Below, one piece after another: positions 1 through 64,000 of a stretch of DNA of 64,000 nt. This DNA comes from Schmidtea polychroa (Eukaryota), in the NCBI GenBank assembly GCA_044892525.1, contig CM097887.1, positions 10,230,001 through 10,294,000 of the forward strand, in the 5' to 3' direction. The notes beneath the pieces were generated by a model. It searched no databases and was not told the origin of the DNA. It saw only the letters and a program-made list of their open reading frames with translations. The translations under genes were made by a program, and so were the position numbers. Numbering within the stretch: the stretch's first letter is position 1; every line of letters starts with the position of its first letter.

Positions 1-662
1 GTTCAGGCACTTTCAATTTTCGGTTTATGCAATCGCGGTAAGTTGGATTTTATTTTGGTAATTTTATATGAAATGTAAATTTTTTTTTGTATAATGTAAT
101 TTCATGATTTAATTAAATTTTAAATTGAATTTAGTTTTGGTTAATTTTGGTGTTTTGTTTATTTCGTTTTTAAAACTTTGAATAAATATTTATGGTTGAA
201 TTTGATTTTATGAATATTTTTATGATTTTTATCCTTTGATGCCCCAGATTTTGCGGAATGTTTGTGGGCTGATGGCACATGTGCTGTTAGCTAACAGATG
301 TTTCGCCAGTTTGGCACATCATGTTATAGGATATAGTTGGGAATAGGGTCGAGTGGAAATATAGAGGCATTTTTGACAATTTGGAGCCTTGTTAGAATAT
401 AGATAGCATAGGATGGGCCTGTTCGAAAGGTCTTACAGTGGGCTTTAAAATAAACCATCGCTCAATAAATTCAGTTGGTGGAACTCTGAAAATTTAAATT
501 TTAAAAATATGACCTTGAAAAATAATGATACGACCTTGAATAAAACTTTGACCTTGAAAAAAATAATATTTTGAAAAATAATAATAAAAAAGTATTATGA
601 CCTTGAAAAATGGTCTGAGGAAAATGTTAATATCTTTAAGAATAATAATGATGTATAATAAT

Positions 663-755
663 GTATCCTTTCCCGTTACTTGGTTTAATTTCCGATAATC
701 GATACAAAATCTTAAGTCACCGTTCTTCTTTTTTACAACTGCTGTAAGGGATAGG
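663..755 (-). pseudogene. Ty3/Gypsy reverse transcriptase fragment
   Basis: Translation LTAVVKKKNGDLRFCIDYRKLNQVTGKDT matches the Gypsy RT N-terminal motif. The rest of ORF 494..841 is AT-rich non-coding sequence. Confidence 0.75.
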
Positions 756-859
756 CCCATGGCCTTAATATAATTAATTACTAAAAATAGGTTCAGAATA
801 TTTAAAGGAATAAAACAATTACTTAAAATAGAAATATACATAATTAAAATACTATAAAT

Positions 860-3394
860 CAGGGGTTCTTAACCTTTTTTACATCATACCTCACCTAATA
901 TTTAATTTGATGTTCTCACCTCCAGCAGAATTATTTTTTTTAAGAAAAGATAAGAAACATAATTAGTGGTATACCAACATTACATATATTATTTTATTTT
1001 CACCATTTTAATATATTTATTAAAAAAAATTATATTTAATTCATACTGTGATATAAAAAATTATATTTTATATTTAATTCATATTGTCAAAATTTATTTA
1101 AAGTTTAAAGATAGAAAATATGTGAAAAATTTAAAGAATAATTCCCAAACTCAAAGAATATTTTTTATATAAATACTACAAAATAATAAGGCAGCATTAA
1201 TGAGATGATTGTTGCTGCTTGCCGTCAATAAGATGCGAAATTCGCGGAACAATCTTAGACAATGCTAAGCGCATGTCATGCCTGGCATCCAATCGATTTC
1301 TGGTTTTCGGCTTTACATTGACCAATGTTGAAAATGCAGATTCGCAGAGGTATGTTGTTGCAAATGGTATCAAAGCTGAAAGAGCTTTATTTGCCAAAAC
1401 CGGATAAGAATCTATTTGTGAGCACCAAAATTCATCAAGATTTAGGTTGATAAATTTTTGCCTGACCATAGCCTTGCTCTGTAAATCAATGAGGTCGTCT
1501 TTTTGCATGTCAGCATCATCCATGGAGTCTAAATTAAATATGAAGGGATTTCGAATCCACTGATCAATTTTCAAATTGTCTTCTACAAAGTAGTTATCAA
1601 AAGAATTCATGAGATTATCCAAATGTATTAAAATATCAGTTCGAATCCAATCTGGCACCGCTTTTAATAAATATTCAGCACAGAAAATTTTTTCTAGAGA
1701 TGGGAAATTTGCATAATTACCTTTTGATACGCGGTTCTTCCAAAGAGCTAGTTTTTGTTTGAAGGCTGTAATCTTCTCATTTGCATCTAAAATAGTAACT
1801 TCTGACCCTTGAAGGGAAATATTTAGATCATTAATGTGAAAATACATCTGCAAGATAGGCCAATGATGCAGTAAAATTGTGAGTTTCAAACTCTCCACAC
1901 AATTTATTTTCTTTCTCTCGAAGAAATGTTATTATCTCCATTTTGAGTTCCAGGACACGAGTGAAAACTCGTCCACGTGAAATCCAGCGTACATCAGTGT
2001 GATAAAGCAGCATTTCATGAAAAGCTCCAACTTCTTGGCATAATATTTTGAAGAGTCTGTGATTCAAAGCTCGAGATCGGATGAAATTTACAGCTTGGAC
2101 AGTGATATCCATGGCAGACTTGAGTCTTTGTGGAAGAGTTCGTGATGCCAATGCATGGCGATGTAAAAAACAATGCAGAACCATAACATTTGGAGCCATC
2201 GCTCGTACAAATGCTCCAAAACCAGAATTTTTCCATAGCATGGAAGGTGCACCATCAGTACATATGAATCCTAACTTTTCCTTCCAATCAAGATTATTTT
2301 CTGAAAAAAAATCATCAATTATCTGGTACACATCAGTCGCTTTTGTAGTAGCTAATATCGGATGGCAGAACAAAAACTCTTCTTTAATACCAGTTTCGGT
2401 GGTATATCTAACAAAGGTCAAAAGTTGACTGCACTGAGCTACATCAGTACTTTCATCCAGCTGCAGACCAAAAGGAAGAGTTGTTTTCTTCAGTTCTGAC
2501 ATAAGTTGATCCAAAATATCAGATGACATTTCCACAATTCGACTTCTTATCACGTCATTTGAAAGAGGTACTGCCGCGATCTGATTTCTCTGTGGCTTTC
2601 CGAGAACAGCTTCTACCATTTCAAGAGCACAAGGCTTGACCAACGTTTCACCGATGGTATGAGACTTTTTGTTCTTTGCGATAAGATATGATACTTTATA
2701 ACTAGCTGCAACAAGTGGCTTTTGATTAATTCCAAAACCTAACTTGGTTAAAGTTCCTGATGACAGAAATCGAGCATTTTTCTGCTTGAGAGATTCAAGT
2801 GAGTCTCCAGAATTATTTGAATGCATTTTTGTAAAATGTTCAAAGAGTTTAGAAGGCCTCATATTATCATTGCAGAGAATTTTTGAGCATATAGAAAGCA
2901 TTGGGGTTTTTCGATTTTATCACGAACACAGCATGTAAATCCAAATTTCACATAATCCTCACTATATTTCCTTTTTTTCGACATATTTCTTTTTTATTAT
3001 TAGCGGTAACGAAATAATTAAAACAAGTTAAAAGAAATGCAACTATCAGCAGCCAATATAAACTTTACTAAACTTGAATATAAAAATGTATATAATTTTG
3101 AATTTTTTCAAAGGCTATTTAATTTCAAAAGAAACATAATTAATTAGAAATAGTTATGTACAAAAATAGAGAAATGCTAACATATTTAGCAAAAAAGTAA
3201 TCGTTCAAATTTTATTTTGTATAATATAAATATGTACATAATAAATAAAACAAGTTTAAATTTTGAAGAATTTTTTAAAATTATTTGTTTTGTAAATAAT
3301 TTTAATTTTTAATTTAAAAAAAACATAACAAAAATAAACAAAATCTCATACCTCCGCTATCACATTAGTATACCTCACCGGTTAAGAAACCCTG
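860..3394 (-). mobile_element. Full-length Buster-type hAT DNA transposon
   Basis: TIRs CAGGGGTTCTTAACC (860-874) and GGTTAAGAAACCCTG (3380-3394). Perfect 8-bp TSD CTATAAAT (852-859 and 3395-3402) with central TA. Contains a transposase. Confidence 0.95.
1197..2984 (-). pseudogene. Buster/ZBED5-like hAT transposase with two frameshifts (near 2890 and 1835)
   Basis: MSKKRKYSEDYVKFGF..PQC BED finger start, QLDESTD, CTDGAP, HCFLHRHALA, HTDVRWISRG, PFATTYLCESAFS, ending QQSSH*. Covers ORFs 1831..2901 and 1197..1898 plus an upstream frame. Confidence 0.93.
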
Positions 3395-4149
3395 CTATAA
3401 ATAGTAGTTACTAAATTACTAATAATATATTAAATAAATATAATTTAATATAAATAGTGGTTCAAAATTAGAACCGAGGACACAAAAAAACTGAAAAGCA
3501 GCTGATTTTTTAATTAGTATTTGGAAAAGAAATCTGTTTAAAATAAACAGTTGATTGTTTTTGATTATAATCGGAATCACGTATGGATAATCTTTGGATC
3601 ATCTGAGGAGAAAAACAAAAATTACTATAAAAAGAGTGAACTGGAATTTATAACGACAGAAGAAATCTGAGAGCAAAACAATCTGAGAAAAATTATACTG
3701 TTATATAAAATTGGAATTCGAGAAACGTTTATATTTGTGGGAATGTAAAGTAGTTGTTTGTTTTAAAAGGGAAAATTATTATCCTTGTGTTGAATTTAAT
3801 TAGCGGATACAAAGTATTGTAAACTACTTTAGTGTGCCCTGGGTGCCTCAAAATCATCACTCTTACTTATCCAGCTCTTTTGTTAACTTTGCGATCGTTG
3901 TACTACACAGGAGCCAACGATTTCTTACAGGCTGCGACAAACAGCAAGGATTAATCAATCCGTTTCTTTTATTTATCTGTATCATAAGTGTAAATTTCAT
4001 TTTGTAAATTATAAATAAAACTCTTGATAAAGAGAAGGAAGTTTTATTTAATTCATAAAATACAGGCAACCACACGAGATATTATATATTTATATTCATT
4101 TTATTTATCTATTTATTTATTAATTGGAGTCTAGTCTTAAGATTAGTAA

Positions 4150-4380
4150 CCCCCATTTTTTTGATCTTAATACTACTATTGATGATGAGAATGGTGAGGA
4201 ACTATCTTTTATTATTTTGAATTCCTTCATTGCTTTGATTTGCCGATCACTTTCTTCCTAATGTATATATGAGATTCTATACGGTCGTAATTTTATTGGA
4301 GTTTCGTTGAGTACCGGTATTTCATGTTCAATCACCTGAGTGAGTAGTTCACTTAGACCTAAATTGAAGGGTTTAAACAT
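4150..4380 (-). pseudogene. Ty3/Gypsy pol fragment (protease-RT linker and RT start)
   Basis: LGLSELLTQVIEHEIPVLNETPIKLRPYRISYIH*EESDRQIKAMKEFKIIKDSSSPFSSSIVVLRSKNGG resembles the H-x-I...PI...PYR and SxSPxxSPxVxVxKK motifs. Confidence 0.7.
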
Positions 4381-5317
4381 GTTTTGAGTGTAACCAAGTA
4401 GACAGAATTTAATTTTCTTCAAAATAGCTGGATGTAAAATTAGAAATATTGCAAAGCTTATCATATACATGTATATGTAAAAATTATGAAGGCGTCTCGT
4501 AAAATTACTATTGAGTAATATTACTTTGTTATGGAATGTACAATATAGGTATAATAGTATTTGAATATATATGACCAATCATTTCAAAGCATATTTTAAT
4601 TGAATTTATATTTAGATATCTTGATTAAATAATATTTATTTTGAAAATCAATAAAACATTATTTAAGATAAATTAAAAAAAATTTCTAAATTGACTACAA
4701 ATATTTAATTTATATTTCTTCTATTTTATTGCCTTTTTAGTCTATCAATCAAAACTTTTTTTACTTTTAATTAATTTATATATTCTCTTTAAATTTCACT
4801 TAATTAAAAAAATATTCTAACCAAAATTTACAATTTTAAATAAATTTAATATATTTTAAAATTTATTTGAAATATAATTAGATAAATAAAGATTTTGAAA
4901 AAATTAAAAATTATAAAATCTAAATTTTAACTTGATTTATAGCATTATTAAAATGGTAACACGATAAATTAAGAAATTGTCACACTATTAATATTATGCC
5001 AAAGCAATATCGCAAGTGATTTCTTAAAACGGTTTATTTTCATTTCAGTTTTTTAACAATCGACTCAACAATTTTAATTACTAACATTAATTTTAATTAA
5101 TTAAATTAATAATAATAATTAAAAATTAAAATATAATTAAAAAATTATAAATTTCGAAAAAACATTTATTATAATAAAAAAATTTTTTTATTTTACAAAT
5201 ATTTAAAAAATAATATTTATATTTATATTTATTAATATATTTTTATATTTTTATAAATATTATATAATTCGTTTGAATAATATATTATTATTTATTATTA
5301 TATTATATCTTGTAAAA

Positions 5318-8300
5318 ATGAATTTGCTATTATCAATGTACAATAATAATTTGAATGAAATTCCAAGTTGTGTTCTAACAAATTTAATAGAAACCGTCTG
5401 TGAGTTCTGGCCTGAATTAACTGACGAAATCCCAAAATTGGAATCTTTAACAGAAAATGAAAACTTCCCACATCAAAAGCTAGCAGCTCTTTTAGTTTCA
5501 AAGATTTATTACCATCTTGGAGAGCTTCAAGAATCCTTAAATTATGCTCTTATTTCCGAAGAAGAATTTTATGCTGATTCAGAAATTGAATATATCAATA
5601 TAATTAATAAGGAAGCCATTCAGAAATATATTTTAATAAAGAAATCCGAGAGAGAAGAAATAACGACAGAATATTTTCATATGGGTAAACTTGAGAACTT
5701 TATCAATAAAATTTTTGAAAAAAGTTTCGAAAATGGGCACCATGTCAAAACAATAGGTATAGCATTGGAATGTTACAGATTAGATATTTTGGGTAAAGCC
5801 ATTGAGAACGCAAGCGGGGTAGAAGAAGCTTTCAAATACGCATTGGAAACCGCTTTGAGAACTGCCAAAGTAAAAAAATATAGAGAGGAAATATTAATAA
5901 AATTATTGGAAATAAGCACGAGAAAGCGAATGGTGGATTATAGAAACATTTATCGAATCTTGATTCTTTTGAATGATTTCAATCAAGTTGGAGAGACTTT
6001 AGAAAATATGATTTCAGGACCGAATGAAATGGCTCTTGTAGCATATCAATTGGCGTTCGATTTCACTGAAGATTCTAACCAAGAATTTCTGACTAACATT
6101 ATAACTTCATTAAATTATTTAACAAGACTCCGGGACTTTAAGTATTTCGACAAATTAAATGTTATTGATGATGATTATGATTATTCTGAAGTTCCTACTA
6201 AGAAGATTAAGTTAGAGAAAGAAATAATTAAAAATAATATTGATGGAAATGATGATTATTCGGAAGTTCCTACTAAGAAGATTAAGTTAGAGAAAAAAAT
6301 AATTGGAATTGATATTGATGATGATGATTATTCCGAAGTTCCTGCTAAGAAGATCAAGTTAGAGAAAGAAATAATTGGAATTGATATTGATGATGATGAT
6401 TATTCCGAAGTTCCTGCTAAAAAGATCAAGTTAGAGAAAAAAATAATTGGAATTGATATTGATGATGATGATTATTCCGAAGTTCCTGCTAAGAAGATCA
6501 AGTTAGAGAAAGAAATAATTGGAACTGATATTGATGGCGATGATTATTATGTTCTTGGTAAAAAAATAAAGTCAGAAATAGAAATAATTGAAGAAAATTT
6601 CAATATTGAAAGGAAACATAATAATTTGCTATCCATATTGTCCAGAACAAAAGTTGTTGAGTTACATTCAAATTTCCTGATTCGACAGGCGCATGTTGAC
6701 TCGAGCATCCTGAACAAGTTGAAAGATTGTTCAAAGAATTCAATCACTGACAACGCAGTTGCTTTAGCAAACGGATTCATGAATTACGGAACAACAGATA
6801 AAACATTCCTCTACAACAATAAAGAGTGGACCAATAAAGCTACTCATTGGGCTGAATTCATAGGAATTTCTTCATTAGGAGTAATCCATAAAGGTGATGA
6901 GATCAATGCAAGAAATGTTTTATCAAAATTTTTACCAAGAGAAAATGAAAACAGCATTGAAAAGAATATGTACAGTGAAGGAGGGGCACTCTATGCAATG
7001 GGATTAATTCATGCAAACCGTTGTAATGAGGAGGTGACAGATTATTTATTGACTAAATTAGCCGGGCCAAATTATGAAGCATTAATACATGGAGGCTGTT
7101 TAGGACTTGGTCTAGCTGCTATGGGAACAGGAAAAGAACATGTTTATGATCAACTAAAATCATCATTATTTGATGATAATGCGGTAACCGGTGAAGCAGC
7201 AGCAATCTCAATTGGTCTAGTGATGCTTGGAGGCGGTTCTTATGGGATTGCTGAGGAAATGATAAGTTATGCCAACGAAACCACCCACGAGAAAATATCC
7301 AGAGGAATAGCACTGGGAATTGCTTTATTAATGTATGGTAAAGAGGAGTATGCAGATGAAGTAATTGAAGAATTAATATATGAACAAAATCCTATTCTCA
7401 GATGGGCAGGAATGGCTACCATCGCCATGGCATATTGTGGAACAGGAAATATTAAGGCCATTAGAAAACTATTAAAAGCGACATCTTGTGATAAAAGTGA
7501 CGATGTCCGTCGATGGGCTGTGACAGCTATTGGATTTGTTCAATTCAGAAATCCCAAATATATTGTGTCAACATTGGCACTCTTGAGTGATTCACATAAT
7601 CCTCATATCAGATATGGCGTTGCAATGGCCATTGGTATCGGCTGTTCTGGATCACCATTGAAGGAAGCAATAGATATCATTGAGCCACTTTTAGATGATC
7701 CCGAAGCATTTGTGAAACAAGGAGCCTAAATTGCAATGTCAATGTTGATGATGCAACAAACAGAAAGTACCAATCCGAAATCAGTTGAATTCCGAAATAA
7801 AACGATGGCAACCATATCAAACAGTCGAGAAGAAACAATAACTAAATTCGGAGCAACAATTGCAATGGGAATCATGAATGCAGGGGGAAGAAATGTCAAA
7901 ATATCATTAGAAACCACAAGTGGCAATACAAATATGGCAGCTGTTGTCGGTCTACTCGTATTTCAGAGTTATTGGTTCTGGCATCCACTAGCTAATTTCA
8001 TCAGCCTGGCATTTACACCTACCTGTGTAATTGTTGTCAATGAAGATCTGAGAATGCTCAATGTTGAAATCAAATCCAATTTATCACCAGACAAATTCAA
8101 GCACTCTGATCCCCTGATTACGGAAGTAGAGACAGTAAACGTATTTAAATCAAAAGCTGTATTGAGTGTGTCAAGCAAAGTGAGAGGCAAGAGAAATGAG
8201 ATGGAAAATATTATTAAAGCCGAGTCAAAAGAAATACCAAAACCAAATATTTACAAAAAGGAAATATTGAACGTTGTACAATATTGCAGAATCCAGCAAG

Positions 8301-8469
8301 AATTGTGCCAGCCCTATTAAAGGAAATAGAATTAAATGAAATGGATTCGCAAAGATATTCCCTCATGAAGCGATTGGAAAGCGGAGGAATAATATTAGCA
8401 AAGGATACTCAACCAAGAAGTTCATCAGAAATCCTCGAAATCGAAATACCCGACTTTAAACATATGTGA
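5318..8469 (+). pseudogene. PSMD1: Intronless, divergent 26S proteasome regulatory subunit Rpn2/PSMD1 copy with one in-frame stop (7727-7729) and one frameshift (~8280)
   Basis: FWPELTDEIPKLE..LAALLVSKIYYHLG, YQLAFD, PC repeats (YSEGGALYAMGLIHAN, HGGCLGLGLAAMG, AMAYCGTGN, DDVRRWAV, NPHIRYGVAMAIG), FQSYWFWHPLANFISLAFTPT, and NPARIVP..GGII. ORFs 5273..7729, 7736..8320 (same frame) and 8284..8469 are collinear with no introns. Confidence 0.92.
6166..6570 (+). repeat. 72-bp coding tandem repeat (24 aa DDDDYSEVPAKKIKLEKEIIGIDI), about 5.5 copies
   Basis: aattggaattgatattg recurs at 6301, 6373 and 6445 (72-bp period), in frame within Rpn2. Confidence 0.95.
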
Positions 8470-9565
8470 ATTAAGGATGAATTAGAATTAAACAATCTCT
8501 ATTAACTGATTTGCAAAATGTATTTATACACTACTTATGTCTATTGAATGTATGACAGTCTTTTCATTTTTTAATATAATTTCTTTATAAATTTGTCTTA
8601 TGTTTTACATATTAATTACAAATAATCTTGTCATTTAAGCATTACTGGTAATTTGTGAAAAGTTATTAATGAATCTTACTGTTTTATGATAATCATGTTT
8701 TATTTAGTAATTCATTATCAAAAAGTGTATATAAGTCAATACTTATCTTTTCTTGATAAGAGAACAATTAAGTATTTCTATTTCATTATTTCAAATTAAT
8801 TTTTCAATTCTTGTTATTATCATTGTTGGTTTTCACTTTCTAAATCATCTTTTATAACTCTCTTTTTCAACTCTTTTTCATTCAATTCTTCTTGCGACTC
8901 ATACATCACGTGATTATCGTAGTTACTTAGTTAATTAAAACAAGAAAATCTAACTTTCAAGTAAATTAATTAAGTAAAATTTTAATAATCAAGCAAGAAA
9001 TTTAATTAAGGAAATTTTTGAATAATCAACTGTTGATAAGTGGGTAATGAGTTTCGAAGAACTTAAACATATTTAAAATAAGAATTAGGAGATAATAATA
9101 ATAATCAGCTGTAATAATAATAACTCTTAAATTTATAATAAGCATTAACTGATGAAATAATTAAATAAGCATAATTAAAATAAATATTCTTGGAATAAAT
9201 GAGATTCTTGATATAATATAACTTTTGAAATAATATAATTTTTTTCTTATAATAACAGCTGTACAAAAATTTTTATAAATGGCGACACAAGATCAGTATT
9301 ATTCGCCAAAAAATGATACCAAACAAGTCTTCTAAAGTTAATCTTGAGAATTTAAAACAAGGAAATGACAGAAACCTTCCACATATTTTATCTTGCAGCA
9401 ACAAATATATCATGCACATAATTCCCAGGAATTAAATTTGTTGAAATTTAGAAACTAGATAGCTGTGTAATCGGTAAATTTTTATTTAATAAGTTTGATA
9501 GACATGTTTTGTTTTTATCTTTTTATCTTTTTCAAGTAACATTGAGACCTCAACAATAACATTTA

Positions 9566-9771
9566 GGGTAAACTGAAGTATACCCCCCCCCCATATAGTC
9601 AGAGTTTATCCGACAAGTTATTCTGTCCACCTATGGGTACGGTTTACAAGGGTGATGGTCGCAAGGGTACTGCTCATATCTATTACCCTTGTGAGCCGTA
9701 CACATAGGGGGATAGAATATCTTGTCGGATAAACTCTGACTATATGGGGGGGGGTATACTTCAGTTTACCC
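9566..9771. mobile_element. Palindromic MITE, Merlin-like (GG termini, 8-bp TSD)
   Basis: Near-complete 206-bp foldback GGGTAAACTGAAGTATACCCC... / ...GGGGTATACTTCAGTTTACCC. TSD AACATTTA at 9558-9565 and 9772-9779. Superfamily is inferred from termini only. Confidence 0.85.
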
Positions 9772-12700
9772 AACATTTATACATAACATAAAAAACAATT
9801 TTACACAGCACGCATCTTTTCTGTAGAATTTTGAATTGAAATTGAATAGTATTTTGAATCTGTTAAATTCATATTTCTGGTCAATTTTGTTATTAAATAT
9901 ACATATAGTCACGACTTATTTCTTTTACATTATATAAGAACCAGTTAAGTTGAGAATCACAAATATCGAGACAACAGAAGGATTAACGCCGTTATTGCCC
10001 TACTCTACTCCAGCCTTCTGTTAGGATCGATTTAGTGGACTAAGATATTTGATTCTAACACAGAAAACTGTTATAGCTGACTCCAAAGATACACTTTCTG
10101 GCGTGTAGGTATTTCAAATATAAATAAAATATAAGAATTAATTGAATAACCAGGACTTGTCTATTGATAATAAAATATATTAGTCCCGATGCCATGAAGA
10201 AACAACTCCAACAAATCGAGTAGATATGGATTCAAGGAACATAGGACCAGCTGAAGATACAAGCCCTAAAGATTTAAATCAAACAACAAGGAGCTCGTGA
10301 CAATCGACCGGTACCTGAGAGAGTAGGTGCTTACCAATTCAACACCTCGGTAGCGGGGCACGGAACCTCAGTCTATTGCAATACCTCCAACTCTTACAAC
10401 AAGTCAAACCAAACGACATAAGAAACCGGGGAAGATCGAACACACCAGACAGTGAGCGCGCAAGAATACCCGATTTATGAGACACTTCAATTGTGTTTAA
10501 TTGACTCGAATTAAAAACGAATCAAGCAGAGGTCAACGAAACGATAGAAAAAAACTTGAGTGTAAAACTTAAATTATCTTAACGTAGCTGAAAAGGCAAT
10601 CGCCCATTGGGGAATCTGTGTTCACCTTAATTAAAAAAAATTGCAAAATAATGTGATGAATTGTAAATTGCATTGAGAATCAATAAATTTGTTTGTGTTG
10701 GGTCAAAGTTATTTTATTCATAAAAGGAACATGAGAAGTCAGAAATTAACCGACTTTATTGATTAATAATCAAGCAGTATATTACTCTAATCAATACCAT
10801 CTCAAATAAAAATTTTTAAAAATCAGTCAATCAATAGGCAAATATCCATAAACAAATAAAATTAATTCCAAAAATAAAACAAATTTCATAATTTGTTAAG
10901 ATAATTAAATTTATTGCATTTAACGATATTTATTTAATTTATTGTTTAATTAAACATTTTATTCGGGATGTGTTGTTTAGCTGTTTTAGGGTAACTGTTA
11001 AATTTGCTATCAACTCTTCCCTAGACACATCCATGATTATTTTACTTATTAAGATCCATGTACCGGTCGCGATAACCATATTGATAATGTATACAGTGGC
11101 TGAAAATCAATAAGAAGGTGAGCTACACTACCAGAACTACTCATTGAATTTTCATTTTCAGGATCATGAATGTCACTAAGTCTGACATCCCTGCATCATT
11201 ATTCATGAATTTCTTCGCTTATTGTTCCTTCTTGAGTATTAATTGTGGTCCTCATTATTTGATGTTACTTAACGTTACTTTCACAATTTGAGTAGGGATG
11301 TGACATTATTTCTCGCTTGAAACAATTTCCACTGCACACCAACCAATACAAAACAAGGGAAAGAAAATGTGCCAATCAGAATCATGCATCTGTTCTGCAA
11401 TCAACCGAGGGTTAATAAAAATCCTAGAACTCTTCATCTTCGATTAATGATTTGTTGTTAACAATGATTTGATTAACCAAATCTTGATAGTCTAATGATT
11501 TTATGCAAAGTATGATCACTTTACCACTTGCAAATATGTTGAAGCATAATAGATTGTACTTGACGTAGCTCAAAAGTAAGTTTTATATACACAAGTCATT
11601 TTTCTTAATAATTCATATAAATTAATTATAGTTCCAATATTTTCAGTTGTTGTAATGGATTGGATCGTGTATTATAAATCATCATCTTTTATTAGTTTCT
11701 TACATCCCATTATTCGACATTTAACTATTTTCAAAAAAATAATGGGCTATTTATCCCCTTTATATTCGATTGATTACGCAATATTTTCCTACTAATCGAA
11801 ATTAGTACATGGATAGGAAATATTGAGTGCTGAATCGTATATAAATGACGATTACAGTTCATTTCTTCCCTCTTTCAGTTTAACTTTTATAAATGAATAC
11901 TACTTATTTTATTGTTTGAATTCTCTAATTTTAAAATTTAGATGGTTAATTAAAAAATCGGAATAAATATAAAACAAGATGGATGAATAAATAAAAGTAA
12001 TTTGTTATATTTATTTAATTTTATTAATATTATAATTTTAGATACGAATATCATGTCTAACAATATAATGCCTTTAATGAACAATAATATGCCTGTCTTT
12101 AATAAAGAAATTCTTCTGGGTATTTGTGTTTTCTGCAAACAATGCTTTTTATGGAAATAATATAATTATATATAATTTAGTAAATAATATTGAAAAGAAC
12201 TTAATGATAATGTTAGGGACAGGTTCTTATTCTTAAAACATTTGATAAATATTAAAACAGTCATCATGACGTCACGAATAGTGGATGACGTATGGTGATG
12301 TAGAAGAAAATAAATTTGCGTCACTATATATTGATGACGTGCAAGAATAGTTCTAAAAAATATTTTTTTTATGACAAATCAATATTTCCGATGATTCTAA
12401 ATGGCAATTTATTCATCAATTTAGTAATTTTAATATGAAACGACGATAATTCAACCAGGTCGAGAAAAATAAAGAGCTTTAACTTCACCTGTTATGTAAT
12501 AAAAATAGGCAAGGTAATCGGCATCTAATGGTATATAGGGCCAATTATCATTAGATTATATACATATATATTTAGAATTTTAAAAGTTCCTCTTTCTCAG
12601 ATCAATCGTGTTATAGCTAACAGACAAGCTATGCACTTTGCAAGAATTTATTTTAGATTCGGCAAATTGATTATTTTTGATAGAATGATGATACTGATGA

Positions 12701-14934
12701 TACAAATCACTCAATCTGACTACCAAAATGGAATGCCAAAACCAAAATCTGATTACAATATAAAATCAGAGCCAAAGACAATCCAGAGGATTAACAACTA
12801 CTTTAGAGTCGAATTGATCACAAATCTTGATTTTTTTTTCATCTTTCCTACTATTGTTGTTGTATATCTTACAAATGGCATGCTCCATGCTGAGCATTAT
12901 CCGAGTGCAAAACATATATTTGTTATTATTAATAAACCTTATTCAACTTTGCGATAAAAAAATAAATATTACTTTATTCAAATTTCTTGATTATTAATAG
13001 TTGTCTTAAATACATTCACTTTAAGGATTTTGAAAGGTTTTGAAAGATAATATTCCTCATATTTTATTTTATCGTTATAATTATAGTTACTTTTGAAAAT
13101 GTCAAATAATTTTGTAACCCTGTTCAACACCATAATAATTTTAACTTATCTGAAAACATTAATTAACAATCAAAATAATTCAAAATATGTAGTGACTTAA
13201 TCTTTCAAATATCATCATTTGTTATCTAAAAAAACATCAGAATGTTTTTTTTAAAAAGATAAAATGTGTATGTGGAACACATTTATCAATCTATGAACAA
13301 TCGATATATAAATTATAATGAAAATTGATGCATTCTATGAGAAAAACATTTTTTCGCAAACTATGAGTATATTACCAAAGACCAATTTTTATTTTCTCTT
13401 CTAGGGAGATTTACGTACAAATGATAAAATTTTATAATATTAATGTTTTACTTGGGATGCAATGTAAAGATATATTCACAGCCTAATAATTTAATAGGTT
13501 AAATCATAGAAACTTTTGGAGTCTATCAATACATGTGTATTATGTGTGCCTAACGGTACAACTGAATTTTATATGCCACACCCAAAATGTCTAATGGACA
13601 CATCCCGGTCCTTAACGTAAAAATGGCGTATTATTATTGTGTTTTTAACTGATTATTGCGATTAATAAGTGTTTTCTTTCAATTAATCCAACTGAAAGAT
13701 TGAAAAGAAAACAACAGGACGGTAAATGACACTAGTGACAATGAACAGCAATAATAATTAGTAAGTGACCCTCGGTTATTTCTATTAGATTCTTCGTCCA
13801 AAAATGTTTATGCCAATAAAAAAGGCAAAATATGACGGTAGTTATATAGCATTTGGCTTCTCTTGAACAAGAAATGAAGATGAGTCCAATGGACTGCGTG
13901 TTGTGTGAAAAAAAATGAAGAACGGTGTCGTAAATTTTACTTAATTAAAAAGTCATTTGAAGTTTTATCATTCACATTTACGTAAAAAATCTTTGAATAT
14001 TTTAAACGTAAGCGTGACAAACTAAATAACATAAAAAGACGTTTTCAAAATATATGTATCTCGAAAATCAAAGTTCTCATATCGAATTGCTAAAAAATTG
14101 TGAGATACGCAATTACTAAAAAGTTAATAAAACCGTATATTAAAGATTTAATATTTTGCAAATTTGGTAACAAATATCTTAAAGAAATTGATAGCTTGTT
14201 ACATTGATACAACAGTCAAGCGATTAATTGAGTCTATGGAACATTATTATGATGAATACAAATTAATGTTTCGTTTAAAATCTTCCTATCATTTAACCAC
14301 ACAGTTTGTCCATTTTGATAGTGATGTTTCGAATTCAACAGTTCAATAAGATAAGAGAAGTTCTTCCAAAAAGAACTAACTAGGTTATATATTTTAGAAC
14401 GATATTTGTAAATATGGAACAGATTTGCTATTGGACAAGAACTAACTCTGATTTTGTTTTGTTCGTCTAGCACGAAAATATGGCAATAGGAACACATATA
14501 AACAGCTAAAACAAGGATATATAAAAGGGTAAAAATGAAAAATGTAATAACGAACTACACATGAGAAATAAAGTGATATTAAAGTAAAAAAAAATAAATT
14601 AAAGATTAAAATAAATGATTAAATTTAAATTAAAACTATGTTTTAATAGAAAGAAAATGATAAAAAAATTATCAAAAACCACAAAAAGAATTTTTCAATA
14701 AGTTGATATAACCTGATGTTTTATATTGTTTTATTATTATAAGCAGACGAGCGGAAGCCATAGCCAGGAAAAGTCGAAGCCTGAAATGGGCATGGTTTCC
14801 ACTAACTACATGAAGAGATTAAACAAAATGGCCAAAGCCAAAATAAAGCAGCACGAAGAAAACCAGGTGACTATCAAGTCATGATCAGGGATCTGTCACA
14901 GACGGTTGGGTTCACACAGCAAATCAGCAAATCA

Positions 14935-14936
<2 letters not shown>

Positions 14937-14972
<36 letters not shown>
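14937..14972. repeat. (TA)n microsatellite
   Basis: Direct reading. Confidence 0.95.
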
Positions 14973-14975
<3 letters not shown>

Positions 14976-15315
14976 CGATTTAATTTACTAATCAGTAATA
15001 TATCGATGTTTTTTAATACTCACGAATTTTCGGCACTGCTTTTTCAAGTGAATTTGATCATTATTGCATTTAACAATTGTTGTGGAAACATAAATTTATT
15101 TCGTATTTTATAATGAATTTATTGGTTTAATTATATTTTATTTTAATTACCCAAATAATATTTCCTATTTTTTGATTTTGAATATTTTATTTTATTAAAA
15201 AAAAGTTTTAATTTTTATATATTTTAATTTTAAATTTTAAATTTAAATCCAAATTCAAACCTGAATTTAAACTTAAATCCAAATTCCAATAAACGTCCCA
15301 GGGATTTTTTTTATT

Positions 15316-15570
15316 AATTTAGTTGAATGTTGATGGAAGGTTTAAGTTTTTTGATATACAGAGTCTCCGCGCCTAATCTTTGCAATGAATTTTTGAACGC
15401 ATCTTGTAACATTTTGCTTAGTGTAAGAGAAATGGTGTTGATTTGAGCACTTTTTCCAGTGTTCGTGATAATTGCTGGTTTTTCTTTTGACGTGTTCGTT
15501 GAGTCTTGTACGGAACGTTCTATGTGTTTCGCCTATGTAAATGCGTCACACCTTGTGCGAGTAACTTGGT
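15316..15570 (-). pseudogene. Penelope-like element GIY-YIG endonuclease fragment
   Basis: Minus-strand translation gives YQVT..CDA / YIGETHRTFRTRLNEH and, after frameshifts, ETLYIKKLKPSINIQ, typical of the PLE GIY-YIG C-terminus. Confidence 0.8.
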
Positions 15571-17149
15571 AAAAAATGTTTTTGAGAAGCAGAAACAATT
15601 GGTGGAGGATTGACATATACAATCTCGATGAAATAGGTCTGATGTTAGAGATTTTTGAGACTTAATTTATTTTAATTTGCAAAATATTGATAATATAAAT
15701 ATTTATAATTAAGTTACCTTTTTTTAACGTTAAAAAGTTAGTATAAATTATGACCCAAAAATTATAATCTTATTATTTAATTAATTTTAGTTTTTGTTTT
15801 ATCTTTAGAAATTACACAGCTAATTAAGAACAACCTTGTCGTATTTCATTGTTTAATTTTATTGATTTTGTTATTGTCATCTTATTCTCAACCTTGTTTC
15901 CAATAATTCTGGAATATTTCAGTTGTTTTATACATTTTTTTTAATAAAAAGCTTTAAAGTTTTTAACTCTGAAAAGGATAGTGGAAGTCCTTATTTAAAA
16001 GGTAACCAGCAGCAACAGACAGATCACTTTCATTTGTTTAATCAGATTTAGCATTATTGCTATTAGTGCATTTCCACTGAGTATCATCAATCATGTCAAG
16101 TACATTACTTTCCACATTAATCAATTAAATTAAAATGATCAACACCAGGAAAAATTATGTCATCAATCTCAATCAGCTTATCGATACACTTATCAACAGA
16201 AAGACTTAGAATATTCATTTTATCGAGTAAATAAATCAACCTTTCTATGTTGTTAAGAATGTTTAGCACATGATTACTTCTAGTTGTAGAAAAATAATTT
16301 CACATCAGATTTAGATTTGTATCAGTTAAATTATATGAAAAAAATTGCTTTATAATTTTTGGGGTCCTCACTTAAATTTGGACCTATGTTGCACACATGC
16401 ATCATCGTGCATTGGTAGCTAGCAATTAACCAATAAGAAAGTTCATTACTGAAAATGATATTGAATGATATCGAAATTAACATTTTCAAGGTTTATTTAT
16501 CTTCATTCGCAAGCCAACGGATCTAGGCCCAAACTCATAACAGATATATAATGCAATACGCCATTATTTGACTACAATTTTGAAATAAAGAATAAAAAAC
16601 CAACATGAAAAATGATAACGACTGGTTACACCCACAAAAGTCAAGTGTAGCATATTTCCATGTTATTTTAGAATACGTATCAAAAAATGCAATATACCTT
16701 TGGTGATCAAAAACATCGAAACAATATATTCGTTTAGTAGCAGATAATAGAAACTGAGAACATAACTACTTGATATGTTTAAAGCTCATAACGCAATTGA
16801 AATACAATTTACATAAAATGTCACAATAACAAGTCAACACAATATTCGTTTCTAAGTAGTATTTTTGAAAATCAACATGGGATATCAAACTGTAACAGTT
16901 GCATATTTGCAACAAAATGTATTAGATACTTAGAATCAAAAAATTCTTATAAAAATTTTATTAACTTCATATTTCAATAAATGTTGAAAACTTGTGTTTT
17001 TTTATGTACAACGCGGGGCTAAACAAGGTTGGTAGATTTTCAATAAGGAGATGGAAATGCGCAATTATATTTAATTTACAAAAACCTTCTGGTGAAAAAT
17101 TCCTCCTTTGGAGTGCCATGGTGTCATATTTTCACACATTTAATAAATA

Positions 17150-17372
17150 CCGTATATACTCGTGTATAAGCCGAGAAATTTTGGGCAATTGTTTAAGCTA
17201 ATTTTTTTCCATTCGGCTTATATACGGGTAACAAAAACCAATATTTTTTGCCAGCCAGATTTTAGCTATTTTTTTTATCTCGGCTTATATACGGGTACTT
17301 GATTTTGGACAAAAAATTGACTATAAAAACTCCGGCTTATATACGGATCGGCTTATACACGAGTATATACGG
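17150..17372. mobile_element. Tc1/mariner-superfamily (pogo/Tc2-like) MITE
   Basis: 25-bp TIRs CCGTATATACTCGTGTATAAGCCGA, TA TSD on both sides, and internal repeats of TCGGCTTATATACGG. Confidence 0.88.
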
Positions 17373-18699
17373 TAAGTCGTGTAGTTTTGTGACTCCACAA
17401 TCAAAGTAAATTTAGATAGTATGATATTGAACTCGCGAAACAAATATTAGCTTGGTCATAGCGTCTAAGATCTTAATTACATTCACACTAATCTTTTAAC
17501 TCCTTGCAGCCAAGTGAGCAAAATAAATTGAACACCAGTTAATATTAGGAGTTTCTCAGTGATTAACGCGACTCATACAAATAAATATCGAATCCTATAG
17601 ACAATAATCAAAAGAAAACAAATAAGAAAGTATGACACTGTAAATTTGAAGATAGTATGATAACCAAATTCAGATAGATCAATTTTATTCATGATAATAA
17701 TCACTACAAGCATAAGATAAGGTTAGGGTTAGAGTACTGTTGGGACAACACTTTAAGCCTTTTCCGACAAACCGCCATAGCTCTAGGATTCCAGATTCAA
17801 CGGGCAGATGTAAACCCAAGTATAGAGCTCGCCGTAGAGCCTGAAAGAAGGTCCGAGTCGCTTGGCAGGCCCTCCGAAGCATCCAGATGTCATGAGAACC
17901 CATGAAGAGTGATGAAGTGCCCATACTAATAGGTTTAGTTAAATCAGTCATTTCAATTAATTAAGTAAATTTTCAATGATATGCGAGAATGGTAATCTAT
18001 AAAACCATGTACGGGTTGATAATTTATTTTGTTTCTATAGCATCAGTTAATCTTGACTCCGAAACTCCAAATGATCTTACCATCAGTATACGTAAGGTTA
18101 AAGTCACTGGCAGCCATGCTGGACATGAATAACGGGGTTGAATTTTTCATAACTGGGATTATTAATCTTTTGTCTCACCTTTGTATGTTGCTGGACGTTA
18201 ATTATTGTCTTATATTTTAAAAATTTAATCAGGTCCGTGTCAATCTTTAAATATTTTCATTAAGTTCGGGACAAGAAATATTATATCCGTTCCCAGTTCA
18301 ATCCAGAAAATATTTATTGCCAGATAAATAAAGTAACTTTAGCTTTGAATGAATAACTTTTTTGTTCTACTTAATTATTTTGTTTTCTTTGCCATTAAAA
18401 ATTCTCTTCATAAGGCTCAGCTTATTATTAATTGATTATATGTTTAACGTTTGATATATTGCCGAAAATATATAAATGAATCACGTAGCTACAGGGACTG
18501 GCATGCGTATGGTGTAAAAATATTTCGAATTTTTAATTTTTGGGATCAAAAAAGGAAATGTCAATTGATTGGTGTTGGATGATGAGGGTAGACCCATCGA
18601 CACATTCGTCCTATCTAAATATTATAGGACAAGGCCAAATAGATACCGAGTTAATATATAATCGGAATAGAGTGCAATCAATTATTTTGAAATATATTT

Positions 18700-19250
18700 T
18701 TGGCATATAATGTCACAGAAGAACGCAAGACTTCGTTGAACGAGAAATATTCCCAAGGATTCGGATTCATAAAAAAAGCTGATAATAATGAATGCAGGGC
18801 GTTTTTACATTGTGCTCTACACAGTTTTCAATTGCCAATGAAGGACTCCGAGATATTATGCAACATATTGAAAGAAACGGAGATCAAAATTGTATTAGAA
18901 TAAAAAGGTCTCGGATTTTTGTAAACAGCTTGAAGGCACTGATAATGAGCTAATTATTGCAGCAAAAGAATCAATATTTGCATTCCATACAGCAATGTAC
19001 AATTTGTCATTCCGCTCAAGTCTAATTCGAAATATTTTTGAATCAAAATTCTCCTTAGCCCTGACTAAAACAGCTGCAATAATTACAAATGTTATTGCAC
19101 CACTATGAAAGATGACATTAAGAATAGACATTTCATCAAGATCATGACTGACACATTAAACTACAAAAATTTTAAGTTGTTGCTTGTAGTCCTTAGATGG
19201 TTTGACCCGGTAAAAGGTGTTGTTAATTAAGCTCACAAATTTTGATTGTT
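18700..19250 (+). pseudogene. Decayed hAT-like transposase fragment
   Basis: AAKESIFAFHTAMYNLSFRS...KTAAIITNVIAP and LVVLRWFDPVKGVV resemble hAT transposase N-terminal/insertion motifs. Multiple stops. Confidence 0.45.
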
Positions 19251-20889
19251 TGATAAAAAATTTATACAAGTCTAAACTTTCTTATATTAATCTAAGAAAG
19301 CAGTGAACGTCGGTATCACTGAAGTCATTTTTTATGTCCCAACAACACATTGGAATAAATCTTATTAATCAATTGAGTCTATTAGTATGGAAGTTAATGA
19401 ATAAGAATGGATATTAGAGTATTTAACTTACTAAGACCTTACTTGAGGATATGATTAACAACACCTTAATTAATTAAGGAAAAAATTGAATAATATTTTG
19501 GGGAAATCAAATGAAACATATTTCAATAAATAATTCATTTTGAAAGTGATTTGACAAACAGATTTCACACAGGGAAAATAATAGGAACCAAGAATTCAGA
19601 CATTTATCACAAATTGAGGGATTTTAAATTTAAAATTGAGCGCTCTAAGTGCAGCTAATCAAAATTAAATATGTACTTATATATGAAAATACAATTTAAA
19701 ATTAAAATATCAAGAATCTCTGATTCAAAAAAAAATGAGACACACTTAGAAATAAACAGTACATCTGTTATATGTAAGTCTCCAGTTCAATTCCTTCAAT
19801 ATTCAATGAACTACATAAAGTTTCCGGTTAAATTCAAGGTACATTTATTGTAGTTAAATTATTTCTTAAAACGGGTCAGCTTGATACCTGAGGCCAGAAA
19901 TAGTGCCGAGAATAACTCGGAGATATTATTATGCGAACATATATGTTCTACTTAATACAGTTTTTTTATTTGTTAATATAGTATTTTTATTTGTTGATAT
20001 TGTTTTTTATATAAGAAATGCTATAATTTAAATCCTACTTCTTCAGGAGCCCGTTAGTTTAAAAGTCTATCGATATAAAATTTAAGATGTGATGCCGATA
20101 AAATCTTAGTGATATTCTAAGGTTGGTGAACAAAGAACTGAATTGCAATGATAAATTTACGTTCATTAATTGTAATAAAGGCAGTACATTAAAGGATGAA
20201 GTAACGAATAAAATACTGATCGGATGCACATCATATTTTCAGAAAATTTAGAAGCAAAAAAAGATTTAAATGGCGAATCTCAAAGTAAAACACAATAATA
20301 ACAAATGGAATAGAATCTGAAGTGATTTATGCTCTGCTCATCATCAATCGCGATTGTGCAAATCCAGATTAGGCTAATACAAAGGAGATGAGGAATTTAC
20401 CTCAGTCAACAAATATCAAACAAATCAAATCTGACAGCCTACTACAGGAAATTTACTATAATTTTTTCAACAATTGGTTTACAATATACTACTTTAGAGA
20501 AATGAGTAATATTTATGTGAGAAGAGGAACAACAAACTTTGATAAGCTAAAAATGTGTAAAATTTACAGATTTTAAAAGACAAATTATGGGAATGACAAA
20601 TGTCAATCAAAGGGCAAATATAAAAAATATATGTATCTAAGTAATGGAAAAATAAATCAGACAAAGGTATTCTAACGCACAATCGTTTTCAATTACATTG
20701 TTCAATTGATCATTAATTTCAATGTCAAGAATAAAGAATACGTTTCAGAATGAATGTTTTCAATAGTGGTTAGGAAACTTTAAAATGTCTCTGATTCAGG
20801 AATTTTAACTTGAATAAATATTTCGACTAGATTTTCATTAAAAAGTCACTAAAAGATAAAATTTTCGTTTATCAGCTGTTGATGGCTCA

Positions 20890-22910
20890 GGCCACAACTG
20901 GAACAGATATCCCCAGGGGGATAAGAATATTTTTTCTAAAATTCCTAGTATTTTTATGTACGTCAAATAAATTTTTTTAATTTTACATAATAGTATTGTC
21001 AGATTATTATATTAGGTAGTTTGCATGTAAGATTTCTTAGTATTTATATTCATAACACTGTATATTTTTCCAGGTTTTTTGGTTACCGAAGTTATGATCC
21101 AGAACACACCAAAGAAAAAGTGCAGACAGTATTCAGTTGAATATTTGAAATTCGGCTTTATTGTCGCTCCTCATAATGATCAAAAGCCTTTGTGTCTTAT
21201 TTGTGAGAAAGAACTCTCTAACAAGACTTTCCGAACAACTTAAAAAAGTGCATTATGATAAGGCGAACCAAGATCTATCATACTTTCAAGCTTTAAGAGA
21301 CAAATTAAGGCAAAGAAAATTTATGGTCTTTTTTTCTGACAAAACAAGCACAAAAAGCTGACCATGGAATCGTTTGTTCTTACAATATTGCCAAACTAAT
21401 TACAAAAATCCGCATTCAATTGGAGAGAAGCTTCTTTTACCGGTCGTAGAAGTGTTACACGCAGTAGTACATAATAGCTGTCATATTCCTCTATTCTATT
21501 CCTCTCAGTGATGATACTGTTCAATGAAGATATTGAAGGAGCTCGTTTTATTAAAGATAATGAAGTAATGCAAGAATTACTGTTTGCTAAGGAGTAGGAA
21601 ACCGAAACTCGAAGTGCATCTATTTTTACGGCAGTTGAGCAATTCTTCAAAGAACAAGATATATCAATGAAAAACATCATTGATTGTGCTACAGATGGTG
21701 CTCCCGCATTAACAGGAAAACATAAGGGATTTCTTTCTCATTTAAAAAATGCAGTACCAGACGTTTTTACGATACACTGTGTAATTCATCTACAGCATTT
21801 GGTTGCCAAAAACTTGAGCTGTCGTCTTTATAATTTCCTGAGCATTGTTGTAAAATCAGTGAATAAAATTAAGAACCAAGTTCTCAATACTCGAATATTA
21901 CGTCAATTGTGTGTTGAGAATAACAAAGAATTTGACCGTCTCCTTCTACTTACAGAGGCGTGATAGTTATCCAAAGGAAACTGATTAAAACGATTTTATT
22001 CTCTATTCGACACAGCCGTGTAAATAAATGCAGTGATTTGAATGATGATCTCTTGGCATGCAAAATAGATATCGCGTATTTAACTGATTTATTCTAGATA
22101 TTCAACGATTTAAATTTACAATTACAGGATGATGATATAAGCCTCATTAAGACGAAATCTAAAATTTATAATTTCATAGAAAAGCTGTGTTTCCTCAGAG
22201 AAAACATTTGTCGTCGGAATTTGTCTCATTTTCCAACTCTTAAACTACAAATTGATGACACTGATACTTCTATAGTGGATGACGATCTCTTGATTTATTG
22301 TGATCACTTGAAATCTCTACAAGAGAACATGATTGAAAGATTCCAAGATCTTATAAATATGAAAAAACCCTGACTGGATGTTAAATCAATTTACTTATGT
22401 TCGTGCAAGTGACACTAATCTTGCAATTCAAGGAGACTTAATTGCTGTAAAGAACGACTTTCAACTGAAACCTCTCTTTAAAAAAATCGTACGCTGATTT
22501 TTGGTTGCAGAAAGAAATTCCTGAAAAATATCCAAATTGTGGGAGGCAATTAAACTTTATTTCCTTGCTTTCCCATCGTTTACATGATTGAACGTGAATT
22601 TAGTCCGGTTTCTAAACTTCTTACCAAACAAAGAAATCGCCTGAAAATTGTCCAAAGGGGAGATTTGAGACAACTAATCAACATCGAACCTATAGTGAGT
22701 GAATTTGTAGCGAAACATCAGTGTCATCTATCTCATTAACAGTTCTGAATAAAAGTTGAGTTTATCAATCATTGTTCTGCACCATTAAAATTTATTTACA
22801 TGTAATACATTTTGCAATAAATAAATTTTATATATATTATACAATTAAATAATCTTGGCAAATCGGATTATGCCTTAAGGGGGCGATGGTTAAAAAAGTT
22901 TGAGACACTG
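20890..22910 (+). mobile_element. Decayed Buster-type hAT (transposase relic 21094-22738)
   Basis: KKKCRQYSVEYLKFGF..PLCLICEK, CATDGAPALTG, HCVIHLQHLVAK, ending HQCHLSH*. Right end AAAAAAGTTTGAGACACTG (22910). The left TIR is degraded, so that boundary is approximate. Confidence 0.8.
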
Positions 22911-23898
22911 ATATAGACGAACCCGATGATAATTCGAGTCCATTTATTTTGTTCGTCAAACAATAAATCAAATATTGATTTGAAAGATTTTCGTTTTTAA
23001 AATTAATTGATATTTTAGGAGTGTGGCATCTATGATCTTCTCTGTGCGATTGATCAAGTACTGGATGCTATTGAGGATTTCAATGTTCTGATTTCCACTG
23101 ACGACCTCATTTAATAAATTAATATAAAATTTAGTTTGTGACATTTTATGATGTAGTTTAGAACTGTTTGATTACATAGTTAGTCAATTGAAATCAGAAT
23201 AAATACAGTTGTATGATTAACAAATGCATGACTAATAAACACATGTGCAATGCAAATTCAAATTAACTATCGCGTGGTTAATAAAATTTGTGGATTAAGA
23301 GTATACCTGCGCGCGGGGTTATATAAATTGGAGTTGACCGTCCGTAAAAAAACCTTTTAAAATGACCCTTGCAATACCTACCCTGAGAGAAACCCTTCGA
23401 AATGAGCTACTGATCATCGAAATAATTGCTGTCCTATACTTGTTAAATTATTATTATTATTTTAGTAGAATGTTATATTTTTATCATAATTACGAGTCAA
23501 AACAGAACCTCAATTAGGTTTTGTTTTTACTCCCGTTATGGTGCCCTTAACGTCAAGAAATAAAATTCTTTAAAAAACTATAGTAAATTATCGCTATAGA
23601 AAAAAATTTAAAAAAATCAATAGTCTAAAGTTATCAGATTACTAACTTACGAATATTATCTGAAATTTCGTCCAGATCTGCAGGAAATAATTAAAAAATA
23701 TATCTAGCTACAGTTATCTGACAATAGAAGGATTTCGAAAAATTTTCTAAAGTAGAATTCCTCGCAAACCTCCAAAAGAAAATTCCTCAGAAACCATTCT
23801 ATACCACTATAAGGTTTTTTATTTTTTATAAATAAAGTTTGTAGTTTCAATTTATTGTTATTATTATTTAGTTAAATTATATTAATTTTATTCAAACT

Positions 23899-23965
23899 TA
23901 CATACATTCACCCCAGCTGTCCCGAGACAGTTTATTAACAGGTGACTCGGCTGGGCTCTTCAAAT
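23899..23965. repeat. Conserved GC-rich structured module, second copy at 54021-54085
   Basis: CATACATTCACC(C)CAGCTGTCCCGAGACAG-linker-GGTGACTCGGCTGGG-(C/G)CTTCAAAT occurs in both places. Confidence 0.8.
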
Positions 23966-24166
23966 TTCTCTACATAAGCACTCATTTACAAACATAACTA
24001 AAATATATTTTATACAAGCAGTTATAATTAGGTATATACACTTAATACCCACTTACTTCATCAGTAGCGCGTACGAACGTATTATCAAACTAACAACAAC
24101 TTTCATCATTTTCTCTTTGGTTAGTTTTTTGTGTTTCAGTCTCCAGTTTTCAATGAAATAATTGTT

Positions 24167-24380
24167 GGTAATAGCTAATTATTGGGGGTGGGGTAAAAAA
24201 ATTATTATAAATAAAATATTAAAAAATAAGATAATAGTAAAAGATTTGAGAAATAATATACATTAAAGAATCAGCTTATCACACATTGAAAAGCATGTAA
24301 AAATCTCGGATTTGCAATATTAATTGAATTATTTCGTCATTTTTAGTTTTTTTAACCTCCCCCAATACTTAACTGTTACC
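24167..24380. mobile_element. Degenerate MITE, Merlin-like
   Basis: About 35-bp imperfect TIRs GGTAA(T/C)AG(C/T)TAA(T/G)TATTGGGGG. 8-bp TSD TAATTGTT / TAATAGTT (7/8). Confidence 0.65.
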
Positions 24381-25303
24381 TAATAGTTATTTTATGCTTG
24401 GTAAATTATTATTATTATTATTATTATATAATTTTTCGAACTATTAAGCTATATCCAAATTTATCAACATGAATCACAGCTTGTTAACACAAATGAAAAT
24501 GAGATTCAGGAGAAACGTCAGAAATTACGCGTAAAGCTGTCACGCCAATAATCCTTACAAGAGTAATAAACCTCACGCTCGTAAGTGTTGGAAATACCAA
24601 CATATTATTATTATATTGTAAATATTATTCATCCAAATTTATTCAATTCAATCGCAATTTTCACAAATTTAATTTTAAGGTGAACGATATAACGATCTTC
24701 TTTAGGGTCAAGGAGATTTTACAAATAATAATTGAAGAAAGCATCGCTCAACTTTAGGATTTTGCAGGATGCATATTATCCCGGTATTTATTAATTATAT
24801 ATCTATATATATCGCTACCATTTATAAGCTTTAAAACATAGTCATTGATTGATTTTATAGCATTGATATTGATTGTTATTGATAGTATTTTGATTTTGAT
24901 TTTTTAATTAATTTTATCTTTAGTCTACCATTTTGGCTTGAAATTGCAAAAATATATGCTGGTGTTACATGTATGTCATACAAAAAGTCAATAGTTGAAA
25001 GCGTTAAGGGATAGAACTTATTTTATCATTATAAACTGCAATACGTAAATAACTGCCTGGATGGAGACTTTTAGTAGCCTGGTGTATATCTAGCAATTGA
25101 CAGATGGTGAGAATTAATTTTCTGACATACTACAGTTAATCTTGTTAGTTTATTGATTCGCAAAAGTCACTGCTGGAGGATTAATTTCTTCAATGTTTTT
25201 CAATCAATATCGATTAAAGCTTGTTGATTTTAATTGCTGTCTGCGGTAACTATTATTCCTTTTATAATAATTTATTTTTTTGTACTTTGTAATTAATATT
25301 TAC

Positions 25304-25363
<60 letters not shown>
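25304..25363. repeat. (TAA)20 microsatellite, left flank of LTR element
   Basis: Direct reading. Confidence 0.95.
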
Positions 25364-25365
<2 letters not shown>

Positions 25366-26120
25366 TTGGGTTTATGTGCAAGTCGGTATCAAGACTAATA
25401 CAAGTACACTTTTTGATTACACTCTTTTTTGAACAATTACAATCTTTAATAACTCTTTGATCTGCACTTTTCAATAATACAATAAATCTCACGTAGGGAT
25501 AATCTTCCAACGGGAGATGTCCCTTTCTGGTACGTTCGATTTCAAAATATCTAATTATAACAACTGTTAAATCCTTTTACTCACTCGTTTAATTCTACTA
25601 AATTTTCGACCACCTGGCAATTATATTTCTTTGCTGGTTCCTTTTATACTTGACCCGTCAATTGATTTTAATTCGTCAAGCCCTTCGTATCCAATTTCCC
25701 GGGCTTCCTCCTATCTCTTTCTCTCATTGTCCTAATTTAATTTTCGTCGACCGATCTAATTTCCCCTTTGATCTACCATTTAGGCTCTCCCATGACACTA
25801 GGGCTTTCCATTATCTCGGGTTTCCCATTAGCTCGGGTTCTCCATTAGCTCGGATTTCCCATTAGCTCGGGCTTCCCATTAGTTAATTAATTTTTGTTTT
25901 TTGTAATTTATTCTTTCTAGGGACCCCCCATTGATTTTATTATATTTGAACTCGTCTCATAATTTGGCATCCGCCCATACCAGTTTCCTCCGAAATTATT
26001 CAATTTTTGTTTTTTTGATTATTTTAATTAATATCTTTGTATTTTACATTTATTATTATGAATTTGGTGTTTTCATTGATTTTCACCTCAATTTTGCATC
26101 TCTTTTATTGAACCCCAACA
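25364..26120 (-). repeat. 3' LTR (757 bp)
   Basis: Matches 47579-48380 apart from about a dozen substitutions and several indels (62-bp deletion, two extra 17-bp repeats). Confidence 0.96.
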
Positions 26121-26133
26121 TATCTCCCCCTTT
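26121..26133 (-). other. Polypurine tract
   Basis: Minus strand reads AAAGGGGGAGATA immediately before the 3' LTR TG. Confidence 0.85.
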
Positions 26134-26458
26134 AATATAGATTCGTCCTCGAATCTGTACATTTCTTATAGCTGAAATAATAACAATACAGAGCTATGAC
26201 GAAATATATTTAAAATCTTGAAATAATATATGTAAAAACTTGAAACAATATATTTAAAATCTTGAAATAATATATTTAAAATCTTGAAACAATATATCTA
26301 AAAACTTATATTGAAATTTAAAAACTTATATCGATATTTTAAAAACTTCCAAACAATAAATATTAGATTCAATCCAAGAAGCTTTAATGCGCAGTCCATT
26401 CTTTTTAAGCTAATTCATATATAACAAAGAAATCACAAATAACGAAATATCGATTTAT

Positions 26459-27515
26459 TCAAATAAACTCTTGTCTAGCAAGAGCTTTTTCAATATATTT
26501 CCTCATGTTAGCAAACCAACCACCAAAATCGATTCCTTCATTATCCAGTGTAGTCCGTATTCTGGTTTTCAATTCATCTCGATTTGCAGCCGAAGGATGA
26601 ATGGCAAATAGCACCGATTTAAAATGGCTAAAGTACTCTTCAATCGGAGTAAGGGGGTAAAAATCGAAAATTAATATTATTAGACTCCAACAGACTAATA
26701 ACAGTCCTGGAATGGTGAAACCTACAGTTATCCATTATCAATACGTCATTCGGATTAGATCTAAAATGGCTCAACAACTTTTCCTCAATAAAACCACAAA
26801 AACTTTCTCCGTTAAAAGCACCATCTTTGATTTCATAAGAAACTATTCCAGATTTCTTAATTGCCACCATACAACTGATATTAGTACCACGATTGCCTTT
26901 AACGATTTTGTAGGCTTTTGAATTTTTGGGCGAGTAACCGTAGTTCCTGGTTTGATGCAAATTCAGTCCGGTTTCATCCAAAAAAACCAAATGATCATTC
27001 GAGATAAAATTTGTTTCACGGGCGTATCTTTGCCTTAGATCGATATTTTTAGGGGTGTTTCGTTCCTGTGGAATTCTGACCAGTCGTTTCCTGGTATATT
27101 CCATCTTTTTAAGTATTTTAGAAACAGCACTCGAGCACCTAGTTATTCCGGAGTGTTGCAACTCTTCGGATAGTTCGGGCTGGGTAAATGAGGCGTCTCT
27201 TTGTAAAATTTGGCTTATTTTGGATTTCACGACGGACAAATCTGCCATTTTCCTTCCTTTCTTCGGACCGCAGATTTCTTCGTCCGTTGCGCCGTCGCAT
27301 AGTTTTCCGACCAGGTTATATGCGGTCTTTAGACTAATCTCTTGCTCGGAGGCGATTGTTTTTGTATCGGTATTTTTTTCAACCGATTTTCGGACTCGTT
27401 TTATGATTTCGAGCGTAACAGTTTGCCGCCTTTTTCGAACCCTGACATCTTGGCGCTCTTCGGAGGTTTGTTCAGTGCTGTTGGACATGGTTGAGTGATT
27501 TAGTTTTGAATGCAT
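26459..27515 (-). pseudogene. Tc1/IS630-family transposase with a ~14-nt deletion at ~26640
   Basis: HTH region, VFLDETG, MDNCRFHH, FLPPYS|PIEEYFSHFK continuing in a shifted frame to RQEFI* at 26459. Restoring PxLN gives DD34E. Confidence 0.92.
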
Positions 27516-27574
27516 AAATTCCAGTCTTAAAATATATCGATGTAGGTTTTTAAAATTTCAATATAAGTTTTTAG

Positions 27575-28107
27575 ATATATTGTTTCAAGATTTTAAATAT
27601 ATTATTTCAAGATTTTAAATATATTGTTTCAAGATTTTAAATATATTATTTCAAGATTTTAAATATATTGTTTCAAGATTTTAAATATATTGTTTCAAGA
27701 TTTTAAATATATTATTTCAAGATTTTAAATATATTATTTCAAGATTTTAAATATATTATTTCAAGATTTTAAATATATTGTTTCAAGATTTTAAATATAT
27801 TATTTCAAGATTTTAAATATATTATTTCAAGATTTTAAATATATTGTTTCAAGATTTTAAATATATTATTTCAAGATTTTAAATATATTATTTCAAGATT
27901 TTAAATATATTATTTCAAGATTTTAAATATATTATTTCAAGATTTTAAATATATTATTTCAAGATTTTAAATATATTGTTTCAAGTTTTTAGATATATTG
28001 TTTCAAGATTTTAAATATATTATTTCAAGATTTTAAATATATTGTTTCAAGATTTTAAATATATTATTTCAAGATTTTAAATATATTATTTCAAGATTTT
28101 AAATATA
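27575..28107. repeat. 22-bp tandem array (ATATATT(A/G)TTTCAAGATTTTAA), about 24 copies
   Basis: Direct reading. About 4 inverted copies at 26205-26295. Confidence 0.95.
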
Positions 28108-28983
28108 CTAATAACAATAACAATAATAATAATAACTTTCTATTTATTTTTATAGAAATCAAGCTGAATGCCTTTCCAATAGTAGCATCATGAAAATAGT
28201 TCCTTGTGATAAATTTGTGATTTTTATTTTCCTCAATATCCTATTATCATTTTCATCTCTAAATTTGATGTGTATATATTTGCAGTGTTTTGCTAAATCG
28301 TCATTAAAAAAAAATATTTTAATTTATAAAGTAACTACATTATTCAATTAACAAAATATTGATTAAATTTCACTTTAATAAAACTTTAATGAAATAAACA
28401 ATTTAAGAAAATGATGTTGATTTTAGTTTTAATAAATAATCAATGAAACATTTATCCTCAATTTGCCGTACCTATCTAACTGCATAGAATTCATTTGCAA
28501 AATTTCCTAGCAGCAGAACTTTTTTGAAAAATTATGTATAATTTAAATAATTTGCCGATCAACTGGAGCCGATGTAATCGGACTCCTGTCGGTTGATCTC
28601 AATTTTCATGGAGGGAAGAAAGACGGACTAATCTTTTTATTAGATTATTTTTTTTTATTATTTTAATTTTAAAACTTTATCGAAAGTTTAACGAATTTTT
28701 TTGATTGGACAAGATTTAAAATGAATTTCAAAAGGGAAGACTTTAGATGAATTTCAGTTAAACTGCTATTTAAGAATTGAAATAAAATAAATTCTTTTTA
28801 ATTGAATTTTAATTTTATGGTATTTACTGAACTTTATAAAGGCAATTATTATTATGATCTGTCAAAAGTAGTTTTTCGAATTTATCGCAATAAATGCAAT
28901 TATTATATAATCAAAACATTTTTCAGTGAGTGAACTTTTAATTTTATTTTTTTCACAGTTTTTTTTTGGAACTTAAAATATAT

Positions 28984-29147
28984 AAAATCGATAAAAATGT
29001 TTTTGTCTAATGAATTACAAATATATAAAATCGGTAAAAATATTTTTGTCTAATGAATTACAAATATAGGAAATCGGTAAAAATGTTTTTGTCTAATGAA
29101 TTACAAATATAGAAAATCGGTAAAAATGTTTTTGTCTAATGAATTAC
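28984..29147. repeat. 43-bp tandem repeat, about 3.8 copies, in the element 3' UTR
   Basis: AAAATCGGTAAAAATGTTTTTGTCTAATGAATTACAAATATAT starts at 28984, 29027, 29070 and 29113. Confidence 0.9.
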
Positions 29148-29430
29148 TACTAAATTAAATAATAAATTGTTATGATTTGTCGCAACCTGTTTATGTGGCT
29201 CTTGACAACCACTCATTTCCAATTGTTGTCCATGGTAGCCAAACCCCGACAATTGGAATTGTGTTTGTTGTTATATACAGTAATAGTTTTATTTATTTAG
29301 TCATTTATTTACTCATTCAATTATTTACTTATTTATTCTTATTTTGGGGTCTTACTGATGCACTGCCAATAAATACATGAGACAAAATCGAGTTCACAAT
29401 TATTTATTTTATAAATACAATATATAAAAA

Positions 29431-30895
29431 TTAATCCATCTTTATTTCTAATCGTTTTGTTTCATGCCGATATCGTATTATTGTTTCTTCTCGTTCATAT
29501 ACTACTCCATTGACAGTGACAGTGTCTCCGACATCAATGTTTGAAGTTGTTTTTCTCTTCTTGGATTTTCTACATTCTGGCATTGGACCATATTCAAGTG
29601 TTGGATGTGTCCTTATCATCGAAATGCTTATCATTAATGCAACACATTCTTCCGCAATTTCTAAGAATGATTCATTGGCCCACTTCAATTGAATCAATGG
29701 ATTTTCACTATCCATCGTTACATTCTCCTCGAATGTTAAATCAATTTCTTCAGATTCCATTACATCTTCAATTGGAATTTGCGTTAGTTTTTCTGGTATT
29801 GCAGTTGATGTTGATTCAATTTCCCGAAGCTTCTTATATTCATCCCACGAATATCTCTGACGGTTGATTTTTGGGCATCGGTATGTCATCAATCCATTGA
29901 CTTTCCACTCTCTGGTATACCTTGCGTATACTTTTCACGTCCTCGAGAGCCGAATGAATACTCATCTGAGTCTCTTCTCCACATATTTCTTTCACCACTG
30001 TTTGTAGTTTGAACCATTCTCCCTTTATGGTTACTCCCATGTTCTGAAGTATTGGTGCTGCTGCTAGATCTCGAATGCCGTACAATTGTTCAATCCATAT
30101 CCCCAAGTATTGTAATTCTGCATGCAAATCATGGCCGATCAATATCTTGCCCACTGTCAAGTGTTGAATCTCTTTTATTGCCACATATTGATCACATTGG
30201 TTCCTGCTGGCCACTTCTGTAATTCCATGGATCCTTGAATTAAAATGTCGGATTTTTCCTCTTGGAGTGAGGTATACATCTTTAACTACTTTCCCATAAT
30301 AATTCATAATTGCTATTGCTAAAGGGACCATTTTTTCTTGCTCTGATGTGCCTTATTCAGCATCAATGAATAATATTCTATTGCGGATTTCTTCTAGATA
30401 CATTTCTTTTCTGAGAAACGACAATTTCTTTTTCAACATTTCCTTTGAAATTTTCAATAACAATGGGTCTTCTTCAATTAGATGCATCTGTGGTACCTCG
30501 TCCGCTTCATTCTCAGTTCTGATTTCCACCACCAACGTTGTCTCCTCATTCGCTGCTCGTAGTGTTCTCCACATGAAGTCCTTCTGCAGCTTCCACGATG
30601 TGAATTTTCGAAGTTGCCACCATATTGTATTATCGTTCTTCAGCACTTCCACTGTACCTCTGATCACGTGTATGTGATATTCTTCCTTCCGAGACAACTC
30701 AATTTCATCTGTCAATTTCAATTCTGAATTTCTCCTTATTGTAAACATTCGTATCTTCATTCTTCTGTCATCTATCCGCAAATAATTTGGAATTTGTAAA
30801 TTTTCATTGATTTCGTATAATTGTTGGCTGGCATGATTTTTCTGCATCTTGAAGTAACTGTCGTAGGTGGATCTTGCCCATTGTACTTGTTCCAT
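29431..30895 (-). pseudogene. LTR element ORF3: N-terminal unknown domain + DEDDh (REX4/ISG20-like) 3'-5' exonuclease + C-terminal unknown domain; one stop (30353) and one frameshift (~29875)
   Basis: ILFIDAE* (ExoI), AIAIMNYYGKVVKDVYLTP..FNSRIHGIT, ILIGHDLHAELQYL (ExoII), HSALEDVKS (ExoIII). ORFs 30353..30895 and 29840..30331 share a frame. Confidence 0.85.
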
Positions 30896-31298
30896 TTTTG
30901 CTAAAATAGTTATAATTTAACGTTTGAATTTAATTTACTTTTAAAACTAGGGCTGAGATAAAGTATCCGAAGGATACTGTCCCAACTATTAGCTGTATAA
31001 ATAATAATAATAATAATTACCGATTTATTTGGGTGTCTGTTTATTTTTTGTTTCATTTTTTTTTAAATTAATTAAGTTTAATGAGTTTAAACCCGCCTTT
31101 TATACCCTTATCAAAATTTTCTTACCCTTTCATTTTCTTAGTGCTAACCAATCAAATTAATGCTTTTATTTCGTATTGAAAAGTGCAGATTCACATAAAT
31201 AAAATAAATAAATAAAATTCTGATTACATTCATAAAATATTAGTACTGTATTACTACTGCTACTTTATCAAATGTGCATGCAAAGTATTTGTATCTTA

Positions 31299-32192
31299 CT
31301 ACACAAAAGTTTCTTCATAGACAATCCAAGGTCTCGCAATCTCGGATTGGTTCGTAGAAGATTTGGATATTGTTCGAGATTCATTTGACACAATGATGAT
31401 GAGAATAATGAGAAAGATTATTATAGTTAGACTAGTTGATAATAATGTTACACACACAATGTCATTATCAGTATTTAATAATGTAAAATAGCTTTTTGAT
31501 TGGGTCCGTTTTTCGGGAAACATTCACCGTTTGATTGTAGATGTGAAAGATTACTCGGTTTGTTTCATTAACTAATCGTATCATGTGTTGACTAGAATGG
31601 ATTTTGACCCATTGACTCTTAATTTCGGTTCCATTTTCATAGAGATTTTTCATAATAATGAATGTGAATATTATAAGTGTGATGTTGTTTTAAATTGACA
31701 TAATTTACAAAGGGTTTTCTGCTGTTCAGTGTATCGATTGCATAATTTTGAAAAACTATTTTTATTTGTTGGGATTCACGGGGTTCCCAATATACGTCAA
31801 TTCCATTTACCAATGGTTCAATTGATACCCGATTTTGTAATCTCTTTGTCCAAATATTAATGCGTATAAGATTTTGTATTTTTGTATTATTACTTTTCGA
31901 ATCCAATTGCGTAATTAACCAAGGGTATTCATAATTCATTGTTAATTGTCTAGCCACATAAATATTTTTGGTGCTGTTCAATTTTATTGGGGGTTCAAAG
32001 TAGTTTATTAGATTATTTATCTCTATTTCTTCTGCTTCTCCAGCATAATAAACCCAAACTATTTGAGTACATGTTGAATAAATATGAACTTTGTCTAATA
32101 ATACAACTGTATTAGTTGCATATAATGGGAATACTCTCACTGCATTTACTGACATTATATTGATAATCATTACTGTTGTAATCAATAAAACT
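31299..32192 (-). CDS. Second predicted type-I membrane glycoprotein at the end of ORF2 (unknown family)
   Basis: Signal-like VLLITTVMIINIMSVNA (32141-32192), sequons NST/NNT/NGT/NET/NQT, and C-terminal TM TIIIFLIILIIIV (31389-31428). Confidence 0.6.
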
Positions 32193-32309
32193 TTATTGAT
32201 GTAACTCAATGGGGCAGGGTTTTTTGTAAACTTTTGTTTAAGGAATGTGTTTCCTTCATCTTTATTAAGTTTTGATCTTAATGGGTAACGTGATTCATCT
32301 TCTACTAGT

Positions 32310-32530
32310 ATCTTTTTACATCTATTTACATGAACGATGATTGTTCCAGCCTTTTTATTGTTTTGTGGACGCAATTTTAAATTAGTCTCTGTTGTATCGC
32401 ATACTAGATATGGTCCTTTAAACGGTCGTTGTAATTTCGCTGACAATCCCTTTGTTGGTTCTGGTTTGTTTATATACACTAGATCTCCAATTTCAATATC
32501 ATGCGCCCGTGCGCGTTCATGCACTATTTC
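32310..32530 (-). CDS. Gypsy integrase C-terminal GPY/F (SH3-like) module
   Basis: HDIEIGDLVYINKP..GLSAKLQRPFKGPYLV...IIVHVNRCK. Confidence 0.88.
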
Positions 32531-32554
32531 TCCAGTTTGCCCTTTTATCAACTT

Positions 32555-32860
32555 TCCAGTTTTCAGATCGAGAGAAATTCCTTGTAGTTGCTCCATTACG
32601 TCCATGCCAATAAGGCATTTTACAGGGCTGTTCCTCATTACTGATACCCAATGAATTATTTCTTGATTTCCAATTATCAGTTTAACTTCTAATTTTCCAA
32701 CAATATTTAGTGCATTATGTGACATTGATTTAATAATGTGATTAGTTGGTTTTATTTTGGCTTTCTCCTGATACGTCAAGAAACTTTCCGCTACTATAGT
32801 GTGATTTGAGCCTGAGTCTAATAAAGCTTCCACTTTTCTCTTATTAAACTGTATGTTTGT
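32555..32860 (-). CDS. Retropepsin-type aspartic protease
   Basis: KVEALLDSGSNHTIV (DSG at 32810-32818) and CLIGMDVM. Confidence 0.92.
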
Positions 32861-33296
32861 TCGAGGTTGTCTTCCTCCTACTACTGCTGTCATAAGTGCA
32901 TAGCTACATGGTAAACCAAGCATATTTTTTCTTTCAATCTCAGCACTCGTTGGTTCAATCTTTTCTAATTCGATTGTGATATTATCTACAGGTTTCATTT
33001 CTTTTAATTGTTCATTTGGATATATTGGTGCTGTTGGTTTAAATGTTGGAGTGTACCATCTAGTAAGAGTATCAATTCCACTTAGTTTTGGCATTGGTTC
33101 AAGTAAAAATCTGGATTCTGGCTCCCTTTTACTTTTTATTACACTTTTTCGAAAGCATTTATGTTCTGATTCGCCGTTGCTACTGTCATTGTTATGATCG
33201 TCGTTTTTGTCTTCCGACTGACATGTAGATTCCTCACTTCTCCGGCCATTTCTCAACTGCACTCTTACTCTTGCCATTTCTTTAAATTGATGATCT

Positions 33297-35089
33297 GTAA
33301 TAAAGAATCTGGCCAATAATGGAATACAGCCAATAATTAATTTCCATGACCATCCAGATATTGCATATATTCGATGTACTGATAATATCTGTGACACTAT
33401 CACCTTTGCTGTTATCACGATTACGTAAATTCCGATTAAGCCTGCACATGCTTGTCCCAAAAACATGAACTTGCCCCAAATCTTTTCCATCGTTTTGTAT
33501 GTAGCTCGTTTGAAATGATCAGGTGTTAGCAAATACTCGTAATTTACTTTTCCTTCCCCATTCGGTAATATCGTGTCAATCATTTCTGAAATTACTCGTT
33601 CTTTCTTGGATGGAAACAACAAATTTCTTTGAGCTTCTTCAATATCCTCGCTTGGGTACAAACTTATTTGTGCCATTTTGTTTAATGATGTGAAATTTAT
33701 CAGGTATTCTAGATTTGTTGATTCTAATTTGTCTGGAGTCTTGACTCCACGATAGTCTGGTAAAGCTATCCAAGAATCTGTTGCTAATCGGTATAAGGGT
33801 GCTAATAATCTATTACATTGTAAAATCTTTGGTTTAGTTTGTTCATCAAGCAAAATTCTAGTTATCGGTTCCATAAATCGTATCTTTCCACCGAGGCTTA
33901 CTGGTAGTTCGTTTGTGCATTTTTCATATTTAGTAATTTTCACTGAGACTTCTTTGCATTTGTAACTGTATAACGCTTCTCCAAAAATTCTCGCAAACAC
34001 GCCACTTTCTGATATTAGCATAGGTGCTACTAAATTTGGATTCGTAATTGCCATCGCCATTCGATTTCGAAGAATCTCTTTGTTTAGCTTGCAATCGTTT
34101 AGAATCATTTCTCTATATACATTTTCCATGATGTTTTGACTAAAATGAAACAAATAATCAATTTTATTATTAAAATAATGAGTAAGTTTAATATCATCTC
34201 TGTGAATTTTAATTTTTGCCTCTTCCACAACATTTCTAGACACATAAACGCCTTTATAATTTGTTACATACACCATTCAACCACATTTGTTGGTGATTTC
34301 CTTTTTTACAAATCGCATGCCATCTTCTGGTAATGTAGACATTAAAACTGTTCCCATTTGTTTTGTCCATATTGGAGTTGACTTAATAGTATCATTTGGT
34401 CTATATTTCGTATTAAAACTATCAGGTTTATCTCTAAACTGTTCTCCCACTAGCTCTTTAAAATTCATAGTTTTTAAGTGTGCTAAAATACACTTATTGG
34501 TTTCGACATTATAGACAAGAATCGATTCCCCCGTTTGACAATTTGTTTGTTTCATATTACAGAATGGATGTGTTTGTAGCTTTCCCGAATTATCGTCGAA
34601 AGCTCCTTCAAACTCTCTCAACTCTGTTAGATATTCTTCCAGCACAACTGTGTGCTGAACAATTTTACCATTCATTTTGTATGGTTCACCTTCACAATCG
34701 CCATTTGCTTTCATAACTCCTTTTACAATTATTGTTTCTCGTATCCTATGATTCAATTTTGCCTTTAAACGAATTTCCGGACTTATTTTTAATTCTCCGG
34801 TTTGAAATGCTGTTAGACAGTTTTCTGGGAGTACCTCAACTGGCCTAGGTATCGCATGCATTTTTATAAGTGACGTATGACTCCATTTGCCACAATAGAA
34901 TACAAATGTTGTATGTTTGACAATACACTCTCTTACTTGAGTTCTTCGTAAATCAGACTCTTGATACACGTAATATTTTATATCATTTTCTATTTTCAGT
35001 TTACTAGTATACGCACCTGGGCATTCCGACATATCAACTACTGAATAAATTTTTCCCATTTCAGTTTGGGAGCAATCATATGCAACTAA
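33297..35089 (-). CDS. Chuvirus (Jingchuvirales)-like envelope glycoprotein
   Basis: Mature N-terminus LVAYDC after a signal peptide. Motifs FYCGKWSH, GDCEG, CG.MVY.T, YFNNKIDY, GEALYSYKCKEVSV..CTNELPV..RFMEPITRIL, and C-terminal WGKFMFLGQACAGLIGIYVIVI TM. About 600 aa with one stop at 34277. Family recognised from motif memory. Confidence 0.78.
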
Positions 35090-35242
35090 TGATGATGTCT
35101 GCGTAATTATTGCACAAAATGTAATCATCATAAACATTGCCCACGGAAATATCATAGTTTTTCGCAGTTCTGGTCGAACTCTCTCATTGACTCGTTTTTG
35201 AGGTGGTTTCCTCTCTTGATTCTCGTTTTTCTTTTCTGTTAG

Positions 35243-35512
35243 AGACGAACACAGTGTTCTCCAACCACCATTTTCCTTTACCCAGTTCATTAGATATTCG
35301 TTTACTAGTCTGGCAGCGATATCTATCAAGTTATCTAATTTATCTGATTTCGCGAACGCATACGTTCCACTTTCTAAAACAATATAAGTTAAAGCTGTTA
35401 TTATCACATCCTTGTTAATTTCATATTTTGTTAAATTTTCAATTACTGATCTCTCGCAAAATGTATCCTCTTCGCCAAATTTCTGTACTACTTCAGGCAG
35501 TCTATTGTTCAT
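35243..35512 (-). CDS. Bcl-2-like domain (clear BH2, degenerate BH1)
   Basis: YLMNWVKENGGWRTL matches BH2 WIxxNGGW. EINKDVIITAL sits at BH1 spacing (NWGR degenerate). Followed by a basic linker and a hydrophobic anchor at 35090-35155. Confidence 0.7.
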
Positions 35513-38500
35513 CCTCTACTTCTATCTCTATTTCGAACATCGAATATACTGTTTTAACGAGACGTTTCAAAACGTCCTTAGTTTCGTCTACATCTTGTTC
35601 TAACCTCAATAAATATTTCTTTATTTCATATAAAGTTCTAACTTGCTTCTTTTTGCTTTCACCATTTGTTTCGCTTTCTGGTACAAGTGACTCTCCTTAT
35701 ACTGTTTCTGTAGACTGATCTTTTTTATCCAGCTCCTTCTGACCATCACCACTAACGATTTCCTCAATTTCTTGATTTACATTTACTTCTTCACCTTGTG
35801 CTTCTGTGTCAGACTCGCTGGACTTAATCTTGATTTCTAAACTTATTCCCTTTACTACAACTATATGGTTCACTAAATATCCCGCTCGTCCATTTCGGAT
35901 CAAACATCCATTTTCTCTCAGCTCTTGTGGAATACATCCGCGATCATATAAATATTCATCATCATCACCTTTGTACATTACTATAATAATTCCATCTTTC
36001 CCCATCGTTTCAGCTGCTCTCTTCCGTTATTTTCGAACCTTTGTACACCAATGCTCGTCTATATATTCCGTTTTTCCATATCCCTCATATTCTAATGCTA
36101 TCAAAAATGGCTTTAATTCAACTCTTGCCTTCCTGAGCTCCTTGCCCAATCTCTGTAATAAATCTCTTAACATTTTAGCATATCTGGTTTTTACATATAA
36201 ATATGGTCGTATTGCATTTGCAATTTCTATTTTATCGTTTTCTTCAAACTCTGATTTGTCAATCATTTGTAATTTCTCATTTATTTCGTCTTCATTTCCA
36301 ATATATAGCGCGTCATTCAATTTCTCTAGTATATCATTTGAACTTTTTACTATTTCCTCACTACTACTCATGCTCATTTCATCGCCACTCACTACACTTA
36401 CCATTTTTAATTCATTTCTACTTCCGGGTATAAATCCACAATCTACTGTTGGGATATGCAAGGGAAAAAAGATTAACCTCATTACCAAACATACAAATCA
36501 TCATCGTTCCCCTCAGGCCATTCCCCGACATACTCCAGATGATCTTGCTGATATTCCCGCGTGTGAGCCCGTGGTGATGTTCCACGTTGGTACTGCCCGC
36601 ACGGGTCGGAAGAGGTTAGCAGGCGAGCCCCTGCCTTAGGACTACTCCTAACCCCTTCTCAGTTCGGATTCCACGGTGCCTTAGAAGGACTTACCCCTTT
36701 CTGCACTTGTACTTGGTCCGACCCTGGTCCAAGGGAACGACCTTCATTCAATGACACATTTTCAGTTTATCAACCGATCCATACATTTCACCCATCACTC
36801 TCACAAACATATCATCCAATACAAAGAAAATTTTATTGTTTACATTGCATACCTCTATTACCAAAAACAAAAAATCTTACACCAATATTTAATGAAATGA
36901 CAATCAAAACTACAGATAAGTTATTTCACACAAGAGGGTTAGTCAATAGGTCTATCGAGAGCAAGAAATAGGTATTGTCGTTGTATTGACTCATCAGAAG
37001 ACTTCTCCGTCGGCGAATACTTCGTCTATATCCACAGGTAATCGGCGATCCGCGAGATACTTGATACCATCGGCCGGAACTACTCGGAATATTTCCTTGG
37101 CCGGAATCACGTGAGAATTCGAGATTTCTTTGATGGTGGACTGGGCCACTGATAATGAAGCCTCCAGCGAAGCGATGGCATTCCTACGTTTTTGATTTTT
37201 CGCGGCACGCGTCGGCCGCTTGCGTTTCCGATTTGATGACGAGGGGTCGACCGCTTGTTGTGTCGAGTGAGGCTGCAGAACCGGAGCCAAAATGGGGTCC
37301 GATGGGCCTTTTGACATGGGCCTGGCGCTTGAGAGAGACGGAGCGAAAATGGGAGATTATTGGGAGCCATGTCCCTTGCAGCTGGTTGTCGATGGAACTA
37401 CGGACATTTGATGGTGTATTGGGAACACGTTTGTTCCGTCCTGGATCGGATATTCCCGAACTCGCTTTGAAATTTCGACATCAGTGTATATCTTGTGCAA
37501 GGCCTCTGATTGGGCTTTTATCGTGAGCCTCTGGCACCTGCTTTACTCTAGGAGACTGTCACGGCAGTGCTCCAGTCTTAATATCTTGTTTCGCTCCTAC
37601 TTCATTTGTGGCGGGGAGAACCACGTGCCTTCATAGAGGTCTTTGCGTTTCTTCAAGGCCCCGATGTAGAGATGCAACTTCCTAATATCTTCGTTCTTGT
37701 CCGAACACGAGAAGCATGGGCGCAAATCCTTTCCTGATTTGATCGGTGTGGTCATCTGAAGATAAAGAAGGTTCCTGTTAAGATTACAAGAAAATCATTT
37801 GTGTATTCGTTGACGGATCTCTCGTGAGATCATGGTAACTCCCTCGACATATAACTCGATGACCCTCAGAAGAACTTCGACGGATTGTAGACATACGAAG
37901 TATTACTTACCACCAACAACCTGTTCACCCAAAGCAAATCATACAAGCTAGGAAAAGGAACGGGACCCATAACAAGCATATATTCACTGTATTAGCAATA
38001 TTCTAAATATTTGAAACTTGATAAATCCTTCTTTAGTTATCTCCTAATTCGGGCAAACCACTTATTTTTGAAATTTAAAAATCATTTATTATCATTCACA
38101 TCACCCTTATATTAGTTGTATGGTGATTATTCAACCACGTTATTATCGCTCGACGTGTCTGGTATTGAATTAAATGGGCACTCTTTAAAACACAATGTAA
38201 ATTCTATTTACATAAAATATTTATTTGCGAAATAATCTAATTTAATTTAACGCCGTGGAAGTAGTCATAGAAACCACTGATTAGATCACTGTTCTTTGCT
38301 ATGATTCGAGAAAATGCATGCTGGAATTAAAAAAAAAAAAATCAAATTTTATTTTAGTAAATTCGGACTGGCCATAAGGCCGAAGGGGGGAACTTCCCGC
38401 CACTTAATTTTTCTTTTTTCTTATTACTTCAATTCTTCTATTGCAGGAGTTGGAAACTCCCGCAATTGGACGTTTGTTCTCCGGTAAGCTTCGTACGGGC

Positions 38501-39202
38501 GAGAGAAGATAATCATGGCCAAGCATATTCCCGATCGGCCATGGCCCGCATATCAGCACCGGACATTCATTCGTAGATTAGGCTTTCTTGTTTTCGCTAT
38601 CTCTCTCTGGTGAGATTATTATTACTGTTTAGGAGCATTCAATGCCTCTTTCTGATAAGTTAAATGCTGTATTCTAAAAATTAGTTATTTTTTCGGAGTA
38701 GAAAGACTCCATTTGCGATTGTTGTAGCGTTACTATAGATACAATATTATAATATATATAGAATGTGGTAATTAGGAAGGAGCGATTATAGTATTGATAT
38801 GAACGCAAAATGGTACCACCAGTTGGGCGGAGCCTTTACAAAGACTCCTACAGGTACCAAACTGATAGTACCTTTACCATATTGCTAAATGGGCGGGATT
38901 CCTACAAGAGTCCCTACATCAACCCTTTCAGCAATAACCAAGAGTATTATATACATATATTTATCAATATAACGAGATTTATATATTATTGTATTATTAA
39001 AAAGTATATTTACGTTTATTAGTTTATTTAATTTTATTTATGGTAGTTTATTTATATTAAATAAATTAATCATATTAAATTATATTAGTTTATTTATTTT
39101 GTTTTTATTAGTTTATTAAATAGATTATTTATATTAGTTTATTGGTGTTGGAAGAAATAAATTCATTTTTACAAAACATCAAAAAAAAAACAAAAGTAAA
39201 GG

Positions 39203-42200
39203 TTATTTTATTTTATTTTATTTAATATATGTACTTAGAGTCGATATCAAAGATCATAGCAGATATAGTACAGATAAGTCGATATATATAGTAGATGTAG
39301 GACATATAAAGGTGACGGTTTGATGATATAATATTACCATAATGGACAAATAAATAAGGATTAATAGATAAGAAGTACTTTTATTATAGTTTAATTAATT
39401 AGTCGATGTATGTGTGCTCGCGATATGTATGGTAGCTACTGACAATGGCTGCCGTGCATGCTACTCTTGAGATTGATTTTATCTCTTTTTTGGTTAGTCC
39501 TATTATTTTAAGTCTTGTATCGTTTTCCTTATCCCACGATCCAAGAGTACCTACTACAAGTGCTGCAACTGTTGTTTTACATTTATATGCGTGGCCTATT
39601 TCAAGTGCCAGATTTTTATATTTTTCAAAATTATTATCCCTAGCTATTTTAAAGTTTTCACGATTTTCGTAAGGTACTTTAATGTCTAGGATATGTATTA
39701 GGGAGTTCCTGGACGATTTAATTATTATGTCGGGTTTAAGTGTAGTTTTGACACCTTCGGGGCAGATTTCAATGTCCATTTTGAAGTTTAGTTGGGTCAG
39801 GAGGTCAGTGACAGCTTCAAGTACACGCGAGTGTTTATTTCTCCGTGCATTTATTTTTACAGGGCAATGATTGAATATGTGGGCCTGTGTTTCAGGAAAG
39901 GCTCCACATTGTCTGCAAAAAGTGCTTAAATTGCCTTTTATTCTATGTGGAGTATATTTAAGGTTGAGAATATTGTTTCGTGCCCTTAAGAGGAAAAGAA
40001 ATTGGGCATCGTTTAGAGTATCAGTTTTTATAAAGTAGTCTGCTGTTGTACTATCAGAGATGGATTTGGCTATGTGTCCTTGACAGGTAAGGAGGCACCA
40101 CCTTTCAGTGTGTATCAGGCTTATTATTGAATGAAGTTCGGAAGATGTATCAGATAAGTTAGACGATGAGAAGTAATTAATACGGTCCTTATATATTATC
40201 TCTAATTGGTATTCGTCTTCTAAAAGGACTATTTTGGTGTGTATGGCGTATTTTATGCGAAGGCGATTGGATGCTTTGCGGAATTTTACAAAGAACGAAA
40301 AAGTAGGAAATGATTTTGAAATCTCGTCATTGACCCATAGGAATGCGGCTTCCATATTACCCATTCCACGAGATTCCGCCAGTTCATCAAGAACTAGTTT
40401 TCGGAACCCAAGGTCGACCGAATTCAAGGCTCGAATGAGATGGATGATACTCTGTATCAGATATTCATCTATTGCAGATGTGAGCCCAAGGCCTCCCATT
40501 TTAGTTGAGGCATATAAAAAGTTATTATTAATATTAATAATTCTGTCACCTATAAAAGTCTTTATTATAATTTTTATTTTTTGGTCAAACCCTTTTTGGG
40601 GTTTTCTATATTTAATAATATTATCCTTATGAGAATCAAGCATATTGTGAGCTATTTCGCAATTACGTAAGGTGAAAGAAAGACGTGAGTGGATAAAGAT
40701 CTTATAGGCATTAAGTTTTTGCGAGGGATGTAGATGAGAGTCGAAGATAGACTTTGTGTCTTTTATGGCATTATCGAGTCTTTCATCTATGTTATGGCTC
40801 AGTTTGAAAGAAAAATCAACTCCAAGATATCTGTAAAGGTTGGAGTCATCAATTCGCGGAATAAGTTCATTATAAAGTTTTATAGGAGAATATTCATAAT
40901 CATGGTTAATGTGAAAGTAACCAGATTTAGAGGGTTTGAATCGAAGGTTAGCCATAGAAGCGAGACGTACAGTTTCGAGAAGAGCGACGTTTATAGAGGT
41001 ATATGAATTAGCAACAAGGACAATGTCATCCGCATAAGCAAGTATGCCGACATTATGACCATGGAAAAGAAATGGATGATTTTGCAAGATATTACGTAGT
41101 ATGAAGTCTATAGATAAACAGAAGAGGGTCATAGACAGGGGACAGCCCTGTTTTACACCCTTAACAATTGGTACAGAAGAGGATTTTTCCCCCTCGCAGT
41201 CAAATATAGTATTTACGTTGCTATACATATCCTGTAGTAGCAAGATGGTTTTTGAGTCAAGACCCATTTGGGAGAGGGTGTGCCAAATTAGATCATGAGG
41301 GAGCGATCCAAAAGCGTCAGAGATATCTAACCATATAATGTGGAGGTCAGTTTTTTTTACGAAAGGAGGATTCCTTAAGAAGATGTAGGATAAAGTTATG
41401 CTCAGAACAACCATCTGGAGCACCAATGGCTTTTTGGTTGCATGTCAATAAATTACCGTCTTTGATCCACGATAAAAGGCGGTTATTTAGGAGGGAAGAG
41501 AAGATGCGATATGCAGTGTTCATTAAGGAGATGGGGCGCCAAGAGCTGGCCTCGTGACTGATTTTAGCTTTACCATTTTTCAGTAGGAGTTTCGTACGGA
41601 AAGTTTTCCAGGATGATGGGCAATTGCGGTTGCGTAAGATGTTGTTACAGAGCGATAGAATGAAGCTGAAGTCAGGTGAGATTTTTTTCCAATCAGCCAA
41701 AGTGATTCCATCGAGTCCTGGAGCAGTGTTTTGAAGTTGTGAGAAAATGAATTTGATATCATTCAAGGCAAAAGGAGTGGATGAGAGTTTTTCCGGTAAA
41801 GATGGAAGGTTTTTAATAAGATCCGTATTGCAGTGTGCGGAAGTACCTGCGAAAAGTCTCACAATATTAGACATAGTTGGTTTGCTACACTCAACTTTAT
41901 TATTTAAGATCTTTGTTATCTCCTCTTTAGGTTTAGTTTTATATTTAAAACGTTTAATGCAGAGCAGTTCATTTTTTGTCCTAGTTTTCTTATGGACAAT
42001 GTCTGCAGGTTTTTTAATTTTATATTTATCAGGAGAAATAAATGAATTTATTTTTTGCATTTCATTAAGGGCTGTTTCACAGTCCATATTATTATTATTT
42101 AAATTAATTATTATGCTTTTAATAAGTGGGGAATATTTTTTAATATTATCTTTAGGTATTTTATGAGAAATATAGTTTTCGATAACAGTTCTGATATATT

Positions 42201-43071
42201 TTTGCATGATATCAATTTTAGGAGTAGTTAATTTTGTATTTCTTATTAGGCATTTGATGAAGTGGCACACAAAAAAGGCAGATTCGTTTGAGGAAGAGCA
42301 ACGGGGGTACTCATATTTAGTGAGTCTAATTGTGATTGGTGAGACGATTTTTTGAAGATCAAGAATGGTATTAAGTATGCTATTTGCTAGAGATAAGTGT
42401 ATGGAGTGGCTATCATCAAGTAAAGGATCTATTATAACAGCAAGATGTCTCCGCTTATCAAGATAGAAGAAAAACCAGTTGTCTTTGCCGTTTGACATTG
42501 GCATAATGATTTCGTTCCACTCAGCGAAATCTTTGAAAGGGAAGGAAGAAAAGAAAGTTATGTAATTGTGTTGGATTAGAGCGTTACCAACAAAGGGGTC
42601 AACGAAGATGGTGGATTTTTTGATGGCGAAGGAGTAAACGAATGCCTTTATTGTGTGCTGGGACCATCAGGCTGACTCCTTATCAACATTATTAGTGAAT
42701 AAGCAATCATCTGGTATATCCCTACTAAATTCAATATTAATCATATCTTCATCTGAAGAAGTTAGTTTTGCTTCCTGGGTGTTTACAGGCACCTCCGGGG
42801 TGTTTACAGGTATCTCGAGGTTAACTGCAATCACCTCCTGGGTGTTTAGAATATTGTTTAATATATTATCATTAATATCCATGGATACAGGCATTTCGGC
42901 GGTATGATTTTGTGATGTTAGTGGGATATTATTAGTGTTAGGTGGTATTGGGTGTCTTTGGGCTATATGATTTATAATGTCATCTATTGGGACCCAGCAA
43001 TTGTAGTAGGAAACAAAATCCACTAGCAAGCAATTTTTCCTATCCGATCTCGTCGTAACTTCGTTACTCAA
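39203..43071 (-). mobile_element. RLE-type non-LTR retrotransposon (NeSL/Utopia-like) nested in the LTR element; 5' end not defined
   Basis: One ~1220-aa frame 43071->39399 with one stop (42667) and one homopolymer frameshift (~41350). Ulp1-like domain; RT (WRPISL, WLDISDAFGS, GVKQGCPLS, YADD, YRYLG); CRQCG..ETQAHIFNHC; PD..D..KY endonuclease; (TAAAA)n tail at 39203-39223. Confidence 0.92.
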
Positions 43072-45116
43072 TTTACTACCTATGGTTTCAGTGTGTTCAG
43101 AAATGACGTCACCGCCTTACACTTTGTCTGGGAGTTAGTAGATGCACATGTGTGTATTGTTAGAGTTATTTGTCGTCGCATGTAGGTTGGCTGCTGGATT
43201 TTATGTGAATGGAAAAAAAAATCTATAATAGGAATTATGACATCGATGTTCTAATTTTTAGATTTTCGCCGTGTTGATCGACTCGATTCCAACTCCACGA
43301 TTGTTATCCTATTAGCCATATTTACTCCGATAGTCGTCGATAAACGCATTTATGAAGAAGTCGTTATCCGATAATCTATAACGGGGTGTATTTGGAAAAT
43401 AGCTTATCTATCCACTACCGTTCGATTGTAGGAGAATAGGATTGTAAGATAAATTTTCAACGACTGGCCGATTCACGGATTTTCTCAAGACTGTCGTGCG
43501 TATTTACACTGGTTATCGCAAAACTTTGATATTTTTTCTAGGCGAACGAGTTGACGACGATGACAGCTTTTCAACGTTTGTTTGCCGATTTCTTTCGAAT
43601 CGGATAAAAGAAAAATCGGAGTGATAGATCTACCCGCTAACGTCTTAGCGGTGTGCATCCCTAAAGAATTTTGTTCTTAAGAAAGCTACGACGAACCTCA
43701 TGGATATTTTTAAGCAAAACATAGTCCTCTATCATTTAAATGGTTTTAGCAATAACTCGTCCATCAGCGTCGAAAGTGACAAAGTTCATTGAAAACGATT
43801 GAATTCGCGGGAATGCTTGGACATATGCAGCTTTTTCCTGGACTTCCTATGGAATTCCTCTTCCTATCGAGATGAATGACAATTATTCCCTTATGAAAAG
43901 AATCCTCGAGAGTAAATGATCTCACTCGGCGAAAAGGTTCCTCTCAGTTCCATTGTCATCGTCTACCAGATGTCCTCACCCTTCCTGACCCACCCAAGAA
44001 CGGCATACATCTCTGCCACCATTCTTGGACCGTCAGGAAGGACGATTCTATCTCTCCAAACCTCAATCATTGATATATCATGAACGATTATCAAACGAAA
44101 AATAAATCATATAGTTTACAAGATGGATTAATATTACTAGAAAAAATTATTTACCTGGCGACCACGCCGCCTGAATCTCGAACATGATGTTACATCGTGA
44201 TACTTATCGCACATTAACATTTCATTCCCAGTGAGGTTAATTTCATTCAAATTCTCGATTCAACATCTTCGTTTCTTATCGTTCGCTCCCAAGCATTTCC
44301 TTGCAAATTCATTCGAGTCTCCGCATCATGTCCGATCTCCAGACAACATCGTCGCCAGCATCATAGAGAGAGAACATCTTTGTAATCAATAGATTTTTAT
44401 TAAAAATAAAGTATTTTATTTAATCATTTTTATGTAAATCAATCGTAAATCAAACTTCATTCATCCCACCTACTATTAGTTTCTCCTCGAGAGTATTGAA
44501 AATGAGGTCTAGATTTTTCTCTTCCAAGTTAAGCGTCCTATTATTTTAGATGTAGTCCCTGTAAATCTGTTCAATGACGTTTGATAAGTGGTTCCTGTAT
44601 GATTCGTAGATCCTAGTCTGTAGAGCAGTTTGGGTAAATGGTCAATTCAATAAACTAAAATTTTTACCTGTAGAGCAGTTTGGTTAAATGGTACTCTACA
44701 GATATTTTCTATTTCTTTTATATTATTTTTCGTCCAATCAGGACACGACTTGTGTGTAATATTATTATTTATTATTATTTTTATGTTTTTTAATAAAATA
44801 TGGTATATTTTAATAACTTTTCTTATTTTTATTATTATTTTAGTTATTTTCCTATTTTTTATTATTTTCCTCCTGTTTTTTCCTGTGACCTTATTGTTTT
44901 TTTGGTTATAGTATAATTTTTTGTTTTAATTAGTTTATATATTTATTTGATAATGATTTACTTTATTTTATTTCCTAATTTCTGGTTTATTTTTCTTAAA
45001 TTTATTATTTTATTTCCTTCTGCTATTATGTGTGGTGAGTTATTTTCTTTTTCGTCTTATAAATTTTATTATTTTATTAGTTATTTTTATTCCCTTTATT
45101 TCCTATTTCTGTTATG

Positions 45117-47115
45117 TTAATCTAATTTAGTTGTTCTTTTATTTTCCGCGCTCTTCGCGAAATTTATTTTATCCCCTTTATTCATCTTTAACCTGATTTC
45201 CAATACTCTCGAAGCTTGGCCCAACACTACCAAGAATTCATCGTTTTCTAGCGGTCTATCATTAAATCTCAATTCTATCATGCCTCCTTCCCGTTTCTCT
45301 TTTAATTTAATTTTTAAATCATTCACGCTATCATTTGCCTCACAACGACAACAGATTATACTTTTATCAATCTCATCTACTACTTCTACAAAAATGAAAT
45401 CAAACCCTTTATTTTCCCTTAACATCTTTCCAAACATTTTCATTAATTCCTTAATTTCGTCTTCATACTTTGGATTCATGTTATAATAGTTAACACACAA
45501 GCTAATTACACTTTTTGTCTTTCTTATGCTCAAGGATATTTGACTTAATTCCTTCAACGATTTAATTATTTTGGCCGACTCTATTTCATTATTTCCAATT
45601 AATTTTTTTAATTCTTGTCATAATCATTGTTGCTTTTTCATTTTCTAAGTCATCTTTTATAACTTTCTTTTTCTCCTTTCCATTCAATTCTTCCGGTGCC
45701 TCATACATCATGTGATTATTATAGTCCTCGTCTGATTCAAACTTTGACATCAATAGATCTAAACGTCGACCCATTTCTCTCACTTCGCTTTCAATTATTT
45801 CATTAAAATTATCTGGCTGAACAAAAGCCACATTATCTGTCTGTGGTTTGTCACTTTGAAACCTAATCGACATCTTTAATATCGGCCTTTGAAATTTATC
45901 CGTATTCCTTGGACATGATCTGGCCATGTGTCCATAACCTCTGCATGAGTGGCACTGAATTTGTCCTTGTAAATTTAATTTATCTCTCTGCGGTGATGGT
46001 GATGTTGACGTTGATCTTGATCTGGCAAAACAATTTCGTGACATATGCCCTTTCCTTCCGCAATTATAGCACTGCAAATTCTCATTATTCCGCTGATCAT
46101 TGATATTCATTTTGGTGAAACTTTTCCCACCATTTCCTTTTAACCAATCTGGCCACATTTGCCTTGGACTACGTTGTACATTATTTTTGGACCAGCACTG
46201 ATTGCTGTCATGACCCATTCTTTGGCAATTATCACACTAAATTGGAATTGGGTTTCTCTGTACTCTATTTTTAAACCAACATTGGTCAACATAGTGTCCA
46301 ATCCTTTGACAATGACTACATTGAATAGGGCCTTCTTTTCCATCAATTTGAATATCTGTTGATTTGTTCGACTGAAATTTTGATCTAAAGTTTGGTGATG
46401 GACTACTTGTTTGTTGAAACCGATTGTTTTTAGATGGAGTTATTGATCTTTCCCTTTCGCCAGATATGACTGCAAACGACTCTGATTTCGACTGCGTACT
46501 TTTCAAATTCAACTCAATTTTCATTGCCTTTTTAATCAATTCATCAAAGTCATTAAAATCAACATAACACAAAGCCTTTTTAATTTCTTTCTTTACTCCG
46601 GACAAAAATTGATCCTGTAGCAACTCTTTTACTTGCTTTGCCATCTCAGCCTGTTCTGGTTTCACTTCGAATGCTTTCTCTGCAAGGGTTGTTAAATGAT
46701 AAGCAAACTCGCTTACGGATTCCTCTGACTTTTGTACACGGTTATAGAATTTCTACCGCATCATCCTTTTTATATCTCCTCCTATTAATTTAGCTGCAAG
46801 TGCGTCTTTCAACTTTGTCCAACCATTTGCTATTAATTTTTTATCAATTTGTTGCCATGCTTCTCTGGCTGCTCCTTTCAGGTATAGCGGTAATCTTTGA
46901 ACCATTATCGATTGGCTCCATCCATAGGCTGTCGCATACATATAATAATCTGCCATGAAGTCGACAAATGCCAACGGATCTCCCCCATACTGATCTACAG
47001 GTAGTTTTTGACAACTCGCATAGTCACTGCCTTCCTTGGCATTCCCCACAGAAACTGTGGACACGGGAGTTTCATCATTATTATTTGTATTATTAACTTG
47101 TCTTTGGGTACTCAT
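45117..47115 (-). pseudogene. LTR element ORF1: gag (capsid, four CCHC knuckles) + C-terminal ubiquitin-like domain; two TAG stops and one frameshift
   Basis: YGGDP..F..Y..A.AYGW..LPLYLKGAAREAW and QKSEESVSEFA..L..LA..QFLSG. Knuckles CSHCQRIGHYVDQC, CDNCQRMGHDSNQC, CYNCGRKGHMSRNC, CHSCRGYGHMARSC. ATG at 47115. Confidence 0.92.
45174..45401 (-). CDS. Ubiquitin-like domain at the gag C-terminus
   Basis: IFVEV..SIICCRCEANDSVNDLKIKLKEK..IELRFNDRPLENDEFLVVLG..VLEIRLK aligns by eye to ubiquitin (IFVK..[43 protein letters not shown]). No C-terminal GG. Confidence 0.65.
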
Positions 47116-47551
47116 TATATTCTCTACTAGTTTTTGGCTTCTCAATTTATAAAATGATCTGGTTAACACAGGTTTTACTCGTCTAAAATTTAAAGTATTG
47201 CAATTACAAAATTTACCTTTCGTTTTAATTTTGACTTTTCAATAATCAATATCCACAATTATTATTTTCACAAATCACCACTTTAATAATTTTCCAAAAA
47301 TATTCACCACTCTTAAATCAAATTTTTAACTTTAATATATGTATTTTTACCTTTTATCAATTTACAATACTTTCCCAATCTCAACAAATTTTTATCAACT
47401 TTTTATCACGTCAGTATTATTCGATATTTCAATCAAATATTTTTACACTTTAAACGAATTTTCACCAACTTTGGAACACGTTTTGAATCACTTCTGTATT
47501 GTTCGATATTATAGTCAAATACTTTCACAATTTCAACAAATTTTCACCGAC

Positions 47552-47574
47552 TTCAGATCACGTCGGGCTCACCA
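47552..47574 (-). promoter_or_regulatory. Primer-binding site complementary to the tRNA-Trp 3' end
   Basis: Plus strand TTCAGATCACGTCGGGCTCACCA resembles eukaryotic tRNA-Trp ...TTCAAATCACGTCGGGGTCACCA. Lies 4 nt inside the 5' LTR boundary. Confidence 0.9.
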
Positions 47575-47578
47575 AATA

Positions 47579-48379
47579 TGTTGGGTTTATGTGCAAGTCG
47601 GTATCACGGTCTGACTCCTTTGTGTTCTTTTTCAAAATCAAGATAACCCAACACAATAATTTTATTCAAGACTAATACAAGTACACTTTTTGATTACACT
47701 TTTTTGAACAATTACAATCTTTAATAACTCTTTGATCTGCACTTTTCAATAATACAATAAATCTCACGTAGGGATAATCTTCCAACGGGAGATGTCCCTT
47801 TCTGGTACGTTCGATTTCTAAATATCAAATTATCACAACCGCTAAATCCTTTTACTCACTCGTTTAATTCTACTAAATTTTCTTCGACCACCTGGCAATT
47901 ATGTTTCTTTGCTGGTTCCTTTTATACTTGACCCGTCAATTGATTTTAATTCGTCAAGCCCTTCGTATCAAATTTCCCGGGCTTCCTCCTATCTCTTTCT
48001 CTCATTGTCCTAATTTAATTTTCGTCGACCGATCTAATTTCCCCTTTGATCTACCATTTAGGCTCTCCCATGACGCTAGGGCTTTTCATTATCTCGGGTT
48101 TCCCATTAGCTCGGGCTTCCCATTAGTTAATTAATTTTTAATTAATTTTTGTTTTTTGTAATTTATTCTTTCTAGGGACCCCCCATTGATTTTATTTTAT
48201 TATATTTGAACTCGTCTCATAATTTGGCATCCGCCCATACCAGTTTCCCCCGAAATCATTCAATTTTTGTTTTTTTGATTATTTTAATTAATATCTTTGT
48301 ATTTTACATTTATTATTATGAATTTGGTGTTTTCATTGATTTTCAACTCAATTTTGTATCTCTTTTATTGAACCCCAAC

Positions 48380-48380
<1 letters not shown>
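47579..48380 (-). repeat. 5' LTR (802 bp) with TATAAAA (47920-47926) and AATAAA (47661-47666)
   Basis: TG...CA ends with terminal inverted repeat TGTTGGG/CCCAACA. Direct repeat of 25364-26120. Confidence 0.96.

Positions 48381-48457
<77 letters not shown>
48381..48457. repeat. (AAT)n microsatellite, right flank of LTR element
   Basis: Direct reading. Confidence 0.95.
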
Positions 48458-49326
48458 CCCTGTAGTTTACAGTCAGCATGCAGCTACACAATTTTAAATA
48501 TTGATAAATGTAGTTCCATGTAGTTTGCAGTCAGCATGCAACTACATTATATTACTATTTTTAGTTCATTGTAATTTATAACATAATTTCTACAATGATA
48601 ATATAGATTTATCATCATTTGTTATTATATAGTTCATTTATAAATGGATTAAATAATAACAAATGATGATAAAGACCGATTCAATATGAATGCATTATTA
48701 ATCATAATTATAAACATCTTATATGATTTTTTTTATTTATTAGGTTCATTATACCCAAATTATTGGGCAGAATTGGGCGCAATAGTCACTGTCATCATGA
48801 CATGAAAAAATATTATAAAAAAAACTTTTAATGGTATCAACTTTTTTATATGCTCCAAATGCAAAACGCCAGAAAACATAAAATATAAAGATTTTTTAGT
48901 AAACATCATAGTCACTTAGGGCAATTTTCGACTACTAAAAATGATTTATTTAAAAAAATGAATAAAAAAAATTCCAATATTATAAATAATCCAAGACATG
49001 ACACAAAAAACAATAAAAGACCTGCTGATATAATTCAAAATAATATTCCTAATAAATTACCTCAACAAGAAGTGATAGTCATCAGCGATGAATCGGGTGA
49101 CCGCGCAAATTTGAAAAAAATACGGGATATTGTAAATTTTTTCATTAAAGTCGATTTAACCTGAACTTTAACGAATTTTTTTAGAATTGTAATGTTAACA
49201 TTTGATTTGAACGACAATCAACTACACTAATTTCAAAATTCAGTTGAGAATAAAATTTTGAAATTCTGAAAATCGCTACATAAAAATTTGATTAAATCTT
49301 AAAGATAAAGTTTTAACACTTTAAAG

Positions 49327-49819
49327 CAGCGGTTCTTAAGGAATTTTGGTCACGACCCAAAAACATTTTTAAATAATTAAAGTACTCAAACAATTTTTTT
49401 TTAAATTAAAAATTTAATATTATTTTTTATTATTAGAAAGATCTTCAAACTTTGGCACTATTTTCGTCAGAGCACATCTAATGTCGATTTCAGGATCTAG
49501 TCTGTTCCTGTATTTCGTTTTAATTTTAATTCGTTTAAAAACCCTAACCCTAATTTTTTGAATTGAATATTTTAAACAATACTCTTAAGAATAAACAAAT
49601 TTAATTTTTAAACTTTCTTCTGAATGATCATTAAAAAAGCTATTTTAGGTTAATAGTCATAAGAATTTTCTTATAAAGCAAATTTTTAAGCTAAAGTTCG
49701 CTTGAAATGTAAAAAATTTTTCAAAGAATAATAAATTTGCCTCAATTTGTCAAAATGCTCCTCAACCCAAGAAAAAATGCTCCACGACCCTAACCCTAAC
49801 CCACGTTTAAGAACCGTTG
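49327..49819. mobile_element. Non-autonomous Buster-type hAT (493 bp)
   Basis: TIRs CAGCGGTTCTTAA / TTAAGAACCGTTG. Perfect 8-bp TSD CTTTAAAG. Confidence 0.9.
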
Positions 49820-50083
49820 CTTTAAAGTGATTTAATGAAAACTTTAACGAATTCTCAAGAATCACATTTGAAATTTAAGTAGTTTTTAAACGCTAAAAAA
49901 GTTAAAATTATAAATCATAATTTTAAATTTGATTCACAACTTGTAAAAAACACTATTACAATGACAATTATGAATATAACAATTTTTTGTTAGTGCTGGT
50001 ATTTAACAGTTTACTTTTACTGATATTAAATATGAAAAAATGCTCTTTTTTGAGATTTTATGATAAAATTTTATGAAAATTGC

Positions 50084-50573
50084 AAGGGGGTTGCAAATCA
50101 AAAATGCCTACTAAGTTTTCATTCCAATTTTACCAAATTAATATTTTTGGTAACTGAGAATGAAAAAAGTTACTACACTAAATTTTTTTAAAAACTTTTT
50201 TAAAGTGTTATATTGTAGTCTTTCACGAATAAGACTAAACTTTTACTTTTTGGACATAAAATAAGAATCACTAATGTTAAAATACTATTTTTAATGCTGA
50301 AAATAGAATTTTTAATTTTTATGAAAATTTTTAATTAAGCTTTTATTTTCATAATTTTCATAATAAACAATTTAAAATTATTAACCACATATTTCAGTAT
50401 AAAATATTGCAAATTGTGTAAAAAATTCGAAAATTGAAATAAAATTAATAAAATAATAATAAAAGTTAATAATTTAAGTGTAGTAACCTTTTTCAATCTC
50501 AGTTACCAAAAAATTTAATTTGCTAAAATTTGAATGAAAAACTTAGTAGGTATTTTTGATTTGCAACCCCTTT
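50084..50573. mobile_element. Unclassified foldback/MITE with ~110-bp imperfect TIRs
   Basis: GGGGTTGCAAATCAAAAATGCCTACTAAGTTTT...GGTAACTGAGA..GTTACTACACT is inverted at 50475-50573. No TSD identified. Confidence 0.7.
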
Positions 50574-50804
50574 GGAAAATTGGCTTAAAGTGGAAGTATA
50601 AAAAAAATCGCCGATGATGAATGTGTAGCTACAAACTTTAATCAGATAGGTGGTTCTTTAATAACCATAAATAACAAACCTCTTGTAGAATCAAACTTGA
50701 ATGGCTCTAAGAAGACCTTGAAATTTAATATATCTCAAGAGAATTTAATTAAAATACCCTCTCACCGATAGAATAAAAGAAAGGTTAATAGCTGAAATAG
50801 AAAA

Positions 50805-52720
50805 ATGGGGAGTGTAAAAATACAGTTTGCAATTTTAATAAAATTTGAAAAAGATGGGAGGTGCAGGATAATTACTTTTCAAATAATGCATAAGTTTTCA
50901 GGTAATTTTCTGATTGAGGGGGTGAGCAAATTAAATGAAAAGATAAAGATTCACGTATTTAGGAAGCGGGTGGCGTGCAATTATTATACAGGTAATAGAT
51001 TTTATTTTAACCAAATTCACACCCATTAATAGACTATCCGGACATAGTTATATAACCACTTAATGTACGTGCCCGTGACAAATACGGGCGCATCTTACTG
51101 GCAATTTAGTACGCGCCCGTGACATAGACGGGCGAACATTATATTTACTTATGATATTTACGTATAGCGTGTTTATAACGTGTTGTTTGAATTGTTTAAT
51201 TATTTAATATTTTTGAATTACTTTTTTTATTATATTATTTTTATTATATTATTACACAAAATTCAAAATAAATGTGTACATTAAGTGGTTAAGAACCCCA
51301 TAAGTGTTAAAATCTAAACACGCTATTATTAACGTAAAAATAAGGACTATAAAAATTGCTTTACTCAAACAAGATGTTATAGTTAGGAACCCACAAAGAA
51401 TCACCAATTATATAGAATATTAAAATGAAATTAATTTTGACCCCATCACAGATTGTCCGATGAGACTTTGCAACATATCAAAATTTGTGAAAAAAATCAC
51501 CATCTAAATTTAGCAATAAATGTCCTTTCATATAATCCTGCTAGTTCTGATTCCAATATTTCCGATGATTTCGTAGCTCACTACCCTCATCTTAATATAA
51601 TACATCGTTCCAAGGTTATCGATGGTAGGCCGATTTATTTATTACTTCTCAGTAACAACGAGAAATACCATTATACGGCCGTAACTAATTTAGATAGATT
51701 AATGAACTACCATTCAAGTAATGATTGCAATGTAAAAATAAGGGGTAACAGGTGTCCACATTGCCTTAATGGGTTCCGATATAATAATACTCTGTAAGAA
51801 TCAGACTGGCACAATACACTCACCAAAAAAATAAGGACTTATTATTTACAGATTATTCCAAAACAGTTACATCTCTCTGTGATTTATGCCGATTTTGAAT
51901 CGGTTTTACCTGAACATCATTCACCACCAAAGTCACCTACACATATCAGCAGGTCTTTTACTAATTAATAATTATAATCAGACTAAATTTTATTTTGATT
52001 TTTTTGGTATAGATTGTATTTTCGAATTTTTGAGGAAGGCGGAGGAAATTGCTACCACAATTGTCCTGTCATATTATGAGCTTGAAGGCCGTAAAGGCTT
52101 GCCTACTTTATCTTTTGCTCAGGAGCGTGCCTATCGAGCTAATACTATCTCTTATTTGTGTAAGAAAGATATAATGAATCCTGTTAGAGATCATTGTCAT
52201 TTCACTTATAGATATTTAGGCGCCGCATGCAGGAAATGTAATGTCTCTCGCAAGATTAATAGATTATTATCTGTAGTCTTTCATAATTTATGAAGCTATG
52301 ATTTGCACCATATTTTGAAACATGGCCTCAATGATTTTCCCACTTGGGATTTGAACATTATTCCTACCTCAACAGAGAAATTTATTTCTGTAATTGCTTA
52401 TATTAACAAATTGCCTGTTCGTTTTATTGACAGCATGCAATTTGTTAATTGTTCTTTAGCTAAAGCTATGAAAACACTTACGGAAGATGAGTACATTAAG
52501 GCTAATGTTAATGTACCTCAAATTAGACGTATAACTCCTTACAGACTATTTTCAGCAATTCAGTGGAAAGGCCATTGCATACAATTGTCTTGATCCTCTT
52601 AATTTCTATGGAATTCCCGGTATTTCATGGGCCTCAACGCTTCTGACATTAACGAACCCATAGAACTTCTGCGGGACATGGAAATGTATAATTTCTATGA
52701 AGGAGGAATAGGGGTGGGTT
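50805..52720 (+). pseudogene. Polinton/Maverick (adintovirus-like) protein-primed DNA polymerase B relic
   Basis: HYTAVTNLDRL, CPHCLNGF, VIYADFES, RDHCHFTYRYLGAACRKCN, VFHNL.YD, EKFIS, RFIDSMQF..SL, LDP..FY..PG.SW, DMEMYNFYEGGI. Many stops and an internal deletion. Confidence 0.88.
51056..51288. mobile_element. piggyBac-like MITE inserted in the Polinton relic
   Basis: TIR CCACTTAATGTAC / GTACATTAAGTGG, flanked by ATAA (left) and TTAA (right). Confidence 0.7.
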
Positions 52721-54174
52721 AACATTTGTTAACAAACATTAAATTATTATTGTTATTTTAAGTGTTGTTTTAGTATTACATATAAATTGTTATTCTTAAA
52801 AATTGAAAATTGCTTTTTATTCTAATTCAAGTTGTTCCATTATTCTTAAAGGTTGAAAGAAATTATACCTATGAAATTCAAGTAAAACTATTGTTTACAC
52901 ATTGAGACTACTTTTAAAATATTAAATTTAAAACTATTTTTTATTAAATTTAAAACTATTATTTATATATTTAACTATTTTTTTAAAATATTAAATTTAT
53001 ACATCCTAAATTAATTTTGACAAGAAAACTTCATAAATATGAATGGAAATTTTGTAAATTTTATCAAAAAATAAGAGACAGACAGTCTTGAAAATCAATT
53101 TGAACAAGAGTGATACACTTTGATATTTTATTGTGAAGCTAATTTTATTTTTCAAATATATATATATATATCACCCCCATAAATTGGGGTTTCGAGTAAA
53201 TATATTCGAGACCTCAACATAATTATTAACATCATCCTTATTATTATTAGTACATTTATTATTATTCTATAATTATTATGGTTATTGTAATGTACAGTTA
53301 TATTTTACTTTTGTTAACAAGGGTTTACAACGTTTAGTTATCTCGCTTGGCGTATGTCGCGTTTTAAAATGATTAAAAGAAACTATATAGCAATAATTCA
53401 CTATGTTAAATTATCGCTATACAAATATTGAAAAATAATAAAAAACCAATAAAAAAAAACTACGAAACAATATTCTAGAAATTGCTCTATAAAATCTGAA
53501 GGTATAGAAAATTAGAAAAAGGAAAAAATTGAAGAACTGTCTAAAGTCAAAGTGAAGAAATAATTAAATAAATAAACTATCCTGAATCAAAACCTAATTT
53601 AGTTAGAATTAAATTACAGAAGTTTGGACGATATTATCAAGCATCTTTCCATTCTGTCGACTCTCCTATATTATATTCCACTCAATTACCAAAAATATAA
53701 ATCAAAGAAAAAGAATATTTCCAACTAAATTCAAGGAAACAAAGATTTCAGTAAATTTGGAGATTCTTCGAAAGTACTTTAGACTACTATTGATTAATTC
53801 CAAAATTCAGTTCAACCTCTTAAGATTTGAGACAAAAGATCGTGTTTGATACAAGCTCAAGACATTTTTAATCCTGGTCATTCAGACAACCTCAGGTTTT
53901 TCTTTTAACATTTCTTGAATAAAAGTTTACGTTACAAAATTGTTATCGTTAATTTATTGTATATTTTTTATACGTTAATATATAGTATAAATATATTATA
54001 AATATATTATATACATTCTAACATACATTCACCCAGCTGTCCCGAGACAGTTTTTTTACTGGTGACTCGGCTGGGCCCTTCAAATCTCTTCACAAGACAT
54101 TCTTATAAGAACAAGAACTCAAGACACGCATTTATAACAAAATACGTACATTCAAACACATCAGCCAGAAGACA

Positions 54175-54308
54175 AAAGCCGATTGATTATAAAGCCGATT
54201 GATTATAAAGCCGATTGATTATAAAGCCGAATGATTATAAAGCCGATTGATTATAAAGCCGGTTGATTATAAAGCCGGTTGATTATAAAGCCGATTGATT
54301 ATAAAGCC
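54175..54308. repeat. 16-bp tandem repeat AAAGCCGATTGATTAT, about 8.4 copies
   Basis: Direct reading. Confidence 0.95.
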
Positions 54309-54899
54309 AATCATGTTTTATCTGTGAGTCATGGATGACTCCGTTGTATAGTCTTATTGTGTTTGTGTGTTTTGTTTATTTTAACCTTGTATCAATGACC
54401 ATTATTAATAGACATCCTCACCCCCCACTACACCACTACACCACTCTATACCACCTTCATCATTCTATACCTACCACTATCCTACTACAACCCATCACTA
54501 CTAACTATACCCTCGTCCATCACTAATACCTATAACCGCACCTATACCATCCATCATAACCCATATTCAGATATATCAAACACTTAATCTAACCTGGGAG
54601 AAGCAAACAATTACCAGTCTATCCTTTGAGCCCTGTCAACAACAATCCATCAAAACGCCCATCAATGTTTTACTCTGTACTCACGTACATCAAACAAGAA
54701 ATCAAGTTTAACGCTCGAGCCTCGGCACAGCGTTCTCTGGAAAACAGCACAACAGCTTTAGAAAGTTCAAGGGTTGAGAAACCATCTTCCCTTCCGCCCT
54801 AGTGGCCTGCTTTGTAATTATAATAAAATTTGATTTTTTTTCATTCGGTAAGACCATGATAGTTATAATTATTATCATTATATCATTATATCCTGAAAT

Positions 54900-55521
54900 A
54901 CATTGTTTGCTAAGGCAGTCAAACAGTTTATATGGATGTAGCGATCATCAATATAACCCAAATTATGTCGATTCGTTTTCGATTTCTTTTTATGAAATTC
55001 AATTTTCTTCAGAAACACTCTTTAAACAACTTCGTAAATCGAAACAGTTTTATTCAATCATTTCTTCCTTGTACCGTTTATAAATATATGAATCAAACCA
55101 TGCAAATGTTAATTTCGATATTATTGAAGCATTTTCTTCAGGGCAAGGATTTTCTTTATTAATTATTGTATTCAGTTTGCAATAACGAGCAAAACCTTCA
55201 ATAACAAGATTCAGTAAAAACAGCATAAATAACACTCCAGAAATTTGAATGACAATCACGTCATTTGATGATTAATTCTTAGAATTGTCGATAATTTTAC
55301 TGTAGAATCTTATCAAGTATGCAATTGTGCCTGCGAACCAAGATATAAAAAGAATTGGACACACGGGATGAAAAATGTGCCGTTTGATTTGTTTGGACAA
55401 TAGCAAGAAACAGTGTTGTACTTAAACAACCATATGATAGCAAATAAAAGCCTTCTATGCCTGAAAGAGAATTCACCTTTATTGAATCCAATTCAAGAGC
55501 CAGAAGAATTAACGAAATCAT
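54900..55521 (-). pseudogene. Decayed ABCC/MRP-type ABC transporter N-terminal (TMD0-L0) fragment
   Basis: NPCPEENASIISKLTFAWFDSYIYKRYK matches the MRP L0 motif NPCPExxASxxSxxTFxW, preceded by SGVLFMLFLL. Stops follow immediately. Confidence 0.6.
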
Positions 55522-56156
55522 TGTAAATTGTGAATTTAATTTGAATATTATTCATTTATTAATAAATATTAAAAATAAACAAAATACTTAATAATATTCG
55601 GTAGTATTGTGATTGAAAACATGAATGTCTAGTATTTTGTTACAAAATTAGTCATTATACTTTCATTGAAGTTAGGGCCTAGCTATTGTAGGCTGGGGGA
55701 ATGCGTGGCTAGGCTAGTCGTAATTGTGAGTCATGGTCGTGATTGGCCCCAGAAAACGAGGTCGTAAAACCGGGCGGTCGCAAGGCGAGAATATCAAATG
55801 GCATTCGAATAATAGGACGACAATTGTAAAATCCAAAAATCAGAAAGATTGAAAATTTCAATTTGACAAAGCGTAGTAAATTATAAAACTCAAAGAAAAG
55901 GATTTACAAAAGATATAAAGTGCAATTCATAAGTCTCCGTCTCTAAAACTAAAATATAACAACACTAAGAACAAACTAATTGTATTGGGTTACTTTAATG
56001 CACAACAAACCACGATGACAGTAAGAACAAATAACGGTAAATAATAAGCAATTTCATAGCAACTGTTCAAAATTTTCACCATCTTACTCCAAACAGAGAT
56101 TGCATCGTTTCCTTAAGCTTGAATAACATTTACGGACGACTTCTTGATAGTTGTTA

Positions 56157-56620
56157 TTAATTCATATGAAATTGCTTCTTCAAGTTCGTTGAGCGTTGTA
56201 TAATTGTTTTAAACTGCATAAACTCAATCTGTGATATAGCTCCATAGTCAAAAGCCCAATATCGTGAGGTATGGAAATCTTGGTGGCGATTCCTTTGGTC
56301 CTCTACCACCAATCCACCACTGTGGGAAATGTTGATCAGGATATTGTCGTGCTGGAATACTGATATGAGCTGGGGTACCATCGTGTTGATACCAATGTTG
56401 ATTGTCATTTCCAGATTTTGATTTAAAACAGTGACATACCGCTCTATGTTCACTGTTTCACGACTGATACTGAAGGTTACACCAAGATCCTATGAAATAG
56501 CCGCCCAAACAGTCAATCAATGTGATTTCAGCGGTACAGATAACAAACGATGTTCATTCTCTTTAGCGTAAAAGAGATTGCGTTTTCGTACGAGACCGTT
56601 TAGAAAATAATCTTTCTATG
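56157..56620 (-). pseudogene. Tc1/mariner-superfamily transposase relic
   Basis: YFLNGLVRKRN..ENEH..PLKSH.LTVWAAIS...TVNIERYVTVL...VFQHD. Many lesions. Confidence 0.7.
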
Positions 56621-57466
56621 GAAATTAATACTGTTTTCGTTGACTATCCAAGAACCGAATCCCACCCTCCTATCGGCATCATCTTCTCCCAATGATTGAT
56701 TTAAATAATATTTGAAAGGTTTTATTTTTTCTTCCATATGCAATTTCTCGTTGATTTGTGCCATCATTCTCTTTTACATAATTTATCACCTTTTCCTTAA
56801 CCTCTATGGTAGTGAGTTTTGGTATTATGTACACACTTGATACGGAGTGAGTTATTTTAATATAAAAATTTAAAATAAAAAGTATTACGTTTGACGACTT
56901 CCGACACAATAATTGGGTAAAAAAATGAAAACTTACCACTTTCAAAGTTTTTATTGAAAAAAACTATAGGTTGCGGTGTCAAAATATTCGTACACTAGTA
57001 AAAAAGAGTAATTGAAAACTTACACTTACAAAATGATTAAAAACACGTATAAACACACAAATGAAACACAAAACATGACTAATAATGTTTTTTAGAATGG
57101 TAGTTTTTGAAACATGGATGTATACACAAAAAGCCGTTGGTTTATCCATTTCTGACGTTTACTTACGATTAAAGTCTGTATGACGAGTGATCAACAACAT
57201 TTCAATAGTGCACCACCAGCTAGGACAACAGTGCAATAATGGAAATAGATGTTTGACGAAAATGGCGATCAGGAAGACCGTCTGATGAAATCATTAACCT
57301 CTAAGTTAGTATGGTCGTACCCGTACGGCTGAGATCATTACCATCACCAGCTACGTCCCCCATATAGTTAATCAGTGAATATCAATGAGTATAAATAATA
57401 TTGTGTTTTGTTGTTTTATTTTAGTTTTAGAGGCAGAGAATTATGAATCGCACGGTATATCTACAT

Positions 57467-59610
57467 CAGTGGTTCACAACCCGTGTTCCGCGATTACTCT
57501 TCCAGTGTTCCGCGAAAAAAATGACATTTTATCTTTAAATTTGCATTTAAGAAACATATCAAAAACCTCAATTAATGTTTTTATAAGATGATTCAATAAG
57601 AAAGCCGTTACACAGATATATAAACATACAAATATAAAAGTGTTTTTATTGCTTGTTATTGTTACGCGTGGTATTTTCTTTGCATATAAGAAGGCATTGT
57701 TTACGTTTACGACAGATTTATAGTAATTTGTGATTGGTCACTCATTCTGGGCAAGTATCGACCGTAAATGTCAATAACTAGTTGGACATTAAAAATTTTT
57801 ACTCAACTGCTAGTAAATTTATATTTTCATTACGATTATAAATTGATTTGAGTTACTTAGTGTCGGAATTATTACAATTGACCAAAGACGTATTGTTATA
57901 CCAAAAGGTTATTCTGGCCACAAGTTTGAGGTTTTTAGAATGAACATAGAACATTTCTTCCAAAAAACTTTAAATATCAATAACTACAGGATTATATTAC
58001 TGAAATGGAGGGTAAACAGATTTGTCAAATCAATCAACGAGTAGTAAGAATATTAATTTATTCTTATTTAACCCCAACTTTTATCCCTTTTACCGAATCA
58101 ATAATGTAATTCATCTTTTGATTATCTACTTTAACAACTTTTATGTCTATAATTTACACACGCATTTTAAAAATATAGTAAATGTATCAAACATGACAGG
58201 TTTTTGTCAGATTATTTTCAGAAATTTTCGTAAGTAATAATTCTAAACTAGTATTACTTTAATCAAAATAATTTTTGAATTAAGCTAATTCAAATAAAAT
58301 TATTACATAACTAATTAATACAAACTACATATTTCTCAATTTTACTAACAAATTGATAAACCATATATAAATAATACTAATAAATCATTTACCTCATTAA
58401 ATATGAAACGATGATATAATTTTCTGATTTACGAGGTTTCCCATTTCGACATTGACTAATTGCTCGTAATTTTCTCCATCATAAAATTGGATTTACATTA
58501 TTTTGTAAATAATCTTAACAAATTGCTTAAAATATTTCTATGAGAAATTCAAAATAGTTTTAATAAAAACAAATATTTAAAATGTCGAAAAAAATAAAAA
58601 TGTAATGAAATCATTTAAGAAATTATTTAAGATTTCTTAATACTCAGATTTTTAATAATTAAACTATAAAATTATTACAACTAATTAGCATTTTTAATTA
58701 CTAGTAATTATTAGTAATTAGCATTATAAGAATTCAAAGATTTATGAAATTTGTAAAATTCAGCGGTTTCTACGAAATTAATGTAATTTTTTAATGAATA
58801 TTAGAAAGATTTTAGTAATTTTCGATGAAATGTCCAAAATACGAGTCAGCATATACGTATGGTATATTTATTTTTGTAAATCCCAGGTATTTTGTGTTGT
58901 TGAATCTCCTTTCACAATCTTTTGTTAATATCCTAGAACTAATTTGAAAAATAATAAAAAAAGTTATTATTTCTCTAAACATAAACTATAGGAAATTGAA
59001 AACAAATTACCAAACACTTACATTGAAATTTTGACAATTATATATTTTAAGGGCCTCAATTTTTTATTAACGGAATGCTAAATGTATTTTCATCATCTAG
59101 TAAACGTCCACTTCACGTCCATTTATCTAAATAGGATGATATAAATCTTCAGTTTTAGGTTTTAATTTCTTTTCACTAAACTCTAAAAACCTTCGAAGTT
59201 GGGTGCATGTCAGCAATTAGATCTTTAAGGTTTTGCGAATGAATTCCAACTTCCTGGATATAGGGTCAAACAATGAAAGGGAGAAGTTTTAATAATGTGA
59301 ACCTTCGATGTATGATGAATATTCATTTAATCAAATTATTTAAAATTATTAATTAAAAATTGAGCCTTTTTATTCAATGCTTCCAACGGTGGTAATTCGT
59401 GAGACCTACATAGCCGTTTGCCCGCGAGTTAAGAAACTGGGTAAAAAGTGTGCTAGAATATAAAATTTACCAAGCATCCCTTTTTATAAATTTCATGATA
59501 TATTGAAGTTCATACAAAACACAAAATATTTATTAAAATTGGCAAAGGTCTTTGGGCCAATAGTAAATTTTTTTACCTGTCCGTGAAACTGAAAAGTTTG
59601 GGAAGCACTG
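57467..59610. mobile_element. Possible decayed hAT element
   Basis: Left CAGTGGTTCACAACCCGTGTTCCGCG and right TCCGTGAAACTGAAAAGTTTGGGAAGCACTG resemble Buster ends. The TSDs do not match, so the pairing is uncertain. Confidence 0.35.
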
Positions 59611-61443
59611 CTTTAAAGTATGTAAATGCCTATTTTGTTAATAATATACACAGATATGCAATCATACAATTCAAAATACATTTAACTTAACTGTCCAATA
59701 CATATTTTAGAAGTGACTCAGTTAGGTCCTAACAAATCTTACTACATAAATTCTTCTGTATTATGTTTAATATAAGTTTTCTCTAAACTTGCTGCTATAT
59801 GAGCTTTGCTATGAATAACAGGTACTGATTGTCATTTAGCAAGAAAAATTATTGGTAAAAATTATTGAATTTTGACATATGAAATGAAATAAATCAAGCT
59901 GAAGTTCCAGCATATTCATCACTTCTCAAACTGTTTCAGCGAAACCTTTTAATTGGAAGTAGAGAAAATTTATATCTCTGGAGAAATTGCAAAATTGTGG
60001 GCGATTTCCACTCTTTACAAGCAATAATACTGTTGTAGATGGTTAGACTAAAACATAGTTCTTTAATATATGATGCTTTTCAGCCTTTTATGTATGAAAT
60101 TTTTCTGGTCAAATGGGATTCGATATTTTCTACAAAGAATCAAGTCTCCGTTTTTTTGATAGAGGAAGTTAGGTTTTGATAAAAATACTATAAATTTATG
60201 GTCTACTAAATCTTTTGATCGAATTAAGTTTTAACAGGATTTTACAGTCTCGATAAAAAAACTATGAGTTTCATGGTTTCAATGGGAAAATAATGCATGG
60301 ATTGAATGTTTGCAGTGCGTGAGAGGAATGGTATACTTCTCATGGCTCTTTATATCTGCGACCTAGCGACGGGTTGCGACCCAAACTTTGGGATATATTT
60401 TATAAATGATATGCAGTTCAATGAGTAACAATAGAAATCCTTTATTGCCAATTATGTTCAACGAAAAATTTCAATTATAAAATAATTTTTTCAATTTTAT
60501 CTGAATAATAGCAACTGCTGTCATCTTTCCAACAGAATATTTTTCTCCTTTTGTTTTTGGTGACTTTTCTAATTAATTAACGGATTCTTACACTGAATTT
60601 ATTCAAGAAAGAAAATTGTAATCAAGTTATTACGAAATTGAAATGTAAATCCCACAAATTATCAAAATCAATTAAAATTAATAAAATATTTGAAAAATAA
60701 AAAAAATCAATATTTTTCAGGGGAAAAGTGAAAAGTGATGGCAGATGAGATTTTGAAGACGAATAAAATTATCTTAAAGTGATCAAAGGTCTATAGAAGG
60801 GTCAGGAGCCCAAAAACAAACTAATTAATTCATTAATGTTAAGGCAATCACGCTAATTAATAGCTATCCAGTCAAATATCAGAATAATTGGTTGCCAGGA
60901 GTTAGGGTAATGGTCAATAGATGGCTTATTGTCTCAAAATGTCTCATTTTCATTAGCAATCCACATGTAAAAGAAGATACATCATGTTCTGTTTGTTGGA
61001 AGACATCTTTGATGATCGAGAAACCTTTAAATGTAGAGAACAGCTAATGGGGAGCGCCAGTTGGTCAAAGAGGGAAAAGTATAATAACGTACCAGTAATA
61101 TATAAAACGAAGTCAATTAAACTTAACAGAATTAACTAAAGAAGGCAAAAGGAAGCGATTCAAAAAATGTGATAAACCAAATTGTGTTTTGACTTATTAG
61201 GGTGACACCCATTTGGCATTAATCCAGCCATTGTGATTTTAAAAAGTTTGTACAATTTGAAGAATAAAGATTTTGTTGGGATCTGAGTTTTTTTTCTTTG
61301 GTCATTGAACATTAGGAGTCAAATCAATATTGAGTCCCATCGACAAACATCATAATATCCAAACACTATTATTATTATTATCATTATCATTATTATTATC
61401 ATGTTTATTAATATTAATATTAATATTAATATTATTATTATTA

Positions 61444-61623
61444 CTAGGGGCTCTGCCATTGTTCGCTTCGCTTCACCAACCCCGTTAGAAGGTGGGGTTA
61501 AAAATGACAACTAAAAAAGAAAGAAAAATTAATATCTATAACTCAAATTTTCTCGTACAAACATCTCCTTATTAAAGTAAAATTCGGATGGAGGGAACCA
61601 TTAGCTTTTTTATATATAGAGAG

Positions 61624-61624
<1 letters not shown>
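61444..61624 (-). mobile_element. Short non-autonomous Helitron-like element inside an (ATT)n tract
   Basis: Minus strand begins TC(TCTCTATATATA) after A and ends CTAG before T. Subterminal hairpin AACCCC..GGGGTT at 61478-61499. No TSD. Confidence 0.55.
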
Positions 61625-61679
<55 letters not shown>

Positions 61680-61900
61680 GGTTTTTATTATTTTAAAAGC
61701 ATTTAAATTTTGAAAATGATGTAGCCTAGATTCCATTATTAATTTTGTGTCCTCTAGTGCTTGATTTAGCTTTTGATCAATATCATGTTTGACAAGATTG
61801 ACAAGGACTATCTTATAGTCGAAAATTTTTTCATTAAATACATTATTTGCAGCAACAGGCTTAAATTATCACTTTATTGTTTTTAAATAATAAATGCTGC

Positions 61901-62103
61901 NNNNNNNNNNNNNNNNNNNNNNNNNNNNNNNNNNNNNNNNNNNNNNNNNNNNNNNNNNNNNNNNNNNNNNNNNNNNNNNNNNNNNNNNNNNNNNNNNNNN
62001 NNNNNNNNNNNNNNNNNNNNNNNNNNNNNNNNNNNNNNNNNNNNNNNNNNNNNNNNNNNNNNNNNNNNNNNNNNNNNNNNNNNNNNNNNNNNNNNNNNNN
62101 NNN
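61901..62103. other. Assembly gap (N run)
   Basis: Direct reading. Confidence 1.
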
Positions 62104-64000
62104 CCTCTTAAAAATAATATAGTTTATATGTTATAAGTGTGATCAGTTGAAATAACTATTTGTGTTAAATTTGCACGTATATTAATCAATATTAAATTAT
62201 ATAATATTATATTAAATCATATTAAAATATATAAAATAAAAATGATTATATTTATGACCAGTAGTTATCAATATTAATAAATACCACACCTCAGTAGTTT
62301 AAATTTAAAAAACGAGAATTTAAAACTGTAATTAATAAATAAATGTTTGAAGAAAACTTGAATTTAATTACATATAGCAATTATTATTAATAATATTTCC
62401 GAATTTCATCTCTTCAATTATTTAACTTTCAACTAATATAACATCCCCTGAATTTGCGCACTTTTCATAAATAATGATCCTTAATCTTTTTATTATTAAT
62501 TTTAATATTGTAAAACTTCTTTTACCCGAGAGATTGTATATGGTATACGGGAGAGGGAATGATCCTAAGTGTAATAAATAAATCGGATAAATAAATAAAG
62601 AATAACAACCTTTATTTCAGAATATCTAAAGGATGAGAACCACTATGAGTTAAAGTTACCTTGAGAGCTTCTTTTTTCCCGCTAATAAATATCTTTATTA
62701 TTTTCCGTGTTTTAAAGCCACTTTTAAATATATAATATTTCAGTATAATTTCTTCATAGAGATTATTGAATGTCCATAAATAAACTGAATAAATATTTGT
62801 TCTATTTTATTGTTTAAACAATAGTTATTGACTCAAACAATTTATGTTTTATTTTCTTTGATCGCTATAATAGGGCCTAGCTTTGTATAAAAATTGCCAT
62901 TTTTACTTCTTAGGCCCTTTTAGGACATTTTTTAAAACATTGTTCAATATTTTCTGGACATTTTTGTAGAATCGTTCAATATTTTTATTTGGATAGACGC
63001 ACTATTAATAAGTTTTGTTTTCCAAATTAAAATTGCATGTAAAATTATTGTTTTGTCCGTTTTCATCTTCATTATGAATTATCGATCAATATTATAAGAA
63101 CTTTTTTCAATTTTCACCACAGATTTCTTTTCAATTGACATTGTATTTATTAAAAAGTTTGACTATGAATCAGTAAAGATATCGATGTATTAATGATATC
63201 CGGTACTGCCTTTTCGAATCAATTTGATGAAATGGATCAGTAAAGACTTTTCAAAATCATTTGAAAAAGGCAGTGCTGAAAGTTAGTGAATATAAAAAAA
63301 ACATCGATGTTAAAGTAATTAAGACAAATATTACGATTAATAAAATAACAAATATATCAATTATAAATTTTTGATAGTTTGCTTTCGATCTGAAGCTGAT
63401 TATGATTTGGCTGATATGCTTGCTGAATAGTTCTTCTGTTTTGGTGTTAAGAATTTTATAGTCGATCTTCATCTTTTCTTTTAAACGTTCTTTTTCTAGT
63501 TTTTCTGTTATTATATATATATATATATATATATATAAATATATATATAAAGCTGGAGGCACTACAGATGTCTTTACTGATCCCTATTCAAGATTTTTAA
63601 TAAATACAATATCGATCAATATTTGTTATATTTAACATGAATTTTCAGCAAAGCTTCTTTCAAGAGTGTTATTAACTTTTAAATGAAAAATGTTGTTTTC
63701 AAATTAAGAAAGAAATAAAAAACCTTTTATCTGCATTTTCTCTAAATCATAAGTTATCATTTTAATTAACAAAATTGACAAGTGGTTTAAACATTGACTT
63801 CCATAAGCTAGCGATTGGCTAAGTGTCCGTCTAATTAAAAATTAACCTCTTTTATTGGTCTCGTGTTAATACGATGTCAGTGTGCATGTCGCTTTTCAGT
63901 GATAATTTAGCTAAAGAATAAATTCCATCTCAGTTTCCCTATAAAGGTTAATGGTCAATGTGATAAAAATGTAAAATTTATATTTAATTAAAATTAAAAG

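What the first reader, a model, noticed from the sequence alone, without database searches (positions are those of the whole stretch)
25364..48380. Giant ERV-like LTR element with a virus-style cargo set (Ubl, Bcl-2, chuvirus-like envelope, second glycoprotein, DEDDh exonuclease)
Seen: complete LTR/PBS/PPT/TSD architecture enclosing three large ORFs. Removing the nested Tc1 and LINE and restoring pol suggests a native length of roughly 20 kb (estimate). The combination of apoptosis-modulator, ubiquitin-like, nuclease and two membrane-protein modules resembles a complex virus more than a retrotransposon. Known: giant planarian Gypsy elements (Burro) are described and, from memory, carry accessory domains, so overlap with them must be checked. 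I do not know of this gene order and envelope type being described.
Basis: partly seen in the sequence, partly recalled or inferred. Interest (0 to 1): 0.92.

Follow-up and report, generated by a model that had tools for sequence, protein, structure and literature searches.

The report
Decayed enveloped planarian retroelement, Burro relative
This is a broken copy of a real, multi-copy, retrovirus-like jumping gene from what is likely a planarian flatworm; its envelope-in-the-middle layout and its ubiquitin-like and Bcl-2-like cargo are already published, but it also carries a predicted second surface protein and a predicted RNA-trimming enzyme that I could not find described.

Summary
The element is real. 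LTRs, an 18/18 tRNA-Trp PBS, a PPT and a 4-bp TSD are confirmed, and the modules are colinear in sibling copies.

The window copy is dead. Uninterrupted siblings are 15.5-17 kb, not 20 kb. They encode one 3,437-aa polyprotein (Gag-Ubl-Ubl-Bcl-2-Env-PR-RT-RH-IN-membrane module) plus one 496-aa exonuclease ORF, not three ORFs.

Gene order and envelope type are in print: Burro (PMC6431247) and GAG-ENV-POL gB-type errantiviruses (PMC13524379). The envelope is about 76% identical to Smed_errantivirus_1. It is not Burro1 itself (RT about 52%; no MATH, BIR or ankyrin).

Not found in print:
- an ISG20/REXO4-like DEDDh ORF under purifying selection, also present in distant metagenomic relatives;
- a post-integrase type-I membrane module whose PDZ-type C-terminus recurs in four lineages;
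- young pol-less, env-less derivatives that keep Gag-Ubl-Bcl-2 and that module.

Functions are untested. Grohme 2018, Lee 2026 and Repbase could not be read. The scan found this family before on other DNA of this genome.

The parts
47579..48380 (-). 5' LTR (802 bp, TG..CA)
   Evidence: 2901 first-look candidates, 40 scored, 42 matches in G000
47557..47574 (-). Primer-binding site for tRNA-Trp(CCA), 4 nt from the LTR
   Evidence: 18/18 match to the host tRNA-Trp gene plus CCA
45592..47115 (-). gag: capsid-like region and CCHC knuckles; interrupted by stops and a frameshift in this copy
   Evidence: zf-CCHC E=3e-10; Retrotrans_gag E=6e-8 in a sibling
45227..45617 (-). First helical + ubiquitin-like unit, split by the nested insert (remainder resumes at 36446)
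36447..45226 (-). Nested 8.8-kb insert, foreign to the family: about 4.1-kb solo-LTR-like unit (TG..CA, own 4-bp TSD) of another family, containing the LINE
   Evidence: absent from 23 of 23 siblings
38329..42998 (-). Nested non-LTR element with Ulp1-like protease, RT and a restriction-like endonuclease motif (NeSL/R2-like; clade name recalled)
   Evidence: Peptidase_C48 E=0.001, RVT_1 E=8e-21; independent 92-99% copies elsewhere
35870..36446 (-). End of the first and the second helical + ubiquitin-like unit (approximate bounds; one stop)
   Evidence: internal repeat E=1e-5; profile hits ISG15/ubiquitin folds E=1e-4
35230..35515 (-). Divergent Bcl-2-like domain (BH2-type GGW kept, canonical BH1 NWGR absent)
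   Evidence: PF00452 E=0.05 here, 0.005 in siblings, below cut-off; profile to Bcl-xL E=6e-4; alignment
33190..35160 (-). Env: internal signal peptide, class III (chuvirus/gB-type) fusion ectodomain, TM; one in-frame stop in this copy
   Evidence: PF24664 E=2e-24 and 3e-59; hydropathy; about 190/251 identical to Smed_errantivirus_1 (by eye)
32579..32869 (-). Aspartic protease
   Evidence: PF00077 E=9e-7
32300..32520 (-). Deletion junction (2.8 kb of dUTPase-like spacer, RT, RNase H and integrase core missing) and integrase C-terminal remnant
31299..32209 (-). Post-integrase type-I membrane module: signal-like segment, beta-rich glycosylated ectodomain, TM, tail ending E-T-F-V; frameshifted with a 0.3-kb deletion in this copy
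   Evidence: fold unresolved
29431..30916 (-). ORF2 (496 aa in siblings): uncharacterised N-domain, ISG20/REXO4-like DEDDh exonuclease, tail; stop and frameshift in this copy
   Evidence: ISG20L2 E=3e-11, ISG20 E=1e-7; catalytic D/E/H/D invariant in 7 of 7 aligned
26205..28107 (-). Nested Tc1/IS630-type DNA transposon with 22-bp-repeat TIRs in the 3' UTR
   Evidence: DDE_3 E=6e-23; inverted repeats; no hit in any fetched sibling locus
26121..26135 (-). Polypurine tract
25364..26120 (-). 3' LTR (757 bp); flanked, like the 5' LTR, by a 4-bp repeat inside (AAT)n

Best explanation
This is a decayed copy of a 15.5-17-kb, multi-copy Ty3/gypsy GAG-ENV-POL element, closely related to Smed_errantivirus_1 and distantly to Burro1, that likely works as an enveloped endogenous retrovirus of a planarian-type host. 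SHOWN: siblings encode one 3,437-aa frame (Gag-2xUbl-Bcl-2-like-Env-PR-dUTPase-like-RT-RH-IN-membrane module) and a separate DEDDh ORF; priming is by tRNA-Trp; integration leaves 4-bp TSDs; all modules are under purifying selection. INFERRED: the polyprotein is threaded through the ER at two internal signal peptides (cytosolic Gag/Ubl/Bcl-2, luminal Env, cytosolic Pol, luminal second glycoprotein, cytosolic tail) and cut by signal peptidase and PR. Env would fuse membranes for cell-to-cell spread. The second glycoprotein would be placed at membrane sites by host PDZ scaffolds. The Bcl-2-like domain, left anchored by the Env signal peptide, would damp cell death. ORF2, probably from a separate RNA, would trim RNA 3' ends, most likely to blunt small-RNA or antiviral defence (my odds about 40%; processing of the element's own RNA about 30%; proofreading about 10%).
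For: Colinearity: 18 of 23 siblings join the two sides of the window's insert directly, 15 of 23 carry 2.4-2.8 kb at the pol junction, and 10 of 23 show all modules with both LTRs. RT, RH and IN Pfam hits at E<1e-10 in L036, L038, L024. Open frames of 3,437 aa at 3 of 149 matches. dN/dS between subfamilies: gag 0.06, Env 0.08, RT 0.10, IN 0.09, Ubl 0.16 and 0.21, Bcl-2 0.22, post-IN 0.22. ORF2 against a diverged type: dN/dS about 0.07 (exo) and 0.13 (N-domain). Hydropathy gives SP-TM-SP-TM. C-terminal S/T-x-V/I in 54 of 77 focal/sister loci (some overlap), 20 of 20 Burro1-like, 20 of 20 L128-family and 2 of 2 metagenomic relatives, against 14 of 440 other ORF ends. Published match.
Against: No particle, fusion, nuclease or PDZ-binding activity is shown. 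The Bcl-2 match is below Pfam's cut-off, lacks NWGR, and two designed helical proteins outscore Bcl-xL. The post-IN fold is unresolved (pLDDT 34 and 39; no PDB or Pfam hit). Its ectodomain has no significant similarity to the metagenomic one, so homology across lineages rests on position, topology and tail only. 20 of the 23 siblings were chosen through ORF2 similarity, so ORF2 co-occurrence is partly by construction; the 3 chosen by LTR pairing also had it, one truncated. The 76% figure is a count by eye. ORF2 dS between subfamilies A and B is only 0.04, pointing to module exchange or ascertainment.
Confidence: 0.8

Rival explanations
1. An intracellular retrotransposon whose Env and cargo are kept for cell-autonomous reasons (membrane anchoring of assembly, keeping the host cell alive), with no extracellular particle.
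For: The polyprotein implies 1:1 Gag:Env:Pol, unusual for virions (inference). Young derivatives lacking the Env ectodomain and pol still amplify, with LTR pairs 96-99.9% identical. Burro1 is reported, second-hand, to protect stem cells from apoptosis.
Against: Env is as constrained as RT (dN/dS 0.08 vs 0.10) and keeps a full class III ectodomain, signal peptide and TM.
Confidence: 0.3
2. It is simply the orthologue of the catalogued Smed_errantivirus_1 family, with every part already annotated somewhere I could not read (Grohme 2018, Repbase, Lee 2026).
For: About 76% Env identity; listed spans of 14.5-18.0 kb for six Smed elements; Grohme 2018 and Lee 2026 not held.
Against: The 2019 review section lists no exonuclease or second membrane protein for Burro. 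The eLife main text has 0 hits for exonuclease, Bcl, Burro, fibronectin, ubiquitin and polyprotein.
Confidence: 0.3
3. ORF2 is a proofreader for reverse transcription that allows a large genome, as ExoN does for nidoviruses (analogy recalled).
For: Intact DEDDh residues; tight linkage to pol in focal, sister and metagenomic elements.
Against: The much larger Burro1-like and L128-type giants gave no tblastn hit to ORF2 in 19 of 19 stretches. The closest solved relatives are ISG20L2/ISG20 RNA trimmers, while PolC scores only E=0.055.
Confidence: 0.1
4. The ORF blocks are separate nested elements that happen to lie between two LTRs.
For: Three true nested elements do sit in the window copy.
Against: After removing them, the order is the same in every sibling that has the parts, and gag-to-tail is one reading frame.
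Confidence: 0.02

Closest known systems
Smed_errantivirus_1 (and _2), GAG-ENV-POL HSV/gB-type errantiviruses of Schmidtea mediterranea (PMC13524379; passages by word search and supplement rows seen, figures not seen)
   Same: Order gag-env-pol; gB/chuvirus-type Env, about 190 of 251 ectodomain positions identical to _1 (by eye); similar span; multi-copy (45 and 215 intact copies listed).
   Different: The paper's text does not mention Ubl, Bcl-2, a single polyprotein, a post-IN membrane module or an exonuclease, and lists no tRNA or LTR for these rows. Whether Smed_1 itself has these parts I could not check.
Burro / GYPSM1 giant Gypsy elements (PMC6431247 section 7 read in full; Grohme 2018 and Lee 2026 not readable)
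   Same: One polyprotein with Gag-CCHC..Ubl-Bcl-2-Env-PR-dUTPase-like-RT-RH-IN. Burro1-like elements in this genome (4,791-aa frame, MATH, ankyrin, BIR-RING ORF) also end in signal-ectodomain-TM and a T-x-V tail.
   Different: 16 kb versus more than 30 kb; 0.8-kb LTRs; no MATH, BIR or ankyrin; Env 33%, RT 51-53%, IN 52-54% identical; separated by a long, fully supported branch in an unrooted RH-IN tree; DEDDh ORF present here, not detected in the Burro1-like stretches.
Bdelloid rotifer Juno/Vesta LTR retrotransposons with DEDDy ORF3 (PMC5408684, passages seen)
   Same: A DEDD 3'-5' exonuclease as an extra ORF downstream of pol in a Gypsy element; activity undemonstrated there too.
   Different: Theirs is RNase D-like DEDDy and replaces env; here it is ISG20/REXO4-like DEDDh alongside a full Env.
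Anakin, mosquito BEL/Pao elements with a chuvirus glycoprotein (PMC7642597, search listing only; name recalled)
   Same: Chuvirus-type glycoprotein in an LTR retroelement.
   Different: BEL/Pao rather than Ty3/gypsy; no such cargo set known to me.

Membership tests
Ty3/gypsy (Metaviridae) | PR-RT-RH-IN order, H2C2 integrase, TG..CA LTRs, tRNA PBS, PPT, short TSD | tested here: met
   (pol read from siblings; deleted in the window copy)
GAG-ENV-POL HSV/gB-type errantivirus (PMC13524379) | gB/chuvirus-type Env between gag and pol | tested here: met
   PF24664 E=4e-88 between CCHC and PR; about 76% to the Smed_errantivirus_1 ectodomain (by eye)
GAG-ENV-POL HSV/gB-type errantivirus (PMC13524379) | Placement in the paper's Platyhelminthes RT clade and C1a cysteine pattern | not tested
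Burro clade (architecture) | Env in frame between Gag and PR in one polyprotein, with Ubl and Bcl-2 upstream | tested here: met
Burro1/GYPSM1 family proper | More than 30 kb, about 4,800-aa ORF1, MATH, BIR, ankyrin | tested here: not met
   15.5-17 kb, 3,437 aa, none of these domains; true Burro1-like elements in the same genome have them and are only about 52% identical in RT
Bcl-2 family | BH1/BH2 core above curated score; NWGR motif | tested here: inconclusive
   PF00452 17.9 bits vs cut-off 31.4; profile E=6e-4 to Bcl-xL; NWGR absent, GGW present
Ubiquitin-like fold | Profile similarity to ubiquitin-fold proteins | tested here: met
   E=1e-4 to ISG15, with many ubiquitin-fold chains among 99 hits; PF00240 E=4e-6, over cut-off, in relative L114
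DEDDh exonuclease, ISG20/REXO4-like | D-x-E ... D/E ... H-x4-D catalytic set and sequence similarity | tested here: met
   (third acidic residue is E in this family)
DEDDh exonuclease, ISG20/REXO4-like | 3'-5' nuclease activity | not testable with these tools
   needs an assay
Fibronectin type III membrane protein | FN3 fold of the post-IN ectodomain | tested here: inconclusive
   Atlas lead 0.83, under 0.9; AF2 pLDDT 34 and 39; no fold, PDB or Pfam hit; weak Fn3 E=0.004 only in metagenomic L050
Infectious endogenous retrovirus | Particle formation and entry into other cells | not testable with these tools
   no data

The most novel reading that the evidence does not exclude
The Burro/errantivirus group is a lineage of complex invertebrate retroviruses with a two-glycoprotein design: a class III fusogen plus a PDZ-anchored second surface protein that steers budding or cell-to-cell passage at junctions. 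The compact branch adds an ISG20-like nuclease as a counter-defence against piRNA/RNAi. It also supports satellite elements that drop Env and Pol but keep Gag-Ubl-Bcl-2 and the PDZ-tailed protein.
Probability: 0.25. Interest if true: 0.8.

Novelty: new variant of a known kind. Interest (0 to 1): 0.45.

Why it matters
The headline claim (new gene order and envelope type) is already published, so this is not a new kind of element. What remains matters to retroelement and planarian specialists. A virus-style nuclease and a second, PDZ-tailed membrane protein in a tractable regeneration model give testable handles on two open questions: whether planarian env-carrying elements move between cells, and whether retroelements encode counter-defences against piRNA silencing. 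The pol-less, env-less derivatives offer a natural test of which cargo is selected in cis, relevant to the host-transposon mutualism reported for Burro1 (seen second-hand only).

Tried and rejected
- Folding the post-IN module failed alone (pLDDT 34.5) and with an 18-row alignment (39.3). Foldseek on the second model gave no match at E<=0.001.
- Sequence and profile searches for that module found nothing: (0 of 2326 candidates, long proteins only). Focal versus metagenomic ectodomain was not significant.
- ORF2 N-domain: only a weak DUF7881_N hit (E=0.004-0.04); no PDB or Atlas hit.
- Env had no solved-structure relative by phmmer.
- Viral contigs: 0 of 28 candidate stretches encode an ORF2 relative.
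- Expression: no RNA holder listed. Contigs of four runs laid on the element cannot show transcription or splicing.
- The RH-IN tree (15 rows) has no outgroup and a long-branch warning; I draw no order of events from it.
- I could not assign the 4.1-kb solo-LTR-like unit to an internal region. Two copies 35 kb apart are duplicates of one insertion context, not the LTR pair of a giant element.
- Rejected: separate nested ORF blocks; 20-kb native size; membership of Burro1 proper; target preference for microsatellites (only 1 of the sibling flanks printed is in one).
- Papers not held: Grohme 2018, Lee 2026.


Full report
OBSERVATION. The window holds direct repeats at 25364-26120 and 47579-48380, read on the minus strand, with TG..CA ends and 19 mismatches in 732 aligned columns. 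Four bases after the 5' LTR lies an 18-nt PBS fully complementary to the 3' end (with CCA) of a tRNA-Trp gene that occurs as a tandem array in the same genome. A purine tract precedes the 3' LTR. The 4-bp flanking repeat sits in (AAT)n and is ambiguous alone, but 3 of 4 siblings with both ends printed have matching 4-bp TSDs. Pfam finds CCHC knuckles, a Monjiviricetes fusion glycoprotein in two pieces, an aspartic protease, a weak RNase_T, a weak Bcl-2, a LINE RT and a DDE transposase.

WHAT THE FAMILY LOOKS LIKE. The LTR gave 2901 first-look candidates (40 scored) and the exonuclease region 490 (40 scored) in G000. I examined 23 sibling copies: 3 chosen by LTR pairing and 20 by ORF2 similarity. 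In 18 of 23, window position 45227 joins 36446 directly; the other 5 lack that part; none carries the insert. 15 of 23 have 2.4-2.8 kb at the 32516/32520 junction, which Pfam reads as RT, RNase H and integrase. 10 of 23 show every module with both LTRs. Six siblings measure 15.5-17.1 kb and one with an extra insert 18.6 kb. Frames of 1,809 aa (gag to Env tail) and 1,601 aa (PR to the terminal TM) are open in single stretches, and 3 of 149 matches lie in 3,437-aa open frames. The design is therefore one polyprotein plus a 496-aa ORF2. The window copy is dead: stops and frameshifts in gag, the second Ubl, Env, the post-IN module and ORF2; a 2.8-kb pol deletion; a 0.3-kb deletion; a Tc1 in the 3' UTR; and an 8.8-kb insert. 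That insert is a 4.1-kb TG..CA unit with its own 4-bp TSD, found elsewhere without the LINE, with the 4.7-kb LINE inside it.

DOMAINS. Env is strong (E=4e-88). Two tandem helical + Ubl units are present (internal repeat E=1e-5; profile E=1e-4 to ISG15 among 99 hits). The Bcl-2-like domain is plausible but divergent (E=6e-4 to Bcl-xL, two designed proteins score higher, NWGR absent). ORF2 matches ISG20L2 (E=3e-11) and ISG20 (E=1e-7), with catalytic residues invariant in 7 of 7 aligned proteins, five of them from other public sources. Hydropathy gives signal-TM around Env and signal-TM around a post-integrase segment with 11 sequons. That segment's fold stayed unresolved: an FN3 lead at 0.83, failed models, no library hit. 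All modules show purifying selection between subfamilies (dN/dS 0.06-0.22). ORF2 is nearly identical between those subfamilies (dS about 0.04, either exchange or my selection through ORF2), but has dN/dS about 0.07-0.2 against a diverged ORF2 type.

RELATIVES. Of 6 diverged ORF2 loci followed up in G000, 4 showed gag, Env, pol and the post-IN module in order; 1 lacked gag in the fetched stretches and 1 was interrupted. Metagenomic loci L048 and L050 (2 of 12 loci) carry a Gypsy pol 48-50% identical to this family, then a second protease, ankyrins, a signal-ectodomain-TM tail and two DEDDh-type ORFs, the first apparently degenerate. True Burro1-like giants are in the same genome: BIR gave 309 candidates (150 scored), 4,791-aa frames are common, and MATH and ankyrin are present. 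They are 33% (Env), 51-53% (RT) and 52-54% (IN) identical to the focal family, gave no ORF2 hit in 19 of 19 stretches, and sit across a long branch in an unrooted tree. Their polyproteins also end in signal-ectodomain-TM. The last residues fit a class I PDZ-binding motif (definition recalled) in 54 of 77 focal/sister loci (some overlap; most misses are truncated frames), 20 of 20 Burro1-like, 20 of 20 L128-family and 2 of 2 metagenomic loci, against 14 of 440 other ORF ends. The ectodomains could not be aligned between the focal and metagenomic lineages, so shared ancestry of the module is inferred from position, topology and tail.

DERIVATIVES. A related family of about 8 kb fuses the Env signal peptide to the C-part of the post-IN module. 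It lacks the Env ectodomain, pol and ORF2, has frames up to 1,404 aa, and has LTR pairs 96-99.9% identical where seen (15 loci). 6 of 8 distinct internal deletion junctions that I could read keep the frame (about P=0.02 by hand at 1/3 each, not corrected for how loci were chosen).

MECHANISM. Shown: retrotransposon machinery, tRNA-Trp priming, 4-bp TSDs, single polyprotein, selection on cargo. Proofreading is disfavoured because the larger giants lack a detectable ORF2. No function was tested.

KNOWN. PMC6431247 (passages; section 7 in full) describes Burro with Ubi/SUMO-like, BCL2, in-frame Env with mononegavirus fusion-protein hits, PR, dUTPase-like and pol in one polyprotein. PMC13524379 (passages; supplement rows; figures unseen) catalogues GAG-ENV-POL HSV/gB-type elements, six in S. 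mediterranea. The Env stretch of Smed_errantivirus_1 differs from the window's at about 61 of 251 positions (count by eye). This, and the Burro1-like elements, is my basis for calling the host a planarian (inference). PMC5408684 (passages) reports DEDDy ORF3 in rotifer Gypsy elements. PMC13465017 (passages) relays Lee et al. 2026 on Burro1's anti-apoptotic B-IAP. PMC8532177 and PMC11410931 (passages) added only context. I found no description of the DEDDh ORF, the post-IN module or the PDZ tail in searches. Grohme 2018, Lee 2026, Repbase and the eLife figures were not readable and may bear on this.

VERDICT. A real, coherent element; a compact variant of a published design, probably the counterpart of a catalogued S. 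mediterranea family. Two cargo modules and a satellite-like derivative family appear unannotated. Earlier notes of this scan reached the same family on other DNA of this genome; they are not independent support. Interest 0.45; new variant of a known kind.

Noticed in passing
L107-L119, L124, L125 (e.g. G000:C1:204458986-204467654): Young non-autonomous family of about 8 kb: Gag-Ubl-Ubl-Bcl-2-Env signal fused to the C-part of the post-IN membrane module; no Env ectodomain, pol or exonuclease; frames up to 1,404 aa; LTR pairs 96-99.9% identical.
   Followed up: partly
L048, L050 (metagenome contigs): Distant Gypsy relatives with a second protease after integrase, ankyrins, a membrane tail ending T-x-V, two tandem DEDDh-type ORFs (first apparently catalytically degenerate) and, in L048, a Ubl ORF.
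   Followed up: partly
L134-L165 (Burro1-like) and L128, L166-L185: Both giant families end their polyprotein with signal-ectodomain-TM and a PDZ-type C-terminus (20 of 20 copies each), a part not listed in the 2019 Burro annotation.
   Followed up: partly
window 36447-45226: 4.1-kb solo-LTR-like unit of an unassigned family, inserted in the first Ubl, itself hit by a young Ulp1-protease LINE; in other copies of the unit other insertions (one with a hAT transposase, L132) fall at about the same position.
   Followed up: partly
G000:C4:55022437 onward (L192): Tandem array of tRNA-Trp(CCA) genes with a 284-bp period; probably most of the 842 reverse-strand pattern matches. It encodes the primer these elements use.
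   Followed up: partly
window 5207-8320 (+): Intronless proteasome RPN2/PSMD1-like gene with a 24-aa tandem repeat and one in-frame stop; four 90-92% paralogues with open frames lie on the same contig, and a 40% copy on C2. Looks like a local gene-family expansion.
   Followed up: partly
window 494-2916 (-): Fragmented hAT transposase (DUF4371 and hAT dimerisation hits).
   Followed up: no
L071/L073 and L120 versus L038: Copies with 97-99% identical polyprotein carry ORF2 types differing by about 12-27%, pointing to exchange of ORF2 between lineages.
   Followed up: partly
P0017: Public protein in which a fragment of this family's gag/Ubl region is fused to a phosphomevalonate kinase domain; probably a gene-model chimera.
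   Followed up: no
window 54143-54334 and 61901-62103: 16-bp tandem repeat; and a 203-base run of N.
   Followed up: no

Follow-up and report, generated by a model that had tools for sequence, protein, structure and literature searches.

The window (the whole stretch of Schmidtea polychroa DNA analysed, 64,000 nucleotides long) holds a decayed copy of a Ty3/gypsy LTR element which encoded Gag, Env and Pol in one frame, probably as a polyprotein predicted to thread the endoplasmic reticulum (ER) membrane four times, with Gag and Pol tethered to that membrane and with an Env tail that could recruit ESCRT. The layout is real but already published: the original prediction took it to be new, but it was described in 2019 (PMC6431247) and has been surveyed across phyla (PMC13524379), and our finding adds one family. 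The late-domain-like motifs of the Env tail seem to be the new part.

The element is multi-copy and about 15.8 kb long, and the window copy, on the minus strand within an AAT microsatellite, spans 48380 (5′ LTR) to 25364 (3′ LTR; Table 1). Membership of the Metaviridae is indicated by paired TG...CA LTRs with a short target-site duplication, and by a tRNA-Trp primer-binding site, whose final three bases are complementary to the CCA added to the tRNA, together with a polypurine tract; the siblings add the PR-RT-RH-IN order and a Ty3-type RT (best solved relative Ty3 RT, E 1e-85; next 2.5e-50), deleted in the window copy. A search of the 781-Mb genome with the junction region gave 775 first-look candidates, 40 of which were scored (92-100% identity), and our sibling set consists of 35 of the remaining 39 scored places with their surroundings. 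One sibling without interruption is 15,786 bp long and is flanked by a 4-bp target duplication, and two others measure 13.1 and 17.1 kb; such 4-bp duplications were present in all three siblings with both ends located. Dating by LTR pairs succeeded in 4 of 36 copies, the end motifs used being too strict. The tRNA-Trp genes of the host form a tandem array with 284-bp spacing (contig C4, from 55,022,433); the tRNA-Trp pattern had 821 matches genome-wide, and nearly all of the first 100 listed lie in the tandem array. Siblings also carry an accessory ORF2 of about 490 aa, open at 486-496 aa in three of the five inspected, whose RNase_T match (E 0.001-0.002) is under the Pfam cut-off; our guess is that it could counter host RNA defence.

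Table 1. Features of the element copy in the window (positions are those of the window).
Feature	Position	Strand	Remark
5′ LTR, TG...CA, 802 bp	47579..48380	-	97.4% identity to 3′ LTR
Primer-binding site, 18 nt, complement of host tRNA-Trp(CCA) 3′ end	47557..47574	-	
Gag (capsid, four CCHC knuckles), helical segment, start of ubiquitin-like repeat 1	45227..47115	-	
Secondary insertion, 8,780 bp, foreign to the element	36447..45226	-	ends TGTTGG...CCCAACA; 4-bp duplication GTAG
End of ubiquitin-like repeat 1, second helical and ubiquitin-like repeat, acidic linker	35535..36446	-	one stop in window copy
Bcl-2-like domain, BH2-type W..ENGGW motif	35235..35534	-	
Internal signal / membrane segment 1	35090..35155	-	basic N side; small residues at -3/-1 before LVAYDC
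Predicted class III (chuvirus/gB-type) glycoprotein ectodomain, cysteine-rich	33452..35089	-	LVAYDC at 35089
Membrane segment 2 and weaker hydrophobic stretch	33314..33451	-	
PTAP and YPNEQL late-domain-like motifs, predicted cytosolic Env tail	33005..33037	-	
Aspartic protease	32579..32869	-	DSG aspartate at 32818; RVP Pfam E 8.8e-7
Deletion junction, ~2.8 kb lost (PR-RT spacer, RT, RNase H, integrase core)	32516..32520	-	
Integrase C-terminal (GPY/F) module	32195..32515	-	
Second type I membrane protein: segment 3, beta-rich ectodomain, segment 4, short tail	31340..32194	-	lower end approximate
Accessory ORF2, three pieces in window copy	29431..30916	-	weak DEDDh exonuclease and DUF7881_N matches
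Polypurine tract	26121..26136	-	
3′ LTR, 757 bp	25364..26120	-	

The window copy is dead: its Env ectodomain contains a stop, about 2.8 kb of RT-RH-IN are deleted and 8.8 kb are inserted. Two in-frame open stretches of the minus strand, 35515-34277 and 34276-31637, are parted by a single TGA at 34277-34279, which breaks the ectodomain. The deletion junction occurs in none of the 98 other genome stretches examined, and the deleted DNA is present in siblings; the Gag part is disrupted by stops and one frameshift, and the insertion site is inside the first ubiquitin-like repeat. The ends of this insertion match the element's LTR ends, and it is probably a long solo LTR (~4-5 kb), having no internal direct repeat, of another family; its end gave 1163 first-look candidates in the genome. 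It contains a non-LTR retrotransposon (39399-43116, minus strand) that has RT, a weak Ulp1/C48 protease and, at its C-terminus, CCHC together with a restriction-like endonuclease motif; we take it to be NeSL-like. A DNA transposon (26203-28110) whose 22-bp repeats form inverted arrays lies in the 3′ untranslated region of the element and carries a DDE transposase-like ORF (26640-27557, minus strand). Elsewhere in the window, an intron-free ORF with 72-bp tandem repeats and one stop (5207-8320, plus strand) is presumably a Rpn2/PSMD1-like proteasome subunit and a possible retrocopy. Elements that we assume, from their ORF sequences, to be Polinton/Maverick-like flank three of the first five siblings. 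A genome-wide BIR search gave at least 150 matches, mostly near-identical stand-alone open frames of 392-393 aa, which suggests an IAP borne by a common mobile element.

In siblings the order in one frame is Gag-Ubl-Ubl-Bcl2-signal-Env-TM-tail-PR-RT-RH-IN-signal-FN3-like ectodomain-TM, and marker spacings put the polyprotein ORF at about 3,400 aa. In one sibling an open frame of 2324 aa takes in CCHC knuckles, the glycoprotein (E 2e-83), protease and RT, along with weak matches to ubiquitin and Bcl-2; in another, the Bcl-2 region, RH and integrase share an open frame. These sibling frames and the mapping of the insertion exclude Gag as a separate ORF, which was the original prediction; in the window Gag looks separate because the 8.8-kb insertion splits it off. 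As Gag is in the same frame, tethering solves no problem of gag/pol separation. The ubiquitin match of the sibling ORFs (E 0.0074) is under the Pfam cut-off, and the two ubiquitin-like repeats are 26% identical (E 3e-6), an internal duplication; the Bcl-2-like domain is also under the cut-off (E 0.03-0.05), with a Bak match at E 6.5e-4.

Counted over the sibling copies where both markers were found, the frame is shared by Bcl2 and signal in 32 of 33, by TM and PR in 27 of 35, by the integrase end and the post-integrase segment in 28 of 31, by Gag and signal in 6 of 27, and by Gag and RT in 2 of 24. None of the 35 siblings of the window element's family is open end to end without deletion; a sister family has 3334-aa open frames with the same domain order in 8 of 68 scored places, and a third family of the same genome shows this order in pieces. 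Ten long database proteins have 34-41% Env identity; Env is followed by a protease over the Pfam cut-off in nine of them and weakly in the tenth, and Gag or knuckle matches lie ahead of Env in three. Four distant polyproteins (P0005, P0007, P0008 and P0012) have two or three aspartic protease domains, one of which immediately follows integrase, ahead of the second membrane protein.

Of the eight TM-PR failures, three are frameshifts and the other five are single stops, spread over four codons. They are scattered, with no conserved stop among them; we reject a programmed stop between Env and PR, and these interruptions are decay. The observation thus survives the refuting condition originally set for it, a stop or new start between glycoprotein and protease in intact copies.

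A single genomic frame could still give separate and unequal Gag, Env and Pol, through splicing, early polyadenylation or recoding, with Pol normally untethered. It is general knowledge that most retroelements make more Gag than Pol. When two subfamilies are compared, the tail shows a dip in synonymous change at aa 1807-1846 (0 of 37 codons; single-window p 1.4e-4), possibly the trace of an RNA signal. However, this dip is absent in comparisons with two more distant families and may be a recombination patch; siblings have no conserved stop between TM and PR; and the internal signal retains its basic N-flank, with a dN/dS of 0.07 between subfamilies. In read contigs from four runs, the three runs guessed to be RNA had no joint, and GT..AG was absent from the 15 joints shown, a result neutral on splicing. 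We consider separate products unlikely, and favour a single polyprotein as the normal product of this frame. Between the two subfamilies all polyprotein parts are under purifying selection, strong in the case of Env, and, because dN/dS is 0.06 for the Env ectodomain, 0.08 for the capsid and 0.03 for RT, Env was kept functional during spread of the family.

A signal-LVAYDC-TM glycoprotein does, as originally predicted, stand N-terminal to the DSG protease and in frame with it, 35155, 35089, ~33451 and 32818 falling in one frame (interrupted by the TGA), and the env-pro-pol order was seen in RT-bearing siblings. The signal is internal and not an ORF start, the frame upstream of it being open through the Bcl-2-like domain. 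Segment 2 occupies ~33451-33395, and the weaker hydrophobic stretch at ~33370-33314 is common to free-standing relatives. Pfam PF24664 (Monjiviricetes_fusion) matches both Env halves (E 1.9e-24 and 2.9e-59), which is, like the RVP match in the same ORF, far beyond chance; the sibling glycoprotein match quoted above is to this profile. An AlphaFold model of a natural sibling Env, made with 111 aligned sequences (pLDDT 89.7), retrieved herpesvirus gB first from the PDB with Foldseek (E 2e-15, TM ~0.44) and, from BFVD, chu-like viral glycoproteins as best matches (E 3e-39, ~20% identity, TM 0.59-0.71 for the top six); searching PDB sequences by profile found gB only weakly (best E 0.019). The Env fold is predicted to be class III, in agreement with the chuvirus-like fusogen first proposed.

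With chu-like viral glycoproteins as the best structural matches, the glycoprotein might be thought a recent chance insertion from a chuvirus into one element copy. Against this, Env is found at the same place in 35 of 35 siblings, in two other families of the genome and in database polyproteins (35-41% identity), while it is only ~20% identical to viral proteins; and a quick tree built from 104 ectodomains groups the 11 polyprotein-type rows, some of them fragments labelled by similarity, in one branch (SH-aLRT 94). Sibling sharing, the database relatives and dN/dS refute such an insertion, to which we give practically no credence, and we regard Env as an established part of the polyprotein.

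Simple hydropathy and charge counts give four hydrophobic segments, with basic N-sides on segments 1 and 3; the charge bias is weak immediately following segment 2, where 25 residues include 2 basic ones, and following segment 4, with 3 basic against 4 acidic. We propose that the polyprotein threads the ER membrane four times. Segment 1 would translocate Env, and host signal peptidase would cut before LVAYDC, with Gag staying anchored by segment 1 after the cut; segment 2 would stop transfer, leaving the tail, PR, RT, RH and IN on the cytosolic side; and segment 3 would translocate the second surface protein. On this model, Gag and Pol would at first be attached to the cytosolic side of the membrane carrying Env, at a ratio of 1:1:1, and the element's own protease would later free them. 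The weaker stretch after segment 2 (KD 1.43) would, if membrane-crossing, place the protease in the lumen. The four-segment prediction agrees with the alternating topology, leaving Pol on the cytosolic Env tail, that was first suggested; a Pol tether to that tail is retained in our mechanism, but its restriction to Pol is not, since Gag would likewise be held.

The second membrane protein, interrupted in the window copy by a stop at 31637 and a deletion of ~300 bp, has in siblings an ectodomain of ~330 beta-rich residues with nine sequons, followed by a strong TM. It aligns across three families (34 and 53% to the first), with an ectodomain dN/dS of 0.27-0.34. The ectodomain model is poor (pLDDT 45.7), with Atlas matches at 0.90 or lower, yet residues 100-192 match FN3 (Z ~8, middling; rmsd 2-3 over 75-83 residues; Foldseek E 6e-5), and at least one FN3-like module is predicted. 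We guess that this FN3-like protein may act in attachment. The ectodomain gave no Pfam match, no homologue among proteins of similar length, and weak septin matches or none among PDB sequences; the literature search met no title or abstract start describing an FN3 protein downstream of integrase, figures and Repbase lying out of its reach. Past integrase, four of six distant polyproteins have two further hydrophobic segments, one is ambiguous and one (P0005) has none; their ectodomains gave no alignment with that of the window element's family. In two relatives (L096 and P0012) the second membrane protein has PPSY in its cytosolic tail; the window element's family ends instead in YEETFV, a possible PDZ-binding end.

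The motifs of the charged, predicted cytosolic Env tail, PTAP and YPNEQL, are kept in 34 of 35 and 35 of 35 siblings respectively, the search pattern itself favouring copies that have them. Among 20 polyprotein tails, including two truncated and one misplaced and several from close kin, 14 have P[TS]AP, PPxY or YPx1-3L against 1.7 expected from shuffles; a strict late motif is missing in three full-length polyprotein tails. Free-standing family members of 550-900 aa have late-like motifs in 46 of 88 tails against 7.1 expected, a count taken without regard to viral or other origin. In the free-standing tails P[TS]AP was observed 16 times (reversed 1, shuffled 0.7) and YPx1-3L 33 times (reversed 3, shuffled 4.3), while PPxY, observed 4 times (reversed 1, shuffled 2.3), is not enriched; reversed motifs and ectodomains are at background level. 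The motifs are kept in unalignable tails. Motifs of the P[TS]AP and YPxnL types bind Tsg101 and ALIX in other viruses, and those of the Env tail would, judged by sequence, recruit Tsg101 and ALIX for ESCRT budding; YPxL also fits a YxxPhi sorting signal. Late domains are placed in other proteins in the passages of PMC6394706. For late domains or ESCRT in a chuvirus or retrotransposon context, our search, with Repbase and figures beyond its reach, gave no title or abstract start describing Env-tail motifs.

More tentatively, and with rather more doubt than confidence, we suggest that the four-pass polyprotein gives retrovirus-like particles with a two-part entry machine (class III fusogen and FN3-like attachment protein) and with late domains in the fusogen tail rather than in Gag; chuvirus/gB-type glycoproteins, in which these tail motifs recur family-wide, would drive their own budding, and their capture would bring exit and entry in one step. 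Alternatively, Env and the FN3-like protein could serve the element in or on the host cell, in membrane-bound assembly, cell-cell fusion or, with Bcl-2 and Ubl, host manipulation, with no infectious extracellular particle. The apoptosis and ubiquitin-like cargo does point to host manipulation, and such elements are described without particles in the passages of PMC6431247 and PMC13524379; however, a complete class III ectodomain conserved like the capsid, and late-like motifs retained in unalignable tails, are as for a budding, fusing particle. We think a purely cellular role improbable, and that a particle accords better with the tail. Should the tail motifs prove to be true late domains, they would account for immediate budding by a retrotransposon on its capture of a chuvirus/gB-type glycoprotein, and for a possible way of budding in matrix-less jingchuviruses, for which an ICTV abstract lists at least GP, NP and L.

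The closest published layout is that of Burro, which has env in frame between BCL2 and PR with matches to mononegavirus fusion proteins, and which was called the first in-frame env between gag and pol (Arkhipova & Yushenova 2019, PMC6431247). As in Burro and GYPSM1, one ORF here holds Gag with CCHC knuckles, Ubl (putative here), a BCL2-like domain and env before PR (PMC6431247), and env lies in frame between the BCL2-like domain and protease. The window element differs in its LTRs of under 1 kb and four knuckles, and in size: ~15.8 kb and ~3,400 aa against the more than 30 kb and 4,873-5,140 aa given for Burro (PMC6431247). Scanned with Pfam at E 0.1, the sibling ORFs had no match to the Burro cargo of MATH, BIR and ankyrin; where Burro has a ubiquitin/SUMO-like domain upstream of BCL2 they have the ubiquitin match under cut-off, and where Burro has a dUTPase-like domain between PR and RT there is a conserved spacer of ~110 aa (dN/dS 0.12) with no dUTPase Pfam match. 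The Burro description in the text of PMC6431247, as far as its passages go, is without a post-integrase membrane protein or topology. Burro1 is reported, in a passage of PMC8532177, to be expressed upon PIWI loss. We file the window family apart from Burro because the core is shared but the size and the MATH/BIR/ankyrin cargo are not.

It also has env between gag and pol with a gB-type (class III) ectodomain, as do the GAG-ENV-POL elements reported from Nematoda, Bryozoa and Platyhelminthes, six of them from Schmidtea mediterranea (Chary & Hayashi, eLife, PMC13524379). Among these, Smed_errantivirus_1 (in full Platyhelminthes_Rhabditophora_Smed_errantivirus_1 in the supplement of PMC13524379) shares the order, the gB-type Env, the multi-copy state and a similar size (~14.8 kb listed); 124 of the 156 first Env residues are identical to those of the window Env (79%, counted by eye), and the two are distinct sequence families. 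The Smed elements have no PBS listed in a table of PMC13524379, in contrast to the tRNA-Trp PBS found here, and the main-text passages of that paper have no polyprotein, Bcl, fibronectin, late domain, ESCRT or cytoplasmic tail. On sequence grounds we file the window family as a compact GAG-ENV-POL errantivirus that may work like Burro, Smed_errantivirus_1 having been compared by Env only, by eye.

The same glycoprotein family has been captured by another LTR element, the BEL/Pao element Anakin (Dezordi 2020, PMC7642597), which is mentioned by name in PMC12440569 and PMC13524379. Anakin has a BEL/Pao RT, whereas the element here is of Ty3/gypsy type, with an RT closest to Ty3 among solved structures, a comparison made with no BEL RT; its integrase GPY/F module also points away from BEL/Pao. 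The Anakin env reportedly lies downstream of pol. As work-alikes, with no homology, the structural polyproteins of alphaviruses and flaviviruses begin with capsid, followed by alternating signal and stop-transfer segments, and are cut by signal peptidase and a viral protease. In the window element's family, replication enzymes stand between the two membrane proteins, and its single-frame, membrane-threaded Gag-Env-Pol is a putative way to build a retrovirus-like particle at a fixed 1:1:1.

Follow-up and report, generated by a model that had tools for sequence, protein, structure and literature searches.

A divergent Bcl-2-like domain directly ahead of env in a Burro-type retroelement of Schmidtea polychroa, followed by a probable Env signal sequence

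Bcl-2 proteins encoded by viruses (vBcl-2) are characteristic of DNA viruses, and the poxviral proteins A52, B14 and A46 have Bcl-2 folds with non-BH3 partners. In Schmidtea mediterranea, the giant gypsy elements known as Burro or GYPSM1 (Jurka 2007; Grohme 2018; both by way of the review PMC6431247) are described, in the accessible text of that review, as carrying a BCL2-like motif with a Ubi/SUMO-like motif ahead of it and an env in frame between BCL2 and the protease, and the review proposes that Burro interferes with apoptosis. BURRO1 RNA has been found to go up upon smedwi-2 knockdown (PMC8532177). Six planarian elements with the order GAG-ENV-POL and an env of the HSV/gB type, Smed_errantivirus_1-6, are reported in PMC13524379, according to which gB ectodomains are flanked either by a signal peptide and a transmembrane segment (TM) or by two TMs, and Bcl2 is known from adintovirus/Maverick elements (PMC8502044). 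Both the Bcl-2-like domain and its position upstream of env are therefore already published, having been in print since 2018-19. The accessible text of the Burro review does not mention 'signal peptide' and gives no fold or origin for the BCL2-like motif (PMC6431247), and the available main text on the errantiviruses has zero occurrences of 'Bcl', 'Burro' or 'apopto' (PMC13524379). What is new here is the support for the fold, a likely single capture, purifying selection on the domain, and the signal-sequence anatomy and register of the stretch that follows it.

The window, by which we mean the whole 64,000-nucleotide stretch of Schmidtea polychroa DNA that was analysed (contig CM097887.1, positions 10,230,001 to 10,294,000), contains an element that reads, on its own strand, in the order gag, ubiquitin-like region, Bcl-2-like domain, env, protease and integrase end (Table 1). 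Its LTRs (25,389-26,120 and 47,666-48,380) are 93% alike, and sibling copies match it at 80-97% by BLAST. In Pfam searches the window gag matched zf-CCHC with an E of 2.7e-10 and Retrotrans_gag with an E of 0.064, while sibling copies gave gag matches with E values of 1.8e-7 and 2.9e-9 and a ubiquitin match with an E of 4e-4. Comparison with the domain annotations published for Burro revealed a matching layout: as in those elements, a single polyprotein holds Gag, a Ubi/SUMO-like region, a BCL2-like domain, env, protease and pol, and the env is like the fusion glycoproteins of mononegaviruses (PMC6431247). A BCL2-like motif directly ahead of env, LTR boundaries and very many copies, all features of Burro, were found. 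Frames of the window family are approximately 3,400 aa, with no MATH or BIR match in the stretches scanned, whereas Burro1 is given as 4,873 aa in the accessible source. Gene order and env type are likewise those of the Smed_errantivirus elements; by eye, the env listed for Smed_errantivirus_1 (PMC13524379) resembles that of the window, and those of _2 and _3 look like the envs of two sister families identified in this work.

Table 1. Features of the Burro-type element and of the sequence nested within it (window coordinates)
Feature	Position	Strand	Basis
Burro-type gypsy LTR element (GAG-ENV-POL), defective	25,364-48,380	-	TG...CA ends within (AAT)n microsatellite; LTR match and BLAST to sibling copies
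gag with capsid and CCHC knuckles, plus the beginning of the first ubiquitin-like region; interrupted by stops	45,227-47,238	-	Pfam
Nested insertion, 8.8 kb	36,447-45,226	.	TG...CA ends and 4-base duplication
Non-LTR element (Ulp1-like protease, RT) inside nested insertion	39,399-43,116		Pfam RVT_1 E 8e-21, Peptidase_C48 E 0.0011
Ubiquitin-like/helical region and acidic linker ahead of Bcl-2 domain	35,601-36,446	-	Ubl by likeness to sibling family and PMC6431247 (accessible part)
Bcl-2-like domain	35,235-35,600	-	Profile, predicted fold, sibling comparison
Linker, basic, predicted disordered	35,156-35,234	-	pLDDT < 50 at model residues 132-158
Hydrophobic helix and polar c-region	35,090-35,155	-	KD19 1.87; helix at model residues 160-178
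env, class III/gB-type fusion glycoprotein	33,190-35,089	-	Pfam Monjiviricetes_fusion E 1.9e-24 and 2.9e-59
Protease, then integrase C-terminus and second signal-like stretch	31,637-32,900	-	Pfam RVP E 8.8e-7; BLAST to sibling pol; hydropathy

The window copy is dead, because it carries the nested insertion, stops in the ubiquitin-like/linker region (36,027 and 35,697) and in env (34,277), and a 26-base deletion near 35,507 relative to sibling copies that shifts the frame inside the Bcl-2 domain, and because approximately 2.8 kb encoding RT, RNase H and most of the integrase are absent at approximately 32,518, as judged by BLAST to sibling pol. By hydropathy its env retains a single transmembrane peak close to the env end. 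As the stretch from alpha1 to env is unbroken in 18 of the 19 closest siblings, function was judged on these natural siblings rather than on the dead window copy. When a 412-aa frame was used as query against the 781-Mb genome, the 101 matches scored out of 2,722 candidates were all 89-100% identical; many of the matching frames were 3,437 aa long, and the longest among the matches scored was 3,442 aa. RT, RNase H and integrase lie downstream of the protease in the sibling stretches, where gag, env, PR, RT, RNase H and IN share one frame with env ahead of pol. The ends of the nested insertion match the LTR ends of the window element, and it may be a solo LTR from a related family.

The motifs named in the sequence-only reading of this DNA were all located in the minus-strand frame 34,280-35,515. 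INKDV, at the BH1 position and without NWGR, occupies 35,405-35,419, the BH2 motif NWVKENGGW occupies 35,261-35,287, and LVAYDC (35,072-35,089) comes just after the hydrophobic stretch; DVLKRLVKTVYSMFE begins at 35,576 in another frame, beyond the frameshift caused by the 26-base deletion. A six-frame search of the window yields a single W-x4-GGW. Taken alone, the window frame matched Pfam Bcl-2 with an E of 0.052 in one run and 0.0081 in another, and in related families Bcl-2 was the top Pfam family for seven of seven representatives, with E values from 0.01 to 8.8e-7, each short of the 31.4-bit cut-off. A single sibling sequence searched against the PDB gave a best E of 0.0084, and its second- and third-ranked matches were designed helical repeats. 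A seven-copy profile searched against the PDB found 101 sequences at E <= 0.01 (best E 8.2e-6) with BH1 and BH2 aligned, and among the 60 matches listed of these 101 all were of the Bcl-2 family. A search of 1.84 billion representatives yielded eight matches: four proteins with the order domain, stretch and env, two short fragments that lack env, and two cellular proteins resembling Bcl-2. The same order was found in a MATH-bearing Burro1-type family and in one further family, and the domain is kept across families that are only 17-28% identical in it. Among the top candidates scored, no env-bearing family lacking a Bcl-2 domain was found; families like Smed_errantivirus_4-6 lay outside this individual check. 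Word-seeded homologue searches with a seven-row alignment gave no match at near or longer lengths, which is weak evidence, and a word-seeded search with a host Bcl-2 query gave one match, a Bcl2-like protein of Schmidtea mediterranea. On the profile evidence, we regard the Bcl-2 homology of the domain as real and divergent.

An AlphaFold2 model was built from 14 retroelement-type rows that include no known cellular Bcl-2, two of which (P0001 and P0007) are short pieces of assumed retroelement origin. The model has six helices, with a pLDDT of 86.3 and a pTM of 0.84. Foldseek against the PDB returned the Bcl-2 bundle expected from the sequence-only reading: all 41 matches listed were of the Bcl-2 family, at a probability of 1.00 and TM scores of 0.55-0.75, with a best E of 3.2e-3 and none below 0.001, and the top viral matches were mostly vBcl-2 proteins. 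In VIA-align against 48,161 chains the 35 highest-ranking rows were all Bcl-2 folds, and the best-scoring unrelated fold had a Z of 5.8; poxviral A52, A46 and B14 scored Z 5.8-7.3. The best match was HyBcl-2-4, with Z 14.6 and an rmsd of 2.7 across 129 residues, and a second model reached Z 14.7. Helical bundles may reach a Z of approximately 13 by arrangement alone, without kinship, but the profile built from sequence leads to Bcl-2 as well. Going by these models, the domain almost certainly has a Bcl-2 fold. In predicted fold (Z 13-14.7, rmsd 2.4-3.3), in BH2 and in having a hydrophobic helix after the domain, it resembles HyBcl-2-4, Bak, Bcl-xL, Bfl-1 and ASFV A179L. It differs from cellular and viral Bcl-2 proteins, to which it is 10-16% identical, in being embedded in a polyprotein, in lacking NWGR and a canonical BH3, and in having a shorter alpha3-alpha4; unlike their tails, its hydrophobic helix would be C-terminal only once cleaved. 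In the model alpha2 and alpha3 are merged and alpha4 is short, and the BH3 groove may be closed.

The placement of the BH motifs on this model altered one assignment. The DVLKRL helix, proposed earlier as a possible BH3, corresponds to alpha1 (the BH4 position) by both the model and the fold alignment, as the first helix of the domain (alpha1, approximately 35,540-35,600) aligns with the N-terminal helix of Bcl-2 chains. The helix at the BH3 position (model residues 30-50) is partly deleted in the window copy near 35,507, and in all rows the alpha2 column is without the G/A-D core of the canonical BH3 (L-x3-G/A-D). In BH2, the first Trp, the last Trp and the Gly-Trp pair are each kept in 13 of 14 rows. 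The Trp of the BH1 motif NWGR is retained in none of the 14; the Arg position of the motif is Lys or Arg in nine rows and Val in five, the latter being the clade of the window. NWGR is thus absent as first noted, but its loss is common to the whole lineage and is no peculiarity of the window copy. In BH3 binding the Asp of BH3 is paired with the NWGR Arg; in poxviral Bcl-2s different Arg residues may be used, and viral Bcl-2s with an altered NWGR still bind BH3 (PMC7719400, accessible part), so the loss of NWGR neither proves nor excludes BH3 binding.

The dN/dS of the Bcl-2 core was 0.20, 0.20 and 0.11 in three family pairs, with one pair saturated. The values elsewhere were 0.03-0.08 for env, 0.15-0.29 for the Ubl regions and 0.18-0.48 for linkers; the core is therefore similar to the Ubl regions, overlaps the linkers and lies well above env. 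Purifying selection on the domain is real and moderate. A 24-row tree, made without two intron-split host genes and near-duplicate copies, separated the 13 retroelement-type rows from the remaining rows at a branch supported at 93/90, without a star. With respect to the host Bcl-2 genes, these rows fell weakly beside the Maverick Bcl-2s and host P0014 (85/78), on long branches. A single capture of Bcl-2 by the retroelements is likely on this sequence tree. Stand-alone Bcl-2 genes, dispersed and multi-copy and with hydrophobic tails of their own, were seen within Maverick/Polinton-like elements, where their neighbours include an A32-like ATPase, a chromodomain, a PolB-like frame and a TBP-like gene (E 3e-16 and 2e-14). 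These Maverick-type Bcl-2s group weakly with host P0014, and one family of them has a short intron-like stretch ahead of BH2.

The anatomy of the junction between domain and env was compared by simple hydropathy in 12 copies, eight from the genome of the window and four library proteins. In these, 45-73 residues separate BH2 from the motif [YF]DC, and the hydrophobic core starts 26-51 residues downstream of the GGW of BH2, whereas from its end to [YF]DC there are 8-12 residues. At the predicted cut site, three residues before [YF]DC, position -1 is S, A, G or C and position -3 is T, S or V, each in 11 of the 12 copies; an alternative cut three residues further on also fits. The same anatomy was found in four copies of a further family, and the Pfam env profile match begins at the junction, from profile position 5. 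The linker ahead of the core is predicted to be disordered and the stretch itself helical; the linker is basic, its length and charge differ between families, and its basic end is likely the n-region of a signal. The core is followed by a polar lumenal c-region rather than by a basic C-terminus. The sequence-only reading had taken the stretch for the tail anchor of the Bcl-2 domain doubling as the signal peptide of the envelope protein, and the second half of that proposal is supported by the register to env, the n/h/c anatomy and the small residues at -3 and -1. The stretch is, on sequence, very probably the internal signal sequence of Env. In the literature searched, much of the subscription part of which lay outside reach, neither a signal nor an anchor reading of the Burro stretch was found.

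A lasting role as Bcl-2 anchor appears doubtful on the same sequences. Uncharged cores are 9-20 residues long in the tails of stand-alone host and Maverick Bcl-2s and 11-23 in the retroelement stretches, so that length cannot separate signal from anchor, host and Maverick tails being equally short; shortness of the core was for this reason discarded as an argument against a tail anchor. Host and Maverick tails start 18-25 residues after BH2, and in one retroelement family the stretch starts 20 after GGW. As these tails start near the position seen in the shortest family, descent of the stretch from a tail anchor, or dual use, is possible. A signal peptidase cut alone would leave approximately 1,100 residues of Gag-Ubl-Bcl-2 on the stub, and a free anchored Bcl-2 therefore requires a second cut. 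By hydropathy a second signal-like stretch follows the integrase with no Bcl-2 ahead of it, and stubs are therefore a general by-product of the polyprotein.

Jointly, the explanation that we favour, and hold to be reasonably probable, is that of a dead Burro-type copy in which a divergent Bcl-2 domain precedes env, the stretch would serve as the Env signal and the domain as a pro-survival mimic. The polyprotein would insert into the ER at the hydrophobic stretch and signal peptidase would cut just before LVAYDC, within three residues to either side. Env would then enter the lumen, its single TM would bring PR-RT-IN back to the cytosol, and the Gag-Ubl-Bcl-2 precursor would remain on the cytosolic side, with the stub tethering it for at least some time. 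In the least certain step, the element protease or SPP would free the domain, with or without the stub, and the domain would damp host-cell death. The HCV core-E1 junction is similar in that a cytosolic capsid-side product is joined to an envelope protein by an internal signal sequence, an analogy without homology; there SPP frees core from the stub (PMC5712332, accessible part). Judged from sequence and model, pro-survival activity of the domain is an even call. IAP (BIR-RING) and TRAF ORFs beside a Burro1-type element would fit death-control cargo. Were it to work in this way, a vBcl-2 in a very-high-copy retroelement of a stem-cell-rich animal would link transposon activity to cell-death control in regeneration, and the evidence on fold, capture, selection and register makes the question of function reducible to an isolated domain of 130 residues.

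Two other explanations overlap with parts of this one. According to the first, the stretch would be both signal and anchor, and a stable membrane-anchored Bcl-2 mimic would guard the stem or germ cells of the host. The order of domain, linker and hydrophobic helix mirrors Bcl-2 architecture and is retained in every env-bearing family found, and the start at 20 residues after GGW in one family is comparable to host and Maverick tails, which start at 18-25; we nevertheless consider full dual use unlikely, as the register of the stretch tracks env and not BH2, its core gives way to the polar c-region without a basic C-terminus, the second signal-like stretch has no preceding Bcl-2, an upstream protease cut would be needed for a free anchored product, and in HCV a comparable stub is cut again by SPP (PMC5712332, accessible part). 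According to the second, by analogy with HCV core, the stub would chiefly tether the Gag precursor to the ER near Env for particle assembly, and the Bcl-2 fold would be a scaffold or, like poxviral A52, B14 and A46, bind non-BH3 partners in autophagy, innate signalling or ER calcium. This is compatible with the single frame that spans gag, the domain and env and has one hydrophobic peak ahead of env, with the loss of NWGR throughout, with a BH3-position helix that has no G/A-D core and with the shortened alpha3-alpha4. It is made improbable by a fold closer to cellular and BH3-binding Bcl-2s (Z 12-14.6) than to the poxviral signalling inhibitors (Z 5.8-7.3), by the BH2 Trp and Gly-Trp retained in 13 of 14 rows, and by altered-NWGR viral Bcl-2s that bind BH3 all the same (PMC7719400, accessible part).

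A more specific scenario seems decidedly unlikely in its entirety: one capture of a host Bcl-2 from a Maverick-donor lineage, a helix acting as both tail and Env signal, and a processed, anchored pro-survival vBcl-2 that would keep element-expressing cells alive. That NGGW is a chance match, or the domain a neutral relic kept only since the frame must stay open, would suit the weak scores of single sequences (Pfam E 0.052; best PDB E 0.0084) and is highly improbable given that profile, fold and tree are concordant, that dN/dS is 0.11-0.20 and that the domain persists at 17-28% identity, the chance match being ruled out by the PDB profile search and the fold comparison.

Several further observations were made on the element and its relatives. 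In three of 36 junction-spanning matches (C3:26.9 Mb, C2:128.3 Mb and C2:177.1 Mb) we found a derivative from which env, the signal stretch and pol, approximately 6.4 kb, are absent; in it the Bcl-2 domain is in frame with a downstream region bearing another hydrophobic segment. The second signal-like stretch after the integrase falls in a part of the window (29,431-32,200) for which a sibling has a C-terminal TM, and may belong to a second surface protein; a separate ORF gave a weak match to an RNase T-like exonuclease (E 0.0011). Four contig sets yielded no usable signal on expression or on a spliced env RNA, and a start of its own for env is conceivable. In contigs of one run, RNA by guess, poly(T) loose ends lie inside env, possibly reflecting internal polyadenylation or an unrelated insertion. 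A Burro1-type element has MATH within its polyprotein and, downstream, ankyrin, TRAF and IAP (BIR-RING, 392 aa) ORFs; of 309 candidate BIR matches 150 were scored, most of them in frames of 392-393 aa. Elsewhere in the genome, a Bcl-2 gene with a canonical NWGR is present in seven near-identical copies clustered at C4:89.9-90.8 Mb, and a Bax/Bak-like gene has a clear BH3 exon. The window itself also contains a hAT transposase remnant (1,197-2,916), a proteasome RPN2 gene (5,207-8,320) and a Tc1/mariner-like transposase (26,203-28,110) whose inverted repeats contain a 22-base tandem array.
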